The notes under the pieces are model-generated. The model searched no databases. It saw only the letters and a list, made by a program, of their open reading frames with translations, and was not told the origin of the DNA. This document shows, one piece after another, positions 1 to 59,567 of a stretch of 59,567 nucleotides of DNA. Numbering within the stretch: position 1 is the stretch's first letter; the number at the start of each line of letters is the position of its first letter. The DNA is from Psammoneis japonica (lineage: Eukaryota). The DNA lies in contig QPGO01000042.1 in NCBI GenBank assembly GCA_008632985.1, positions 496,001 through 555,567 of the forward strand. The letters run 5' to 3'. Made by a program: the position numbers and the translations under genes.

Positions 1-2
1 AG

Positions 3-1538
3 AAAAGCAACGGATGCTGCAAGGGAACCTTTGCTTACGAGGGAAACAAAGACGCATTAGGATTGGCTATCGACGCCGTTCCCGACGGTGTCGTCAACGT
101 CGGAGCTGCGGTCTTTTTGAGCAGCGCTCTTTTACATCTTGCCCGTGAAGCGGCAGGTTGTACAAACGAAATTCCAGAAGGCCAAGACGATGTGCCCGAA
201 TGCAATGGAAGGGTTTACGGCATTCGTCCTTCTTCCTTACTTACCATCTATGTTACTGTCATTGGATTCATTGCGTCTTTCTTGATGCCCTTGATAGGTT
301 CTGTCATGGATCACACGAATCGTCGTAGGCTCGTTGGAAGAGTTTCCGTGGGCTTTATGACTTTGATAACTCTATTTCAGTGTTTTGTGGGAGAAAAGAC
401 GTGGTTCCCGATCGCAATTCTTCAGGTTGTCTTTGCCTTCTTTACGTTTGTTCACATGTGTGTGACTTACGCTTACCTTCCAGAAATCACAGACGACAAA
501 GACAAGCTCATGAACTACACTTCAGGATTTAATATCATTAACAATGCAGCCATGGTTCTTTTCATCCTTGGGATTATTGCTGTTGCAACTTCTACTGGAA
601 TTTCCAATGACCCAGTCAAGACAGCTAGGGTTTCTCAATCTACAGCCTTTTTTCTTTGCCTGGTATGCTGGGGCTATTCATGGAGTCGCCTCATTTCCGC
701 AAGGCGAGCCTCACAGGAACTCGAACCAGGAGAATCTGCTTTATTCAAGGGCTTCAAACATGTTGTTCAGACTTCTAAGCTTATTGCAAGAAGCAAGGAC
801 ATGGTTGCAATAAAATGGTTCTTAGTTTCACACTCCTTCTCGAATGCCGCGGCACTAGCTTTGGCTGCCACGTCCATTACATACCTTACCGAGGAGATGC
901 AGTTTGAGTCGACCGAGGTTGGAATCGCTGTATTGATCATGTTCACGTCGGCAATCCCTGGTAGCAAGCTGGCGGTAGTGCTCTCCCGAAAACTGAATCC
1001 CGTTAGAAGCCTTCTCGCTTGTTTGAGTGTTTGGGTCGCAAACACTTGCATCATGGCTGGGGTACTATCAGGTCCTGGACAGCAGGTCCCTGCGTACGTT
1101 TTCTCTTCCATCTGGGGGGTTGCAGCAGGCTGGAAATTTCCAACCGAGAAAGTACTTTACTGCGCAATTATTCCAAATGGCCAGGACGCCGAGCTTATGG
1201 GAATTCATGTGTTTGCAGCTCAGGCACTTACCTGGCTTCCTCCGTTGATTGTCACGGCAATGAATGAAGCAGGAGTCAGTCTTAGGATTGGCTTGTTTTC
1301 TTTGTCGGCGTACTTCTTGTTGAGCATTGGCTTTGTGTTGCTAATGGGCAACTACAAAGCCGCTGTTGCTGCCGGTAAGGAACAGAGAGCTCATCGTTCT
1401 CGCGCTGAAACTGCCATATCTCAAGAGAGCAAGTTAGACTCAGATCATTACATACGAGGCAGTGTCTACATTGAGTCTTCTCCAGAGGAGAATGACGATG
1501 ATTCAGTTGCAGAATTGTCGAGTGATGAAAACGCTTAG
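3..1538 (+). CDS. MFS transporter, Atg22/UMF1-like (5' partial, frame open from window start)
   Basis: 491+ aa ORF with ~12 hydrophobic helices, MFS loop motif 'GSVMDHTNRRR', 'YAYLPEI' and C-terminal 'IPNGQDAELMG'; no stop upstream of 63 in this frame. Confidence 0.8.
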   Translation, partial: KSNGCCKGTFAYEGNKDALGLAIDAVPDGVVNVGAAVFLSSALLHLAREAAGCTNEIPEGQDDVPECNGRVYGIRPSSLLTIYVTVIGFIASFLMPLIGSVMDHTNRRRLVGRVSVGFMTLITLFQCFVGEKTWFPIAILQVVFAFFTFVHMCVTYAYLPEITDDKDKLMNYTSGFNIINNAAMVLFILGIIAVATSTGISNDPVKTARVSQSTAFFLCLVCWGYSWSRLISARRASQELEPGESALFKGFKHVVQTSKLIARSKDMVAIKWFLVSHSFSNAAALALAATSITYLTEEMQFESTEVGIAVLIMFTSAIPGSKLAVVLSRKLNPVRSLLACLSVWVANTCIMAGVLSGPGQQVPAYVFSSIWGVAAGWKFPTEKVLYCAIIPNGQDAELMGIHVFAAQALTWLPPLIVTAMNEAGVSLRIGLFSLSAYFLLSIGFVLLMGNYKAAVAAGKEQRAHRSRAETAISQESKLDSDHYIRGSVYIESSPEENDDDSVAELSSDENA

Positions 1539-2856
1539 AGTGTGTTTGCCACTTCTCGACGTATCACGGGTCACATGCTCCCGAGCGTTGCACACTCAAG
1601 TTCGTTTATTAAGAAATAACTAAGTGCGGTTTAACTCATGCACTTTTCCATCTGACGCGTCTTGGAATGAATCTCTTTCATTCCTTCCATCTGAAATGGA
1701 TTGTGGGCGCAACTTTGTGTCGACTTTCTCTGACCAGAGAGCCTAAAAACGCGTATGTACACATTACATACTAGTAGTCTTCCCACAGACTGTTTCCACA
1801 TGCCATATCCATTTTGACGAAATGGTCTATTTGAATTGCTCGACAAGAAACTTATCGCTAAGAAGCTTATCGTATGGCCGCAACTTTCCCCGACAACTTT
1901 CTGCTTATCCCCATGATGACAGAACTTCAAACTGCTTCAATAGTCCACCAAAGAATTTTCCTATGCTGCAACACCACCTCCTGACTGATCAGTGACTGTT
2001 GGGGCTTGATACGCACCGGCGGAGTAGCTGGGATCGGTGGCGTATTCTGTCTTTCCCTCTTTCGCGAGTCGACGCTGACGTTGTCTTTCCTGTGCTCTCT
2101 TTGCTCGAAAATAGTTTCCAATGCACAAAACTGTTATGAATCCCACTAAGAATACGACAAAAAGAATGGCCTGAGGGTTGAATGATACGGATAAAAGTAA
2201 CGGGTTAGTTTGATACCGGTATAGCTGGGCGCTTCATCGAACCCTTCGTTCAGTTTCCGTCCTTGATAATGATCTACTGTACAAACACGTACCAGCACCA
2301 CTTCGAAGATCGATCGTCCCCTTGACCGATATGTCATATTGACCTAATATTAACCACTAGAGTATCTCTCTCAATGCATTACAACAAAGAAGCTGCGATT
2401 GATTCCTTGATTGACAATTGGCAAAGTTGGAAAGTGCGCTGTCTCGTCTGTGCGATGGGTTCATGGTTACAGTACAGTACCGTACCGGTATGTAGGTTGC
2501 ACCGTAGTGGGCAATGCCGAACGTGACAATTAACATTCAGCTATGTAATCTATCGAATGATAGGACGTTATTAGACAAGTATCGGATAGATGACAGACAC
2601 TGGCTCGAACTGACAACATACCGTACGAAGTACGTACAACTAAACTGACAAAGCTCAAAACAAAATACATCGAGGCTCTATGCTACAGTACTCTCTACTC
2701 TATAGAGTAGACCTACTCTAGAGAGAGTAGATTGAAGATACTGTAGAGTTCATTTTACACCAGTACACTGTACTACCAGTTCTCGCAAGGTACTGTATTC
2801 TGTGCATCATGTGCAAGCAGTTCTCTTTCCACCGCAGTCTGTCGCAAATGCCATAT

Positions 2857-4054
2857 CTAAACCTTCCGGTGTAGTATGCTTACAGATCTAGAAAGATTCA
2901 TCAAGATAGGGCGTGATAAATCGTCAAGGTAGCTATGGAGCTCGATTCCGCTGAGCTGTTCATCCAAGGCTTCGCATCGAACTAAAATGGGAAACTTGGG
3001 AGTCGGTCGGATGGAGTCCTCTTCGCTAGGTTTGACGACAAACTCGAATTGACATTGCAATGGAGTGACGCCACCAGGTTCAAGTTGTTGTATCGACCAC
3101 GCAATAACTCGTTTCATGCCATCCCAAATGCCTTCACGTTCTGAAATTTTCACCGTCTCTCCATTGAGATCCGGAGGCACCGCAAGCAAGATTGCGAGAT
3201 TGGACAATGGTACGTTGTTGGACGGATTTGCCCTTATCTTTATCATCACGTTGCAAAATCCCTTGGATACAAACACGTTTGTTTTGACAAGCTATGGAGC
3301 AAAAAGATAATCAAATATAGCTGAGAAACAGCTCACTAACATATTTTCTGATTGTCTGAAACATACCATGGGGATCGGTCTCAAAGAACTATCACACACG
3401 TACGTGGCAACTGGAATGGATTGCGAAGCCGAAGGAGGGAGACTAATGCGAAAGACACGATCTCCTGTTCTGATGCTCTTTTCCTTTTTTCGATCCACCT
3501 CAAAGGTGATATCTTGGCAAACATTCGAGTGCTCCTGCAAACTATCTAAATGTCCATTGGCGTCACGCACTACGAGGCAGAATGGATTTCGAGTGCGCTT
3601 GCTGCCACCACGTACGCGTATCTATCACGTTGAAAACAAAACAATGGTGAACAAACTAAAAAAAGAAAGTTTCAGGATATATTTCCTCTGAACTTACGAA
3701 GATGGATCCATCCACTCGACCAGACGACGTGTTCGAAAATTCGTCGTATAAGCACGCAAGCTGTTCTTGGACGACAACCTGTACTGTATCCAGTTTCCCA
3801 GAAGCGCTAGGAACAGAAGCTTTCGCCGAGTCGTTAGGAAACTTGACCAAGAAATCTTGTGAATTTTTTCGATCTGCACTTCCAGCGGAGAAATCAAATA
3901 ATGTATTTGAATCAAAGGTGGTGTCAATATTTGCATTGCTCCCCCAAGCGGCACTTGTCCATGGGCTACGGCTATTCGTTTGCGGAGTTCCAAACTCGTC
4001 CTCCTCCTCTTCGCCAAAAGGGTCAAAGGTATTTACTACGTCTTTTCTACTCAT
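2857..4054 (-). CDS. Mu-homology-domain (muniscin/stonin/AP-mu C-terminal-like) protein; exons 4054-3698, 3621-3367, 3291-2857
   Basis: GT-AG introns join in frame; C-terminal 'IRANPSN..LSNLAILLAVPP..GIWDGMKRVIAWSIQQLEPG..FPILVRC' resembles MHD; N-terminal DPF motif. Confidence 0.7.
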
Positions 4055-4574
4055 GGTGAACGTAAGATGCTTTGACCGCTACTTCGTTACTCGTTACGCC
4101 GGGTGGGGGGGGGCTCAAGAGGCGATACGGCAGTACGTACAGTAGGAACTATGTTTCGTTTCTCGTTTCGATCGTCTCTCTCGTTTTCTCAGTGGGTTCA
4201 GTGGGTCGTCGGTTTTGATAGCGCGATTCCAAATTATTCTATTCCGTTCCGTATAGCTTACAACTTTTTATATCGATATAATCAGATATTTGCCTATCAG
4301 ATACTGAAGAAATAGGATCTTATTCCCACGACCCAGCAGTTCACACGTCGTGCGTTGAGCAAGAACACCAAAATATCAAACTGGCAAACACCATCCCCGC
4401 CTGGTTCACCACCCCACCATCGCGAAGCTCGAAGATGATACAGCACTCGACTTATTGCACATTTGCACTGCACACATTGTACGTAGAGTGAGTTTTCTGA
4501 GGAGTCTGCCGCTGATAATCCACATCCGTGATAACGACTTAGCAATATTTTTGTAATTGGTACTTTGGCAAAGC

Positions 4575-5829
4575 ATGCGGGGCAAATCAGATGACTTCGA
4601 TCCTTTTTCTCTGCGAGGAAACGCGGCCTTGGGCGGTGACCATCCTTCGAGGAAGGTTCAGGACTCGACAGCTGGGTCCGCTGGAAACGATGACGTGTTT
4701 GATCCTTTTGGACTTGGGAATGTGCCGACATTGGGAGATGACATGTCCAGCACCGCTTCTCCGAGACCTCCTCCTGCGGTCTTGAGATCGACTGACTCTC
4801 CCAGGAGAAAGAAGAAATCTGGCATGGCGCTACCTCCGAAGATAGTTGTTAAATTGACAACCCACGAAGAAGTTTCCTCTATTGCGAAGGGAGGCGGTGA
4901 CGGAGGATCCGAAATCAGTGTGGAAGGAACATTGCGTGTAAGCCTTGAAAGATGTGTATGAGCTGATGAGAGTTGGCACCCCTATCTGGATATCTTGCAG
5001 AAGCCAACACCTTGTTTTGTTCTGTCGCTACGCTTTTGAACGTAGGCCATAGTGCAGTCGTCTGATGCAAAGAAAAATTCGCCCTTTGCTCTTGTTGCAT
5101 CCTCCTTCCAGGGGAAACCTTTGACTTTTCAAGGAGCCGATGAATTTACTAGACTTTCTCCGTCCGTTCGGCCTACTCTCACGCCAGCACAAGCTGTACA
5201 TATTGTCACGATTCCCAAGTCTGCGGTATCTGGTGTAGACATTGGAAAATATACTCTTACGGAAGAAGTCCGACACATGCCAATCGTGAGTATGAAACAT
5301 AACGTCCCCCTTAGTGGGTTCCGCCGTTCCCAGTCCCTCGATCGTTTGTATGAGTTCACCTCCAACGCTTTTTTCTCTTTGCGTGTAAAATAAAATAAAG
5401 CTGGTGGAAAGGAAGACAACGTTTTACGGTAAACAATGCAGAGTGATGGTGCAGGTACGATCCAAGTTGAACAATATGGGTGACATGACTGATTTTACCG
5501 TTGTTGTGGCTATCCCCGAAAAAGTGAACGGCGATACCGTCCAGGTTACCCGAGGCAATGGCGTCTGGGATGATTTGAAGCGTACTATTAAGTGGAAACT
5601 ACCAATTCTTCCAACGGGTGAAAGTGCTATGATTTGCGCACAAGCAGAATTATGGACGCCTGTCTCTTATGAAGCTGATCATCCCGTATTTCCAGTGCTC
5701 TTGCGGTGCAGCTCGGCTCATGATCAAATAAGCAGTGCCCAGTTTCGAGCGATTGATGCTGAAGGATATCCTGCAAACGTTGCATACAGCAGGACAAGCT
5801 CATTTCGACTGCTACACCGACTGGTGTAA
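4575..5829 (+). CDS. Mu-homology-domain protein, paralogue of the divergent neighbour; exons 4575-4937, 5046-5285, 5401-5829
   Basis: In-frame splicing at GTAAGC/TAG and GTGAGT/AAG; 'VRSKLNN..FTVVVAIPE..GVWDDLKRTIKWKLPIL..FPVLLRC'; two FDPF motifs in the N-terminus. Confidence 0.72.
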
Positions 5830-6245
5830 CTGGTCAATCTTTTTGGTTTTTTGTCGAGTAAACCCAAGCGTTACCAAAGCCGTGGTTGTAGGTATTGCGC
5901 CATCGCGCTGTCTTCTAAATTCATTGTTTCACCGTACGGTACAAGCATATGCGTCGTTTTCAGACTAGATTGGGCATCGTGGAAGGTATTCAAACGCATC
6001 AGAATATTCCATTCATCTAGAGTAGAGGTATTTTTTCTCGAGACTAAAAATTCATACCATTTCTGCGCTCGCTATGATAACTTGCGCGCCTTGGCCTAAT
6101 CCTCAATGACATGGAATGAAAGCTACTAGATAAGTTAGTTAGACTACGAGAACTAGAAATCCAATTAAAGAAATAATTTTGTAGATCTGGAAGATTGGTC
6201 AAGGTACAGCAACCAGAAAGTAAATCACGTTGCCTAAGTTTGGGA

Positions 6246-7120
6246 TTACCACCTGGCCACGCGTCCAGCACGAGGAATCGTGCCCCAACCGGTGGCTCCA
6301 ATGGGAACCGGCAAATCGCGTTCCGTGTACCACGCAACAACTTCTTCCTGTTTGTCCCACCAATCAGGATAGGGAAGCTACAGTACATCAAATGAATAAC
6401 ACAAGGAAGGTGAGTCCCCGTATAGGCACAGAACACCGTGACAACAAAAGGAACAACTTACATGATCCGGCATGTTCGCGTCCAAACTCTCATTGAGAGC
6501 CGCATGGTTTGCAGACATGGTTGCTCGCAGACCAGTTGGATCGTAGTCAGAGGGGCCAGTAGCAAAATTCCCTTTGTTTCCTGGGCTAGAAGCCGGTTCG
6601 GCCAATTGCTCCTTCATTCCTTTACGTCAGGATCATTCTCGTCAAGAAGCTCCAGTTTAATAGCCTCCAATTCAGGGTGCCTGAATGCAGGATCCAGTCC
6701 ACGTCTTCCCGTATCGCGCTTGTAGTAGCAAGTATCATAGGGATCCTCGCCTGCTTCAGTCTGAGGCATGCGGACGGGACCCTGTGATCCCGGACTCGGG
6801 TAACGAAACTGGGCCGTCATGTTTGGGTCGTCCTTCGAGATCGGAACCTTTGTCGCGGGACGAGGAATCTGCTCCATATCGTGAATATCATCCGGACGGT
6901 AGTAAATGAGTTTACGATACTTGTCGAAATTCTCCTGTCCAAGCTTGTCTTGCAAAAAAGACTCCACCCATCCTCGCCACGGCATCATGCTTTTGCTGCT
7001 GGCCTCGCGTCCCGGCTGGACACTGGCGGCCTCAGACGCCGACACAGCGCGTGGTCCGGTCACCGCCTTCACAGCGTTCTTTGCAACGGTCTCACCCGCC
7101 TTCTTGAATGTCACTGTCAT
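6246..7120 (-). CDS. Conserved protein resembling complex I accessory subunit NDUFA7/B14.5a; intron 6461-6378, apparent -1 frameshift at ~6617; possible extra 5' exon 7232-7193
   Basis: 'FRYPSPGSQ...YYKRDTGRR' resembles the NDUFA7 YYxRDxRR motif; last exon reads LPYPDWWDKQEEVVAWYTERDLPVPIG...RW*. Confidence 0.5.
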
Positions 7121-7471
7121 GGTTTCCAAACAGAAGATGCCTGGGTCGAAGCAATAGTATATGTACCAGAAAGATTACGGATACCTACGTACGGTCCAGT
7201 GCCATTGTGAGCCGCAAGAGCTGACGAGACATAGTAAAGCACGCGCTCTTATTTTTAGTAAAATGTTTTTTCATGAATATAGCTATTTTTATATATTCTG
7301 CGAGGTTCAATAGCGTAAAGATAGCCCTTTGTGGTGCGTGCGTTGTTCGCTTCTCTACGCACTGTCCAATACAGTTTCTACGAATGTGACTTTGTACTGG
7401 TACGGTCGGTATTGCTCGCTGTGTCGCACTCCGCTGCTTCACTCTTCTCAACGATGATGCAGCAAGTAGAC

Positions 7472-9390
7472 ATGGAACCCGAAGATAAACAATAGAACAA
7501 GATGACAACGCTCTGAATAAACAAAGAAAGAAGCTAGAAACATTCACGACATCTGGATGTGGTTATGGACGAGCAAAGGAAAAACGTTTGGATGTCTTTT
7601 GGAATTTTCTTTGGCCGAAGCTCGAAAGCATTGGGTGGACTAAGGTGGGTACTGTAGTGCTGTTGCTACACTTGCTAAGTTATTATCGAGTTTTCGAAGC
7701 GGCACTCGAAAGCATTTCCACACCTTCTCGCTATGATAAGGAAAAAATGCGGTTTGCATTCCACCAATTAGCACTCTGTGTCACATTTTGACTAATGGTA
7801 TTTGAATATCCTTCCTTCAGAATTTCGCCTCGTTCTCCCAGTTCCTGCCTGTCCGTCCGTCTCCATCTTCGTATTGAACCACGTAGATGCTACGTGCCGT
7901 GATTTCAATCTCTTGCTCTAGCTACAGTAGCTTGCTTTGAACTCTAGCTAGTAGCTAGAGTCAAAAAGAGAATACTTGTTTTTTTTTAACCATTGCACTG
8001 GTGATTCTCATTTCACTAAACGCAGGTTGATGGTACAGGTGAAAATGACGGGGCAACATTCTTTTTGCCCTTGGGTGTTGATATGAACACGAGCAAGAAA
8101 GGAAGTTACTACAATCGGATCAGAGACGTGATTGACCAAATACTGAAAAAGGAAAGCGACTATGAATCTGACCTAGCTCATGAATTCTTATTAAGAATGG
8201 GAGTAGAGGAAGGTGCAGTTACCGATAAGCCCGTTCCAACTCAACGTAAAGAAGAAGACTCCGATCACGGTCGCCGCCATTTACTCCCGAGCAACGCGCG
8301 CCAGAACGACTTGATCTGAGCTGGAAAACAGCTGGATCAGCGTTTCCCAAGACATCTAGCCGCATTGGCACTGACTACCAAGTTGGACATATCCCGGCCG
8401 CAGGATCGCACAATATCACAGAAACCGGTGAGAAGCTGTAAGTAGTTTCATTATCAGTTTCGTAGCTACGTTCTGCCCATGCCACGCTCCCGTTCACTCA
8501 CAGTTTCTTAACATAGCAGGTACGATCAAGTTTGGGACCCACTACGAGCAGAAGCAGCTCATGCACTGGATTTTGCTCACAACACGGCCCCCCAAAACAA
8601 GAAAGAGGCCGGGATGGTATTGCTTCACTGGAACGGCTACAACGTTGATAGTCTGGAGGCGGATTTGAAGAATGCAAGTCCCACAGATGGTTCTGATTGG
8701 ACTGCAGAAGAAAAGAAAATCTTTGAACGTGAAATATTCCGGCTTCGAAAGGATTTTCACGCTCTTTCGAAGTCTATGAGGAAGAGTGTGAGTAGTTGTC
8801 TCACGTATTATCTGGGAACATTCAAGAAATCAGATGGCTATCGTATCCTGAAAACTGTTTGCGCCGAGGAAAGAGCAGAACGGCAGGCAGCAACAGACCA
8901 GGGCCTGGACGCATGTTCCATTTGTGGAGACGGGGGGGAACTGTTAATATGTGACTCGTGTGATGCTGAATATCACATGACTTGTCTCGTGCCACCGCTT
9001 GCTAGTGTCCCAGACGGTGACTGGCAGTGTGAAGACTGCATTTCGGAGAATTTTTTGAATGCAAGAGACTATCTCATTCATAATATGGGACTCTTTGAAG
9101 CTCTTGGCAGTATAGACAAACGAACGAAGCTAGAAACTGGGGATTGCGGACAAGTTGATATTTCGGCAGAGAGCGAGTCAAAAAGTGGAAGCGACTCAGT
9201 GGGGCTTCTAAGCGAAAGTAGTGCCGACGAAGCGCCATTCCGGCCAACTCCGGCCACCGTAGATGCTATGAAGAAGTTTGCCGAACGCATCAACGCGGCT
9301 CTCTCGATGTCGTCTGATAACCGTTCCACCGAATCATCAGGCGCAGATCAACTGGGAGCCACTATTGGCACGGCAAAGGAGACGCCTTAG
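7472..9390 (+). CDS. ELM2/SANT + PHD-finger chromatin protein; introns ~7645-8025 and 8438-8519; two apparent -1 frameshifts (~7487, ~8249)
   Basis: ELM2-like 'SRIGTDYQVGHIP', SANT 'WTAEEKKIFEREIFRLRKDF', PHD 'CSICGDGGELLICDSCDAEYHMTCLVPPLASVPDGDWQCEDC'. Confidence 0.8.
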
Positions 9391-9822
9391 CAGTTACTGA
9401 CCACGGAGACTAGTTGGCGCCATCGTTTGTTTAAAACCGTGGACTTTACCTTGCTGGACTTATGAATCTAGTAAACATCCAGCTAGATGCTAAGCTTCGA
9501 TGAAGAAAGATAGAGTTATTCGCGAGAGATAATGCTGAAAGAGTCAAGGATTTGGACCAGTAATGTAGCATGTACCTTAGGGCCTACGTAGCTCTCTGGA
9601 TTAGCGAGTACTTCTCCACCTCCTGCTTCTGCTCTTGTGGTCCATCCTGAACCTGAACCCTTGCTTACTACACCCAACAACTCGCGCAATGCACGCGCCA
9701 GCCGAAGCGCACTTGCAATCGCAGCTCTCAACCATCGTCGCGCTAGGGTTGTTCGATTCACACTTTCACACTGGTCAGAACTGGAGACGACCGTCACTTA
9801 AGTCAGCACAGTGGGTAGTATC

Positions 9823-10812
9823 ATGGTTTCCCTTCTTTTGACGGCTCAAAGGTATCTCCACCACAATATTCATGTTTCTCGATGGTCAGCTTGCATTTTG
9901 GATGCCCGTGCTTTCAGCAACAGTGGGCTAAGGTTAGCCGATCCATCTCAACGCGTCTGCGGCGTTACCCAGTCCGACATCGAGCAAGACCCCAGAATTG
10001 CCGCGTATTTTGCAGCGAACTTCCCCGACAAGAACAAAGAGTTAGAATTGGACACAGTGGTCGAAACAGAGTCTTCAACGGATGAAGACGAGGATAAGGC
10101 AGAGTCTGAAGCTTCCCGTCTTAATGTCCGTTCCCTTTTTTGCTTCAAGAGAGATCACGAAGATGAAGATGGGTCCCGTCGGTCTCGTCAGTTGAGAGCT
10201 CAGGGTATTATTCCTGGTCTACTTTATGGTGGCGATCCCAACTTAAACATTTTTTCTCATGATCCAACCAGCAAAACATTCGTCAAGACTCCTTGGAATC
10301 AACTTCACCGAGAGTTAGGCAGGTATCATCGACACTTTGAGAGCCGTGTGTACGATTTGACTGTTTTTGAGCATGCCGAAGATACAGTTGGAAGTGTCCA
10401 TAGAGTTTTGCCAAGAGATGTGCAAAGGCATCCTCTTCAAAACAAGGTCTATTGCGTCAACTACCTGCGATATTTTCCGGGTCGACCAATTAAAATTCCG
10501 ATCGTTTACATCAACGAAGAAGAGAGCCCGGCCTTGAAACGAGACGGCTACATTGCGCCAGTGAATCGATTCGTCGAATGCGTTGTAGAAGATGGCATCC
10601 CTATTCCTAAGCACCTGGAGTTAGAGTGTACAGACTTGCGTCGAAAAGATGTGATCCGTATGAGTCGAATCATCTTTCCCGATGGCGTTAAACCGAGTTG
10701 GAGAATCAAAGACCCTGATCAATATCTGATTGGAACAGTTTTCGGACGATCAAGCGCTGAAATCACTGAGGAAGTTGAAGAAGTCGAGGAAGAGAAGACC
10801 GCGGAGGAGTAG
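9823..10812 (+). CDS. rplY: Organellar (probably mitochondrial) ribosomal protein bL25/CTC family
   Basis: 'SRQLRAQGIIPGLLYGG', 'VLPRDVQRHP', 'IKIPIVYINEEESPALKRDG'; N-terminal transit-like extension. Confidence 0.85.
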   Translation: MVSLLLTAQRYLHHNIHVSRWSACILDARAFSNSGLRLADPSQRVCGVTQSDIEQDPRIAAYFAANFPDKNKELELDTVVETESSTDEDEDKAESEASRLNVRSLFCFKRDHEDEDGSRRSRQLRAQGIIPGLLYGGDPNLNIFSHDPTSKTFVKTPWNQLHRELGRYHRHFESRVYDLTVFEHAEDTVGSVHRVLPRDVQRHPLQNKVYCVNYLRYFPGRPIKIPIVYINEEESPALKRDGYIAPVNRFVECVVEDGIPIPKHLELECTDLRRKDVIRMSRIIFPDGVKPSWRIKDPDQYLIGTVFGRSSAEITEEVEEVEEEKTAEE

Positions 10813-10858
10813 CATCATTCCTTACAACTATAACGCGTTCAGCTTCACACTTATGCTA

Positions 10859-11899
10859 TCAACTTTCTTCGTCATCCGATTCTGCGAGACGCAGATAGTC
10901 GGCTTCGGGTGTTTGGGCTGTAATGCATCGTGGAGCTAGTGGAGAACTGTCGGCTCCGTCTGCAACACGCCGAAATGCCAAGAAAGCTTCCGCTGGAGGC
11001 ACCGGTGTCAGCAAAGCTATGTCATCTTCATCGATTTCCGAAGCCGATGATTGATCCCTCTTTCGAGCGGAGTACAGGACCATCGCTGATGGAACAATGG
11101 TTGGTATCCATACAAATCCCACCCACCATAATAAGTCTGGCGGCTTTACTGTGCTAGAATAGAGCAGTCGGATCAACCTGATGGACAACCAAGCACTTCT
11201 TGTGACGTAGCAGAAACCGCACAATACCATAGGCAAAAGGGGCTTGAGGAGCAAAACCATTCGAGTCAGTGTACCCGTCTGCGGAAAAGCAGAGAGCTGT
11301 AGGATACTCATGGCAGTGATGAAAACACAAGTGAAAACAAGAAGAGTGTGAACACCCCACGCCAAGCTTTCCGAAAATAAACAGACCCGATATATCCACG
11401 ACGCTTGCTGGTAAGTTAGCAGATCCAAATTGCTGGAGAGCAGAGTCACTGCTTCCAACAATGAGCAGAAAATCAGGAGGATGCAACTTAATATCAACAA
11501 AATTGGAAAACCGTCCAGCACTATATTCCGCTCAGCAGTGCTGACAGCACGTGCCTCCGCCGACGTTCTGAACCAAAGGACTGTCACCAACGAAAACGCC
11601 ATGAATTCGAACATGGATCGACCAATCATATCAAGCATCACGTGTCCCCATTTTTCTGCGTTGATTTTGCTAGTGCTGAGCGGACAGAGACCGGACAAAT
11701 CAGCGTACGCGGCCATCTCAACAGACATGCCAATCCACAGTAAGATGTGGAACACTCTTCTTGGTTTCAGCCACGAATTGAAACCATTCTCTCTATTGAT
11801 GCACCCGGCGAGATGAAATAGCAGTCTCCATGATGCTACAGACCACAGTGTCCCTGAAAGGAACAGCCCGACAGAACCCGCAACTGATGATGACACCAT
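10859..11899 (-). CDS. Multi-pass membrane protein, TOM1/THH1-like
   Basis: ~7 hydrophobic segments; 'RRVFHILL', 'FMAFSLVTVLW', 'FVWIPTIVPS'. Confidence 0.5.
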   Translation of the reverse strand: MVSSSVAGSVGLFLSGTLWSVASWRLLFHLAGCINRENGFNSWLKPRRVFHILLWIGMSVEMAAYADLSGLCPLSTSKINAEKWGHVMLDMIGRSMFEFMAFSLVTVLWFRTSAEARAVSTAERNIVLDGFPILLILSCILLIFCSLLEAVTLLSSNLDLLTYQQASWIYRVCLFSESLAWGVHTLLVFTCVFITAMSILQLSAFPQTGTLTRMVLLLKPLLPMVLCGFCYVTRSAWLSIRLIRLLYSSTVKPPDLLWWVGFVWIPTIVPSAMVLYSARKRDQSSASEIDEDDIALLTPVPPAEAFLAFRRVADGADSSPLAPRCITAQTPEADYLRLAESDDEES

Positions 11900-12400
11900 G
11901 ATTGAAATGTTCTGTTGCTTGTCTCGTCTCTCGCCTCGCTGATGACTGACCGAACTTGGACGTTGATCGTGGGCGTGTCTGCGCGCGGACATACGGTAAA
12001 GTGCGTGTACGTGTAGATCGTGCGTAGATTTGTACCATGCACGTAGTGCTGCGTCCGGGTGAGAATTGGGAGGAACAAAAACCAAGAGCTGATATCGATT
12101 GATACTGTTGGCAATGAGGCCCGATTATCGCCACGCGTTAGAAGTCTGAGCTGCTAGTTTTCGAGCGATACGATGCTGGCGCAACGCTCATACAAGTTTT
12201 CTGCTCAAAAAGTACTGGAATCATGTATTGGATTTCAATGTAGCACCCTAGTTTATGATTCAAGAAGCAAGTGCCACGACAGGTTTCGTCGTGCCGGTGA
12301 CATCGTTCGACACAGGTCAAGGCATTGAACGATCCAACAGAGGCACAAATGATGAGTGTGTCGGTTCAACCTCTATAGCTAGAGGAAGAATTTCCATTGG

Positions 12401-13529
12401 TCAGCAAGCATCGTCACTCGCTGTGTGCTCGCCACCGTCGACTGTAACCACTTCGGCGTAATTTCGCAGTGCTTCGTCTCGAGTAGTGCAGACATCATGA
12501 GCCAATGATAGAAGACTAATCACTGCAACATCACTTCGAAATACGCGGCTTCCAAGGCTTACTTGCTGGAAGCCATGTCGACGAAAATGTTGGAGCTCAT
12601 CGGGCTCAAGCCAGCCACCTTCTGGTCCGACAGCTAAGACAATGCGATTACTTTCAGTAGGAAAGAGAACATTTCGCATTCGACGTGACTCGAGTCCATC
12701 AATTTCATATCGCTGGGATGAGCAATGACTCGAGAAAAGTCCGACATTGGAAAAATATCATCAAGCTCATTGTCGAGGAATCTCCGAAGATTTCTGGCAA
12801 TGTGTACTTTCGGCAAAGAGACGTCCCGGCTTGACACAGTCCCTCGATTAAGCGCTCATTCAATGCTTCGGGCTGCCGTAATAAATGCGAGCCAAAATAG
12901 TCCCTGGGGACTTTGTAGGATGAAGTCAAGACGAGTTGGTCAACTCCCAGCTGAGATATCATCGGCAGCATACGCCCCAGCTGCAATGGTCGCGGTAACG
13001 CTAGTATTAAACTGACAGGCATTTTCCGCCTTTCTTCAGGTTGCCGTTGTAGCTCATGTAATCGAAACCGCAGTGATCCCCGGGGATCCCCATTTTTTTG
13101 TGGCTTGGCCTCCTGCGTACCTTCCGAAATCCATTCCACCATTGCCTTATCAGTCATCAAACCGTGCTTTCCATCTTTTCCCACAAGCCCCGCTCGGACA
13201 GTATCGCCGGTTTCGATGCCCAGGATTCTTGCGGAATGAATTGTTCTATAATCCTGCTTTGGTAGAGTGATGGTAGGAACTTCCGATGACAATGCGCAAT
13301 CTACTTCAGAAGGGTCAAACAAAAAGCGATTCAACCTACAGGACACCGAGGAATGATAATGACAGCGTCTCAATCCCGGAAAACGACTCGTACTGCAGGT
13401 CTTGACATCATGTCGTGATTTGTAGCGACACGAATTCATAAAATGATTTTGAGATTGGGATGCAAATGCCGAAACCTCATGCAGAAACGGAGAATGGCCA
13501 AATCGTAGCGCCACAACCAGAAGGGCCAT
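12401..13529 (-). CDS. rsmE: 16S rRNA m3U1498 methyltransferase RsmE, probably plastid-targeted; two apparent -1 frameshifts (~12826, ~12687)
   Basis: 'LILALPRP', 'LIEGLCQAG', SPOUT knot 'LAVGPEGGW..E..VSLGSRVFRSDVA'; leader MALLVVAL...VSAF resembles a diatom bipartite plastid signal. Confidence 0.85.
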
Positions 13530-13975
13530 GGTATTGCGATAAAGAGTAATTCTGAGGATTTTGCATGCGCTTTGTGTGCAGGATACGACTGTAAAGGATT
13601 GCATTAGGAACTATGGTAGCCGTAGAACTAATCTCTTCGAAACAAACACTACTGGTAGAAGTGGCAACACATTGCGGAATTACAGCAAGCGCAAGCCCAA
13701 AAGCTCCAAAGCGACAATAAGCGATCGATCATCGATTCGATCGAGCAAGGAGTGATGAAGCACAAGCGCCTGGAAACGATGAGAGACCCGGAAATGAAAT
13801 TCCGCTTCCAGCTTGCAATAAAGAAAATTGCACTCTACTACTACTACTCTAGCTAGAGCTCTATGTTGTAGAGGGGTATTTTTTGAGTGCTGTTGAGTGT
13901 CGATTTTGCGTCGATTTGGAAGATTCTCTTAATGTAGAAGTACGTCGTACCAGGTACGGTATATTCTAGAAGTAG

Positions 13976-16151
13976 CTAGAGTAAATCAGGCATGAGCGCG
14001 CACAAGATGCTGTCCTTCCTTTTGCTCAGTTCCTTGAAGTTTCCTGTCTCGACTACCTTTCCCTCGCCAAGGACTACAATAGTATCAGCAAGCTCAAGTG
14101 TACTTGCACGGTGCGTAATGAGTAGAAGACCTCGCGATTGGTTGCCGCCAGATCCCCTGCATGCAGATACGGCATCAGCAACTGCTTGTTCACCTTCCGA
14201 ATCAAGAGCAGACGTTGGTTCATCTAGGACTAAGAGCATCGGGTCGGTAAGCAAGGCACGAGCCAGTCCAAGACGCTGTCTCTGGCCTCCGGACAATTTT
14301 TCTCCGTCCTTTCCCACCTGATGATAGAGGCCGTCGTCTAGTTTTGATATGAATGAATTGCAGTTTGTCATCTTCAACACACGGCCTACTTCCTCTGTCG
14401 TTGCTTCCGGGTTTGTATACCTCACATTCTCCATTATTGAAGTATCTAAAGTGAAGAGAGAGCACAACGAAGTGAGCAATCAAAAAATGGCGGCCTAACA
14501 ACGACTTTCAAGCAAAACGCGACTCACTGAACAACGCCGGACTTTGAGGAACGACTTGTACAAGCTTCTTCTTGTTTGTCCTGCTGAGGCCATTGTAGTC
14601 GACGCCGCCAGAAACTGTTATGCTTCCTGCAAGTGGTGTATATAACGCAGCGAGAATTGCGGCCAATGTGGTCTTCCCAGATCCGTTCTTTCCTACTAGA
14701 GCAACTATCGCACCTCGTTTCAGCTCCAAGGAAATGCTCTGCAAGACCAAAGCTTCCGGATTGGACTTGTAAGCAAATGAGACGTCATTCATTGAAATTG
14801 ACTCCACACCCGACGGATCAAAATCATCCTTTGCCTGTCCGAGGCCTACGTCTTCTTTAGTTGGTTCCTGTGGAGCGGTTTGTGGGCTATCTGTAAGGCG
14901 GAACACCCTTTCTGCACCAACCATTCCTTTCATGATATCAAACATCCCGCTTGAAACTCCGCTAGTGCCCAAGCCTAACAAGAACGTGTACGTCGCAAAG
15001 CTCGTCAATTCACCAGCCGTCATTCGCCCGGCTGCAACAGCCTTTCCGCCGGCATTAAACACCATAAAAAGTGCTCCAGAGGACGCCGCAAAAATGAATC
15101 CCATAAAGAGTCCATTTGCAACCGATACTTTTCTTCCTTGAGATAGACATTCCTGCTGAAGCGCAGCGTACCGTTCCACTTCGTCAAGCTCCCGGTTTGA
15201 CATTTTCACCATTCCAATGTGGCAAAGTCGCTCTTCTATGAACGTGGTAGCAAGAGTAGATAGATCTCTCTGACGTCCGGTCGCGCGCTTGATAAACTTC
15301 CGAAGCAACACTGCAGCCGTTCCAATCAAAGGGACAATGCTGAAGGATAACCCAAAGAGTGTTGGATTGAGCCGCACCATGTGGTATGTCGAAAAGGCAC
15401 AGGCACATGACGATCGAATGACATTGGCAATTTTCTTTGTTAACATTTGGGCAACTTGTGAAACATCGTCATTCAAAATGGACACAATTGCCGCCGGGGA
15501 CATGCCTGTTCCAACCGGCACAACCTGTTCTAGTTTCTGTTTCTTCTGTCCCTGTTGCCTGCTGCCTTTGCTATCGTCACGAGGTTCTTCCTGAGTTTCC
15601 TTTTCGACGACAGAGCTTGTTTGAAACCATTCTAAGTCTTTTCTTGTTAGAAGACTCTTGACAGCCTCGGTTCTTAGTCGAACAGCAATGCCATCTTCAG
15701 CTCGGTTGAGCATGGTGGTTCGAAGGAACGAAGCCACTCCCCCACCCAAAACAACGAATGAGAGCGACAGTACAGTAGAAGGGTCCACCCCAGAAACAGG
15801 AGTTGCCGTAGTCGCAGGTTTCTGATCCAGAAGCTTGCCGAGTAGCCTCGGGATAGCTTGGTTGGATAGAGACGACGCAATCATGGCCATCGAACCTATC
15901 GCAATAGGTTGAATCTGTCTCATGGCCTCCGCCCTCAGGCGCTTCTTGAGCTCCTGTTTATCCGTGTTCTGTTCTGTCTCCGATTGTTTCGACATCTTGC
16001 GCATATCGAATACTGGGTTTGGATCTTCCGTTGCTTCGGGTGTTGTTGTGCCTTTTGTGATCAGCAAACTGTTGCTTCCATGCCACCACCAAACAGTATG
16101 ATATACTCTTGTAATGCATAACCTTCCGCAGAACGCAGAACCTGCCTCCAT
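13976..16151 (-). CDS. ABCB-family half transporter (ABCB10/Mdl1-like); intron 14527-14446; start uncertain
   Basis: TMD followed by Walker A GKNGSGKT, Q-loop VPQSPALF, signature LSGGQRQR, Walker B LVLDEPTSALD, H-loop ITHR. Confidence 0.9.
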
Positions 16152-16557
16152 CGATTGCTTCCAATTTCTCTTTCGTTTTGAACGGGTTCTGATGCCATAA
16201 CCTTACCAAAATAACGGTAGGGCTACGTGGCCGAATATACTCCTCGTGGCCAAAGTATCGTGACGTCATCTGCAATTAATTGGGTGGTGGTTTATCCGTT
16301 TTTGGGATTTGTACTTTTCAACGCCGCGCGCCATTTTTTTTTTCACCCTGTCGATTTGGTGGACTGTACTGTAGTGGCACGTGCACAGGCCGCCAACCGG
16401 CACAGACAGTGTATGTAAAGTATGTTGTATGATACAGCGGAGAAAGGATAAGCGAAAGCGAAACTGGAAACGCAATTACGCTGCAACCCTCAACTTCCTT
16501 GTTTCGAAAATCGACGAAAACCAACTATTTCATTCACCAAGAAGTGAGTGATGTACC

Positions 16558-18612
16558 ATGGACGACCTCCTTGCTCTAATGGATGGCGTCGATGACGAAG
16601 ACATCGGTCAGACTCACGAAAGACGCGATACGACGGTAGATGCAATTGTCAGCGACAAAGGACGGCATCAAGCGAGTGAAAAAGATTCTATCTCGTCAGT
16701 CAGAAGACATGGTCAGTCTTCGACATTGGCTGTTTCGAACGGGTCGCCGCCGCGTAAAGAAATGCCGGGGAATGGCGCAGAAACTGTAGCCGACGGCAAA
16801 ATCGGCATTCGGATCTCCAACAGGCTTATTTCTAGCATCGAATTGCTCGATTTGATATCCACTAATGACTATCGCTCTACAGCTTCTATAAGTGCTATGA
16901 GTCTTGTGGCCTTGAACGGTATCCTTGTGGAGCCAGCAACAGTTGTTTCGAATGATACAGTGTGTGGAAAGACGAGCATTATGACAGTCGGCATTGTCTT
17001 TCGAAACACTGGAACGAGGATATCTTCAACGGGAAGTGCGTACTGCATTCTGGCGGTTGGAAACTTAAACACGGGTCCCGTTGTGTCTGTGTTTCTGTTT
17101 GGCAATGCCTACAGCCGACTCTGTACCAAATGTCCGCCGGGTGCGGTCGTGGCATTGATTGCCCCGAGCTTGCTCTCTCCCAGAGCAGATGGGAAGGACA
17201 ACGGCGGCACTACAGTAACATTCTCAATGCAAGACGAGAGACAACTTTTGCGCCTTGGAAATGCTCGTGACTACGCGACTTGCAAAGCTACCGTTGGAAG
17301 GAAACGTGCAGACGGGAAATGGGTTTCAAACGCAGGGACGTGCAAGAATCATGTTGATACACGCCTTGGTCCATACTGTAAAGTTCACTACAAATTTGGA
17401 CAAAAGAAGCCGGGGAGTTTGACTACCGGGAGCAAATGTACGAGTAGTTTGAGAAAACTGAAAGTGGATCATCGAGTTGCACAAAACACCGGTGCCGTGC
17501 GTGGTGGCTTCGCGGCACCAAGCGCAGCTGTCCAAATAATGACATTGTCAACACCGGCTGGACCTGTTGTCACCCATGTGCCGCAGTCTACTATGCCGAC
17601 GGCTATGCAAGGCGTTGCTTCCACGGCCAGCACGCCCAAAATGAAAACCTTGCTTGCTCCGATGCATATGAAGAAAAAACAAGCTCCTGCATTGCTCGGT
17701 CAAAGATCAGGAGACACGCTTCATGGTCAATGCCTTGGAAACGTCAATCCTTACTCTGCTAGCCGCCCTCTCCAATCGAACCGAGCCCCGCTCAACCCGA
17801 TCAACCAGAAGCCTTCATCTTTGCAGAGCAGAAACTCAAATCGGCATCGTCAAGATTGGTTGTCTGGTGAAGCGACTAGCAAGAAGAACAAGAAACCCAC
17901 TGGCAGAAGTGCTGCTCATATTTCTACACAGCAGAAGCGACGTGCCGTCAATATGGATACTTCTGACTATAATGGTTCTGTACTAGTTCCTAAGCCAAAC
18001 AAGCTTTTCAGTTCGGTAGCACCGGCGTTGACCTCACGTACAAACTCAAGTCTTGCAGAGGCTTCAAGTCAACCTTCTGCTCAAGAGATACGAAACAGGC
18101 AGAAAGCTCTTGCTCAGACTATTAAACAAGGTTCGGCAAAGACCCCCATTTCTGGAAGGCGTCTTTCTTGCGTGCCATCCAAGAAAGTTGTCGACGCTAC
18201 TTCGGTCAAGGATTCACCCTTTAGCAGATTCGACAATATTGATATCGAGAAAATCAACGCGACAAACAGTCGATTTCAAAGCGAGGCTGACGCCGAGCTG
18301 TATGCCAAGAGTAGAAAGGCAATGATAGAACTTGAACGGCGAGAGCAAAAGAAGGAGTGGAAGTCTAATCTTGGAGGTAGAGGCGCAAATACTGGAGAGA
18401 GCGCGATTGAAAAAGAATGGATCTGTGACACCTGTCGTAGGACTACAAAAGTAAAGCCTGGCGCCTGCTTACGTTCGTCCCACAAGGTTCGCATGAAACG
18501 AAGCGTAAGATTAGTCGAGACTGCAGCTAACAAGCGCCTTCAATTGCAGAACAAGAATGTTAGTGATGGAGGTTTGGTTCTCGGAAGAGGCATCGAATGG
18601 GGCAGGAAGTAG
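16558..18612 (+). CDS. MCM10: DNA replication factor MCM10-like
   Basis: 'IGIRISNRLIS', OB-fold 'VSVFLFGNAY..GAVVALIAP', zinc finger 'LGNARDYATCKA..CKNHVD..YCKVH', C-terminal CxxC. Confidence 0.8.
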   Translation: MDDLLALMDGVDDEDIGQTHERRDTTVDAIVSDKGRHQASEKDSISSVRRHGQSSTLAVSNGSPPRKEMPGNGAETVADGKIGIRISNRLISSIELLDLISTNDYRSTASISAMSLVALNGILVEPATVVSNDTVCGKTSIMTVGIVFRNTGTRISSTGSAYCILAVGNLNTGPVVSVFLFGNAYSRLCTKCPPGAVVALIAPSLLSPRADGKDNGGTTVTFSMQDERQLLRLGNARDYATCKATVGRKRADGKWVSNAGTCKNHVDTRLGPYCKVHYKFGQKKPGSLTTGSKCTSSLRKLKVDHRVAQNTGAVRGGFAAPSAAVQIMTLSTPAGPVVTHVPQSTMPTAMQGVASTASTPKMKTLLAPMHMKKKQAPALLGQRSGDTLHGQCLGNVNPYSASRPLQSNRAPLNPINQKPSSLQSRNSNRHRQDWLSGEATSKKNKKPTGRSAAHISTQQKRRAVNMDTSDYNGSVLVPKPNKLFSSVAPALTSRTNSSLAEASSQPSAQEIRNRQKALAQTIKQGSAKTPISGRRLSCVPSKKVVDATSVKDSPFSRFDNIDIEKINATNSRFQSEADAELYAKSRKAMIELERREQKKEWKSNLGGRGANTGESAIEKEWICDTCRRTTKVKPGACLRSSHKVRMKRSVRLVETAANKRLQLQNKNVSDGGLVLGRGIEWGRK

Positions 18613-18962
18613 TGGTTTACGAGATGACTTGGAACAGGCGATCACCTAGGCTTCCAAAGTGTTTTCTGTGAAACTTCAGCTGTAGTCGTTGAAACTAAAG
18701 ATGTTTGTTAAAAGTGTCGCAAGAGGTACCGGCAAGCGAGAGCCAAAGTGGGGCAAACCGTGAAATACGAAAATGAGGTTAGACGATTGGTTGACTCGGA
18801 AATAGAATTTACAAAAAGTGGTTGGCTACTAGGACAGAACTAGCGTCAGAGCTCTTTTCAATTCTATCAGATACACTGCTACCACAGTACGGCTGTCGGA
18901 AACTACAGAGGAAAACCTACGCGTCATTTTCGCAGAAGCCCACAACTATAGCAGCTCATGAA

Positions 18963-19606
18963 TTAGTGGGCTTCCTTCTCACAATGCTCCTTGTAAGCAT
19001 CCTCACCCATCAAGTCGTCAACCTCGCTAGCGTCCGACATTTCGACCTTGATAAACCAAGCGCCGCTTTCCGCATCACTGTTAACCATTCCGGGTTCATC
19101 ACCAAGCACTTCGTTGACCTCGGTGACGGTTCCGGACACAGGTGCGTAGACATCAGACGCGGCCTTTACGGACTCCACGCTTCCGAAAGAGTCGCCTTTT
19201 TCGAACTCGTCTCCGACCTCTAGAAGAAAGACTAACCGATGAGTTGTTTCGTGAAGAAAAAGGCCTATTCAATCGCACAAAGACACTAACGCACCTGGGA
19301 GGTCGACAAAAACAATGTCACCAAGAGCCGCCTGGGCAAAGTCAGTGATTCCGATAGTCCCGATGTTACCATCAACCTTGCAGTACTCGTGGGCTTAGTT
19401 ACACGGCGGAAAAAAAATTGAGAGTAGTGACAAGAGCATCACAATACCAAGAAGAAGCAAGACCTCTGTCCATCGGCCTTACCTGGAGTGAAATAACTAG
19501 AAGCGAAGCGGACCGAGCGGACAGGAGACCCAACTCTCAGCTGAAAAGCCTTTCCCATAGACCGCCCTGCGACAGAACGCATCAATAGTGTTGCCGCTGT
19601 TGCCAT
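18963..19606 (-). CDS. gcvH: Glycine cleavage system H protein, mitochondrial; exons 19606-19483, 19393-19295, 19219-18963
   Basis: Spliced product '[53 protein letters not shown]' with lipoyl-lysine motif. Confidence 0.95.
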
Positions 19607-19804
19607 TCTTTCAAGTTGTTGTCGATCAAGTGGGAGTTGTCAAGCCAGAGCCAGAACAGCCAACAGCATTGTGCGCATGCATGATGCATGAAACATGAGA
19701 TGAAGCGAGCGAAGATGCGATGACGCACACGTCATTTTTGACTTTGATCGGGCGGGCGAAAAATCTTCGATGACGTCAGCGACAATGTAATAATCCAATT
19801 TCAG

Positions 19805-19830
19805 ATATATATATATATATATATAATATA
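19805..19830. repeat. (TA)n microsatellite
   Basis: atatatatatatatatatataatata. Confidence 0.9.
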
Positions 19831-19879
19831 TTACGGTACTTCTATCCCCCTTCATCTGCCCAAAAAAAAAGTATGATAG

Positions 19880-20192
19880 AAGTAGACTAGGGCCTACTCG
19901 CTATCTCTAACTACTCTCGCTCTAGGGCTATTCATTTTATTCTCCTATCTACTGCACTCTCTACAGTAGTAGCTAGCTAGAGCTACTCTAGAGTTAGTAG
20001 TAGGGCCCTCTAGAGTAGCTAGCTAGAGAGTAGAGAGCACCGGTAGAGTCCTACTAGTAGTAGCTAGCTCTACTGTAGAGACTATGGTAGTTACAGGGGT
20101 AGCTAGAGTAGAGAGAGACAGAGAGAGAGAGAGAGACAGAGCTCTACCGGTACCGTAGCTTAAGCTAGCTAGTAGAGAGAGCTCTAGCTAGT
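19880..20192. repeat. Low-complexity TAG/CTA/(AG)n tract
   Basis: Dense TAGCTAG, CTAGAG and TACTAG words; (AG)n run at ~20110-20140. Confidence 0.75.
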
Positions 20193-20553
20193 TGTGAATA
20201 TTATATATTTTTTGTCGGTGATCCTTCCACTGGCTAATTTGGCCCTGTCCGATGAACGGCGTGACACACTAACCTACGAAACATGGTGACGAAGTCGGTG
20301 TGATGCGGCAGGTTCGATCGAAGGACGCAGAAAATTATGTTCTAGGAAACACAAAGAAAACAGAAATCTACCTCTAGGACGGTGGATTGATCGGATGTCC
20401 ACAATTTTACGTTAAAACGAACAAAAGCATGGAAACACAGTCTTAACATTTTAAAAAAAGAAGGATCAAGAAGCACCGCAAACACATTTGTCAAAGCCGG
20501 ATGATTGCAAACAAAATAGCAAACTTGTAGACAGCAACAAGAACCGACTGACT

Positions 20554-21920
20554 TCACTTCACTCCCAAGGCACGTTGGATTTTGTGATGCTCTTTCAGCT
20601 GAAGATAGTTAATGGTTCCATTCAGAATGACGAACGAGCCCACGATCTGGGTAGTCCGAATCATGACTCCTCTTGGGAACAGAGTAGCAAAAACGGTCCT
20701 CGTCATGTTCTTTGCCGTTGTCGGCCAGGCTTCAACCGCCTTGTCGACTACGGGCGGCACACTCTTGTCCACAAAAGATCTGTATAAATCAGGATACGAA
20801 CGATGCGGTTCCAACAGTTTGTACGTGGAAATGTTGTGGGGCACATGCGAGAAGTAACCTGAGACGACGCCAGCAAACAGACTGCCAGTTGCATTGGCCA
20901 TCATCGCGTTTCCAGGAAAAAGCGGTTGTAACCGCTCCTCAAAGTAATCACTGAGCTGATTGAGACCAAGACCAAATATTATTTCACGTCCAGCACGCGG
21001 GAGGACTCCTCGCATCCATCGGGTAGCCATGTGTTCTGAATTCATATGCCCGGCATTCGAAGCCTCCAAGACACTTGAGATAGGAGTCATAATTATACCC
21101 GGAGCAAGAGCCGTGGCAAGTCGAACTGCATTGGGCAGGTCGTACTCGTCTGGATCAACTCTATGTTCAAAGAATGCTCGGAGCCCCTTGAAGCCGGTAA
21201 TGTATGCAATCCTCATCGGCACCTGCAAGGGTCGCGAAAAACAAAGGCATCAGCTCGGTGACAAAAGGTTCGGGTAATATCATGGCACCCCGACACGGAA
21301 ATGAAAATTACCTGTATGTGCATGTTTGGAAAGAGTTCCGCCTTGACGCCTGTCAAACGGGCATTTAGCATGGAATTCAGCGCCGAACGATAGTACGATT
21401 CGATACCAGCAGCGATTGAAACCGCAGGGACATTGACATCAGCCTGCTTTTGTTCCAACAGCGGAGTAGAGAACTTTTTGGAACCACAGCGCAGTTGTTC
21501 GCAAAGTGCTTCCGCCATCGACATGGTTATCTCAGGCTTAGCCTTGAGCGTTTTTAGCAGATCGTCCCTCTTCATTTCGTAAACCTTGCATGATTCCGAA
21601 ATGCACTGCACAGTTGCAAAAACGGGAGCTGCTGCCAACACTCGCATGGAATGAATAGACTGCGCCTTGAACGGATACTCGACGGTTTGCGCTTTTCCAG
21701 TTTCAGGGTCCTCGCGTGTCCGTCGAATCTCTCCCGATTCTAAGAGGAAAAATCGATCTGTAGGGTCGTCTTGGTGAAGAAGTTTTTCGTTGTGCACCAA
21801 AACGCGGGTTCTCATTTGCTTCGTAAGCGTCTTGATGTGATGAGGTGCAACTCGCTCAAACATATCCGCCGAAGCGAGGAGTTTCTCACAAGCTTCGGTA
21901 TCTTCTTTAGACATTGGCAT
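20554..21920 (-). CDS. Cyclic-nucleotide-binding domain fused to a degenerate mitochondrial-carrier-like membrane domain; intron 21311-21223
   Basis: cNMP fold 'LLHQDDPTDRFFLLESGEI..ATVQC..CKVYEMKRDD'; C-terminal 'MRGVLPRAGREIIFG', 'AGVVSGYFSHVPH' resemble carrier repeats. Confidence 0.6.
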
Positions 21921-22561
21921 GGTTGCAACTTTCAATTTGTGGTGCTATCTCTAAAACCAGTGCAACACAAAAACCTTTGGGGCTGCAATTGGTGCGCTTG
22001 CATCCAGACTAGATCTTATATGCGAAAATGCACGCCAAATTGCAAATACTGTGTAGTAAATGCGCTAAAGATCGCGACGTCAGGTAGGTCGTGATGCTCG
22101 TACTCATGCCGTGTAGTATCCGCGACCATGATGTCACACGGGTGGGACGAAGACGTGCAGACGAAAATCGCTGTTTGTGAGCGAGCGAGCGCTACTACGG
22201 CACCGGCAGGGCCCAACAGTCTTACGGAACATTAAACCAGGAACAGTCCTGACACGTCGCCGTTAAACCGAAATGGTCTAATTTTCATTGACTGCTCCAA
22301 GCATCCTCTACAGGAATTAGCACCAAGGCCACAGGCTCGGGTCAGTGGTTCTGGAAAATTAAACCAGCGTCGTTCAACACTCCGAAGCTGCTGCGCGCTT
22401 GCCGCGCACACCTCCTTTGCTCTCTCTTTTCCAGCTGTCTGCACTTCTCTCTTGACATTTCGAGCACTCACCCCCACCCCATGTTGTGGTTGTCACCTGC
22501 AATGGGCAGCACGGTGCTGTCTCTTTTCGCTCATTGTTGTCACAGCCGTTGTCAATCAACC

Positions 22562-23233
22562 ATGCCAGGAGGAAGTGCAGCTGCTCGAAATGATGGGCGT
22601 GTGCACCCCCATCAACGCAACACTGATGACTCTGCACTGATGGTCAGGGGCAACTTGGATTGGCCCCCAGACCTTGTCGAAAAATGCAATGAAACTGCGA
22701 GGATGACCATCGGCGACAAGTGCAGACGAAACTGTCGCCAACGACTTGCACGAACTGCAAAGTTTTGGAAAGAAAATGATCCTGATTGTTGTGCTGTTGG
22801 CATTCAACCGGTTTCAGTGGAAGATCTGGCTGATGAGACAAAGTGCTTTTTCAATTCTTGCCAAGAAGACCTCATGCATGCTGGCATGAATGACAAGTTT
22901 GTGTCACATTTTTTAGTGTCAAACAAGCTCAAGGAGGATGGAAAGCTCAAGTCATTCCAGGACATGCGGAAACACAAAAATGCCATCATGTGGGGTGCCA
23001 AGATGGTGTCTGCTTGCTTGCCTCAGAGCTTCTGTGAAATGTTCAACACTTTCCTTGCCGGGCACAAGAAGGAATTCGTGCAAGCAAAGAAAATGTGTGA
23101 AGTTGATGACAGCTCAGCTGATCCAATCCCAGTGTTGCTGCACAAGTTGATGCTCATGTGGGCCTTGGAGACAAACAACTTGTTTGTGTGGTTTTGGACC
23201 GTCATGCAATGGAATTTCATGGCCAGGTCATGA
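22562..23233 (+). mobile_element. Crypton-like (tyrosine-recombinase DNA transposon) 5' fragment, truncated and TpA-mutated
   Basis: 'FVWFWTVMQWNFMARS' resembles the stramenopile Crypton YR motif (xQWNLMAR); reading ends abruptly at 23233. Confidence 0.55.
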
Positions 23234-24138
23234 TGGAGTTGGAGCCGATGGAACTCTTCTTCATGCTCATCAATCGAACCGTCTTCAGTGGAACTGTGGC
23301 AATGCTTTGTTTTCGGGGCGGGCATCGTGCGGCGAAAGAGTTGGCCACGCGCCATGGCCTCACACTCTGCCATGGCCTCACACTCTGCTGGTGCCAGAAG
23401 TGGAGCAGTGACCAAACCAACTCAACCTGGTTTGTGCCCAATTGTTGGATGCACTTCCTTTTGCACTGTTCCCGATCACAAGTGCAAAAACAAGCAATGC
23501 AACAAGTGCATCCACTGCTTGTGCACGCAACGTTGCAGCTTGATGAGTGCAGAGAGTGAACTGAGCATGCATTGTTCAATTGCGCGCAAAGGCAGTGACC
23601 AGTTGTTTTGCACTTAATTGGCACAGTGTCATGGTTGCATTTTGCTTTTATAACGGGGTCACAAGAAGCACTGCTGGTGGTCGATTTGGTCTCCTTTTGG
23701 TGCCGACTGCCGATGTTGATTCATTGCTGGTTGACAAAGGGGGGGAACACGGTGCCACCGGTGCCTCTTCTGACTTAGAGAAAATTTGGAAGCACTGCTC
23801 ACTTCGTCGCAGCAATGTGGGAGGCTTTGCACTTTGCACAAATCAACGAAGTGACAGGTCTTGCAATCGAGTGAGTCAATCTTGTTAGACTGGGCTGGTT
23901 TAATTTTCCTTGCCACTCTGCAGCAGCTCAGAGCAAGCAAGCAAGCACTCGAGCGAGACGACAGATGCAACGCCACTTTTCTCTAGATTTTCAACTCTCC
24001 ATCGCACATCATTGAGATGCCCGCTTGTCAAAGCACTGAGCATCCCCATGGGAATTCACAGACTTCTGCCACAGGTGCCTTTGCCCCCAGCTGAGCCAAA
24101 GAAGACATTTTGCAATCTGAGTTTTGGAGGGAAAAACC

Positions 24139-24383
24139 TGACAGGATTTGAACAAGATTTTAGTTTGTCACACATGATCATGTGTGCTCTTAGTTCCACG
24201 TGCTTCATGCAATGCAGTTTGCTTTTGAGCCACACAGCTCACAAGAATGACAACAGTGGTGCAGACATCACAACACCAGTCTTTCGGCTCCTGCAACGGT
24301 CTCTGCAAGGAGACTCATCTGCCATTTGGACAGCAGCAAGGAGCTGTTGTTTTCTTCCACCCAGTCATCTTCAATTTCTGTCA
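24139..24383 (+). repeat. Copia 5' LTR
   Basis: Direct repeat of 30775-31019; TG...CA ends. Confidence 0.95.
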
Positions 24384-25220
24384 GATTGACAGTCTCGCTC
24401 ATTGTCACCCATTGAGCATTCATCATGGTCATCGAGAAATTTTCAATGATGCGCGCCGTTGGCGTTGGAAGCATGTGTCCACCTTCTTCACTGCTGGACA
24501 CTGGATTAAATCTGTGCATTTGGATTCATCCAACACCTCCCATCGTTAGACACATTTCTTCAACGGACATTTGTTTGGTCAGGAATTCCCGAATTCTCAG
24601 ACATCCGACATTCCGGATTCCCCACAGCGGATTCTACCCTGGTTGGCAGACAGACCAATGCATCCGCTCGAGCCCACGCCACGCGCACACGATGTAAACC
24701 CTTGACTGTGGCCCTGCTCCACTCATGCCAAGTCCACCGCTTCGTATCTGCACCAGATTGCTGGTCTTCTACAGTCCTGCAAGGTCCACGAGGACAACTG
24801 TGAGAGAAAGCAGTTTGTGATTGCAGCCTGCTTTGGGGCAAGGGTGCACATTTCCCGTGTTTGTTCATCCATCCACAGCGCCAAATTTGGCCGGCCTGAT
24901 CGGGCTGTCCAACCGACATAAAATGAGAACGGTTTGGAGGTCTTGTCCACCTCCAGTCAGCTTGTCAGCAGGGGTTTTTAACCCGTTGCTCCGCTCTCAA
25001 GCAACCCAAAGCGTCGCCAGCTGCAGGTTCAGACTTGCCGGCACAACTCTGCGGACCGGACAGGAAGCTTGGCACTTGACTACAAACAGGACATCACAGC
25101 CCGGTGGCTTCTGACTCATGAGACAGTTTGAGACTTCAAGTCAAGACTCAAGCCAAGTTTCAAGCCATTTCAAGCTCACCCTCTGACTCTAGCCAGTCCC
25201 GACACTCACCCAGTTACAAC

Positions 25221-28200
25221 ATGGTTCTCACCAGGCAGCAACAAATCAATGGCCTCGAGCACATCCCAGGCACTGTTCTGAATCAAGCCGCAGACAGTCC
25301 ATTGCGCTCTGCCCTCAACATTGATGGAACCGATTTGCATCAGGGCCTCTTTCCTTTTACTCCGATGCAACTGGATGCCCTTGTTTATGACGATGGCACC
25401 AATCAAATGCCCTTGCCACGTGGTTACAAAGCACAGATGGCTGCGCTGATTAGCCTGTGCATGGCAAAAGCACGCGGTGGCGCTGATGTTGGCAACAACC
25501 CTCAATTGTTCACACACAAGGAGTTCGCCGACTGTCGTCTCAGTCCTGAGCACGTGGCGTCCCTCTCCATGGGCAACAGCACCATCTGCTCCCACCCCTG
25601 GCTCGTCACCACCCAAACCACGTGACCCCGTGTGTGACTTTAAATGAGGCATCAAACGTGACCCACTCACCTTCGTGCTTCTCAAGTCTGACAAACAGTG
25701 GCACATGTGGCACACCTCCATTGTCGCACAGGCCTGCTCCCAGGACGTCAACCGCACTCTTGATCTGAAGCATGAGCCCTCCACAGCTGAGGACAAGGCC
25801 CTGTTCAACGAACAACAGAAGTGCATGTTTGCCATGTTTGAATGCATCCAGCAGAATGACAAAGGCAAGGCACTTGTTCATGAACATGTCGGCTCCTCTG
25901 ATGCTCAAGCGGTGTGTTGTGACCTGTCCAAGTGCGCCCTTGCTTCTGCTCGCACATCCCTGGAGTCCTCGACCCTTCTCATGCACCTCACCACTGCTTG
26001 CCTCAGTGATGGCACCTGGAAAGGATCCACTCATGCCTTCACACTTTGCTGGCAGGACCAGCTTTGCAAGTGTGAAGCTCTTGTCCCCGGTGCGGACCAT
26101 TTCTCAGCTGGCCAGAAACGTGTCATGCTTGAGAATGCTGTTCACCCCATCAAAGAACTCCGTTCAGCAAAGAATCAGGCCGACCAGTTTCGCACGCAGA
26201 ATGGCATGGGCCTTTCTTACGAGCAGTGCTGTGGACTTGTGCTTTCCACAGTGGCACAGTGCAACAACACATTTGCCCCCAAGATGGCTCCTTGCGCTCC
26301 GTGCCGTGCCATCTACAAACATGGCCTGGTCCCTGACGACCCTGATGACGACGTGTTCTTCGACATCGACAGTGATGTTGATGTCATCCAAGCTCATGCT
26401 GCGCAAACTCGCGGGCACTCCCTCACCAGGGAACAATGGCGTTGCATTCCGCCAGACCATCAGCACATTTGGGATGCTTTGCCCCAGTCCATCAAGGCCA
26501 TCATTCTTGGCTTGCGCGCCGCTCACACCGGCAACTGCCATGACTTGACGGCAGTCAACCTGCACGGACTCTGCATTGGTGGCGATGGCGATGTCAACTT
26601 GTCTGCCAACGCTCACAATCTTGCGTCAGCCTCCGCACAATCCGACGCTGTAGCCGATGCAGCCAATGCTAACCCCATTCTGGCTCATCTCACCAGGCGC
26701 AAGCCTCTGCCACCTGGCAACTTACAACGTCTCCTGGCACCTGAACGGCCTCCTTCCACCCATTCTGGAGAGAAATCCCCCGGATCTGCACCTTCCATCT
26801 GCTCTGGCATGAAGCCCAATGACACTGACATTGAGATCAACGGTCACAAATGCCATCGTGTCAACAACCACAATGTTGTCCACTCTGCCTTGACCCAAAA
26901 AATCGACTCGCAAAGGTGCCCTCGTGGATCGTGGTGCAAACGGTGGTGTCGCTGGTGATGATGTTCGTGTCATTGCTTGCACTGGTTGCAAGGTTGACGT
27001 CCAAGGCATCGACGATCACCAACTGGTTGACATTCCCATCGTCACTGTCGGTGGTGTCATCCACACACAACGTGGCCCCATCATTGCCATTCTTCATCAG
27101 TGCACCCACACTGGAAAGGGCAAGACCATGCGTTCTTGTGGTCAACTCGAGTGGTGCAAACACGATGTCAACGATCGGTCCATCAAGGTCCCCAATGGTC
27201 TGCAGCACATCACCACCATTGACGGATGTGTCATCCCCATTGACATCAAAGGCAGCCTTCCGCACATCGCCATGCACCCGCACACTGATGCCGAATGGGA
27301 CACCTTCCCTCACGTCATCCTCACTGGTGATGACACTTGGGACCCATCTGTCCTCAACCACCAGCTCACCGACGATGGGACGTGGTGTGATGCCGCATCT
27401 GACCTCCAGGTCGACCCAACCACCAACCTCTTTGACAAGTTCGGCAACTGTCACCACTGTCATGTCGTCAACAACACCATGCTTGCAGACTCCGTCCTCA
27501 ATGACCACCTGCTCCCAACATCCGATTTCTTCTGCGAATGCCATGAGCGCAAGATCAATCCAAAGGATCCTGACTTTGAGTCTCTGCGCCCTTGTTTTGG
27601 CTTTCTTCCGAAGGACACTGTCCGCCGCACTTTTGATTGCATGACGCAATGCGCTCGCATGCCCGCCAGCACACACTTGAAAAAGGCGCACCGACGCAAT
27701 GAACCTGTTGCCACTGACATGGTGTGCTCTGACACCCCCGCCGTTGACTCCGGCTGCACCAGTGCCCAGCTCTTTGTTGGCACCGAATCCCTTGTCACGG
27801 ACGTGTGCAGAACCAAGACTGACAAGGAATTCATCAACACGCTTGAGGACAACATTCGCAATGGCGGTGCCCCGTCCAAGCTCATCAGTGACCGTGCTCA
27901 AGTTGAGATCAGCAACAAAGCTCTTGGCATGCTTCGTGCCCTCTTCATCTCCAGTTGGCAAAGCGAGCCTCACCAACAGCATCAGAATTTTGCTGAACGT
28001 TGCTGCCAAACTTGAAGACCATGGCCAACACCATCATGGATCACTTCGGATCTCCAGCTTGCACCTGGCTGCTCACCCTGATGCACGTGTGCTTCATGCT
28101 CAACCACACGGCATCTGCCAAGCTCCACTGGTGCACCCCCACCGAAGTGCTGTCCGGCTCTGCTCCTGACATCAGCCCGCTCCTCCATTTTCAATGGTGG

Positions 28201-30787
28201 GAACCCATGTGCTGTCACCTGGATGATTCCAACTGGCCGTCCGAATCCCGTGAATTACGTGGTCGCTTTGTTGGCATTGCCAAACACGTGGGCCACCAAA
28301 TGACATTCAAGATTCTTTTTGATGACACTCAGAAGATTCTCTGCCATTCCAACGTGCATTCCACCCGTGATCCGTCTGCCCCAAACCTGCATCTTGATCC
28401 TCCTGATGAGAGATCTGCTGCACCCATCATTAAATCCCAGCATGACTCCAAGGCTTTGCCGGATTCACCAGATGGGGAGGCGATCAGGATGCCCAAAATG
28501 CCGGTCTTTGACCCTGAAGATGTCATCAGATGCACCTTCCTCATGAAGCCACAAGAGGATGGACAATGCCACAGAGCCCGCATCGTCAAAGCCGTTGAGG
28601 ACCATGACTGGAAAATCAGAGACAATCCTGAACCAGTCAAGTTCATTTGCTCCATCAACAATGACAAATGCAAGGAAGTCCCAGCCTGCAATGACATCAT
28701 GCACCACATCAAGCAAGAAGATGAGGACACTGCCCTCTGGAAGTTCCGATGCATTGTGTCACACAAAGGACCATTGCAACCCCATGATCCCTCTTGGAAA
28801 GGCTCAAGCTGCAATGTCATGCTTGAGTGGGAGAATGGAGAGGTCACATCCGAACCCCTTGCCATCATTGCCAAGGACAATCCCGTCACCTGTGCCATCC
28901 ACACACATGAGCATGGCCTCCTTGAAACTGAAGGATGGAGGCATTTTCGCAAGACAGCCCTGCATCAGAAGAAGCTGTTCCGCATGGCCAACCAAGCCAA
29001 GCCATGCTCCTTTCACACTGCGCCACAATGCAAGTGCGGGTGTGAAGTGCCACGAGACTGCAAGCATGCCTTGGCCCTGATGAGCACAATGGCAACCACA
29101 AGTGGGGAGACGCAATGGACCTCAAGATGACTCAGCTTGATGAGTGCGAGGTCTTCCACGACTGTGGACATTGCAAAGATTCCAGCACCCCACTGGGACA
29201 CAAAAAGATCTGGGCGCATCTTGTCTGTGACGTCAAACATGACGGATGGCACAAAGCAAGGCTTGTTGCCGATGGACACCTCACGGACGTGCCCGTCGAC
29301 AGTGTCTGTTCCGGAGCAGTGTCTCTTGCGGCCTGCGAATGATGATCTTCCCAGCCGAACTCAATGAACTGGAGACTTGTGCCACCGACATTGGGAACAC
29401 CCATCTCGAAGCTGCCACCAAGGAGAAACTGCACATCGCAGCAGAGGCCCCGAATTTGGCAAGCTAGAAGGACACATCCTTGTCATCCACAAGGCCTTGC
29501 ACGGACTCTGCAGCTCTGGCCTCAGATGGCATGAATGCTTTGCCGATTGCCTGCATGCTGAAGGCTTCTTCCTGTGCAAAGCCAAACCCGACATCTGGCT
29601 GCGCAGGAATGGTGACCACTGCGAACACGTGGCAGTGCATGTGGACAACCTGGCCTTCACCATGAAGGACCCCCAGGCTTCGCAGACACCCTCATGGAGA
29701 AACACAAGCTCAAGCTCAAAGGCACTGGACCATTGGAGTTCCATCTTGGTTGCGATTTCACCCACAATCCAGATGGCACCCTGTGCCTTGCTCCCCGCAA
29801 GTGCATTGAGTGCATGGTTGACAACTGCGTGCGCCTTTTTGGGGAGAAGCCCCGCACTGATGTGCTTTCACCCCTTGACAAGGGCGACCACCCTGAGCTT
29901 GACACTTCTGGATTGCTCGAACCCGATGGCATCCACCAACTTCAATCCTCAATTGGTTCCCTGCAATGGGCCGCATCCCTTGGTTGCATTGACATCACTG
30001 CGGCTGTCATGTCTCTGTCTGGCTTCCGTGCAGCACCCCGCCAGGGCCACCTAGACTGTGCCAAATGTGTCCGCGGATTCCTCTCCAAGATGTGTCATGG
30101 TGCCCTCCAAGTGCGCACTGAGGAGCCCAACTGTTCAGACCTTCCTGAGCCCGTGCATGACTGGGCCCAGTCTGTGTGTGGGGAGGCAGAAGAGCTGCTC
30201 CCGCAAGATGCGCCTGAGCCACTTGGCAAGTTCATCACCACAACGCACTGCATCGATGTGAACTTGTTCCATTGCATGCTCACTGGATGCTCTGTCACCG
30301 GCATTCTCCATTTCCTCAACAAGTTTCCGGCTGATTGGTTCTCTGAGAAACAAGCCACAGTCAAGACTGCAATGCATGGATCCAAGTTTGTCACCGCAAG
30401 GACGTGCGTTGAGCAGATCATTGACCTGCGCATCACTTTGCGTTGCCTTGGCATCCCCATTTGTGAAACCTGTCACATGTTTGCCGGGACAACAAGTTGG
30501 TTGTGGACAGTGCCACCATCCCGCACTCCAAGTCACACAAGCAACACACCACCCTCTCATTCCATCATGTGTGTGAGGCAATCGCCTCCAGTTTTCTTGA
30601 GTTTCATTTCATCAAAGGGTCCCGCAAACCGGCTGACATCCTCAGCAAGCATTGGGGTTGCTCCCAAATCTGGAACCTCCTTCATCCTCTGATGTTTTGG
30701 AACTTCGATCCCGAGGCTTTCAACCAATCCGACTTCGAATCTGTCACTGTTGACCCCTCAAGCAAACTGGGGAGTGACAGGATTTGA
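25221..30787 (+). pseudogene. Copia gag-pol, frameshifted, Tyr-depleted
   Basis: PR 'DRGANGG'; IN 'VATDMVCSD', 'LISDRA', 'QNFAER'; RT 'HKARLVADGH', 'KALHGL', 'VHVDNL' (YVDD position); RH 'PADILSKHW'. Confidence 0.9.
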
Positions 30788-31019
30788 ACAAGACCCCAGT
30801 TTGTCACACACAATTATGTGTGCTCTCAGTTCAGTGCTCGTCGCGAGATGCAGTTTGCTTTTGAGCCACATGGCTCACAAGAACAACAACAGCAGTGCCG
30901 ACATCATGACACCAGTCTTTCGGCTCCTGCAATGGTCTCTGCATGGAGACTCATCTGCCATTTAGACAGCAGCAAGGAGCCATTGTTTTCTTCCACCCAG
31001 TCATCTTCAATTTCTGTCA
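30775..31019 (+). repeat. Copia 3' LTR
   Basis: Direct repeat of 24139-24383, followed by TSD AAACC. Confidence 0.95.
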
Positions 31020-33923
31020 AAACCCCCTGAGTTTCATTTTGCATGGCCGGCTTTCTTCAAAGCTGCAGTGTGAGCCTTGCACACCCCCAGCAACAACCAG
31101 AATGTTGATTGCTCTGTCTCACTTCAATGTTTGCTTGTGAGATTTGTTGCCTGCAATGCACATGTCAGTGGAGTGTGTTGTTTCTGTGGGGTCTTTGATG
31201 ACAGGTGAGAGAAAAACAAAAGAAACAAGGGCACTTGGCCGACAAATGCCACAGACAAGTGCGCCATGGACATGAGCACCACGGTGCCCTCTGCCAAAAG
31301 GCTGCTGGACAAGGCAACCCAGCAAGCAGATGAGTGGATCCATCATTCACAGAAATGATGAAAAATGTGTGTGCAACACCTGGCTGGGGTTGATGGTGAT
31401 GACAGCTGTCCATGTGCTGCAATTGCTGGGGCAACAGCAGCAATCTCCTTGTGCTTGGGCACCAGTGTGTCATGACATTTCATGGCCATTCAAGAGAGGA
31501 GTTTTGATGCTTTGATCTTGTGTCAGCTCCAGACAGTCTGGAGCTTCTTGAAGTCAATGATCAACATCTGCCATCTGCTGGCAATCTTTCAAGAAGTTTG
31601 GTGGCCACACATTGTCCCAGATTTGTGGAGCTTGTTCCAGGTGTGCCATGATTGCACACCAGACAAAAGCAGAGCCCATGGTCCTGGGAAGATGATGGCA
31701 GCTGATGCATTCTGTGGAATGACTGCTGGTTTTCTAGATGTGACAGTTGAGTTGCTGGTCTCTGGCTTTGCTTTCCCACCTGACTCAAAACTCAGCAAAA
31801 ATGTTCACAAGGACTTGCGCACTGTGGAACTGTGCAAAACACACTTCTGCAACCCTGCAAAGCACCATGATGAGTGCTGTCATTGCAACAGCAAAACAGC
31901 AAAGTTCTGCAGTCTGGCAAAACAATCAAGCTTTCAAATGAAAGGACAACACAGCAGTCATCTGCTGGGTTGGTCAATCCATGAATGTGTGAGGAAATTT
32001 TAGAGCAAGAGAAAGGGGCACTTGAGGCAACAAGTGCACCACAGCTGCTGCATCACTTGAAAGAGGAGATCAATGACACAGTCAGCATTTTGCTGCCAAA
32101 GAACAAGGGAGTGGAGAAGTGCACCATTGCCAAGATGATGATCCCATGTGGTGGAAATGCAGCCCGTGTCACATGAAGAAGAAATGAAGTGCTCAGCACA
32201 AGGCTTCCAAGACCTTTTCCCTTGCATTTCCCAGCCATGTCATGCACACAATTGAAGCAAGAAGACCAGTGGATTGTTCAAAAGAACTGAGACAGAAGCA
32301 CCAAAGCAACAGCAAAGAATCAATTCTTCAAATCTCGGGTGGCAAACTGAGCAACAGATTCATTTTGGACCCATGGAGCCACGAGCCACCACTTCATGCC
32401 ATCTGTTGCTTGCAGGACAGAAAGCTGCTGCATGTTCTGGTCAAAAACAATCAGCATCCACAGTGGCTGACTCTGGTGCCAAACAAAATGTGCATGGATC
32501 TGGGTTGGCATGGTCATCAACAGCCACATCTGATGCTGTTGGAGACTTCTTTTGACAAGGACAAACACAACCTTTGTCAAGTCACGGGCATTGTTGCATC
32601 ACTCTTCATGGGCTCACATGTTTGCAGGGTTTGCTGCAGCACTTTTGCTTGGGTGAAGTCTGCCTTTTGCAGAGAAGCCATCAATGATTGGCCTTTTCAC
32701 ATGACTCCAACCATCTTCAAGATGACCCAAAGCAAGAGCAACAAGTGATGTTTTGCAGGTGCATGTTGCACCAAGTGACCAGAACCACAGAGGAGGGGAG
32801 GGGGGTAGAAACTTTCAACAAAACATGACTTGGGTGCCTTTCAAAACATCCATGAGATCTGTTGAACCACAACAAAGCATGAGAAAATGCTCAATGAAGC
32901 TTGCTTTTGCAGGGATCATGCCACAGCCAAAGACCTGCTCAGAACACTGCAAGAGTCTCAGAGAGTGCTGGCAGTGTGTTGGCACTGGTTGTTGCAATGA
33001 CAGCACTGGGCATTGCAGCAACACAACCATTTACACTGGTTGTTGTGTCAACAGCATTTTTGTCAGCCATTGCAATGACAGCAATGATGCTGGCTGTTGT
33101 GACAATGGCATTTGCACTGGACATTGCAACAATGAAATTTGTGTCAGCTGCTGCACAACAGCGGCATTTGCACTGGCTGTTGTGACAGCAGCAGCTGTTG
33201 TGGTGACAGCTTTTGTGCTGGCTCTTGTGACTGCAGCACTCATGTTGGTCATTGCAGCAGCAGTGTTTGAACTGGCTGTTGCACCCACAGCATTGGTGTC
33301 AGCCATTGCAGCAAGCCAACAGCATTTGCAGTGGATGTTGTTGACCTGGGTGCTCCTCTTTCTGGCAAGCAGATTGTTCAACTTCTTTGACATTGTCCCA
33401 AAGATGAGTGTGACCTCTTCAGTTCAACAGACCTTCATGTCTGTTGCACCACAACATTGGATGTCACCATGACAGGGCCACTTTCTTGATTGGACTTTGC
33501 CGCTTTTGTCAATGAACAATGATGTCTGTCCACAAGCCAGCGGGCCGCTGGAGAATGAAAAGTCTGCACCAGGTCTGCCACTCAAAAAAAAAATCAAAGG
33601 CACAAGACCAAGCTAGAGGGTTGGTGCTGGTGAGTCAAAATGATGTGTTGTCATCTTCACACTCCACTCACCATCTTGTCAAAGACATGGAGATGTGTGG
33701 CAGTCATGTCCACTTCTTCTGCTGATTGCCTCAATCTTGGCTTTGTCTTCTTTTTGGAGATCATTGGCTCAATTCCCAACACCCACCCATGCTGCAACAC
33801 ATTGTTCATTGTGAATGCTTTGTCATCCAGAGTTGTGCAATGAACAGCACATTGCCCAAAAGCTTGCTCATCTTTGTGACATGATCTGAAATTTTCACAG
33901 AGTGCCCATCATTGCAATGGATC
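31020..33923. mobile_element. Old degenerate element (host of the Copia and Gypsy insertions), family unassigned
   Basis: Nearly devoid of both TpA and CpG; TSDs show it was contiguous with ~23.2-24.1 kb and with 38.57 kb onward. Confidence 0.45.
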
Positions 33924-34290
33924 TGCAGCATGCGACTCTTGTGTACACACATGTGATTACATGTTATTTGTGTGTCAATCGTGCCACAGTCGTGGATGCG
34001 TGCGAAGGACAGAACGATCACACAGAGTTGGTCGGAAGTCGAAAATCGCAAATACGATCGATAGACGATGCTGACATCTCACGTGTCAAAAGCAATCGTA
34101 TTCGGACTATCTGTTGTCACGATTATATTCTCCGAAAGGCCTTTTGTCTGTAGAAGCAGTACAGAAGCTTTAGGCCATTGAGAACTCATTCGGAGAAACC
34201 AAAAATCACAGAGTAAAATCTAATCTCATAATTTCCACTTTTCGTACACTATTCTACTTTCGTTTACACTCGTTCTTCGAGCATAGTGCA
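33924..34290 (+). repeat. Gypsy 5' LTR
   Basis: Direct repeat of 38194-38562. Confidence 0.93.
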
Positions 34291-37200
34291 TTGTGTATAC
34301 ACACCACAGAAGGTAAAAAGCACGGAAAATGAAAATTTCAACTAATGTGCCTTTGCAAATTCTTCCACAAACAGGAACGAATCGCATCAGTTCTGCTGGA
34401 ATCGATTTCCGAGCGGAAGAAGCTCAAGCCGAGCAGCACCTCAAGATGGAACGCTGTTTTTCATCTACCAAACAAGAGGATTCGCTCTAATACGGTCTAT
34501 TCCAAGCACCCAAGGATCAAGGGCTCTCAAGTGCACCGCATTGTCAAAAAATCTACACCAAGTCATGGTTGCAGAGAATGCAAGTTCCGAGTCGATCAGA
34601 TCCGAGAAATGCGTCTACCATGCAAGGAGAGACTATTGGAGAGTTTTTTGAGACCGAATCGATGATCCTCGAGTCCAAGGAGCAAGAGGGAATCGTTGGA
34701 AAGTACCTCAAGCGTCTCGTGACTCATGTCCTCCGAGGAAATGCACTTCAGAATCAGGGAAATTATTTTCGAGACGACCTGAAGAAACCAGAGCCGCTCA
34801 ACAGCAAAAAAAGCCTCTGACAGACCCAAGAGGTCAACGATGAGAGTCCACACGACCCTCAGATGGATTCTAAGTCGAATCTAGCTGGAAACCGAGCGCT
34901 GATTTATCAGCTGTCACTCGCACCGCAAGGATGGCAGCATCAGCCTGCTGTCCAAAATGTTGAACTGCTGGATCATGCCCTTGACGAGCTGATTGAGGTT
35001 TGAGTCGTCCAGAGGTCGGCAAGGACGTCTGTGACAAAAAAAACATGTCAATTCGGGCTCTGATGGCGCAGTTGATTCCACAATCAAAAAGGCTCCAATT
35101 TTGGTTCCAAAAATGGTCTCCCACATGGTGCCACCACAATCCAAAGTGAGTGAAAGGTCCAATCTTTGAAAAAAGAATGCCTGCATCACGGATTAAAGCC
35201 ACTCTGAAAATGAACCAGTGAAAGAGTGCAAGGGTGGCTCTAAAAGAGACCCAAAAATACGACGCTCTAAATGGCAATCGCACGCGAACGTGACGAGAGC
35301 AGAAATGCCTCTGTGAAAGAGGAGCTGAACTGAACTGTGAACCAGGCAGTTCACAAAAAACAACCAAAGCGAGTTCCTCGACAAAGGAACGTAAAAATAA
35401 GAGTGAAAATTAAGACTCTAAAACGCTTGACGAACAAAACTGTCAATTTAGAAAAATTGACCCGATCGAGTCCGATCAAAAATTTGCACCGCTCAAGGAG
35501 CACAACGCGTCACAGGACGTCTGGAAACCCAGAAAAAGCATCACAGCATGTTGTGCGAGTCCTGTTCTCGCTGTCTATGTGACTGCTTCTCTGAGAAAAG
35601 CAAAAAATAAGCTTCTGCGTGTTCTCTCGATAAAGAACATCGTCAGCCCATGATTTTACGCAAAATCGTGCAAAGTTGAGAACCAAGATGTCGGCCACCA
35701 AAAAACTTGGGAAACCAAGGGTGAGCTCTTTACGACTGATGGCAAACACCGAATTCAGTTCTCAGTGCGCGAATTTAAGACTTGCTGATGTTCAAACAGC
35801 ACATGTCAATGACACCAAATGCCCTTCAAGGTCGAATGATGTGATCATGGGACGCGACTTAATGTCCAGTTTTGCAATCACACTAGACTGCGCAATTGAA
35901 GAAATCAAATGGGAATGAAGCAATTGCCCCATGAAGAATGTTGATGCACTCTTCGACACAGAAATGTTCCAGCTGAATGCCGATCACATTGAAAAATGTC
36001 ACGCGGTGAGTGGAGTTAATGACGAGACCGATGGTTCTCGACTCACATTGTCACGCCGTCGATTCTAATCAAGTGACAGCTGCAGCAATGCATCTTAACC
36101 AAAAGAAGATAAACCACTCAGTCTCCTTCTTAAGAGGTTTGAAATCCTTTTGAAAAGTTCCTTGGACACATGAATTGAAAGAACCAATGGATCTCGCCGT
36201 GAAAAAATCTGACGCGATTCCACGACGTGTGAGAACCTTCTCCCATCACAGTCTTTGGAGGCATTCATTTGAAAGGAATTTAACCAATTGTGAAAGATTG
36301 AAGTTTTAAAAATGAAATTGCGATTCAATCATGGAACACCACGATGTAAAATCAAAAAGCACACGTCGTGCTCACATCATGATAATGCCGTGGGGGAAAA
36401 TGAGTGCTGCAGACTTCCGACAAGAATCTACAGAGCCCCGTACATTTTCATGCAACGCATGAGCGAACTCATGGCAGGTTTGGAGTTGTCAGAACGACTG
36501 AGAATGAACATTTGCACCTGACAGAAAACAACTTCAAAATGTCACCTGTGCAAGAAAAACTTGAAACGGCATTCACACGACTGGAACAGTCGCTTTGAAG
36601 GTTGACAAACAAAAGTCCTTCACTGCTCAACTTGAAAAAAATTATCAAGACTTCCATGCGCAACGGCACACATCCGATTACAAAGAAAATGGAGGCGATT
36701 CCGGCAATCGCAACACTGAGCAAAACGCAAAGAAAATTACGACAGCTTGTCGATGCATGTTGCCACCACAAAGACATGTAGTCTCAATGATCTCCTGTGC
36801 ATTTCTAGCCAAATCCACCTCAATGAAGGTCAAACGGCAAAAGGACAAGCACAGAACGAAAAGTCTCCGAAAATGTGGAGCGCATCACATCAAAAACTGT
36901 GTCATTGTCAAACATGGCATTGCAATGTTCAAGTCACAACGGAAAAAGAACTTCTGTCCACAGTGGAAACACTTGATGATTCCCGGAACATGCTGTTTGG
37001 CCAACAGATTGTCACACGTGCGGTTCATAACACACAATGGACAGAGTCATGCGTTGATGACTTAGAGCGCAGAATTCCAGTCCCGAAATAAAACACATCG
37101 AGGGCAAGGCGAACGTCGTTGCAAGAGCGATCAGCCGACTCACTGTAAAAAAAATAGAACCTGTGGAAAACCTCAGCACAGAAGAGTTGGCTGAAAAGGT

Positions 37201-38193
37201 CCCACCAAAATCCTGCGACAATGTCTTTCCATTAAATTGCAAAGTTCTCGATGCTGAACAAAATGGGGGTGAAGACATTTCCTCCAAATTGTCGGACGCG
37301 ACACATCATACGAACACTTTTCGTGGAGGCGAGCGAGATCAAAAATGCTCATGTCATGAGGAAAAAATCGCCTTGTTTGGGGACGGTTGAAGAAAAAATC
37401 AGTGACAGATTGGCACACATTGTGCGCACCCACTTCACATTGGCAAAAGACAATCTCACAGCACCCGCACGACTGCAATGTACGATGTACGAGGCAAGAC
37501 ATAAATGACGTCACACGAGATGTGCCAAAGATTCAGAAACAAAACACAAAAATGGACATTCATCCGAACAGTGCACAAAAGCAGTGCCTTTGGAATGACG
37601 AAACATCACCGGCATGTCAAAAAGAAACGTCCAAATGACGATCAAAATCCAAAGGAAAGATGGTTGAAGTGACAAAGAAATCCATAAAGGAATCCACAAC
37701 CATCCCAGGATTGTCAAGACGAAATGGTTAGAAAATGCCCTTGACCATCGTCAATTGCTTGCGACACGTGGAAGTGCAGCAGAGCAACATGGCACATGTG
37801 AAGTTAGCCAGCCAGAACTGCATGAACTCCACAAGTAAAGTGAACGCCATGACAATTAAAAGAGCGTGCATTGAGCACTGGGCATGATGCCAGGTACAAT
37901 CGATGTCATGAAAAACACTGCAGGACAATTGGTCCTTGTGCTCATGTCAACAAAGAACGTCAACGAGAACACTCGACGCAACGCCACATGTGCACACATG
38001 CAAAGTGAGAAACAAACGATGTCACTCTCACAAGACATTCGGAAATTGGAACGGCCCCACATGGCCCACACAAAACGACAACAGTCATTGCCAATGGCAC
38101 AATGCAGTGAACGTGGAGACATCATTGACACTGTCAACATCCATCGAATGATCCACTTAACAAATGACTCCAATGTGCAATTAGGGAGGCGAG

Positions 38194-38562
38194 TGCAGCA
38201 TGCGACTCTTGTGCACACATGTGTGATCATGTGTGTCATTCATGTGTCAATCGTGCCACAGTTGTGGATGCGTGCGAAGGACAGAACGATCACACAGAGT
38301 TGATCGGAAGTCGAAAATCGCAAATACGATCGACAGACGATGCTGACATCTCACGTGTCAAAAGCAATCGTGCTCGGACCATCTGTTGTCACGATTGCAT
38401 TCTCCGAAAGGCCTTTTGTCTGTAGAAGCAGTGCAGAAGCTTTAGGCCATTGAGAACTCATTCGGAGAAACCAAAAATCACAGAGTAAAATCTAATCTCA
38501 TAATTTCCACTTTTCGTGCACTGTTCCACTTTCGTTTGCACTCGTTCTTCGAGCACAGTGCA
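38194..38562 (+). repeat. Gypsy 3' LTR
   Basis: Direct repeat of 33924-34290, preceded by PPT and followed by GATC. Confidence 0.93.
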
Positions 38563-41500
38563 GATCCATCTTGATCACAGCCAATGGGGTCTGTGTCCAC
38601 AAGCATTTTTGTTGCATCATGACCTCTGCAGTCACTGTGCATGCTTGAGTGAGCTTTGCTCACTCTCTCAGTCAGTCATTGTCCGTGTCCAAGAATGCTC
38701 TGGTCTTGCATCAAGAAGCAAGAAGACAAGGGCGTGTCCACAAGCCTGCACAAACTGTCCAGGGAAAACCCACAGGCAGGTTCCTTCAATTCCAAGTTTT
38801 GTGGTGCAGACAGAGCAGATCAAGTGTTCAGTCTTCTAGTCAAAATGGCTCTTGCTTCAGGTTTGGCAGGGAGCTTGGCCTTGTCATCACTTGTGCCTTC
38901 TTCTCTGAGCTGTTCTTTGGCAAGCACCCTGCTGCAACAACAAAATTCAACACACAGCCCATCACCATGGTTGCAATCACCTCCCTCCCTTTGTGCCATC
39001 ATCCCAGCTCAGAGCACAAAAAGCCAGGCCTCATTTGACTCAGAGTTGAGAAGCAAGATGTGTGTGCATCTGTGCTGCCTTTTTGAAAGTCAACCACTTG
39101 GGGCAAGGTTGTTGCAAGTCAAAGGACAATCATCATTTGAGGTGGGAGCAGCCACCAACTCATTTTCCAACCCAAGCATTTTCTCTTTGCACTGGTTGAG
39201 CTCCAATTTGCATTGCTTCAGTTTCTTTTGAAGCTGGTCTGCGCTGTTCTCAATCTCCTTCTTCTCATCCTCCTGGTTTGCAAGTGCAGGGTTGCTGCTG
39301 AGATTTGCAGTGATGTCGTCCTTCTCTTCAGACTCACTTCTGTTTCAGTGCTGCCATCTTGTGCACATTTTCTTTGCAACAGCTTGAGTTTCTGTCAATG
39401 CTGGCTGCATGAGCAAAAGAAGCTTTGGGACCATGAGCACTTTGCAGTTCAACTGTGCAGTGTGCCACAGGACCCATGACACAGCAAACCTGCTGCGCCT
39501 CACATGCATGGGTGCCACGCATCTGCTTTTCTGCTGGTTGCTTGGTCATTCCCAAGCAGGGTCAGAAAGTTCACATGCAATGAAGCTTGAAGGCAGGCAG
39601 CAGCTTGGCAGTGGAAAATCATCCCACCACACAAAGCAGTTGCCACCACCACAGCGCCCCTTCTCAGGGTCAGTCTCATTTGTCACCCACTCTTTTGTCT
39701 TTGAGTTGTGCACCCTTTTGTCTGGTTTAAAATGCCAAGGAGCCAGCCACAGCCCCATGTGCAGCTCATTTTGAAGCTTGTCCTTTGCCACATCTGAGAG
39801 GTTGCCACCCACAGCATTTGCAATCTTGGGCAAAATTTCATTTTGTTGAGGTGTCCTTGTGTTGGTTTGGACAGAGGCCAATCATCAAGCAGCTGTCATT
39901 GCAGCAACAGCAACTCTGTTTGCAACCAAGTTCTTCATTGTGAAGAAATGGAGACATGTGGAGACCCTGCCCTTGACAGCTGCTTTCTTGGCACATTTTT
40001 GGGAAACGTCCTTTGATGGTGGAAAGTGCAGAAGTGGCTGGAGTTGTGATGCACAGGAGGGCAGTTTCATCTGGTGATGGAGCATTTTTCCTTGCCAATC
40101 AGCTCAGCAAAGTGCAAGCCAAGTGACACCTCCCAGGAACTTGGACACTTCCTCGACACTTTGAAAAATGCAAACAAAAACATGGCAAGGTCAGCAGTGC
40201 AAGCCAGGGTGTCACCATCATTGGCTGCTTTCTTTGGTGCATTGTGTGCTGCAAAGAAGCCAAAGGATCTCTCCAATGGTCAGCAGCAAAAGTGCCCAGT
40301 GCCAAAGCACACAGAGCAGTGCTGCAGGCCATTTCTGGTGTGCTGGGCATTGGCCAAGCAAGGGGTGGAGCCCCACCAGCTGACAGAGCTTCCTCAACAA
40401 AAGCTGTTGGCAGCTTTTGCATGGAGTGCATCATTCACACACCAAGTGCCCCACAGAAAGAAAGCTGTGAGGCTGGCATGGGATCAAACCACACACCAGT
40501 GTGGCAGCACACACACACCAACAGCAGCAGCCACAAGGGCCAGTGCTGAGGAGTGGCAAGCGCCTTTCTTGCTTCTTGCATGAGTCTTTTCTTCTTGTTC
40601 TTTGACAATCATTTTTCTTCCATGAGAAAAGCAGCTGTTGTGCATCTCATTTTTGCAGCTGCTGCATGTGCAAATTTTCTGGCATGACATGCCATCCTGT
40701 TGCATGCACTTGATGTGCTGCCCCCTCCCTTGCCCAGCTTGTGCGGGACACCAGTGTGATTTTTACAAACAAAAAAGTCCTGGCCAAATTTTGACTGAGT
40801 CAAGAAGCTCATTGTTTAAAAATCACACCAGCATGGGACAATTTTTCCCAACAAGCAGGCACGTGCTGCAACAATTTGATGCCCCACCTCAACTGGAACA
40901 GCCACAAGCAAGAATGATCATCCAGTGCAAATGCTTGCCTGGGTCAACATGTCCCATCATGCCCCAGCTGGCAAATCCAGCAGAGTCCAGCCACTGGCTT
41001 TTGCAACATTTTGTTTGACAGACCTCTTTGGCAACTTTTTGCAGCTGGCATGCATTGCACAGACCCACACTGTTTTTGTTCCATGAGCTCTGCACACACA
41101 GGGGGGCATCACACAGTGGCCAGTGGGGGGTGCTGCTGATGTGCATCAGCCACACAGAAGTTTGAACAATGCACTGCAGCCAAGTGCACAAACAGTCTTT
41201 TTGTTGCTCTCATTGTGTTCGTGCAGATGATGGATTTTCTGCACCTGCCTTTGCACCATCTGTTGGCAAACAGCAGGCTCTTGCTCCTTTGGGCAACTTT
41301 GTCCTCACCTTCTTTTTGATTGTTGTGGTCAATGCACATGTGATTTTGTTGGCCTTGGTGGGCCACCCTTTGCAGCATGCCTTGTCTCCCTTTTTTCTTT
41401 TTCTTGGGTGCTTCTCCACTCTTTTCTTTGCTGTGCAATGAGACAAGAGCTTGAGGTTCTTCACGCTCTCTGTGCCTTTGTGTTGGTGAGGTGCAGCTCA

Positions 41501-44500
41501 ACCCAGGTTTCCATTGGGCTCATCTTCAGCTCTTTCTTGCATCTCAACTGCACTGGGTGGCTTCATTCTGTTTGCATTGCTGCTGTTTTGAAGCTCCTGC
41601 TTAAATGCAGCTGATTTGGCTGCCTGTTGATGTCATTGTGCCAGCTGATTGCTTGCATTTTGCTCACTCTGGTGCCCGCCCTTTGTCTTTCTAGGATTTC
41701 TCCTGCAACAGCTGCAGCACAAACCTGGCGCCAATGGCAGTGCTCTTCTTCTTGCGTGTCATCTCCATGTCATCCAGCAGGGTCATTTTGCAAAAGTTTG
41801 TCTTGCTGCCCTTCACCAACACATTGTTGCAGTCTGTGTGAGAAGGGCACAAGCTTTGTTGTCTTCAGCACTTTTGTTGTTCTTTTGCTTTGGCGCAGTC
41901 AATGACAACAAACAGCAACAGGATCTGACAAGGCTGCCCCAAACAACAGGACAGCGGGCTCACTCCTGTGAGAGGAAAACTTGGTCCTTGTTCACCAGCC
42001 AAAGTTCTTGCAGAGGAGCAACACTCACACACTTGAAAGTGCCCCTGTGCACAAGAAGACAGCCCCAGAGGTGTGGCACAGCTGCCAGTTTGTTGCTGGA
42101 GAAAAATCAAGTGGAGGACACAAGGAAGAAAAGAGACAATCCCGCTCTTGTTTGTGGCGTGGCACAGAATGCCCTGACAGCAGCTTTGTGCACAAAATGT
42201 GAAGTTGACACAGGTCAAACAGAGAAGAAGTTCTAAGTGAAAGTGAACATGGGGAATGAGAGTGCACTTGCACAGAAGATGGCACCATCATGGTTGCATG
42301 CAAATTGGTGCAAAAACTGGTGAAAACCACAGAGAGGTGTGTGACAAGTCATTTGTGGCAAGGGCATGTTCTGTGCTAAAAGAGCACACTGCCAGCCATG
42401 CTGCCCAGAATGGCTGCCCCAGAGAAAAACAAAAAGAGTGCAGCTCAGTTGTCCAACTCATGGCTGTGAACACAAAGAGAGAGCAGCAAGTCACCAGCAG
42501 CACTGACTTCATTCAATGTGTCAACAAACAACTTTTGATTGCGCAAAACATTGTTGCCCACATTCTTGTGCCAAAAAGATCTCCAAAGCTGAGACCACAC
42601 ACACTGAAAGTGATGGCACACAAATGGGCAAAGTCACTGAAGCTGTCTGCATTTGGGGAAAAATGCAAAAGTTCAACAAGAAAATTGTGCCAAATTGCAC
42701 ATGAGAGGATGCTGCTGCAGCAGCATGTGTCATGGCAATGCCTCTCAGCACATCTCAGCAACACTGCCAAAGGAGCAGCACTGGAGCAGCCAAAGGCTGG
42801 ACAAAGTCACACAGGAGGAAGGTGCTTCATTTTGAGCCAGGGGTCAGAAATGCACACATGTGGGCTGATGCAAGGAGAGGCTGCTGTGCCCACAAAGTGC
42901 CAGCAGCAGCATCTGAGGGGATCTTCTTCTTGTTGCTGTGGGACTGCAATCTCAGGAGAAGCCAGGGGCAGCATGAAGATCAGCACAGCACTTGCAATTG
43001 GGGTGCCAGCAAGCCAGCCAGCCAACCAATGCTGGTGTGTGGTGGTGCACAGAGGCCAAATCACAAACATCAGCACCACTTTTTCAAGAATGCAAAGATG
43101 TGTGTGTGTGTGTGTGCATGTGTTTGAGGTGCATTGCTCTGTGTTTGTGTTGACTAGGTTCTCTTTGGCTCTGCACTTGCATGCTGACTTGCAAATCCCA
43201 TTGTGGCAGGCACACCAATGCAGTGCTGCTTGTCAGCATCAACTCACAAATTCCTTCACAAAAAGAACCTTTTGCAGCTGGGCTGCCCCCTCATGCAATG
43301 AAGCCCTGGCAGCACTCCCCCCCAAACTCACCTGTTGGGTTGTCAGTGTCATCTGGCTCTGGCCGCACACAGCTTGCATGCCACTTTGACTTGACAACCT
43401 CTTTTTCAAGTTCTCACCCCTGAGCTCATCTTGCATCAAGAGAAAATGCTCTCTCTGCCATCAACAAACACCCAACACCCCCACCCCCCAGCTTTCCTGA
43501 CATTGTCCTGGTGCACCCACCATGCCACTTGGCACACCCAGCCAAAAATGCACCAGGTGGCAGCACACTGATCAGCAAGCAATGTTGACAAATGAAGCAT
43601 TTTTTTTCATTTGCAAACTGTCAAAATGCACAGCTGCCTTTTTGCACAACAGTTTCCAAGTCACAACAAGCCAGACAACACCTTGCCATCTCCTGTGTTG
43701 TTGTTGTCAATGATGAGGATGTGTGCTGTTGCAAGTCCACAACTGCCACCCAGCAGACTTGTGGGGTCCTTCATTTGCAGAAAGCTGTGCCACATTGTTC
43801 ACAGAGAAAAGCCCAGGTTTGCAACCATTTTGTTGGTTTGAAAACAGTGGTGCACACAGACTTGTTGTTTGCAACAAATCTGTTCTGTTTCTTTGTTTGG
43901 AAAGTCTGGCATCATGTTGGTCTGTTGAATGCAGGCATTGCAGAGGCAGAGTCACATCATTGGGGGTTGTGGACAGGCAATGATTTTTCAACAATGGCAA
44001 GAATGTGCCAGAACAACTTGCAAATTTGAAGGCATTTGTCATCATCGAGAAACACAGAAAGAACTTGACTGTGAGGGGCACACAGCAGAAATTTTGCACC
44101 ACTGCAGATCTCTTTCAGGCAACGTGGTGTTGCCACTCAAAAAAGCTCCCACTGACTGTGGCAAATGGCAGGCCAAACTTTTGCAGGAGAGAAAGTTGAA
44201 AAACCTTTCCTGTGTGCATTTGCCCCATGGGTTGCCTTCAAGGTGGGGGGCTGGACTCTTGTTGGCTGTTGTGATGAGCTGTGCATGTTGTGCATTGAAG
44301 AAAAGTCTCGCCAAAGGTGCCCCAGTGGTTTTGTGCCAACTCCACCAAACATGGCAGCTTTGTTTGGCATGCCAGTGACAAAAAAAAACTCCAGCCACTG
44401 CGTGTCTCATTTTGGCCAGTGTGCTCCACTTCTTTGAGCAAGAAGAGACTTGCAGCCACTGTGGAGCCCTTTTGGCCTCTCTGCACTTGGCAGGGAGATC

Positions 44501-45340
44501 TTTTGTTTTGTTTGCTGGGCTTTGTTTTGCACTGTTCACATGGGTGGTGCATGATCAGCACACCCAACACACCTGGCCTTCAACCTTTCCTTCCCCATCC
44601 TTCCAGTGCACATGCCACCAAAGGGTCAGGACTCAGATGTCTTCTTCCTGTGTTCTGCTGCAGCTGCACTCTGGTGCTGCCATGGCCAGCCTTGGACAGA
44701 AAGTTGTCGACAATGTCAATGACTTCATCAAACTCTGAGCCAATGGTCAGCTTGGTTTCATCACAAGCATGCACACAGAGGATTTGAACTTGGCTCAGGT
44801 TTTCAAGGGCACTTGGCGCAAAACAAATTTTGCAAAAGCACGTGTTGCTTGCCTTTTCAAGTGCTTTGTTGCACACTTGTTGACGCCAATGATTTCCAGT
44901 CCATGGCCAGTGCAGGATGTGGCCTCAGAAGAGGAGAGAGAGAGTGAGCCAAAAGCCAGATGGCCCAAAGGTGCCACACATTTTTTCCCTTCTCCCCCCT
45001 TTTGAGAGAGCGGCGAGTCCTCGTCTGCTCCTCCAGAGCCAGAGAGAGTTTGGGCCAACTGGTCAATTTGCCACACACAAGGGAGAGCACCAAGACTTGG
45101 CACTTTTGTTCTTCCTGTGAGCAGCAGAAAACAAGAGCACCATTCTTCCTCGAATCACCCCTCACTCAAAGCCAACTTTGATCTCTGCTGGGGGTCACTC
45201 AACGCCCCTCTGGAGTGGCTCATTTTTTTCTCAATGCTTTGGCAGCTGCATGACAGCACAACTCATGGCATTTTCCTGCACAAACTGGGTTGTCATTTGT
45301 TTTTCACTGAGCAAGGGTTCAAAGAGCCTGATCAGAAGAA
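38563..45340. mobile_element. Old degenerate repeat-derived sequence, unassigned
   Basis: Extreme TpA and CpG depletion, TG/CA saturation, coding-like remnants with no recognisable domain. Confidence 0.4.
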
Positions 45341-46063
45341 GTGTGGGAAGCAGCAGAGGGGACACGGCGGAAGGGGCTGCTGAAGCGGGAGGCGCGCAAA
45401 ACATCCCCTTTGGCGAACAGACGCAGCCGTGCATTTTTGACGTTTTTTGCAGAAAAACTGAAATCTGTCAAAATCTGCAAGGTTCCAAAATTGGCTCCTC
45501 CTCTTTTAGGTGGAACTCTCTAGATCGAAGTCTGAAACCGAAAGATTTTGGATTGCCGCCCTCGCTGCTGTCAGAAAATGGAGCCATGATGATTGCCTGC
45601 ACCAATCATTTTGCTGCATTTTGCGCCGGCGTTCGAACCAATTGCAACACACAACGGTTGTTTCGGTGCGCACTTTTGCGCGACCCACGCGACATGACAA
45701 CATGCGCCAGTGCGTGGTGCTGGTTGTTTTGCTTCTGACCGTTCTGTCTTCTGTGAGGTTTCATGAGGCTGTCTGTGTGTGTTGATGTTGTCCAGTTGTG
45801 CATGTTGATGTTGTCCAAGGCAAGCTGCGTTGGACCAAGTGAATGTGGAAATGTACGAAATTTGCGCATTGTTGCAGTTTCTTTGCCAAATGGTCAGTCC
45901 TCATTTGTGGCCATGCTCAATCCGCGGCGGCTTAAGTGAAAGTCCATGTGTGTGTGTTTTGCGTGTTGATGCAGTTGTCTTTGCCAAACAGTTGTTTGTA
46001 ATTTGCTCAATTCCATTCTTTCTGGCCACACTTCTTCTGAAGGGACTTTGCTTGCTCCTTCTC

Positions 46064-46408
46064 CTACTCCGCCAACTCCTCCTTGGTGAAAAATCTCCCC
46101 GACTGCTGTGGAATCGCCGCTGCATGTGCTGCCTTTAGCTCCTCCATGGTTGAATCATCCTTGGGCACGACCGTTGTTTCCACATGATGACTGTCCACTG
46201 TCGTGTTGTCTTGCACAAGTGCAGAAGTGACATCAAAATTTCCCGAAGCAAGGTCAAACGCCGCTCTTGCTTCTTCCAAGGTAATCTCCTCTTCGTCTTC
46301 CTCATTCATCAATGACTGAAGAAGTTCCACACGTGTCTGCACCTTTTTCTTGTCCTCACCAGTTTTCTTTGGCTCGTCTGCCTTCTTTGTTTGTTGTTGC
46401 AAATCCAT
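46064..46408 (-). pseudogene. Small ORF with UBA-like helical segment downstream of the Helitron helicase
   Basis: 'ITLEEARAAFDLASGNFDVTSALV' resembles UBA-like folds; charged N-terminus. Confidence 0.3.
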
Positions 46409-46603
46409 GTTTTCTTTGCTGCGTTCGCGTTTCTTGGTTTGTTGGTTAAAATCCATTCGACGTTGTGTGACGCATGTGCAGATTTCCATGCAATGTGCTG
46501 ATCTAATCGAAACATTTTATTTTACGAAATTTCCGCATTTTTACGGCCTGGGGTCGCCAAATGGTTGTGCAGTGGTTGAGCATCCTAATCTGATGTTTGC
46601 GCA

Positions 46604-49600
46604 CTACACCAACATTTCTGCGCACTGTTGCTGAGAAAAATGCGTGGCGCTTCTCTCCTTCATGAGTCTCATCAAGGCTTCGTAACCTTCTGGGACCTTG
46701 CATTTTCGCAGGTCCTTGCTCAGTGGCTTTCGCATGAACAGCCCTTCTCTGGTCTTTACTCTGGAGAGCACAACACACACCCAATTCTGAGTGCAGCTCC
46801 AAGAGTGTACAAACAACTGCGGGACTCCACTCCCTTGCAGTTTGTGCCCTGCAGTGGCATTGTTGATGACAAACGGCAGCTGGGTTGCCTTCAGTTGGAA
46901 AGTGTGCCTTTGTTTGTCGCCTTCTTCTAAAATTAGGCTGGGCTTGGTGATGCAAGCCCTGAAAGCATTTGTTTTTGGCTCAACTAAAAACTTCGCGGGG
47001 TCGATGCTTTTGTTGCAGTGTTCCAATGCAACGTGGTCTACCTGACTGGCAAGTGCAGCAGGAATGCCAATGTTGTTGTCTAAAGTCACTGGTCTTGGTT
47101 CCTGTCCTGGTTTGAAAACAACCTTGTCAACAGTGGCTTGCGTTCCGTTTGCTTGACTGTTTGCTGCATTTTCGTTGAAAGGTGTCATGACTCTGCATCT
47201 TCTGTAAATTCGCAAGACTGGATCCATTCTTCCTGATTGCATGACAACGTCTCCTTCACCACAGTTGTTCCAGAAGCTGTTGCAAACCGGAAATGGTTGG
47301 CAGAGTCTCGTGCCATTCTGCACCTGCAAGTCGTCACTGAAAATCAACATTGAGTCAAGGACGTCTCCATCTCTTCTGTGCAGTGTTTCTACTCTTTTTT
47401 CGAATGGGCCAGTGTCAATTGCATCTCTGTCCTTATTTGCGCACGTGGCATGGTGGAGGTCACTGGGCAGATCATCTTCATTCTGAACTGCTCGTTCGTT
47501 GATGTGCTCCACATCGTCAACTGCAATCTCACCAGTGCGGAATCTCTTGAGCAGTTTTCCCCATGATGGATCGTCTTTAAACCTGTGCACACCACGAAGT
47601 TCTGTGCAGCAGTTGATCCACTCGTGAAACTCGGGACATGCATCTTTGTGCAGTGCTTTCACTCCTTTTCCGACTGGTTCTAGTTGCCTGAGGTCACCTG
47701 CGAAAACAATGTTCATGCCACCATGCGGCTTGCTCAATTCGCTCTTCAATGCTGTCAAATTCTCATGGAGTTTTTCTAGTTCTCTCTTGCTTGCAAAAGA
47801 AATCTCGTCTGCCACCAAAAGTCTTGTGTCTGACCATGCTTCAATTTGCTCTTCGGTTGTTTGCTTTCTTCTCATGAGGCATGCAACTCGGTGGATTGTG
47901 TCCCCTTTGAGAATGGTGGCAGCCACTCCGGTCAGTGCAGTCACTCTGATTGTGCTTGTTGTGAACGGCTGCTCAACAAGCGAGCAATGCTCTCTTCCGC
48001 ATTCCATGACGAGGTCCATTGTGGTTGATTTGCCACTTCCACCTGCACCATGCAAAAAACACACAAGTTGCAACGTTCTGCATCTTTGCATTTCCACGAG
48101 TTTCTTCAATCGGCAAAGGTTTGTTGCGAATTCATGTCTGCCATTTCTCCTGTTAAGTCCATTGCGTGACGTCTCGTCTTGAAGAGCGTCTTGGCAGCAA
48201 GTGAGCACAAAGGTTCCTGCTAGAATTTCAAAGGCACGCTGCTGTTGCCTGTCCAGTCTTGCTTTCCTGGCCCAGTCTACGACACTCACTGCAGATCCGT
48301 TTGCTTGACGCACATCGACGTGTTCTTCCAAACCTGTCACATCCTCAAACGACCTTCTTGTTCTTTGCGTTCCAGTCAGCATCACTCGAACAATGTCATC
48401 TCTTGACAGTGGTCTGCTGTGGATGTGTTGTTGCACTCCTTCATTCTGGTCTTCCTCGTCGGTGTCATTGCCGCCCTCTAGATTCTCAAAAAGTTGTCGT
48501 TCATTGACCTGGCTTTCCTCGTTTGGTGGGTCAGTGTGCATGTCTGCCAAGCATTTGCAACCACCCATGTGTGAACCTTTCTGTCTTGCACGTTTGCCAC
48601 TCAAATGCGCAGGAATGACTGCTTGGTCGCTCAACCCAATGTCATCGTCTTCTGGCTGCTCTGCCATTTCTTCCAAGAGTGCATCCAGTGGTTGACCCTG
48701 AATGGCGCCTGAAAGACCTTCTTCCTCGTCACTTTCGCAACAGTCAAACGCAACGTCAGCAGGTCTAAATTGCTCCGTCTTTCTTTGCAGATCGTCAGAT
48801 GTGCTTTTGAGATGAAGGCAGTTGGACTCAGCATCCTGTGGGTTCTGCAAGAAGTTCAAGTTTTCCTCTGCAATGACACCTGCTACCACGGAGAGTTGGA
48901 ATTCACGCAGGTGTGTGTGGGTTGTTGGTTTGAGTTCCGTCATTGTTCTGCAAGGCGCAAACAAGGCCAATGCCAACTTGCAGCACAATTCTTTGTCCAG
49001 CGTTGTTGGTTGCTGCGGATCCACAAGGCAACTGCCAAACTTGGCTGCATCAGGAAAATCATGCTGAAGTGCTTTTGGCAATCGCGGTTGCTGTCGCTGT
49101 CTGACACCTTGAAGAAACTCATTCTTCGTTGAATTGCAAGACGGGTGCCTGTGCGCTCTGTTGTCGAACATCATCATGCCGTGTTCGTTTTTCCTTGTGT
49201 TGCGAAGAACTTCGCATTCACTGAAAAACGCAAACGGACTGAGATTCTCCAGTGCTGTTGGACGACACAGGCAGTGCAAGGCCTGGCATTGGAAGAACGG
49301 TGCATCGCCAAAACAGGCTACAGTCGCAGACACTTCGTCTCTTTCTAGTGTGCTGACAATGTCTTTCAAGGGGCACCATGCGGTCAAATGAGATTCGATG
49401 AAACGGCTTCCATTCCTTGTCATGTGAGACGCAAGTGGTGGTCCAATGACGTTCGTCATGCGAGCAAGCACCCCATGTGAGACGTCTGATTGCTTCTGAT
49501 GCATCAGATGCGTGTTTCCGTAATTCCGTCGCTGTCCTGTTCGCAGTTCGAAGCACTTCGTCGTACGATGCAGTGTCATCTTTCTGGGTGTCTTTTAGGA

Positions 49601-52236
49601 TGTGCTCAATCGTGTGTTGAGCAGACGGTCCAGGCATCAACAATGCAATGTTTGTGTTGCATGTCAGTTTTGATCTGCTTGTTGCAGGGCACGACACGTT
49701 TTGAAAAGCATCGCACTTTCTCCTCTTCGGAACAACTTCCTTCACGCACCGACACGTAAAAGTTCCATCCCAGCTGTGCCACTTTATCTGAGTGTCATCT
49801 GCGTTCCTTGCTGAATTATTTGGACACGAAGCAGCTGGTTGCCTGTGACTGCAGTCACCTGGTTTGAGCTCCTCTCGTTTCCTTTTCCTTGACAGCACGT
49901 CCAGTTCCTCGTGTGGGTTTTTTTTACGCATTTTACGTAACTCTGCGCATTTGGGAAAACACGACTTCGTAACGTGCATGTGATGGTTGTAAGCTGCGTC
50001 CGGCACATGTGCCTCTGTTGTCCCTTGCAGACCACTTCGCTGGCATTGTACACACATTGCTTTCAGTCGCTTTGCATGGTTGTCTGGACAGCGAGTCAGG
50101 CCAGGTGCACGGTGCCGTGACTGTGAAAAGCTTTCTACAAACTCAACGTTTGTCCAGTGCTTGGTGCAGTGACGACAACAAGCAAACATTCTGTTCTTCG
50201 ACTGCTGGCCGTCTTTGTGCCTCAGGTTTCTTAGCTGTTGGTCGTCTGCTGCTTTTGGAGAGGTGCAACACATTTTTGGTGCTGCACAGTCATGATCGGA
50301 TGCTTCACGCAACGCGTTGGTGCTGAAGTCCTCGCTGCAGATTAATTCCGTGCTGCAGATCTTCTGAACTGTGTTGGTGAGGCACTCAGCACCTTCGCGT
50401 CGGATCTGTCTCATTGGCGAATGCAGTTTCTCTCTTGCATTGTTGATCGATGCAAACCAGATCTGCATGTGTCCGTGTGCTGTCAGACGCCCCTGCTCCT
50501 CAACTGCGGCTAAAAATGCGGCTGGCCTGCCAATGTAGAAGTTAAAGTTTTCTCTTGGTTGGTTGGCGCTCAGATCCCAACCCACTGCCTCTTCCATTGC
50601 AATGTCAAACAAGCACTCGAGTGCAAAGGCTGTTAGACTGGGAAACTTTAGACGCAGTTCATTGCGTTGCTCAGCCCTGCTAGCAAGAATTTCGTCCATC
50701 AGTTGTGTCACGTCTTTGTTTGGGTCCAGGATGACACCCAAGTGCAGTTGTGCAAGAAACGAATTTGCATCGTCCGGACTGACGGTTAAGAAAATGCCAC
50801 CCTGACCAAAATGATGCTGACAAGTTTCGGCGTTTCTCCTCATTTTCTTTGCTGCTTCGTCACTGTGTGGCAGAGACGCAGATGCAACGTCGAGTGCACG
50901 CAAAAAGTGGTGCCTGAGTCCCGCCCAAGTTGCGATCACAAACAGCTCTGTCCACATCGTCCACTGTCAGTTCGTTTGCAAACTGTGCAGCCTGATTCTT
51001 GTCCCTGACTTTCCACCCTGCGCTCTGCAGCATCCTTTGCTTCATTGTCAAGTTGCAGCACATTAACACGAAGAGCTGCTCGTGGAAGTGAGGCTGGGAA
51101 ATCCGTGCCAAGTGGTCGGCATGGTGTGCAAGGTTGGTGCCATCTGTGAGACTTCCGTCTTTCTTCATTCTCGTCTCATTGATTCCTCCTCTGCCAAAAG
51201 GAAACTGCAGCAGACACGCGTCAATGAAGTTGTTGCCTTTGAAATCACTCGCAGATTCTTTGGACAACTGTGCTTGCACCTCTAAATCAAATCTGTTGGC
51301 AGTGGCTTCGTGTGCAAGATCTTTGAAGCAGTCCAGGTTGCACTGACCACCGGTCGCAGGAGACATGGTTCCATCAGGAAAGCAAATGTGAAATGACTCT
51401 GAGGTCTCAACATTTGCACTTTCTCCTTCTTCTTTGCCGGTGCCATCGACAAGTGCGGGATTCCGCAGATTACGCCTGGCTTCGTCTAGATTTGTCTGTT
51501 GGCACACCCACTCTTGGTTGTGGTGCAACAGCCATTCCATCGCCCTTGGCATGCAGTGCGTCCCAATTCTGTTCTTTGAATGCACAAGTTGTCTTTGCTC
51601 CGGAGTCATCTTTCCAGTCATCAGTGCAATCACATTCTGATGTAAATTCAGTGCGTCGAAGTGCACAACAGTTCTTACGATGCTTTGCATCTTGACTTTG
51701 TAGTGTGTCAGACTTCCCTGAAGCTTCTTCTGTTTGCCGCCAAGGCAACTGAAGCAGCATCCGCATGTTTTCACTGGTGTGAGCATTGCCAATTCTGCTT
51801 GGGTTAGAGACAACAGTTCATGCGGTGGGGTGCCGAAACAGCAGTTGTTCGCCATCGCGTACATTGGCACAACGGCTCTTCCCAGGCTTCTTCGGCATTC
51901 GCTGCAGCAAGTGAATCCGTCGACGCATCGTCTGTCTTCCTGTGCTGCGCATTGGGCATGGGGAGAAAGCAGCAGGTCTTTGATCCAATCAGCATCTTCA
52001 TGCTCTACAGTGTGGCAGGACTTGAGACGATCAGATGCGCTGTTCCAGTCTGAAGGGGTGAGCAAGTTTCTTGCTGATTCCAATGTTTCGAGCGGCAAGC
52101 AGCAAACTTCTCTAGGTTTCAGCAGAACGTCACAGACCAAACATGCGTGTGGTCTAAATTCTCCGTCTCTGTGCAGACAAAGCATCTCAAACTTTCCATT
52201 GATTGCATTGCAAACACGGGAGTTGGCCTCGTCCAT
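46604..52236 (-). pseudogene. Helitron-type Rep-helicase (HUH Rep + Pif1 helicase), split over three frames
   Basis: Rep motifs 'IFLTVSPDD', 'VEEQGRLTAHGHMQIW', 'FPFGRGG'; Pif1 motifs 'GAGGSGKS', 'TGVAATILKGDTIH', 'DEISF', 'GDLRQLEPV', 'HKLQG', 'VVLSRV'. Confidence 0.92.
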
Positions 52237-52365
52237 TTTAATTTAAGCTGATGCTTTGGCTCAACAAATTTCAAGAAGTTGCTCAGTGAAAACAGTTGTT
52301 TTTTCAGTGTGATCACCGTGAAGCTGCGATCGGTGCTGTCCAATCACCACAGCGATGTGTGTTTT

Positions 52366-53000
52366 CTCGCCACCTGTGGCACTGCGACTGGTGTCGTCCA
52401 GTCACCGCAGTGGCTCTGTCCAGTTGATCAACGAACCGCGTCGGTGCCACCCGTTCACCGCAGCGCTGTGTCGTCTCTCACAACCTGTGCAATCAGGTCA
52501 CTGTGAGTGCTGCGACTGGTGCTGTCCAGTCACCGCAGCCGAGTCAATCAGTTGCTTGACGAACTGCGTCGGTGCCACCCGATCACCGCAGTGTTGTGTC
52601 ATGTTCTCACAACCTGTGCGATCAGGTCTCTGTGAGAGCTGCGACTGGTGTCGTCCAGTCACCGCAGCTGAGCTTGTGCGTTGTCTCACAACCTGCATTG
52701 CGAGGTGCAGCGCTGTGTTGTTTGCTCACAACCTGTGCAATCAGGTCGCTGTGAGAGCTGCGACTGGTGTCGTCCAGTCACCGCAGCCAAGTGAACCAGT
52801 TGCTTGACGAACTGCGTCGGTGCCATCCGATCACCGCAGCGTTGTGTCGTGTTCTCACAACCTGTGCGATCAGGTCTCTGTGAGAGCTGCGACTGGTGTC
52901 GTCCAGTCACCGGCAGCTGAGCTTGGTGCGTCATCTCACAACCTGCGTCACCAGGTCACTGTGAGAACTGAGAACTACGATCGGTGTGGCCCAATCACCG
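52366..53000. repeat. Hairpin-rich tandem array (~248-bp higher-order unit x2, internal ~129/79/40-bp subunits)
   Basis: 'ctcacaacctg' recurs at 52477, 52606, 52685, 52725, 52854, 52935; 'ctgcgactggtg(tc/ct)gtccagtcacc' recurs five times. Confidence 0.9.
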
Positions 53001-53159
53001 TAGTTGGATGCTTTTCGTTTCCCTTTGCGCAAAGGTTCTGTCACAAAAAAGTGAGACGAAAGTGTGCCTCTTTCACCTCGACGGAAGAGTGACGTGTGCG
53101 TTCCTCCCACGTCCTTCTTCGCACCAGACGCACGACATCCCACTTAGTTTCGTCGACGT

Positions 53160-53262
53160 TGAACATCCCATGGGATGAGATTTGGATCTTGTTCAAGTTG
53201 TTTCGACCATCTGCTCTGAACATTCCATGGGATGAGATTCGGATCTTGTTCAAGTTGTTTCG
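53160..53262. repeat. 57-bp-period duplication
   Basis: tgaacatYccatgggatgagattYggatcttgttcaagttgtttcg occurs twice. Confidence 0.85.
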
Positions 53263-53808
53263 GCAATCTTGGTGGTGGGCACAGCTTCACGCAAATTCCG
53301 CAGAATCACGCTTTAACGAGTGGCGGGGCAGTTGAGTTGGTCGTGTGGCAATGACAGTGCGATTGACGTCATTCGTGTTTCCAAAGTGCGCGCGAACCTC
53401 CAAATGGGTGATGGGCCCACCTTGGCTAACTGCCGGTGCAGTGTGCAGTGACAGCGATGGCGTCGACCGTTTGGCGACTAGATTTCGTGCGCGATGGCCG
53501 CGCGGCAGTAACGGCTGAAATGCACACAAAGCACGGACGGAATTGCACGTGATTTTACGCATTTTCAGCAAACTCAGTGCGACTTTGCGTGCTCCGATCC
53601 TTGCATCTGTTTTGTTCAAATTGAACCCACACACCACTTGCAAGTGCTGACACCTGGAAGGTTGCCTTGTTGCAGTTCGACGTGTTTGAATCTGGTTGCT
53701 GACGTTGCCAGTTCTCCTTGGCATGATGTGCGCAGCTCTGCTGGGTCTTTCTTGGCACTTCTGAACGATCGCACTTTTTGTTCCCATAATTTCTCTCCGA
53801 CTGATTCG

Positions 53809-54679
53809 ATGGCACGCAAAAGAAACACAACGACCTCCCCGGCTGCGAAAGCCAAAGTCGCCGAAACCAAACAGAAGAAGGCAAAGACGAAGTTTTCTGA
53901 TGCTCTGTTGAAGAAACTAAGTCCGCCCCGCAAGACCAACGGCTTGACCGACGACGACCTTAAACCGGAAGACTGCCTTGCCAAGCACGGGTTCAAGCTT
54001 TCCAAATCCGCCGGTTCTGACGATGGCAGCCATTCTGACAAGGACGCCTCCTGCGCTGCGCCACCATCACTGTCGGCCGCAAGAAAGGCGTCGTTTTTCG
54101 TCTCCAAGCCAAGAATCCCCTTTTGACCAATGTTTGGTCGGAGAAGGTTCTGTTTGACAACCTTGGCAGCAGGACTCCGTGGGCGGTTCAAGTTGGATTC
54201 CACCCTTACGCTGGCAGGTGGGTTCACGAGGGCGAGTTGCAGACGAACGCCAAGAACTGCGCCGTGCGTCTCTTCTTCATCTTCCTCGAAGAAGTCCCAA
54301 CGATGCCAAAGTGCGCCGGCCTCGGAAGTGCATTGCGAAGCAGCTGAACGATGACCCTGAGAACAACACCGAGGTCTTCGTTGAAGACGACTTCTTCTGG
54401 ATGAAGGATGCTGTTTGGTCCGAAGTGATCGGCAACGAGGCGGCGCTTGCCGAGCTTCAGAAGGAAGGTGGTCAGTTTCACATCGGTTGGTCTTCCCAAA
54501 ACAAGAACTTACTTCACAGTTGCTTCTACGAGGGGTCGTTGCCTGTGGAACTCTGTCGTCTCATTGGAGCTCCGGCAGAAGAAGCTGGAGAAGAGGCCGA
54601 CGATGATGTCGAGCTCAACTGCGAAGTTGACCTGAACGTCGATGACGACTTGGTGCTTCAGGACAGCGACGAAGACTGA
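53809..54679 (+). pseudogene. Unknown protein with basic N-terminus and acidic C-terminus, frameshifted
   Basis: Three successive coding-like frames: MARKRNTT..., ...TNVWSEKVLFD..., ...DDFFWMKDAVWSEVIG...DSDED*. Confidence 0.55.
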
Positions 54680-54766
54680 GTTGTTTTTTTTTTTGCCGGT
54701 GCAGTGTAAATTTGCAAATGTTTGGCAAACTAAGTGTCGATTACAACTCAGCTTTCCTCTGTCTCT

Positions 54767-55702
54767 TCAAGCATTTGCCATCTCCGACGACAACTTTACG
54801 TTACCGCGAAACAATGGCGAATTGAGTGGAGCAACTAGCGTGTGACGTCCAGCACAGTGACAGCAAAAAAACAGTTCAGTTGAGTTCTTAAGTAAAATTG
54901 GCCATTTCGCGACGGGTGAATGCTTCCGTTCCAAGTGTGTCGGAGTGGGACGTCGCATGTGCTGGCTGGTTGACTGAGAAGTCTCCTCTTTCTTGGTGCA
55001 CTTGTGGAAGACGAGATGTTTCACGTCTCCGCTGTGCCACAAAAGGTCGCCATCATGGCAATCCGCCGTGAAGGACTCGCACATCCACTCTCCCGCGTAC
55101 GACGCGAACAGCGGATCTAGCGCCACCACCACGGTCCCAGCACGACACAACTTCGAAAGCATCGCCTCTGCCTTCTGCTGTGTGTTCTTGTCGTCGACCA
55201 TGCGGGAGTTGCAGTTGTTGAAGAACACCTTGAGTCCTTTCTTTTTCCACAAAGGAGCCAGCCTCTCGTCCAAGAATGACTTGTTGATCAACTCTAACCC
55301 GCCGTTCGAGCGAAGGCCAGCACGATGAGCCCAACGTACAGCCTCTTGGTGACGATCGTGGTCGGCCTCGATGCTCACCACGGTGCAACGGCGACGAAGT
55401 AACTTGAGCCCGATGCTGGGTCCGGCAACTCCCCCGCCCATGTCGACAGATGCATCGCAGGTGTGATTCACGCCAAGAAGGCGTTCGTTCAAAAACACTT
55501 CGCTGCTCAAAGCGAAGCCAACTTCGCCGCCGTGCGAAGATCCGCTTCCGTCTCCGGAGACACGCCTGCTCTGGAACGCGGAGTCCGGAGCCGTTTGAAG
55601 ACAAAACTCCCCAACACTTCTGCAACGATGGTTCATCGCATCCAACCTTGTGGCAACATCAACCTTGCTTGCAGTGGGTTCGACCAGACGTCGCGTTTCC
55701 AA
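54767..55702 (-). pseudogene. Class I SAM methyltransferase, DOT1-like
   Basis: Motif I 'DASVDMGGGVAG', motif II 'VVSIEADHDRH', 'KVFFNNCN' (cf. DOT1 VxFxNN), 'RAGTVVVALDPL'. Confidence 0.6.
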
Positions 55703-56083
55703 ACCAAACTGTGACGTGCGCAGAATGCGTAAAATTACCGTCGCGCCCTCTGTGCGCGCGAAATTTTCAAACGCGGCGTGCTGCCTCTACCTGCGCATGG
55801 AGCAACGTACAAAGTCATTTTGGACAGATGTGCAGACGCGTTGAAACAATGAGACGCCTTTGGGCGATAAAATTTGTTTTGAATCTCGGCCTGCTTCTCA
55901 TCGTTGCCGCACTTGCATGTCCGTGTAATTCAAACGCACGAGCTGGCACGGCACGCAACGCACTTCTACGCGAGAACTCGCACTGAGATTGCCGTGGGAT
56001 GATCCTCCCTCCGCGGAGACAAAAACAACGCGACAACACTTCCGTCATCACATTTTGAAACACATTTCAAATTGAGACACACC

Positions 56084-57511
56084 ATGTCGCAACTACCTCG
56101 TGCCTCGCTGCGTCGTCCTCCAACGACAAGCACTTGTCGCATGAGTTCAAGCCGGTCTCGACAGTGTGGGGGTTTGGGACGTGCAGCTCGCAGCCCGACA
56201 ACAAGCAAATGCTTCTCGCGATTGGGTTTCGACCCCACTCCCCTGGAGTCCGCCGGTCCCTGTCAACAGAGTTTTGCTTTGGGTGCTCTTGAGGCAACGG
56301 AAAGCAGACACATCTCTCGATTGGGTTTTGACCCCACTCCCCTGGAGTCCGCCGGTCCCTGTCGACAGAGTTCTGCTTTGGGCACTGTTGAGACGACAGT
56401 GACAGTGTCAAGCAGCGGAACATTTGCCGGCAAGTTCGCACACACGTTCTCTGCGAACACCGCATCGTCAATGCGCACCAGGACATGCGAGAACATGTTG
56501 AGGGCTCAACTGCCACTTCGCAAGGCCCACCGCAGCCGCAGGCGAATCCGCAGCCGCGCCAGCAGGAAAACATCCAAGATTGCTCGCCTCGTTCCACTCG
56601 CACCGTGCGCCACTGAGAGTCTCTCCGTGCACTGCGCAGCTGGCCACACTCTGGTTTGTGACGGCGACTACACTCAGCCTGCACCACCTTGTCTTGCTGA
56701 CATTGACTTTGCCGAATTGGCTCCTCTGCTCGTCTGTGACCCTGTGCTCGATCTGAAGCCTTTCTTTGGCTTGGACGGTTGCCGCTGCGACAACACCTGC
56801 ACCCTGCTGCCGCGTTCTGCTGTGGTGTTCAGCTCCCCCAACCCAGCAGAACTAGTTGCTCAGTGCCGAGCGCTCGAAGCACTAGAATGCTGCACCGCCC
56901 AGTCCACCGTGCGCGGCAAACAACGCGTTACCTTCATGGAGACGGACAGGAGCAAGCATTCCACGATTGGCCTGGCTGCCACGAGGGACGCTCGAATTTC
57001 TTGCAAGCAGCCTGGCACAGCCGACCAACACACTCACCACCTCACCAGACTTCTTTCACGCATGGAGCACCTTGTCAATGAGTGCGTGGACTGCCATCCT
57101 CAGGGCATCGCTCGTGTCAAAAAGTTTCACAACTGGAAATCCCTGGTGCGGTCAGATGGCATTTTCTCCTCTCTGGCGGCTGGGCGCAATGTCTTCCTCA
57201 ACGCCCATCGGGACCAGGACTTCTTCCTGTCAGCAGTCACCGTGGTGGGAGTCCCTCCGTCCGGCAGCTGCACCATGAATGACGGGATTGTGGCGCACTT
57301 CTGCTTCCCTGCCGAAGGCATCTCCGTTGCACTCCGGCTTGGTGATGTCATCATTTTTAACCCCACCAAGTGCCACTGCATCTCCAGCAGGACAAACTCA
57401 AACGACGAGTTCTTCTGCGTGTCTCTCTACCTGAAGAGTGCTGCAGTGGGCAAGAACAACAATTCAATCCCCCTTTCTCTAGAGGAAGAGACCATTCTCA
57501 GGCGACTGTGA
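56084..57511 (+). CDS. 2OG-Fe(II) dioxygenase, TET/JBP-like (TpA-mutated, probably inactive)
   Basis: 'NVFLNAHRDQD' (HxD), 'VALRLGDVIIFNPTKCHCIS' (distal His), 'CVSLY' strand; DSBH-like spacing. Confidence 0.7.
   Translation: MSQLPRASLRRPPTTSTCRMSSSRSRQCGGLGRAARSPTTSKCFSRLGFDPTPLESAGPCQQSFALGALEATESRHISRLGFDPTPLESAGPCRQSSALGTVETTVTVSSSGTFAGKFAHTFSANTASSMRTRTCENMLRAQLPLRKAHRSRRRIRSRASRKTSKIARLVPLAPCATESLSVHCAAGHTLVCDGDYTQPAPPCLADIDFAELAPLLVCDPVLDLKPFFGLDGCRCDNTCTLLPRSAVVFSSPNPAELVAQCRALEALECCTAQSTVRGKQRVTFMETDRSKHSTIGLAATRDARISCKQPGTADQHTHHLTRLLSRMEHLVNECVDCHPQGIARVKKFHNWKSLVRSDGIFSSLAAGRNVFLNAHRDQDFFLSAVTVVGVPPSGSCTMNDGIVAHFCFPAEGISVALRLGDVIIFNPTKCHCISSRTNSNDEFFCVSLYLKSAAVGKNNNSIPLSLEEETILRRL
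56213..56392. repeat. 99-bp tandem duplication in the 5' part of the dioxygenase ORF
   Basis: 'SRLGFDPTPLESAGPC..S.ALG..E' encoded twice. Confidence 0.9.
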
Positions 57512-57524
57512 CAGTGCAAAATAA

Positions 57525-57622
57525 CTTGCTAAATTTGCGTAAATTTGCTGACTTTCTGTGCTCAGGCGACTGTGCAGGCACCTGCTAATTTGCTAGATTT
57601 GCGTAAATTTGCCGACTTTCTG
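57525..57622. repeat. Short direct repeat between the convergent dioxygenase and SET ORFs
   Basis: ttgctaRatttgcgtaaatttgcYgactttctgt occurs twice. Confidence 0.8.
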
Positions 57623-57733
57623 TTCTTCCTCGTTCCCATTTTTCGAACCACAACTGGGGCTACGCCTTTCCAACTAATGCTGCAGTTTCGCTGAAAAACA
57701 CCAACACACTGTGCTGCTAATTTACAGAGCACA

Positions 57734-59567
57734 CTACACGGCAAACGTTTTGCCAGACGCAGAGCTTCTCCCCCCCGACTTGGGGAGTAGACGCGATTTC
57801 TTCTTCCGATTCATGGCACCCGACGTCGCCTTCCTCTTCTTCTTCTTCTTCTCCGATTCGTCCAAGTTGCATCTGCAGAGAAATTCCTCCCCGGGCATGA
57901 TTCGCTTCGTGACTGCCAAGCACCCGTCGTTGTAGAACTCGCAGTTGTTGTCCGCGTGTTGGCTTGCCTTGATCTTCTTCTTGTCCTTGAATGACTCGGT
58001 GGCATCGTTCACGCAGTGCATTCCGAGGTAGAGTGGATGGGAATTCTTGTTCCCTGGACCGCTAAAATCAAGCGGTTTTGGCTCCACTGTGACGCAGCAG
58101 CCCTCGCTGTCACGGATGGTGGAGCAGCACACGCTGTGGTCTTCTCCAAACTTGCTGTCGTGGTCGCACCACGAGCAGCTCCTCGTCGTACCGGGCACCC
58201 TGGGGCCCACGTAGATTCCAACCGTGCTGCCTTTCTGGAACTGGCGCAAAGCAAAAAAACCAATGCCTGCGCCCCTCCGTTGCGATGCGCGTAGCTCGCC
58301 CACCTCCACCTCCTTGGGGCCTGCGGAGCGAACGGACTTTTCGAGGCAAAACAACGCAGGTTGAAGTGACACGGCGCCTCATCCAAATGTGCACACTTCT
58401 GCACTTGCTCTCTTCACGAGATGGACCAGTGCGAGCGACCACCCCGCTTCGAAAGCCTCGACGGCGGTCTTGAACACTTTGTTGCTCTTCGGCGTCGAGT
58501 CTGGGATGCCCCTCTCGCCGACTTCCGTGCGGCACTCCACACCCACTTGCAGTGTTCGCCGTGAGCATTCGCGACGGCTTCAGGGTCGCTCCTGATGCAC
58601 CCCAGTTCTCCCAGCGCGGGGAACCAGAGGTCGGGATCATTCGGCGCATCCTTCATCAGGCACATGGACTCCTGGAATTTATCGGATTTTTCGTGCCGCA
58701 ACACCCAGTCCCACAAGTCGAATGACGGATCGTTGGGGTCCGGAAATTGCTTTCCTTCTTCTTCCTCTTCCGCCGTTGCTTTCGCGACCACTTTGGCCGC
58801 GGGCTTGGCTGCCTCCTCGCTTTTGCCGCTGCAAAAAGGTGGACCTCCGGTTTCACAAAGGTGGCCTGATCACCCACCAACTCGATCTTGCAACCGGCCT
58901 CAAGGAGCTGCTCGGCGGTGCAACCCAGCTGCTGTGCTTCATTCCAACCACAAATTTGAAAGGNTTGGCTCCGGCGGCACGGCTTTCTCCTCTTTTCAGT
59001 TTGGGACTGCGCCGGCTTCTCCGACATCCTTGCGCGTTCGGACTCGACGGACACACCCTCGGCACTTCCCTCGGCGCCAAGTGCAGTCATGGCAGCTGCC
59101 NNNNNNNNNNNNNNNNNNNNGAGTTCTGCCATTGGCACTTCCCTCGGCGCCAAGTGCAGTCATGGCAGCTGCCGCCGCGCCTTCGGCGCCCGTGAGTTCT
59201 GCCATGACTTCCGAGCTGCTGCATCCTCTGCTTTGCCAGACGCAACGATGTTGTCCTCCGCCATTCTAGCACCGTGATGACAGAGCTGCACTCACTGCTG
59301 TGTGGTGTGCTGCTTTGTTCCAGCCGTTGGCGATCCACATCCTTCTGCGCACGCAAACGTGTGACACTTTGCACCAAATTCCACGTAGTCGTCTGCACCT
59401 GTCTGCGTCCGTCTTCACTGCTGTGCGCACTACGCACTGCAGCGCACCCTTTCAAACCTTCATCAATGTTTGTTTTTTCCTTCCTTTTCCTTTTCTCTTC
59501 TTCTTCATCTGGCTGGGAGGAACTGCTGGACAGCCGGCCTCATTTCTCGGCATGTTGCCACGCAGAA
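57734..59567 (-). pseudogene. SET-domain protein (SET at ~57880-58300), frameshifted, 5' part beyond gap/window
   Basis: 'GAGIGFFALRQFQKGSTVGIYVG', 'LGMHCVND', 'NNCEF', 'TKRIMPGEEFLCRCN' (GEELxxxY position is now C). Confidence 0.75.
59050..59215. repeat. Tandem repeat spanning a 20-N assembly gap
   Basis: ggcacttccctcggcgccaagtgcagtcatggcagctgcc on both sides of the N run. Confidence 0.75.

Follow-up and report, generated by a model that had tools for sequence, protein, structure and literature searches.

In ascomycete fungi, RIP leaves dense transitions that are confined to mobile or repeated DNA, end at sharp edges and inactivate elements after insertion. The change is C:G>T:A, mostly at CpA, so that TpA and stop codons are created. 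In animals, the deaminase-type APOBEC3 and ADAR systems inactivate mobile or viral sequences through context-specific clusters of transitions; APOBEC yields C>U, and ADAR is a metazoan enzyme that acts on dsRNA. A closer parallel is found in the chlorarachniophyte (rhizarian) Bigelowiella natans. According to the sections of the preprint cited here, two integrated viral regions gained 231 single-nucleotide mutations in mutation-accumulation lines, of which 230 were A>G or T>C, all of these changes in the viral regions occurred at TpA, and RT and DDE domains were over-represented in coding sequences low in TpA (Mettrop et al., bioRxiv 10.64898/2026.01.13.699255).

The locus described here belongs to a diatom (stramenopile), Psammoneis japonica (GCA_008632985.1, QPGO01000042.1, positions 496,001-555,567 of the forward strand). 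This stretch of 59,567 nt is the window to which all counts refer; homologues and public assemblies were used for comparison.

A sharply bounded TpA-poor block

In 2-kb bins, the observed/expected ratio (o/e) of TpA is 0.52-0.77 over positions 1-22,000 and 0.02-0.34 from 22,001 to the end (0.02-0.22 from about 22,360 onward), while TG and CA reach o/e values of 1.5-2.08 in the TA-poor part. There are 1,020 TA dinucleotides in 1-22,300 and 284 in 22,301-59,567, where about 1,705 would be expected at the control rate. These counts agree with the initial annotation, in which TpA was abundant to about 22 kb and then nearly gone, with TG/CA in excess. The edge is sharp, with the final close-set TAs at 22,309, 22,318 and 22,360 and the following one only at 22,914. 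To its left lies ordinary gene-bearing DNA (1-22,360; CpG o/e 0.83-1.08), which serves as control; Pfam assigns ATG22/MFS, PHD, ribosomal L25, ABC transporter and MCM10 domains to its ORFs, and every named relative of the ABC transporter ORF is a diatom protein. To its right, the TpA-depleted, TG/CA-enriched block (22,361-59,567) continues past the end of the window, so its right edge is outside view. Only 0-2 TA are left per 500-bp bin over 26-33.5 kb and 38.5-45.5 kb, and the longest TA-free run measures 2,352 bp (43,155-45,507), as against 270 bp in the control. The gain of TG plus CA approximates the summed loss of TA and CG (per kb, 95.0 lost vs 106.1 gained, 93.9 vs 93.0 and 59.8 vs 72.0).

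The leftmost element in the block is a Copia-type LTR retrotransposon (24,139-31,019, plus strand; LTRs 24,139-24,383 and 30,775-31,019), flanked by the 5-bp target-site duplication AAACC. Its polyprotein remnant (25,585-30,700), split over about five frame pieces, matches residues 125-1871 of a 1,881-aa homologue with an RVT_2 domain (P0291; tblastn), and 2.2 TA per kb remain over 25.5-31 kb. A saturated stretch of unassigned origin follows (31,020-33,923; 1.7 TA per kb), which is single-copy by read depth and has no Pfam match in its ORFs. Next to it is a younger LTR element of unassigned class, element B (33,924-38,562, plus strand; LTRs 33,924-34,290 and 38,194-38,562), with GATC at both flanks, only partial depletion and no Pfam match in its ORFs. 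The second saturated stretch of unassigned origin (38,563-45,400), called Gypsy in the initial annotation, holds the 2,352-bp run and no Pfam match among ORFs of at least 110 aa; its 1.3 TA per kb, or about nine in all, bear out the earlier estimate by eye of about ten over 38.6-45.3 kb. A Helitron lies on the minus strand (46,610-52,203), its Rep/helicase protein remnant in three frame pieces with PIF1, AAA_30, Helitron_like_N and DUF6570 domains (Pfam) and a tblastn match to residues 1-1686 of a 1,692-aa homologue (P0020). The remainder (52,301-59,567) is TpA-poor, CpG-normal and GC-rich (8.8 TA and 73.2 CG per kb), with two tandem repeats (D3, D4), a TET/JBP-like ORF (56,003-57,508, plus strand) and a weak SET-like ORF (57,737-58,378, minus strand; SET at E=0.017, short of the Pfam cut-off). 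Of the four transposon classes named initially, Helitron and Copia are thus upheld by Pfam and tblastn, and Crypton and Gypsy found no Pfam support among 71 ORFs scanned. The description of the pattern as transposon-restricted goes further than the data: what is seen is a sharp-edged block, and since its most depleted stretches are single-copy and contain no recognisable element protein, targeting of transposable elements as such is a candidate reading only.

Direction, timing and a second process

TA was the ancestral dinucleotide, because conserved Tyr columns now read Cys or His. In the Helitron helicase this holds for 20 of 22 such columns (C 14, H 6, F 1, Y 1), and Tyr makes up 0.3% of residues vs 3.28% in 40 homologues; the whole Helitron gives 13 of 17. 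For the Copia polyprotein the figure is 21 of 24 (C 13, H 8, F 2, L 1, Y 0). Overall, the query proteins contain 0-0.3% Tyr and their relatives 3.3-4.0%. When the helicase was compared with the homologue consensus, 94 single-step mismatches included 34-36 of TA>TG/CA, four other A:T>G:C and eight of CpG type; A:T>G:C change in this protein is thus almost confined to TpA. The polarity is opposite to that of fungal RIP and 5-methylcytosine decay, as originally claimed: TpA and the stops TAA and TAG are destroyed and GC rises. A further difference from RIP is that the saturated stretches are now single-copy, although the dense transitions, sharp edges and inactivation after insertion are alike.

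The LTR pair of element B dates the change. Of 369 aligned columns 344 are identical, and the 5' and 3' LTRs contain 20 vs 6 TA and 22 vs 21 CG. Of the 20 TA of the 5' LTR, 14 correspond to TG (7) or CA (7) in its 3' counterpart, and the reverse is never seen (binomial p=1.2e-4); the further differences are three TG/CA doubles, one CpG change, two other transitions and no transversions. The Copia LTRs show six double differences, TG vs CA. Since the LTRs of these single insertions differ, with target-site duplications intact in both elements, and since mutation also affects a Helitron, which moves without RNA or reverse transcription, the change postdates insertion and struck chromosomal DNA. 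The two products, TG and CA, lie mixed together without long same-strand runs (runs-test z -1.99 to +2.09): both strands are struck. The proposals that sister LTRs diverged after insertion, that a DNA transposon is among the targets and that both products arise are thereby supported.

Loss of CpG accompanies the loss of TpA, an observation absent from the initial annotation. CpG is almost absent in 31-33.9 kb (4.5 per kb) and 38.6-45.4 kb (6.0 per kb) vs 55.5, with an o/e minimum of 0.03 in the block (2-kb bins); it drops partially in Copia and Helitron and not at all in 52.3-59.6 kb. In the Copia protein, 18 of 38 conserved Arg columns are now Cys, His or Gln. Between the element B LTRs, one of 22 CpG has changed vs 14 of 20 TpA (Fisher p=1e-5). 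CpG decay is thus a slower second process, separable from TpA loss. Deamination of 5-methylcytosine is at work in this block too and likewise leaves TG and CA; however, it is unable to remove TpA, is much slower here and is spatially separable, 52.3-59.6 kb being TpA-poor with normal CpG.

Flanking bases give no coherent picture. In three partly depleted zones, 13 ATAN-type sites survive vs 442 in the control, and 149 vs 578 other TA (Fisher p=1e-20), which points to ATA/TAT being lost first. Tyr codons give TAC>TGC 17 vs CAC 7 and TAT>TGT 4 vs CAT 6 (Fisher p=0.13).

Alternative explanations

Modified bases are known to give systematic nanopore miscalls, and TpA in heterochromatin could bear such a base, miscalled as G or C, in a genome that truly reads TA. 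The sole public run containing the stretch (X1) may share its sample with the assembly and has no recorded library type; its Logan contigs are a separate k-mer assembly, with independence and read chemistry judged from a k-mer depth of about 60-73 (about 65x). Over the single-copy parts, these contigs differ from the assembly at 13 letters in 7,749 bp, ten of them at CpG and only one restoring TA (four over 30,992-33,592 at depth 67-71; five over 38,563-41,000 at depth 61-67). Because the X1 assembly has the same TA-poor sequence, a base-calling artefact, raised initially as a possible refutation, is very unlikely. Strand-wise miscalling should also yield CG and TA calls, yet the CpG minimum coincides with the TpA minimum; sister LTRs of one family in one block would not be expected to differ by 20 vs 6 TA; and Tyr-less Copia and Helitron proteins are also known from other public assemblies (ENA, JGI/IMG, Logan). 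That the elements were TpA-poor from the start through selection or codon usage, and never mutated, is barely credible: TpA is mildly low in most genomes, the control part included, but the replacement of conserved Tyr, the broken reading frames, the 14 TA separating the element B LTRs and the equal depletion of antisense and non-coding DNA all argue against it. ADAR-like A-to-I hyper-editing of element transcripts, with copies born mutated after reverse transcription, would suit Copia and element B, which replicate via RNA, and ADAR-type enzymes prefer a 5' U, as stated in the cited part of the B. natans preprint (bioRxiv 10.64898/2026.01.13.699255). It is nevertheless highly improbable, given the struck Helitron, the TA>TG/CA differences between LTRs of single insertions, the mixture of TG and CA where editing of a single transcript strand should leave just one of them, and the saturation of single-copy DNA between elements. 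Error-prone, Pol-eta-like repair synthesis drawn to silenced chromatin also appears improbable. The A>G errors of Pol eta fall at WA motifs, of which TA is one of two; the other, AA/TT, is undepleted in the block (AA o/e 0.98-1.67, TT 0.99-1.38), and non-TpA changes of this type are rare in the helicase.

Thymine chemistry is the next candidate after adenine deamination, although an unlikely one. A TET/JBP-type dioxygenase would oxidise the thymine of TpA, and the resulting 5-hydroxymethyl- or 5-formyl-uracil would pair with G and fix T>C, a miscoding modification. As TpA is its own reverse complement, T>C there reads CpA on one strand and TpG on its complement; A>G in one strand equals T>C in the opposite one, and sequence alone cannot separate the two. 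In dinoflagellates, 5-hydroxymethyluracil is found mostly at TpA and TpC, and G is a mispairing partner of 5-formyluracil. The ORF at 56,003-57,508 has 23 of 30 ESM Atlas feature matches to Tet_JBP (PF12851) clusters, at 0.95-0.96, and its C-terminal part shows an H-R-D ... H pattern, which we take to be a mark of the TET/JBP family. Against this, the ORF has no Pfam Tet_JBP match even at E<=10, a PDB sequence search returned nothing relevant, and its AlphaFold single-sequence model is unusable (mean pLDDT 33). It is TpA-poor and almost without Tyr, and hence probably dead. Its presence in the block is weak evidence, since TET/JBP genes are frequently transposon-borne. In addition, 5-formyluracil also causes transversions, and the 23 substituted sites in the LTR pair of element B include none.

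A possible TpA-directed genome defence

A DNA-level, TpA-specific A:T>G:C process in this diatom, a RIP-like defence of the same kind as in B. natans, is in our view the probable explanation. Such a process would convert A:T to G:C specifically at TpA, the strand struck setting whether TpG or CpA results. Its target would be a mobile-element block, sharp-edged and probably silenced, that is struck after insertion while neighbouring genes are spared, and TpA loss would run far quicker than CpG decay, near to completion. Elements would be inactivated through missense change (Tyr>Cys/His, Ile>Val/Thr/Met) and not through stops, and TAA and TAG would be erased; the process would be a genome defence like RIP with opposite polarity. 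As to the enzyme, the most likely candidate, put forward tentatively, is a TadA/ADAT2-type deaminase that would convert adenine to hypoxanthine in DNA and require a 5' T. This A>I chemistry would yield precisely A>G, and the 5' T requirement would be explained because the natural tRNA target of these enzymes, A34, is known to follow U33 always. No ADAT2/TadA-type deaminase gene is found in the window, and the link to the pattern here is that of a candidate only. An ADAT2/TadA-type adenosine deaminase with DNA activity, BjADAT2, is reported from amphioxus (PMC10354150), and the B. natans preprint cites such enzymes too. APOBEC3 and ADAR are alike in their transition clusters, but here a DNA transposon and integrated DNA are struck, on both strands.

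As far as the cited sections of the preprint go, the likeness to B. natans lies in near-exclusive A>G/T>C change at TpA with both TpG and CpA produced, in foreign DNA being struck and ordinary nuclear DNA spared with scarce TpA and abundant CpA+TpG as the lasting trace, and in patchiness: it is episodic there, in some lines only, and here one LTR is struck and its sister spared. The same sections also show differences. The inserts are NCLDV and virophage there, whereas Copia, a second LTR element and a Helitron are recognisable here; the NCLDV region has a Rho of 0.45, as against near-saturation here (o/e 0.02-0.05). CpG decay runs alongside here, and site survival suggests ATA/TAT-first loss; CpG, 'trinucleotide' and 'flanking' are absent from that part of their text. 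Moreover, mutations were measured de novo in B. natans, while the process here is known from its sequence pattern alone. A full-text literature search found no account of TpA hypermutation in diatoms, in line with the initial annotation, to which no such diatom system was known, although the phenomenon itself has been described in B. natans. Because the same pattern occurs in an unrelated alga, where it was first reported in 2026, this form of genome defence may be widespread.

TpA loss in the block and its mobile elements

Throughout positions 1-22,000 the TpA observed/expected (o/e) ratio stays at 0.52-0.77 per 2-kb bin; every later bin of the window lies at 0.02-0.34, with the lowest values (0.02-0.07) at 26-34 kb and 38-46 kb. 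The o/e ratios of TG and CA are 1.3-2.1 in the block and 1.5-2.08 where TpA is lowest. Both results bear out the initial annotation, which had described TpA as abundant in about the first 22 kb and nearly absent thereafter, with TG and CA in great excess. There are 1,020 TA in 1-22,300 and 284 in 22,301-59,567, where about 1,705 would be expected at the control rate; many 500-bp bins of the block hold 0-2 TA against approximately 23 expected. The longest TA-free run measures 2,352 bp (43,155-45,507) in the block and 270 bp in the control. A sharp edge separates genes from block at about 22,360, with TA at 22,309, 22,318 and 22,360 and then at 22,914, and the block extends to the end of the window. 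AA, TT and AT show no corresponding loss in the block. In the control part, every named relative of an ABC transporter ORF is a diatom protein and no match exceeds 64% identity (Fragilaria crotonensis 55%, Cyclotella cryptica 51%, and several from Thalassiosira, Skeletonema and Odontella). An Atlas search had given bacterial ABC clusters, and it is these named matches that identify the host as a diatom, distinct from Bigelowiella. Assembly gaps occur near the window end as a single N at 58964 and a run of 20 N at 59101-59120.

The block contains a Copia element (24,139-31,019) bounded by LTRs of 245 bp, with its 5-bp target-site duplication (AAACC) preserved. What is left of the polyprotein aligns to residues 125-1871 of a homologue of 1,881 amino acids (aa) that carries RVT_2. 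A further LTR element, element B (33,924-38,562), has LTRs of 367-369 bp, GATC at both flanks and no recognisable protein. A Helitron on the minus strand (46,610-52,203) carries PIF1, Helitron_like_N and DUF6570 and aligns to a homologue of 1,692 aa over residues 1-1686. Long homologues of Copia and the Helitron, 34 in all, matched by tblastn at 25582-30730 and 46610-52203 and nowhere else. Pfam, applied first to 18 ORFs of the block and then to 71, returned nothing beyond the Helitron domains, RVT_2 as a weak match (E=1e-3) and sub-threshold noise. No Pfam family rose above noise at 22.4-24.1, 31.0-33.9, 38.6-45.4 and 52.3-59.6 kb, and none of these stretches resembles the homologues used. 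Thus, of the four transposon classes named in the initial annotation, Copia and Helitron are confirmed, and 'Crypton-like' and 'Gypsy' stay unconfirmed, the 71 ORFs having given neither any Pfam support. About 10 kb of saturated sequence, in which TpA and CpG are both almost gone, has no origin recognisable by Pfam; the same block encloses Copia, the Helitron and a further LTR element.

The combined frequency of TAA and TAG falls from 41.6 per kb in the control to 2.5-3.1 per kb on both strands of the saturated zones, and TGA is almost the sole remaining stop in 22301-59567, where spurious long ORFs appear on both strands. ORFs of at least 150 aa number 56 in the block (1.5 per kb) against 13 in the control (0.58 per kb). 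Owing to this loss of TAA and TAG, long ORFs in the block do not count as evidence of genes, and gene finders will over-call. One spurious ORF of 390 aa, for example, runs antisense to Copia at 26861-28033.

CpG is almost absent at 31-33.9 kb and 38.6-45.4 kb, its o/e ratio falling as low as 0.03 in the block. It is partly reduced in Copia (39.3 per kb against 55.5 in the control) and in the Helitron, and shows no reduction at 52.3-59.6 kb (73.2 per kb), although this zone is TpA-poor. Zone by zone, TA lost plus CG lost approximately equals TG plus CA gained, the mass balance closing once CpG is included. These joint losses show two superimposed processes that give the same products and are spatially separable. 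At 38 conserved Arg columns of Copia, His is found nine times, Cys seven times and Gln twice, and these changes are CpG decay on the same element. TpA is lost much more quickly than CpG from the same stretch of DNA: in the element B LTRs, 14 of 20 TpA have been lost against 1 of 22 CpG (Fisher p=1e-5). Two tandem duplications, at 52477-52912 (188 bp, two copies, 95% identity) and 56203-56397 (96 bp, two copies, 86% identity), have zero TA, and their copies differ mostly at CpG.

The last zone also holds two ORFs of possible chromatin-related function. For the ORF at 56003-57508 (+), 23 of 30 ESM Atlas feature matches are clusters carrying PF12851 (score 0.95-0.96), in which 19-53% of members carry Tet_JBP. 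The likeness lies chiefly in residues 300-502, and the translation has an H-R-D ... H pattern; the mark of the TET/JBP family is a double-stranded beta-helix fold with an HxD...H iron site. This ORF gave no Pfam match even at E<=10, nothing relevant in a phmmer search of PDB and no relative in metagenome contigs, and its single-sequence AlphaFold (AF2) model is unusable (pLDDT 33). It may be a TET/JBP-type dioxygenase, and is probably a dead copy, since it is nearly Tyr-free itself. A second ORF, at 57737-58378 (-), has a weak SET match (E=0.017, 16 bits, Pfam cut-off 22.4). Together, the TET/JBP-like and SET-like ORFs suggest that 52.3-59.6 kb may be a mobile element with chromatin-modifier genes.

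Direction, timing and target of the mutations

The ancestral state can be read from conserved tyrosines, as TAY>TGY replaces Tyr by Cys and TAY>CAY replaces Tyr by His. The Helitron helicase was compared with 40 relatives of at most 45% identity, a conserved Tyr column being one with Tyr in at least 60% of relatives. Tyr content is 3.28% in these relatives and 0.3% in the window copy, which at the 22 conserved Tyr columns has Cys 14 times, His six times, and Phe and Tyr once each. Similarly, 17 conserved Tyr columns over the whole Helitron hold Cys (8), His (5), Tyr (3) and Phe (1), and 24 of Copia hold Cys (13), His (8), Phe (2), Leu (1) and no Tyr. Tyr is absent from all 358 residues of the Copia RT/RNase H ORF, compared with 4.0% in 150 relatives. 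The elements thus began with a normal complement of TA and were inactivated by missense change, and the earlier proposal of an ancestral TA giving both TG and CA products holds, since Tyr has changed both to Cys (TGY) and to His (CAY).

One base change can explain 94 of the 136 mismatches of the Helitron helicase to conserved columns. These comprise 22 TA>TG, 12 TA>CA and two that could be either TA>TG or a transversion (34-36 of TA type), against only four other A:T>G:C changes; the excess of T>C/A>G at TpA over other contexts, on which the initial annotation depended, is therefore evident. The rest are eight CpG-type changes, nine other G:C>A:T changes (two also explicable by transversion) and 37 transversions, which are ordinary divergence from relatives no more than 45% identical.

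Both LTR elements retain target-site duplications (AAACC for Copia; GATC at the flanks of element B); each therefore derives from one insertion event, at which its two LTRs were still the same. Element B now has 20 TA in its 5' LTR (33924-34290) and six in its 3' LTR (38194-38562). Fourteen TA of the 5' LTR are TG (7) or CA (7) in the 3' LTR, with no case of the reverse (two-sided binomial p=1.2e-4). The other differences are three TG-versus-CA doubles, one CpG change and two other transitions; over 23 substituted sites there are no transversions, and T>C/A>G changes outnumber the reverse by 18 to five. Because the sister LTRs of a single insertion differ by loss of TA, the process acted after integration. 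Either it is patchy at a sub-kilobase scale of a few hundred bases, or the 5' LTR of element B was protected. The Copia LTRs (24139-24383 and 30775-31019) are 87% identical and show six TG-versus-CA doubles, approximately the number expected if some 11 ancestral TA had been resolved independently.

Helitrons transpose without an RNA or reverse-transcription step. That the Helitron is affected, that TG and CA are intermixed and that LTRs changed after insertion together show that the process attacks both strands of chromosomal DNA, as the initial annotation had argued, and does not act on RNA or during reverse transcription. A runs test of TG/CA order in eight regions, including the control, gave z from -1.99 to +2.09 and no long same-strand runs; a processive single-strand signature is undetectable by this test after saturation. 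The hypermutation acts on transposons here, to near saturation, and that it is real, DNA-level, TpA-specific and active after insertion is probable.

The survival of TA depends on its flanks. Across three partly depleted zones (17.2 kb in total), there remain 12 ATAA and a single site among ATAC, ATAG and ATAT, 13 in total against 442 in the control; all other NTAN number 149 against 578 (Fisher p=1e-20 versus ATAN). The best survivors are TTAA, CTAA, GTAA and CTAG, whose frequencies are 0.21-0.85 times those of the control. A 5' A (a 3' T on the other strand) thus marks the TA that are exhausted first. In the element B LTRs, the base after the changed A is T (6), C (5), G (2) or A (1), against C (8), A (7), G (6) and T (5) at the same position of unchanged strands, a pyrimidine thus following in 11 of 14 cases against 13 of 26. 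Among Tyr codons, TAC became TGC 17 times and CAC seven times, and TAT became TGT four times and CAT six times (p=0.13). A single-flank rule for the changed A was rejected, as survival puts ATA/TAT first and the Tyr codons give no significant preference.

Alternative explanations and the candidate enzyme

Modified TpA miscalled as TG or CA would mimic such a pattern, and sequencing run X1, the sole public run containing the stretch (0.77 of sampled words), bears on this; it may be the assembly's own sample. Two other runs of the same sample contain next to none of the sampled words, and the public-run word search listed no RNA run with the stretch. Contigs assembled independently from k-mers of the X1 reads (Logan; depth approximately 60-73) carry the TA-poor sequence, with 13 differing letters over 7,749 bp of single-copy parts of 21,001-41,000. 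Ten of the 13 are CpG<->TpG/CpA, which suggests allelic or strain polymorphism from ongoing CpG deamination, and one, at 23,149, restores TA where the window has TG. Among the 40 listed of 1,379 differing places, the window has TG/CA and the run CG in 11, the converse in nine, window TG/CA and run TA in three, window TA and run CA in one, and other differences in 16. Copia and element B are highly repeated in X1 (summed depth 4,000-70,000), the repeated-element copies differing from the window copy by 1,214 transitions and 151 transversions, counted by place; the saturated stretches are at single-copy depth (approximately 60-130). Miscalling by strand would, moreover, be expected to give CG calls too, but CpG reaches its minimum in the very places where TpA does, and an artefact is thus highly improbable. 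CpG decay by 5mC deamination fails as a sole explanation, having no power over TpA and being uncoupled from it at 52.3-59.6 kb. ADAR-type RNA editing followed by retrotransposition was rejected because the Helitron is affected and sister LTRs of single insertions differ. The initial annotation had also listed Pol-eta-like WA-motif mutagenesis; this candidate was discarded, since the other WA motif, AA, and TT are undepleted and only four A:T>G:C changes lie outside TpA against 34-36 at TpA.

Fungal RIP makes C:G>T:A transitions and creates TpA and stop codons. The polarity in the window is the opposite, as the initial annotation had recognised: TAA and TAG fall and Tyr becomes Cys or His. With regard to the duplication that triggers RIP, Copia and element B are highly repeated here and the saturated stretches are now single-copy. 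Adenine deamination at TpA by a TadA/ADAT-type enzyme would give pure A>G change, and such a deaminase, plausibly needing a 5' T, is a tentative candidate with somewhat less than an even chance of being right. In tRNA, the TadA/ADAT target A34 follows U33, which makes the need for a 5' T plausible. The main rival, a miscoding thymine modification at TpA, is considered unlikely, though not negligible; the TET/JBP-like ORF could bear on it, and TpA is its own reverse complement, so that the adenine and thymine routes leave the same sequence.

Other organisms and implications

Proteins in public assemblies carry a similar mark. Of 139 Copia relatives of at least 150 aa from the representative search, eight (P0319, P0374, P0415, P0363, P0382, P0377, P0314 and P0388) have Tyr of at most 0.53% and Cys plus His of 9-11%. 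At eight conserved Tyr columns they hold Cys (20), His (16), Phe (5), Arg (2), Tyr (1) and one gap, while the remaining Copia matches have Tyr in 631 of 844 cells. Their sources are ENA, JGI/IMG and Logan assemblies. The Helitron relatives P0108 and P0099 show the Tyr-less pattern in part. A DNA scan with P0374 found one relative (L001, 60% identical) with normal TpA (o/e 0.56), on a contig other than that of P0374. Judged from the proteins alone, the same hypermutation probably occurs in other organisms or samples.

A literature search on diatoms or on TpA-type mutation in transposons returned nothing on diatoms, in keeping with the earlier statement that no such diatom system was known, and only one relevant report, a preprint on the chlorarachniophyte Bigelowiella natans. 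In mutation-accumulation lines of this alga, 231 of 302 nuclear single-nucleotide mutations fell in integrated NCLDV and virophage; 230 of the 231 were A>G or T>C, and every A>G/T>C in those viral regions sat on TpA (bioRxiv 10.64898/2026.01.13.699255). The viral-region rate is given as approximately 6e-7 per site per generation, raised about 1000-fold; RT and DDE domains are over-represented among 324 coding sequences of low TpA, and a DNA adenine deaminase resembling ADAT2 is the enzyme proposed (bioRxiv 10.64898/2026.01.13.699255). That text does not contain the words diatom, CpG, flanking or trinucleotide (bioRxiv 10.64898/2026.01.13.699255). The two cases share a restriction of change almost entirely to A>G/T>C transitions (no transversions in the LTR pair) and a TpA-only target, giving TpG (7) and CpA (7) between the LTRs. 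The long-term trace required of a process of this type, low TpA with high CpA and TpG, is present in the block (TpA o/e 0.02-0.22). The TA/TG difference from X1 at 23,149 and the much larger loss of TpA than of CpG in one LTR are slight hints at a raised rate in the diatom as well. The diatom block therefore probably records a process of the B. natans type, in a lineage far removed from that alga.

For genome analysis, the divergence of 13% between the Copia LTRs is largely hypermutation, mostly as TG-versus-CA doubles, so that LTR dating would greatly overestimate insertion ages here and, if the process is shared, would be inflated in diatom genomes. Annotation of transposons by protein profiles fails on saturated copies, and Tyr-less transposon proteins offer a cheap screen for TpA hypermutation in other taxa.

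It is possible, at slightly less than even odds, that diatoms and chlorarachniophytes share a dedicated genome-defence mutator that recognises silenced mobile or foreign DNA and acts at TpA, and which is possibly SAR-wide. Such a mutator would deaminate adenine, or otherwise miscode A:T, at TpA in chromosomal DNA; it would run to saturation, kill elements through Tyr>Cys/His and erase TAA and TAG, and it would inflate LTR ages and leave Tyr-less transposon ORFs across public marine assemblies. If true, it would be the functional mirror image of fungal RIP. As two distant hosts show the signature, a comparison of gene content between genomes with and without it could find the enzyme, which, if real, would be of interest as a natural DNA A>G editor and possibly the first defence enzyme known to edit DNA adenine naturally in a eukaryote. 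Should the process be the same as in B. natans, this form of defence would extend beyond one species to two or more algal lineages that are far apart, of which one dominates ecologically.

Follow-up and report, generated by a model that had tools for sequence, protein, structure and literature searches.

Transposon-derived DNA in the window, meaning the whole 59,567-nucleotide stretch analyzed here, bears the marks of a mutational process that turns TpA into TpG or CpA, and we put the probability that such a process exists at about 0.9. Its spectrum, the interleaving of the two strands, its confinement to the transposon block, its direction as judged from protein relatives, its independence of element class, and a rate above both CpG decay and background are each evident in the data presented below. 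The TA-to-TG/CA spectrum itself is already known, having been measured in Bigelowiella natans (bioRxiv 10.64898/2026.01.13.699255).

The process is recorded in the two long terminal repeats (LTRs) of a Gypsy element, which lie where a preliminary description had placed them (5' LTR, 33924 to 34290, 367 bp; 3' LTR, 38194 to 38562, 369 bp; both on the + strand). All eight paired 5'/3' contexts quoted in that description were present, and its count of 11 TA losses plus one further change was reproduced exactly over 34062 to 34284, the further change being T/C at 34101. The 5' LTR, with TG...CA ends, contains 20 TA dinucleotides (observed/expected 0.66, the host-gene level), and the 3' LTR contains 6 (0.22); 6 are shared, 14 occur only in the 5' LTR, and the 3' LTR has none of its own (sign test, P = 1.2e-4). 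The CG counts are 22 and 21, respectively; the CpGs said to be common to both repeats are indeed shared, at 21 sites, but one CpG, at 33991, has been lost. In the gap-free alignment (33974 to 34290 versus 38246 to 38562, 317 bp), 11 of 14 differences remove TA, 1 affects a CpG, and the 2 others are also A:T/G:C transitions. Expressed per base class, differences fall on 11/34 TA bases, 1/42 CG bases, and 2/241 other bases (Fisher P = 1.4e-9); counted as sites, 11/17 TA were changed against 1/21 CG (P = 1e-4). TA loss per site in this pair is about 20-fold above CpG decay and, with 2 background events to go by, about 100-fold per base above background. Raw divergence is 4.4 percent (the pair is 96 percent identical), falling to 1.1 percent outside TA. 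The 14 TA sites confined to the 5' LTR read TG in the 3' LTR at 7 positions and CA at 7, and the two outcomes are interleaved (11 runs versus 8 expected), so no single-strand tract is indicated. The differences are of the kind originally described, TA to TG/CA on both strands, and have accumulated since the two LTRs were last the same. The first 50 bp carry a 2-base indel and three TG/CA doublets, and the alignment there is ambiguous; a TGCA start is common to both LTRs and two other family copies, which lends no support to the suggested TGTA/TACA origin of the termini. The RNA fold of the 5' LTR was uninformative (z, -2.1).

The element is bounded on the + strand by a 4-bp target-site duplication, GATC, at 33920 to 33923 and 38563 to 38566, and a polypurine tract is visible in the sequence at 38183 to 38193. 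Its domains were assigned by tblastn of 120 relatives bearing PF00078, PF17917, or PF17921, which were reached via phmmer (3 hits) and then P0150. On the + strand, we found a decayed gag-like segment at 34695 to 34997 (P0160, E = 0.001); a decayed, frameshifted protease region at 35513 to 36170 (P0247, E = 1e-9; phmmer matches P0150 to P0152, the last of which has RVP); a decayed reverse transcriptase (RT) with several frameshifts at 36337 to 36778 (E = 1e-7 to 1e-9); decayed RNase H and the linker after it at 36852 to 37375 (E = 2e-15); and, at 37946 to 38150, a weak similarity to the C terminus of Gypsy pol, on the integrase side (E = 0.1 to 1.5). The order protease, RT, RNase H, integrase, with a Gypsy-type RT, is thus present, the integrase part being the weakly matched one. 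The element shares LTRs, target duplication, polypurine tract, and gag-protease-RT-RNase H order with Ty3/Gypsy retrotransposons but differs from them in its decayed and frameshifted interior. No tRNA-type primer-binding site was recognized by eye after the 5' LTR, where a palindromic 12-mer is found, and no tRNA genes were detected within the window. A direct homologue search with a decayed Gypsy frame returned nothing among 7,990 candidates, and a Pfam search of three Gypsy frames recognized none at a meaningful level. The interior keeps 119 of 254 conserved columns and only 1 of 15 conserved Tyr, 7 now being His or Cys; at position 36429, a conserved Cys column reads Tyr. Given this heavy decay, TA loss in the interior may predate the present insertion. 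The element is most likely a non-autonomous copy.

The surroundings of the element place these changes in context. The host gene block (1 to 22400) served as an untouched control, with TA at 0.66 and CG at 0.99 over 1 to 21900, and near 22400 the TA count per 100 bp reaches zero. The old flanks of the Gypsy element retain almost no TA (left, 31020 to 33923, 0.025 of expectation; right, 38563 to 45000, 0.022), and CG stands at 0.08 of expectation in both; AA, at 1.26, is not depleted there. Together with an older Copia element (24139 to 31019, + strand), they form an age series in which TA/CG declines from 0.21/0.88 in Gypsy through 0.077/0.54 in Copia to 0.02/0.08 in the flanks. Stop triplets drop from 8.6 to 2.8 per kb for TAA and from 12.1 to 2.2 for TAG. 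Helitron-like open reading frames (ORFs) on the - strand (46604 to 52242; DUF6570, Helitron_like_N, and PIF1) encode only 0.3 to 0.5 percent Tyr, which shows that an element without a reverse-transcription step is also affected. In this one window, TA erasure is confined to the transposon block, and host genes are spared.

The Copia element was used for polarity. Its 33 conserved Tyr columns now read Cys (19), His (9), Phe (3), Leu (1), and Tyr (1); because 28 of the 33 went from Tyr to Cys/His and none went from Cys/His to Tyr, the direction of change is TA loss, as indicated by protein relatives and neighboring evidence, with the LTR sites themselves polarized indirectly. A-to-G change hit 19/33 TA codons versus 1/48 AA codons (P = 8e-9), and AA codons survive in 44 of 48 columns. 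The two Copia LTRs are symmetrically saturated, each with 2 TA and none in common. Family contigs were compared with the Gypsy element over a stretch that left out the 3' LTR; among the 40 differences listed of 809, the contigs carry TA against TG/CA in the window in 4, most family depth is CA/TG against TA in the window in 2 (34214 and 37147), and neither LTR's letter was seen at the differing LTR TA sites, family contigs bearing a third letter at position 34108. Two further contig comparisons recruited 2 and 0 contigs. Only the survivor test speaks for a TAY preference: surviving TA density relative to genes was 0.036 at YY, 0.133 at mixed, and 0.361 at RR sites (P = 9e-23), measured against a host-gene baseline that does not separate resistance from renewal, and the strand-choice test was not significant (pooled P = 0.53). 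By third base, the survivor order is TAT > TAC > TAG > TAA.

Among 80 metagenomic Copia loci, 4 were TA-erased, with milder CpG loss, and others were CpG-poor with normal TA; 12 other loci from the same contig-name series as the erased ones were normal. The claim that the process is distinct from CpG deamination stands, both on the LTR counts and on the decoupling in these relatives, with the amendment that CpG decay is active in the same genome as a separate, slower process. One relative, P0022, has lost 10 of 10 conserved Tyr, the sole case among 120 proteins. One of the four erased loci, L002, keeps tyrosines (9 of 10 conserved), and its codon junctions are 5 NNT|A versus 132 NNC|A. On a Copia tree from a quick search only, which covered 81 of the 87 rows and excluded the Tyr and Arg columns, the six TA-erased copies require 5 changes, a number as low in 62 of 500 shuffles, and they may have a single origin. 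Loci L018 and L046 differ by 31 events, 13 of CpG type, 1 of TA type, and 1 doublet; with a single TA-type event between them, both descend from an already erased ancestor.

We propose that a host process acts in repeated rounds on integrated double-stranded transposon DNA, where TpA would become TpG or CpA, the adenine of 5'-TA-3' in one or the other strand undergoing an A:T-to-G:C transition. The chemistry may be enzymatic deamination of adenine to hypoxanthine, which is read as G, by a candidate TadA/ADAT2-type enzyme, and guidance would come from silent chromatin rather than from the retrotransposition cycle. The expected effect is killing by missense (Tyr to Cys/His and others); stop codons could not arise. 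Chromatin-guided adenine deamination of genomic DNA is the best mechanism that we can offer, with roughly an even chance of being right; A-to-G and T-to-C chemistries look the same in double-stranded data. The accessible portion of a review on engineered deaminases held no usable TadA sequence context. It is conceivable, but rather doubtful, that a chromatin-guided DNA adenine deaminase constitutes a genome defense of diatoms and rhizarians, which rewrites TpA almost completely in all integrated mobile DNA classes but spares promoter-like DNA, an element's own 5' LTR and leader among it, and which is old enough for active lineages to have adapted by keeping TA only in their 5' region and at Tyr codons, L002 being an apparent example.

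Thymine could instead be the modified base: a TET/JBP-type dioxygenase would oxidize T in TpA to hydroxymethyl- or formyluracil, whose mispairing with G yields T to C, with the same result in double-stranded sequence. Formyluracil does miscode. Hydroxymethyluracil is described as abundant in dinoflagellates in the available text of one report (10.1101/2024.10.28.620566). The window itself contains a TET/JBP-like ORF at 56600 to 57511, with an HxD motif at 57206, and an atlas score of 0.96 to a cluster with PF12851 in 16 percent and to another whose commonest taxon is Bacillariophyta. However, this ORF is transposon-block cargo, is itself TA-erased, and has no Pfam match at E 10, and we know of no TpA-specific thymine oxidase; we regard this chemistry as unlikely. 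Somewhat less credible is error-prone repair synthesis of the polymerase eta type, recruited at the T:G mismatches of methyl-CpG decay and mutating A:T. CpG decay does occur in the same blocks, both LTR differences outside TA and CpG are of a fitting type, and polymerase eta is reported to mutate A at WA motifs after mismatch repair; yet its signature, as far as the source extends, takes in AA alongside TA and has an A-to-C component (PMC4686820), whereas AA is spared here both in the Copia codons (1 A to G in 48, against 19 of 33 at TA, with Phe in 3 of 33 TA columns) and in the old flanks, and the loss of TA far outpaces that of CpG. We give very little credence to a gain of TA in the 5' LTR by RIP-like CpA-to-TpA mutation or to sequencing and polishing artifacts. 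TG/CA to TA is the RIP signature, the 3' LTR offers 52 CA/TG sites, and the LTR sites are polarized only indirectly, but a gain does not account for a starting state free of TA, the 5' LTR has TA at the normal gene level, and Tyr to Cys/His goes one way only. The same loss at independent metagenomic loci, with the 12 normal loci of the same contig-name series, argues against gain and artifact alike, and the codon-selective survival of TA in L002 is incompatible with base-calling error. Equally improbable is ADAR- or APOBEC-like editing of retrotransposon RNA or cDNA before integration, or deamination of N6-methyladenine. Eukaryotic 6mA is found at ApT near active starts, is unenriched in transposons, and is absent from Phaeodactylum. 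ADAR favors U before the edited A, according to the available preprint text (bioRxiv 10.64898/2026.01.13.699255), but editing of this kind is described as strand-biased and as sparing DNA transposons (PMC4866542, in part), and we observed neither strand bias (7:7) nor restriction to reverse-transcribed elements. The two LTRs also differ from each other. The hits on both strands and in the Helitron ORFs go most of the way toward refuting editing before integration.

The 14:0 asymmetry between the LTRs, absent from the preliminary description, calls for its own explanation. A TA-retaining zone covering most of the 5' LTR and the leader (33974 to 34700, + strand) holds 28 TA in 727 bp, against 56 in the following 3,493 bp (P = 3e-4). 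The Copia leader is likewise TA-richer (9 in 777 bp versus 16 in 5,614 bp; P = 0.002), and L002 has TA at 0.66 in its first 820 bp, both without an internal control. DNA of a promoter-like kind, such as the upstream regions of host genes and the 5' LTR and leader here, would escape the process, and we favor such protection, with some reserve, as the source of the 14:0 pattern. Gene conversion might instead have reset the 5' LTR and leader to the state of a younger sibling copy, or the assembly might be chimeric, in which case the process would be real but the pair would not date the insertion. This has a small share of our confidence: the family is high-copy (3,395 contigs), the interior is far more decayed than 1.1 percent non-TA divergence implies, within the 5' LTR a mutated appearance is limited to the first 50 bp, and no family contig spans the whole element, so that the phase of the two LTRs rests on the assembly. 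Against it, the GATC duplication matches on both sides, the letters at 34071, 34102, 34214, and 34220 are common to both LTRs and unlike 92 to 95 percent of family depth, and the 5'-end TA excess recurs in the Copia leader and L002.

RIP in ascomycetes also produces dense, dinucleotide-specific transitions on both strands of integrated repeats, with sharp gene borders. Its direction is the opposite: RIP changes C:G to T:A (CpA to TpA) and creates TpA and stop codons, whereas the process here removes TpA, TAA, and TAG. As for a duplication trigger, which is a RIP feature, the Gypsy family is high-copy, yet in a pair with 96 percent identity one LTR has escaped. RIP is, moreover, premeiotic, tied to sequence homology and the sexual cycle, and dependent on RID/DIM-2. 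The comparison with RIP is also drawn in the preprint on B. natans (bioRxiv 10.64898/2026.01.13.699255), whose available text describes 231 mutations from a hypermutation limited to TpA in NCLDV and virophage insertions, at an about 1000-fold rate per generation in some lines only, with a link to an ADAT2 homologue and its proposed DNA-editing residues that is a prediction only. Both systems show A:T-to-G:C transitions only at TpA, with TpG or CpA products, and only in foreign or mobile DNA; in B. natans, reverse transcriptase and DDE domains are overrepresented among TA-poor coding sequences. The hosts differ (a rhizarian there, a diatom-like organism here), as do the targets, which there are single-copy viral inserts with TA still at 0.45 and here multi-copy Gypsy, Copia, and Helitron elements down to 0.02. 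The present host is called diatom-like from its atlas neighbors, exact look-up having matched 0 of 8 host ORFs. In the accessible part of the preprint, the words "diatom," "LTR," and "context" do not appear, nor does any LTR-pair, 5' escape, or codon-selection result. APOBEC action on LTR retrotransposons is likewise a host-made hypermutation seen by comparing element copies, but, in the portion of the source available, its substrate is cDNA, its product is a G-to-A change in the sense strand, and DNA transposons are left alone (PMC4866542), while here A:T to G:C occurs after integration, on both strands and in Helitron DNA too. Methyl-CpG deamination shares the end products TG and CA and the same transposon blocks; it has another substrate, is slower per site in the LTR pair, and is decoupled in the metagenomic relatives.

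Relative to the available B. natans text, our results add a diatom-like host, near-saturation, Gypsy, Copia, and Helitron targets, the escape of the 5' LTR and leader, and the erased loci among metagenomic Copia; no report of such hypermutation in diatoms was found in the open-licence PMC and bioRxiv literature. LTR-identity dating has been used for diatoms (10.1101/2025.10.24.684338, in part), and with raw divergence at 4.4 percent versus 1.1 percent outside TA, such dates would be inflated about fourfold in hosts of this kind. Loss of TAA and TAG leads to long spurious Cys/His-rich ORFs that are liable to be miscalled as genes. LTR pairs provide a built-in before/after assay, from which target rules, protection, and timing can be read in any assembly. 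If the chemistry is adenine deamination, the process would point to a natural editor that converts A to G in double-stranded genomic DNA. A process so far measured in one chlorarachniophyte is now extended to three transposon classes of a diatom-like genome, in which TA erasure is the dominant force on repeat sequence.

The two LTRs of the decayed Gypsy element (33924-34290 and 38194-38562) begin with TG and end with CA, and GATC flanks both sides. The preliminary description had proposed that they differ by the change of TA to TG or CA, and the counts bear this out: the 5' LTR holds 20 TA sites and the 3' LTR holds 6, with 14 found only in the 5' copy and none only in the 3' copy. The LTR statistics leave out the first 50 bp, since an indel and three TG/CA doublets leave the alignment ambiguous there. 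The gap-free 317 bases contain 14 differences, of which 11 are at TA, 1 at CG, and 2 elsewhere (p = 1.4e-9); by site, 11/17 TA and 1/21 CG had changed (p = 1e-4). The 14 TA losses produced seven TG and seven CA, and these outcomes are interleaved (11 runs versus 8 expected), so the losses do not form one single-strand tract. The further suggestion that the TGCA termini derive from TGTA...TACA found no support.

The window comprises a gene block (1 to ~22400), which encodes an MFS transporter, a PHD protein, bL25 (nearest atlas cluster score, 0.94; commonest taxon, Bacillariophyta), an ABC transporter, and MCM10, and a mobile-DNA block from ~22400 to the window end. The bL25 neighbour and a second atlas cluster with the same commonest taxon, near an ORF at 56600 (0.96), mark the host as diatom-like. 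The observed/expected ratio for TA, 0.66 in the genes, falls to between 0.02 and 0.21 across the mobile DNA, and that for CA/TG rises there from 1.11 to a maximum of 1.96. The border is abrupt: 3 to 8 TA per 100 bp are present until 22400, and the next five bins contain zero. A tyrosine-free ORF of 313 aa (22292-23233, plus strand; family unassigned) begins exactly at this border. From 22400 to 59567, TAA and TAG show a three- to fivefold depletion that TGA lacks, and long frames without stops and with abundant Cys and His are numerous as a result. Degenerate tandem repeats lie within the TA-free block at 33030-33310 and 52420-52973 (45-bp family; 248-bp unit).

The reads gave no polarity for the LTR sites: across 40 of 809 difference rows, the family letter at the sole differing TA site (34108) matches neither LTR. 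Among these rows, TA in the family is TG or CA in the window four times, with two of the reverse; the corresponding CG counts are six and four, and the remainder are one doublet (2 rows), 11 other transitions, and 11 transversions. This mix is what independent site loss among copies would give. The direction is clear from the older Copia element (24139-31019) and 119 of its protein relatives (P0022 excluded), compared at columns that covered 40 or more relatives with at least 80% agreement. At 33 conserved Tyr columns, the Copia element has Cys in 19, His in 9, Phe in 3, Leu in 1, and Tyr in 1 (Cys or His in 29/34 before the alignment ends were trimmed), and no change from Cys or His to Tyr was seen against the 119 relatives. 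A-to-G change affected 19/33 TA codons, 1/48 AA, 1/38 CA, and 0/75 GA. In the Gypsy interior, where the alignment is noisier, 1/15 conserved Tyr is retained, 7/15 are His or Cys, and one conserved Cys column is Tyr. Helitron ORFs contain 0.3 to 0.5% Tyr versus 1.3 to 3.3% in six host ORFs. Judged from the Tyr columns of Copia and Gypsy against their protein relatives, together with the Helitron Tyr content, the mutation direction in the mobile block is TA loss; a gain of TA by the 5' LTR is unlikely.

The TA sites that survive in the mobile block are skewed toward TAA/TTA. A comparison of 245 survivors with 999 gene sites gave relative survival of 0 for ATAT, 0.01 for ATAG, 0.02 for ATAC, 0.10 for GTAC, 0.24 for CTAG, 0.36 for CTAA, and 0.59 for TTAA, which suggests the order TAT > TAC > TAG > TAA, but an independent strand-choice test gave no significant result (p = 0.53).

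The proposal that CpGs stay intact held in part. CpGs are mostly shared between the LTRs (22 versus 21), and CpG decay is separable from TA loss, but it is active, only slower, with a per-site LTR rate ratio of ~21 for TA versus CpG (a single CpG event). The nested TA/CG series runs from 0.21/0.88 in the Gypsy interior through 0.077/0.54 in Copia to 0.02/0.08 in the flanks. Among 80 metagenomic Copia loci, four are TA poor (L046, 0.01; L018, 0.02; L072, 0.09; L002, 0.27); the other 76 have TA of 0.44 to 0.89, several with CG as low as 0.03 to 0.2 yet ordinary TA. The Copia relatives L054, L066, L023, L038, and L053 combine extremely low CpG (0.03 to 0.14) with ordinary TA; L023 retains 153/155 conserved columns, so its CpG avoidance is old. 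L018 and L046 have the erased state in common and now differ chiefly at CpG (13/31 events). The four TA-poor loci belong to one contig-name series, of which 12 further loci are normal, and P0022, one of 120 proteins, has lost 10/10 conserved Tyr. With the L018/L046 pair set aside, identity among erased copies is 47 to 63%, and these copies are scattered across a quick tree; this scatter fits a host property, and a single origin is possible.

In L002 (Copia at 767-3514), tyrosine TA is retained and synonymous TA is purged: conserved Tyr stands at 9/10 and conserved columns at 191/200, and its two Copia-frame ORFs contain 19 Tyr, one xTA codon, and, at codon junctions before A, 5 NNT versus 132 NNC. 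Among 64 loci with an ORF of at least 450 aa, the junction T fraction is at least 0.20 in 61, compared with 0.04 in the longest ORF of L002. TA is 0.66 in its first 820 bp. L002 would thus be a lineage still active under the mutator, in which selection keeps TA solely where needed.

In the clean part of the LTRs, TA loss in the 5' copy is at most ~16% (likelihood bound); in the 3' copy it is 65%. The 5' TA excess runs on into the leader (28 per 727 bp versus 56 per 3493 bp) and is also found in the Copia leader and L002; since AT-rich leaders begin with more TA, the LTR pair is the sole controlled comparison. We prefer protection of promoter-like chromatin as the explanation. Gene conversion by a sibling, or chimerism in the assembly, is also conceivable, given that no contig spans the element; against these, the target duplication matches on both sides, and both LTRs have in common four letters absent from 92 to 95% of family depth.

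A polypurine tract precedes the 3' LTR, and gag, protease, RT, and RNase H were placed, in the order typical of Gypsy, via 120 intact relatives, with a weak match at the integrase end. The interior is heavily decayed (119/254 conserved columns retained; numerous frameshifts). Because the LTRs differ by merely 1.1% outside TA, most of this decay is older than the last LTR identity, and we infer a non-autonomous lineage mobilised in trans. The family is high copy (3395 contigs from sequencing run X1). One such contig matches 33585-33923 without differences and ends precisely where the element is inserted, which an empty allele might explain. At left-flank positions 33502 and 33547, contigs of this run have CA where the window has CG. 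A palindromic 12-mer directly after the 5' LTR (34291-34304) has a near-repeat 16 bases into that LTR (33939-33951); conceivably, the 12-mer could replace a tRNA primer through self-priming.

Downstream of a Helitron lie a TET/JBP-like 2-oxoglutarate dioxygenase ORF (56600-57511, plus strand; HxD at 57206), itself TA erased, and an adjoining SET-like ORF (57734-58378, minus strand; Pfam E = 0.017). The former has no Pfam match; it scores 0.96 to an atlas cluster with PF12851 in 16% of members, and for one nearby cluster (0.96) the commonest taxon is Bacillariophyta. These two ORFs may encode chromatin enzymes that a mobile element carries as cargo. A 339-aa ORF (54767-55786, minus strand; chance-level Pfam match), which we take to resemble a SAM-dependent methyltransferase, lies where CG is wholly retained and TA is down to ~0.18.

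RNA or cDNA editing is excluded, as both strands are hit, the LTRs are unequal, and a Helitron is affected (contrast the portion of PMC4866542 available). Polymerase eta is disfavoured by the sparing of AA (compare the accessible part of PMC4686820), and N6-methyladenine by its location, which the available text of 10.1101/2024.10.28.620566 places at ApT close to active starts, and by its absence there from Phaeodactylum. The lesion would arise at the A or T of TpA, within silent chromatin. Adenine deamination by a TadA/ADAT2-type enzyme has, in our estimate, about an even chance (probability, ~0.5) of being the cause; thymine oxidation, the main chemical rival, seems improbable. In the natural target of TadA, U precedes the edited A. 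Deamination is favoured because the transition is pure and, by analogy, because it was proposed for Bigelowiella natans. Direct measurement of the spectrum in that alga found, among 231 mutations of two viral inserts, 230 A:T-to-G:C changes at TpA, with a rate of ~6e-7 per site per generation there (bioRxiv 10.64898/2026.01.13.699255, in the part available, which mentions neither diatoms nor LTRs). The literature searched, largely outside subscription journals, yielded no diatom report. The TA-loss process in this window is real, and its kind was known earlier from one preprint.

Follow-up and report, generated by a model that had tools for sequence, protein, structure and literature searches.

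A decayed, highly repeated Helitron-type block in Psammoneis japonica with candidate DOT1-like, TET/JBP-like and SET-like genes

Helitrons that encode TET/JBP dioxygenases have been described in fungi (Puccinia graminis, Pezizales and Agaricus bisporus), and the accessible text of that report proposes that the enzymes serve in escape from methylation-based silencing (Biology (Basel) 2025, PMC12730594). A SET-domain ORF is carried by a Phytophthora infestans proto-Helentron, and by Helentrons, according to the available sections of the original paper, which agree with the mention of oomycete Helitron-like elements in a preliminary description of the present locus (Mob DNA 2014, PMC4067079). In Bigelowiella natans, integrated foreign DNA undergoes TpA>TpG/CpA hypermutation; as far as the accessible part of the preprint goes, this signature has so far been described only in that chlorarachniophyte alga (bioRxiv 10.64898/2026.01.13.699255).

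Here, we analyzed a stretch of 59,567 nucleotides from Psammoneis japonica, referred to as the window. We favor, with modest confidence, the reading that the region from ≈45.5 kb to at least 58.96 kb is a decayed copy of one large Helitron-type rolling-circle transposon that exists in many copies (Table 1). The block is at least 13.4 kb long. As in the fungal elements, a RepHel element is combined with a gene for a TET/JBP-type dioxygenase (accessible text of PMC12730594), but the present host lies outside the fungi, the dioxygenase has diverged too far to be recognized by Pfam Tet_JBP, and a DOT1-like gene, a SET-like gene and a fourth ORF are present in addition. With the P. infestans proto-Helentron the locus shares a rolling-circle layout that includes multiple accessory ORFs, among them one for an intronless, here putative, SET-domain protein. 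The SET domain of the proto-Helentron is clear (CDD E 3e-24, Clr4-like), whereas the present one is marginal and PR/PRDM-like, and the available sections of that paper make no mention of DOT1 or TET (PMC4067079). The endonuclease domain typical of Helentrons was not seen in the present element as scanned. From 23 to 59.5 kb, the window has the same decrease in TpA and increase in TpG+CpA as B. natans, where the direct evidence, by contrast, comes from giant-virus and virophage inserts, and Helitrons are not mentioned in the accessible part of the preprint (10.64898/2026.01.13.699255).

Table 1. Features of the repeated block, in window coordinates.
Feature	Position	Strand	Basis or remark
3' part of repeated unit, downstream of RepHel	45519..46603	-	depth and CpG step; left edge approximate
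Small 150-codon ORF downstream of RepHel	46064..46516	-	ORF list
Helitron RepHel gene, split into three overlapping ORFs	46604..52242	-	Pfam
RepHel ORF, PIF1 helicase	46604-49594	-	Pfam, E 7.8e-15
RepHel ORF, Rep (Helitron_like_N)	49218-50966	-	Pfam, E 5e-6, 27.3 bits (cut-off 28.9)
RepHel ORF, DUF6570	50860-52242	-	Pfam, E 1.1e-10
Tandem array, 129-bp unit, 4.3 copies	52382..52946	.	between RepHel start and cassette
Gene X, putative fourth cassette ORF, with basic N-terminal and acidic C-terminal part	53512..54676	+	
DOT1-like class I methyltransferase ORF	54767..55636 (stop-to-stop to 55786, 339 aa)	-	homologues and profile
TET/JBP-like 2OG-Fe(II) dioxygenase ORF, 502 aa	56003..57511	+	atlas and homology chain
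99-bp tandem repeat in N-terminal part of TET/JBP-like ORF	56214-56392		
Short tandem repeat, ≈64 bp	57497..57626	.	self-BLAST; between convergent TET-like and SET-like ORFs
SET/PR-like ORF, 214 codons	57734..58378	-	sub-threshold Pfam SET
Possible N-terminal part of SET gene	58382..59159	-	+1 nt placeholders; contains N-run 59101-59120

RepHel and the extent of the repeated block

Helitrons begin with 5'-TC, end with 3'-CTRR preceded by a subterminal 3' hairpin, and insert between A and T without terminal inverted repeats or target site duplications. In the window, HUH Rep and Pif1-family helicase domains, the combination that defines a Helitron, were found colinear in minus-strand ORFs together with DUF6570, and the Pfam matches thus bore out the Rep-Pif1 element of the preliminary description, although the Helitron_like_N score was slightly below its cut-off. 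Compared with other copies in the genome, which carry 14 additional nucleotides at 50921 and five at 49454, RepHel is broken here by two small deletions, and this copy is dead. Once N placeholders (14 + 5 nt) had been inserted, the frame comprised 1885 codons with no internal stops.

Abundance was assessed as the depth summed over Logan contigs from one public run, a measure that is not a copy number; the available data comprise three runs of one sample from one study, of which two (X2 and X3) are nearly empty. The summed depth was 62–77 in four bins of the left flank (43000–45131) and 2124–5931 in 26 of 26 bins between 45132 and 58960. The block depth of 30–90 times that of the unique flank fits multiple copies, presumably dispersed to distinct sites. 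Depths of RepHel bins and of bins in the accessory gene cassette differed by no more than about two-fold, but such sums cannot show the RepHel half adjoining the cassette half in other copies. At a likeness of at least 80%, 3773 contigs aligned in all, with many indel, deletion and substitution variants among them. Both RepHel and the cassette are highly repeated and are therefore not single-copy host genes, an explanation that the preliminary description had allowed for. Its view of the ORFs as transposon cargo was strengthened by this depth (2100–5900) and by a shared decay of Tyr codons (see below), but shared termini were not found.

At the left flank, a unique contig of depth 61.8 spans 44409–45518, the depth reaches 2362 in the bin 45132–45664 and 4670 in the next, and CpG O/E steps from 0.13 to 0.64 at ≈45 kb. 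From the contig ends, the left edge of the repeated unit was placed at approximately 45.49–45.52 kb. Neither a CTRR nor a hairpin terminus was identified at this 3' edge (45519–46603), where a CTAG at 45520–45523 is not accompanied by a convincing hairpin, and an inverted-repeat search of the window showed no long terminal inverted repeats and no obvious terminal hairpin. The 5' end of the block falls beyond the window or in its N-containing end, with no shared boundary in view. The best supported loose end (54324; 7 contigs) was rejected as a boundary, since it corresponds to a 1-nt indel.

One contig joins 46603 to 58547, leaving out RepHel and the cassette together, as expected for a derivative of a single unit that has undergone internal deletion; this joint comes from a single contig of depth 61.5, with a shorter side of 40 letters. 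Further internal-deletion joints in the contig comparison fall within both the RepHel and the cassette halves. No other transposase or integrase was present among the ORFs scanned with Pfam (12, then 60 of the 81 ORFs of at least 70 aa). RepHel and the three-enzyme cassette are likely one element.

The accessory genes

The three ORFs reported upstream of RepHel were present on its 5' side, as was gene X, and the cassette genes occur on both strands (Table 1). None of the three domain calls made for these ORFs passed Pfam with the ORF alone: that of DOT1 was recovered with a profile and that of TET/JBP through the protein atlas and a homology chain, while that of SET was upheld only weakly. The claim that the ORFs are intronless held for the DOT1-like and TET-like ORFs, which aligned to their homologues without gaps suggestive of introns.

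The DOT1-like ORF, with a likely start Met at 55636 that aligns with the Met of its homologues, gave no Pfam match even at E up to 10 and no match in a single-sequence PDB search. Its 14 homologues (best E 9.2e-73, 54% identity) include four that match Pfam DOT1 (PF08123) at E 8.7e-10 to 5e-3; relative to the 23-bit cut-off, P0003 and P0014 are above, P0007 is at 23.0 and P0012 is below. When the family profile was compared with the PDB, the 16 best sequences were all Dot1/DOT1L (4.8e-8 to 1.6e-6), and the protein-atlas matches were mainly DOT1 clusters (0.92), with Nucleocytoviricota clusters making up most of the neighbors shown. In DOT1 enzymes, motif I binds SAM, strand 2 is followed by an acidic residue and a (V/F)-N-N motif lies beside the lysine channel. 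The ORF contains the motifs VDMGGGVAG, SIEAD and FFNN, and over the 14 aligned sequences G117, G119, E140 and N191 are invariant and N190 almost so. The family thus resembles the Dot1/DOT1L H3K79 methyltransferases in its class I SAM core, D-x-G-x-G-x-G, acidic residue and F-N-N, but differs in its sparse Pfam matches, in conserved motifs of its own (SHGGEVGF and YKYTK) and in a long C-terminal extension in some members. Cys occupies conserved Tyr positions of the ORF, at five of the nine Tyr positions of homologue P0001. We regard the predicted DOT1-like identity as well supported. A metagenome scan with a five-sequence alignment recovered four DOT1-like loci, none of which had RepHel, TET or SET nearby. 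One is located beside a gene for a light-harvesting protein, in the manner of an ordinary algal gene; a protein from a diatom MAG and a contig of algal appearance are among the genuine sequence homologues of the ORF.

The TET/JBP-like ORF has its first ATG at 56084 and its catalytic core within the final ≈170 codons. Pfam Tet_JBP (PF12851) matched neither this ORF nor its homologues P0015 and P0019, and a word-based homologue search with the whole ORF found nothing. Single-sequence PDB searches gave nothing meaningful, returning Frizzled (E ≈1) for the ORF and, for P0015, only a SAVED protein (E 0.019) outside the core; AlphaFold2 models built from single sequences were too poor to use, both for the DOT1-like ORF (pLDDT 32.6) and for the TET-like domain (33.6). 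In the protein-language-model atlas, however, the ORF scored 0.96, and 24 of its 30 matches were in a hit set whose shown cluster has 82% Tet_JBP members; the nearest named Tet_JBP cluster is from phage. Homologue P0015 (E 2e-22), which keeps the HxD and the distal His, had as its sole database match a phage ORF (tblastn E 0.05 for a search of the entire phage collection) that is itself Pfam Tet_JBP at E 3.6e-11, and hhalign of the TET-like ORF plus P0015 against the phage protein gave 88% probability over 88 columns. TET/JBP dioxygenases bind iron through an HxD...H triad and the carboxylate of 2-oxoglutarate through an Arg. The triad sequences AHRDQD and KCH of the ORF align with AHVDRD and EPH in P0015, and their counterparts in the phage protein are AHVDSGD and EVH. 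The phage Arg (QRFSC) is not conserved, being aligned with E/F in the ORF and E/I in P0015, both of which have an Arg five residues past the distal His. The TET/JBP-like assignment is a prediction that we consider moderately supported.

Pfam SET (PF00856) aligned to the third ORF over positions 1–102 of the 105 in the profile, at E 0.017 and 16.0 bits (cut-off 22.4). The only two PDB matches were the PR/SET domains of MECOM and PRDM16 (E 0.8–1.2), in alignments that include the N- and C-terminal motifs of the ORF, and a word-based search found 0 homologues. SET domains have a C-terminal E-L-x-x-x-Y motif that holds the conserved catalytic Tyr. The ORF reads PGEEFLCRC at this position, with no Tyr; the Cys may be a decayed Tyr, by analogy with the Tyr positions of the DOT1-like ORF. 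Together, its sequence features weakly support a SET-like identity. Upstream of this ORF, other copies carry one additional nucleotide at each of 58534 and 58840, and N placeholders at these two sites produced a 260-codon ORF that ends in a TGA directly in frame with the SET-like ORF and had no Pfam or PDB match.

Two 1-nt deletions split gene X: other copies have an additional nucleotide at 54046, where all of the depth carries it, and at 54300, where part does, and N placeholders turn gene X into a 389-codon ORF. Neither gene X nor the small ORF downstream of RepHel matched Pfam or the PDB. A PHROGs search with eight window ORFs and P0001 gave nothing except two weak matches of unknown function to the small ORF (E 0.06–0.07); P0015 had one such match (E 0.04). 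Summed depth peaks (5931) in the bin of the tandem array that separates RepHel from the cassette, and surviving GCGTAAATTTGC motifs are present within the short tandem repeat between the TET-like and SET-like ORFs.

Hypermutation and decay

Across 45–59.5 kb, TpA O/E is 0.08–0.29 and CpG O/E 0.58–1.25, in agreement with the loss of TpA and retention of CpG noted previously. However, the TpA loss spans the entire 23–59.5 kb TE island, including unrelated LTR-like elements, so that composition cannot link the ORFs to the Helitron in the way that had been proposed. TpA O/E is 0.0–0.3, and TpG+CpA 1.2–2.1, in multi-kb clusters containing TE-type genes, whereas the single-copy host genes at 1–21 kb are neither highly repeated nor hypermutated. 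Judged by dinucleotide composition, the signature matches the TpA>TpG/CpA hypermutation of B. natans. The preliminary description had also taken the CpG retention to fit an escape from 5mC. We rejected this interpretation, because the loss of CpG tracks the age of the elements in the window: CpG is ≈0.9 in an LTR pair of 93% identity, 0.4–0.7 in an 87% pair and 0.02–0.15 in the oldest stretch.

Six element ORFs contain 0.3–1.4% Tyr and 3.9–6.5% Cys, compared to 1.3–3.3% and 1.1–2.2%, respectively, in four host ORFs. RepHel has 0.3–0.5% Tyr and 3.9–6.5% Cys, and all element ORFs share its loss of Tyr and gain of Cys/His. Since Tyr is turned into Cys or His through TpA hypermutation, this copy is a relic. 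Paired CA/TG differences between copies at one dinucleotide (48887/48888, 49812/49813 and 51028/51029) indicate that an ancestral TA decayed independently in separate copies. The decay of the present copy combines the island-wide TpA>TpG/CpA hypermutation with small deletions in RepHel and gene X.

Long ORFs have been kept open despite this decay because TpA>TpG/CpA changes cannot create stop codons, and intact ORFs were for that reason rejected as a sign of selection. As a control for ORF length, 300 Markov simulations were made of 52947–58960, where TAA and TAG are rare. The longest simulated ORF had a mean length of 240 aa and reached at least 339 aa in 5% of the simulations and at least 502 aa in 0 of 300. 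The SET-like ORF (214 aa) is not exceptional by this measure, and antisense ORFs of 200–314 aa overlap the real ones.

Origin and possible role of the cassette

In the reading that we favor, the intronless minus-strand RepHel of ≈1885 codons, with its N-terminal DUF6570, HUH Rep and Pif1 helicase, would be the mobility gene, accompanied on its 5' side by four or more accessory genes that alternate in orientation and would encode a basic/acidic protein and the DOT1-like, TET/JBP-like and SET/PR-like enzymes. In intact copies, RepHel would move the whole unit by rolling-circle transposition, while the accessory enzymes would target the chromatin of the element itself, with the TET/JBP-like enzyme oxidizing a methylated base and the DOT1-like and SET-like methyltransferases writing histone-lysine marks. 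Such an anti-silencing cassette may maintain transcription of the element or protect it from silencing by the host. We consider it improbable that the cassette acts more specifically, beyond 5mC alone, as a counter-defense against a host system of TpA-directed hypermutation and heterochromatin. The JBP-like enzyme would then hydroxylate the TpA thymine or oxidize a mark that guides the editor, the DOT1-like and SET-like writers would maintain a nucleosome state on the element to which the editor is not recruited, and decayed copies like this one would be the losers of the race.

It is possible, though on the whole unlikely, that two or more repeat families lie adjacent or nested, with a Helitron at ≈45.5–52.3 kb and the DOT1, TET and SET genes belonging to another multi-copy element whose mobility gene is beyond the window. 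At ≈52.3–53 kb there is a step in GC (0.49 to 0.55), CpG (≈0.65 to ≈1.0) and TG+CA (1.5–1.65 to 1.16–1.42), with GC of 0.48–0.51 in RepHel vs 0.51–0.59 in the cassette, and the tandem array sits exactly between the halves. On the other hand, depth is similar in all 26 bins, the halves are decayed to an equal degree in TpA and Tyr, and the 46603–58547 contig omits RepHel and the cassette jointly, as if they formed a single interior that can be deleted. Depth sums do not prove adjacency in other copies, and fungal TET/JBP genes occur on 11 DNA-transposon lineages, mostly of DDE types (accessible text of PMC12730594), but no transposase or integrase domain was found among the ORFs scanned in 52.1–59.5 kb; the window stops in or beside the SET gene, and more genes may follow.

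An origin of the cassette as the remnant of an integrated giant virus or other virus-like element appears very improbable. A depth of 30–90 times the flank is at odds with a single insert, no viral hallmark or PHROG family was found among the ORFs scanned, and three queries (the TET domain, the DOT1 ORF and alignment A2) produced no relatives in IMG/VR, one 25-residue match being discounted. The phage links of the TET-like ORF and P0015 and the Nucleocytoviricota atlas neighbors of the DOT1-like ORF point toward viruses, but the true homologues of the latter include the diatom and algal-looking sequences. Hypermutation was first described on viral inserts, and giant-virus-type insertions are known TpA targets in B. 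natans (accessible part of 10.64898/2026.01.13.699255); DOT1 and SET homologues have been reported in Mimiviridae, according to the available text (10.1101/2021.11.30.470311). Least probable of all is that the ORFs are host genes or chance ORFs beside a Helitron, lengthened by the loss of TAA and TAG. TpA depletion does lengthen random ORFs, to an extent that covers the SET-like ORF, antisense ORFs overlap the real ones, and DOT1-like relatives elsewhere resemble ordinary genes; however, the simulations seldom or never reached the lengths of the DOT1-like and TET-like ORFs, both of which have real homologues, and the block is repeated and hypermutated like the neighboring TEs and unlike the host genes at 1–21 kb.

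In literature term searches, none of the papers listed connected DOT1 with a Helitron, as judged by title or abstract, and no description of DOT1, TET/JBP and SET together on one element came to light. To that extent the three-enzyme set is unusual, as suggested previously, but TET/JBP Helitrons and SET Helentrons are already known, each singly (available parts of PMC12730594 and PMC4067079). The chromatin-modifying gene load of the present element appears unusual for a mobile element. A practical warning is that TpA-hypermutated DNA keeps long ORFs without selection, so that ORF length is no evidence of function. Transposons with their own epigenetic enzymes show how mobile DNA counters host silencing. 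If intact copies of the present element exist, they would provide a natural system for asking which chromatin marks protect a transposon, whether the cassette enzymes interfere with a TpA hypermutation defense, and how such a defense handles multi-copy TEs compared to viral inserts.

Architecture of the window and the repeated block

The window falls into two parts. The first 21–23 kb hold compact, ordinary eukaryotic genes with normal dinucleotide frequencies (TpA observed/expected (O/E) 0.5–0.9, CpG ≈1), and the stretch from ≈23 kb to the end is a transposon island, in which TpA O/E is 0.00–0.45, mostly <0.25, and TpG+CpA is raised to 1.2–2.1. Self-comparison revealed two LTR-like direct-repeat pairs, both presumed to bound LTR elements. 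In the first of these elements (24139–31019), numerous ORFs overlap across several frames, which is the pattern that loss of TAA and TAG should give. The stretches 31001–33923 and 38563–45000 (CpG O/E 0.02–0.15, TpA 0.00–0.07, TpG+CpA ≈1.8–2.1) resemble an old element into which a younger LTR-like sequence has inserted; no Pfam match was found for their ORFs. At ≈45 kb, a sharp composition step, with CpG O/E going from 0.02–0.13 to 0.64, begins the region of RepHel, the Helitron Rep and Pif1-helicase gene, and of the cassette of accessory ORFs on its 5′ side.

Features of the window, with supporting matches
Feature	Position	Strand	Remarks
Host genes	first 21–23 kb		ATG22-like transporter, PHD protein, ribosomal L25-like, ABC transporter, MCM10
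LTR-like direct-repeat pair 1	24139–24383 / 30775–31019		247 bp, 87%; self-comparison
LTR-like direct-repeat pair 2	33924–34290 / 38194–38562		369 bp, 93%; self-comparison
PIF1/AAA_30	46604–49594	−	Pfam E 7.8e-15 / 1.4e-13
Helitron_like_N	49218–50966	−	Pfam E 5e-6, 27.3 bits vs. cut-off 28.9
DUF6570	50860–52242	−	Pfam E 1.1e-10
Gene X	53512–54676	+	389 codons, joined by 1-nt insertions of other copies at 54046 and 54300
DOT1-like ORF	54767–55786	−	likely start 55636
TET/JBP-like ORF	56003–57511	+
SET-like ORF	57734–58378	−	Pfam SET E 0.017, nearly whole model

Self-comparison of the window showed no internal copies of the RepHel and cassette region. Contigs from the only public sequencing run that contains the stretch were then aligned to it (3773 in all: 1244 at ≥99%, i.e., at least 99%, 1210 at 95–99%, 1033 at 90–95% and 286 at <90%). 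Summed contig depth, which is not a copy number, was 62–77 in the four bins of 43000–45131, with the unique contig ending at 45518, and 2124–5931 in all 26 bins of 45132–58960 (RepHel bins 2733–5267, cassette bins 2124–4682). This 30–90-fold step persists through all ORFs and rules out the possibility, raised in the preliminary description, that the cassette consists of single-copy host genes; it also shows that both halves, RepHel and cassette, are repetitive at comparable levels.

Whether the two halves form one mobile unit or are neighboring elements is a separate matter. One contig of single-copy depth joined 46603 to 58547, so that RepHel and the cassette were missing together and both outer parts were kept, as would be seen if one unit had given rise to a deletion derivative. 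The ORFs of the block that were scanned contained no further transposase or integrase domain. Counting against a single unit are a step in GC and CpG at ≈52.3–53 kb, depth sums that are silent on adjacency in other copies, and the termini, which were looked for and not found: an inverted-repeat search gave no terminal inverted repeats for the element, and no 3′ CTRR with hairpin was identified; the 5′ end lies beyond the window. On balance, we lean slightly toward RepHel and the cassette being one mobile unit with the gene content described here. The observation in the preliminary description is confirmed in part, and its interpretation of the ORFs as transposon cargo partly supported.

RepHel and the accessory genes

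Other genomic copies among the contigs carry 14 extra bases at 50921 and 5 at 49454. With N placeholders of these lengths, the RepHel frame stays open for 1885 codons, starting at 52242 and closing with the stop at 46604, so that the RepHel of the family is a single intronless gene, disrupted in the window copy by two small deletions. Within the 3′ part of this element, the minus strand carries two instances of the 17-mer AATGCGSAAATTTCGTA (45854–45870 and 46523–46539); the expected count was 0.22, and a count of 2 was reached in 2/100 shuffles.

The gene order is RepHel (−), a 129-bp tandem array, gene X (+), DOT1 (−), TET (+) and SET (−), so that neighboring cassette genes either diverge or converge across short spacers. 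The three named ORFs were present as previously described. On the two strands of the cassette region, TAA and TAG stop codons numbered 24 + 15 and 14 + 25, versus 99 + 84 for TGA, and because of this scarcity ORF lengths were tested against 300 Markov simulations of 52947–58960. Across runs, the longest ORF was 240 aa on average and never more than 427 aa; none of the runs gave an ORF of at least 502 aa, and 5% gave one of at least 339 aa. The length of the 214-aa SET-like ORF was unexceptional. At E ≤0.01, none of the three ORFs had a Pfam match.

When 1.84 billion representative proteins were searched exhaustively with HMMER, the DOT1-like ORF had 14 homologues at E ≤1e-3, the best at E 9.2e-73 with 54% identity, and four of them matched Pfam DOT1 (E 8.7e-10, 6.3e-7, 6.6e-5 and 5e-3). 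When a profile of the ORF and 13 homologues was searched against the PDB, the top 16 sequences were all Dot1/DOT1L (4.8e-8 to 1.6e-6), 15 labeled H3K79-specific and one “Histone-lysine N-methyltransferase”, followed by yeast Dot1 (1.1e-5, profile positions 42–215). The protein atlas scored the ORF at 0.92, with clusters mostly DOT1, and the family alignment retains the SAM motif, the acidic residue and the FFNN motif. We therefore accept the DOT1 call, as a putative methyltransferase from a divergent branch of the superfamily. One homologue (P0004) comes, by its name, from a diatom (Bacillariaceae) MAG, and at four metagenome loci with DOT1-like relatives there was no RepHel, TET or SET nearby, so the gene could have been captured from ordinary cellular relatives. 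A light-harvesting-protein gene adjoins the relative at one of these loci. Four DOT1-like relatives of ≈600 aa (P0002, P0004, P0005 and P0020) have in common an extended, conserved C-terminal region that weakly matches a second methyltransferase-type motif.

The full-length TET/JBP-like ORF gave no match in the homologue and PDB searches, but a search with its last 313 residues yielded one homologue, P0015 (E 2e-22, 40% identity). P0015 and its 597-aa cluster mate P0019, neither of which matched Pfam Tet_JBP, share with the ORF the HxD, the distal His and a CVSLYLKSA...NNNSI tail. Against a phage collection, P0015 matched one protein family (tblastn E 0.05; four records, one phage group), and the matched ORF in phage record MZ577098.1 (L006; 538–1524) is itself a Pfam Tet_JBP protein (3.6e-11). 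An hhalign comparison of the ORF plus P0015 with this protein aligned both HxD and His (88 columns, 88% probability), and pairwise BLASTP gave E 7e-9 and 4e-6. The atlas score was 0.96, with 24 of 30 hits in a set whose shown cluster has Tet_JBP in 82% of members. The 2-oxoglutarate Arg is absent from the aligned position. Taken together, this chain of matches makes the ORF a probable TET/JBP-like dioxygenase, as proposed, but with no direct Pfam match. In MZ577098.1, an HhaI-like cytosine C5 methylase immediately precedes the hypothetical Tet_JBP protein, a pairing that fits 5mC-derived DNA hypermodification.

The SET call is plausible, not established: the Pfam match is nearly full-length, and the only two PDB matches, the PR/SET domains of MECOM and PRDM16, align at both terminal motifs, but at E 0.8 and 1.2, and the homologue search returned none. 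Other copies have one extra nucleotide at 58534 and at 58840; allowing both opens a 260-codon ORF (58382–59159) whose TGA stop is directly in the frame of the SET ORF, and the gene may therefore be far longer, to the window end. Ns occur at 58964 and 59101–59120 within its presumed 5′ part, and the assembly is unsure at the latter because a 40-bp direct repeat with identical copies (59061–59100 and 59134–59173) lies on either side of the run. The product of gene X is basic in its N-terminal and acidic in its C-terminal part, with no family match in Pfam or PDB searches; a 314-aa minus-strand ORF across it is probably an antisense by-product.

TpA loss and decay

In the accessible text of a 2026 preprint on Bigelowiella natans (10.64898/2026.01.13.699255), TpA>TpG/CpA transitions on integrated viral DNA are reported at ≈1000-fold the background rate, together with 124 TpA-depleted clusters enriched in TE-type domains. 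The TpA loss and TpG/CpA gain in the window carry the same signature; a term search of that text found no mention of Helitrons or of wider TpA context. Between copies, the same dinucleotide may be CA in one and TG in others (e.g., 48887/8, 49812/3 and 51028/9), as given by independent decay of an ancestral TA. Tyr makes up 0.3–1.4% of six element ORFs versus 1.3–3.3% of four host ORFs, and Cys 3.9–6.5% versus 1.1–2.2%. At five of nine Tyr positions of the DOT1-like homologue P0001, the window ORF has Cys, as it does at the YKYTK Tyr shared by 12 of 13 homologues. Since A>G and T>C at TpA create no stop codon, frames remain open without selection. The window copy is a relic.

The preliminary description took CpG retention to fit escape from 5mC. 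However, CpG O/E falls with apparent age, from ≈0.9 (93% LTRs) through 0.4–0.7 (87% LTRs) to 0.02–0.15 (oldest stretch), unlike TpA loss, which saturates early; age suffices, and the retention calls for no special explanation.

Surviving TpA in 23001–59567, expressed as share relative to 1–20000, was strongly context-biased, rising from ATAT (0.04), ATAG (0.22), ATAC (0.25), GTAC (0.75), CTAC (0.87) and ATAA (0.95) to CTAG (1.63), GTAA (1.75), CTAA (2.25) and TTAA (3.67), which suggests that editing favors 5′-ATA and spares 5′-TTA. TTTACG/CGTAAA contained 10 of 137 surviving TpA in 45500–59567 versus 10 of 910 in the host part. Several of these motifs lie in spacers, at 55730 (upstream of the DOT1 ORF), 57540 and 57604 (64-bp repeats), 53556 and 46523–46542; the motif is a protected cis-element or else a context refractory to editing.

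Possible function and relation to known elements

By analogy with known families, intact copies of the element, whose gene content, repetition and decay are described here, would move by RepHel-driven rolling-circle transposition and express the accessory enzymes from the short divergent spacers. The TET/JBP-type enzyme might then oxidize 5mC (or thymine) on element DNA, and the DOT1-like and SET-like enzymes might write lysine marks. In B. natans, H3K79me3 is reported to correlate negatively with expression, and TEs to carry H3K9me3 together with H3K27me3 (10.1101/2025.03.17.643675, in its accessible part), which makes the direction of any cassette effect uncertain; “anti-silencing” is a hypothesis about the cassette, not a reading of its sequence.

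According to the accessible parts of the respective reports, fungal Helitron1 and Helitron2 elements carry TET/JBP genes (PMC12730594), a Phytophthora proto-Helentron has a SET ORF (PMC4067079), and TE fusions with SET, as well as DOT1 in Mimiviridae, have been reported (10.1101/2021.11.30.470311). Term searches of the open-access literature for DOT1 with Helitron and for Bigelowiella with Helitron, which do not prove absence, gave among the papers listed neither a DOT1-carrying transposon nor the element of the window. The suggestion that all three enzymes together are unusual holds to that extent, but TET/JBP and SET are each known singly. What appears to be new here is a Helitron with an unusually rich load of chromatin enzymes, in a new host lineage, hit by a newly described hypermutation defense.
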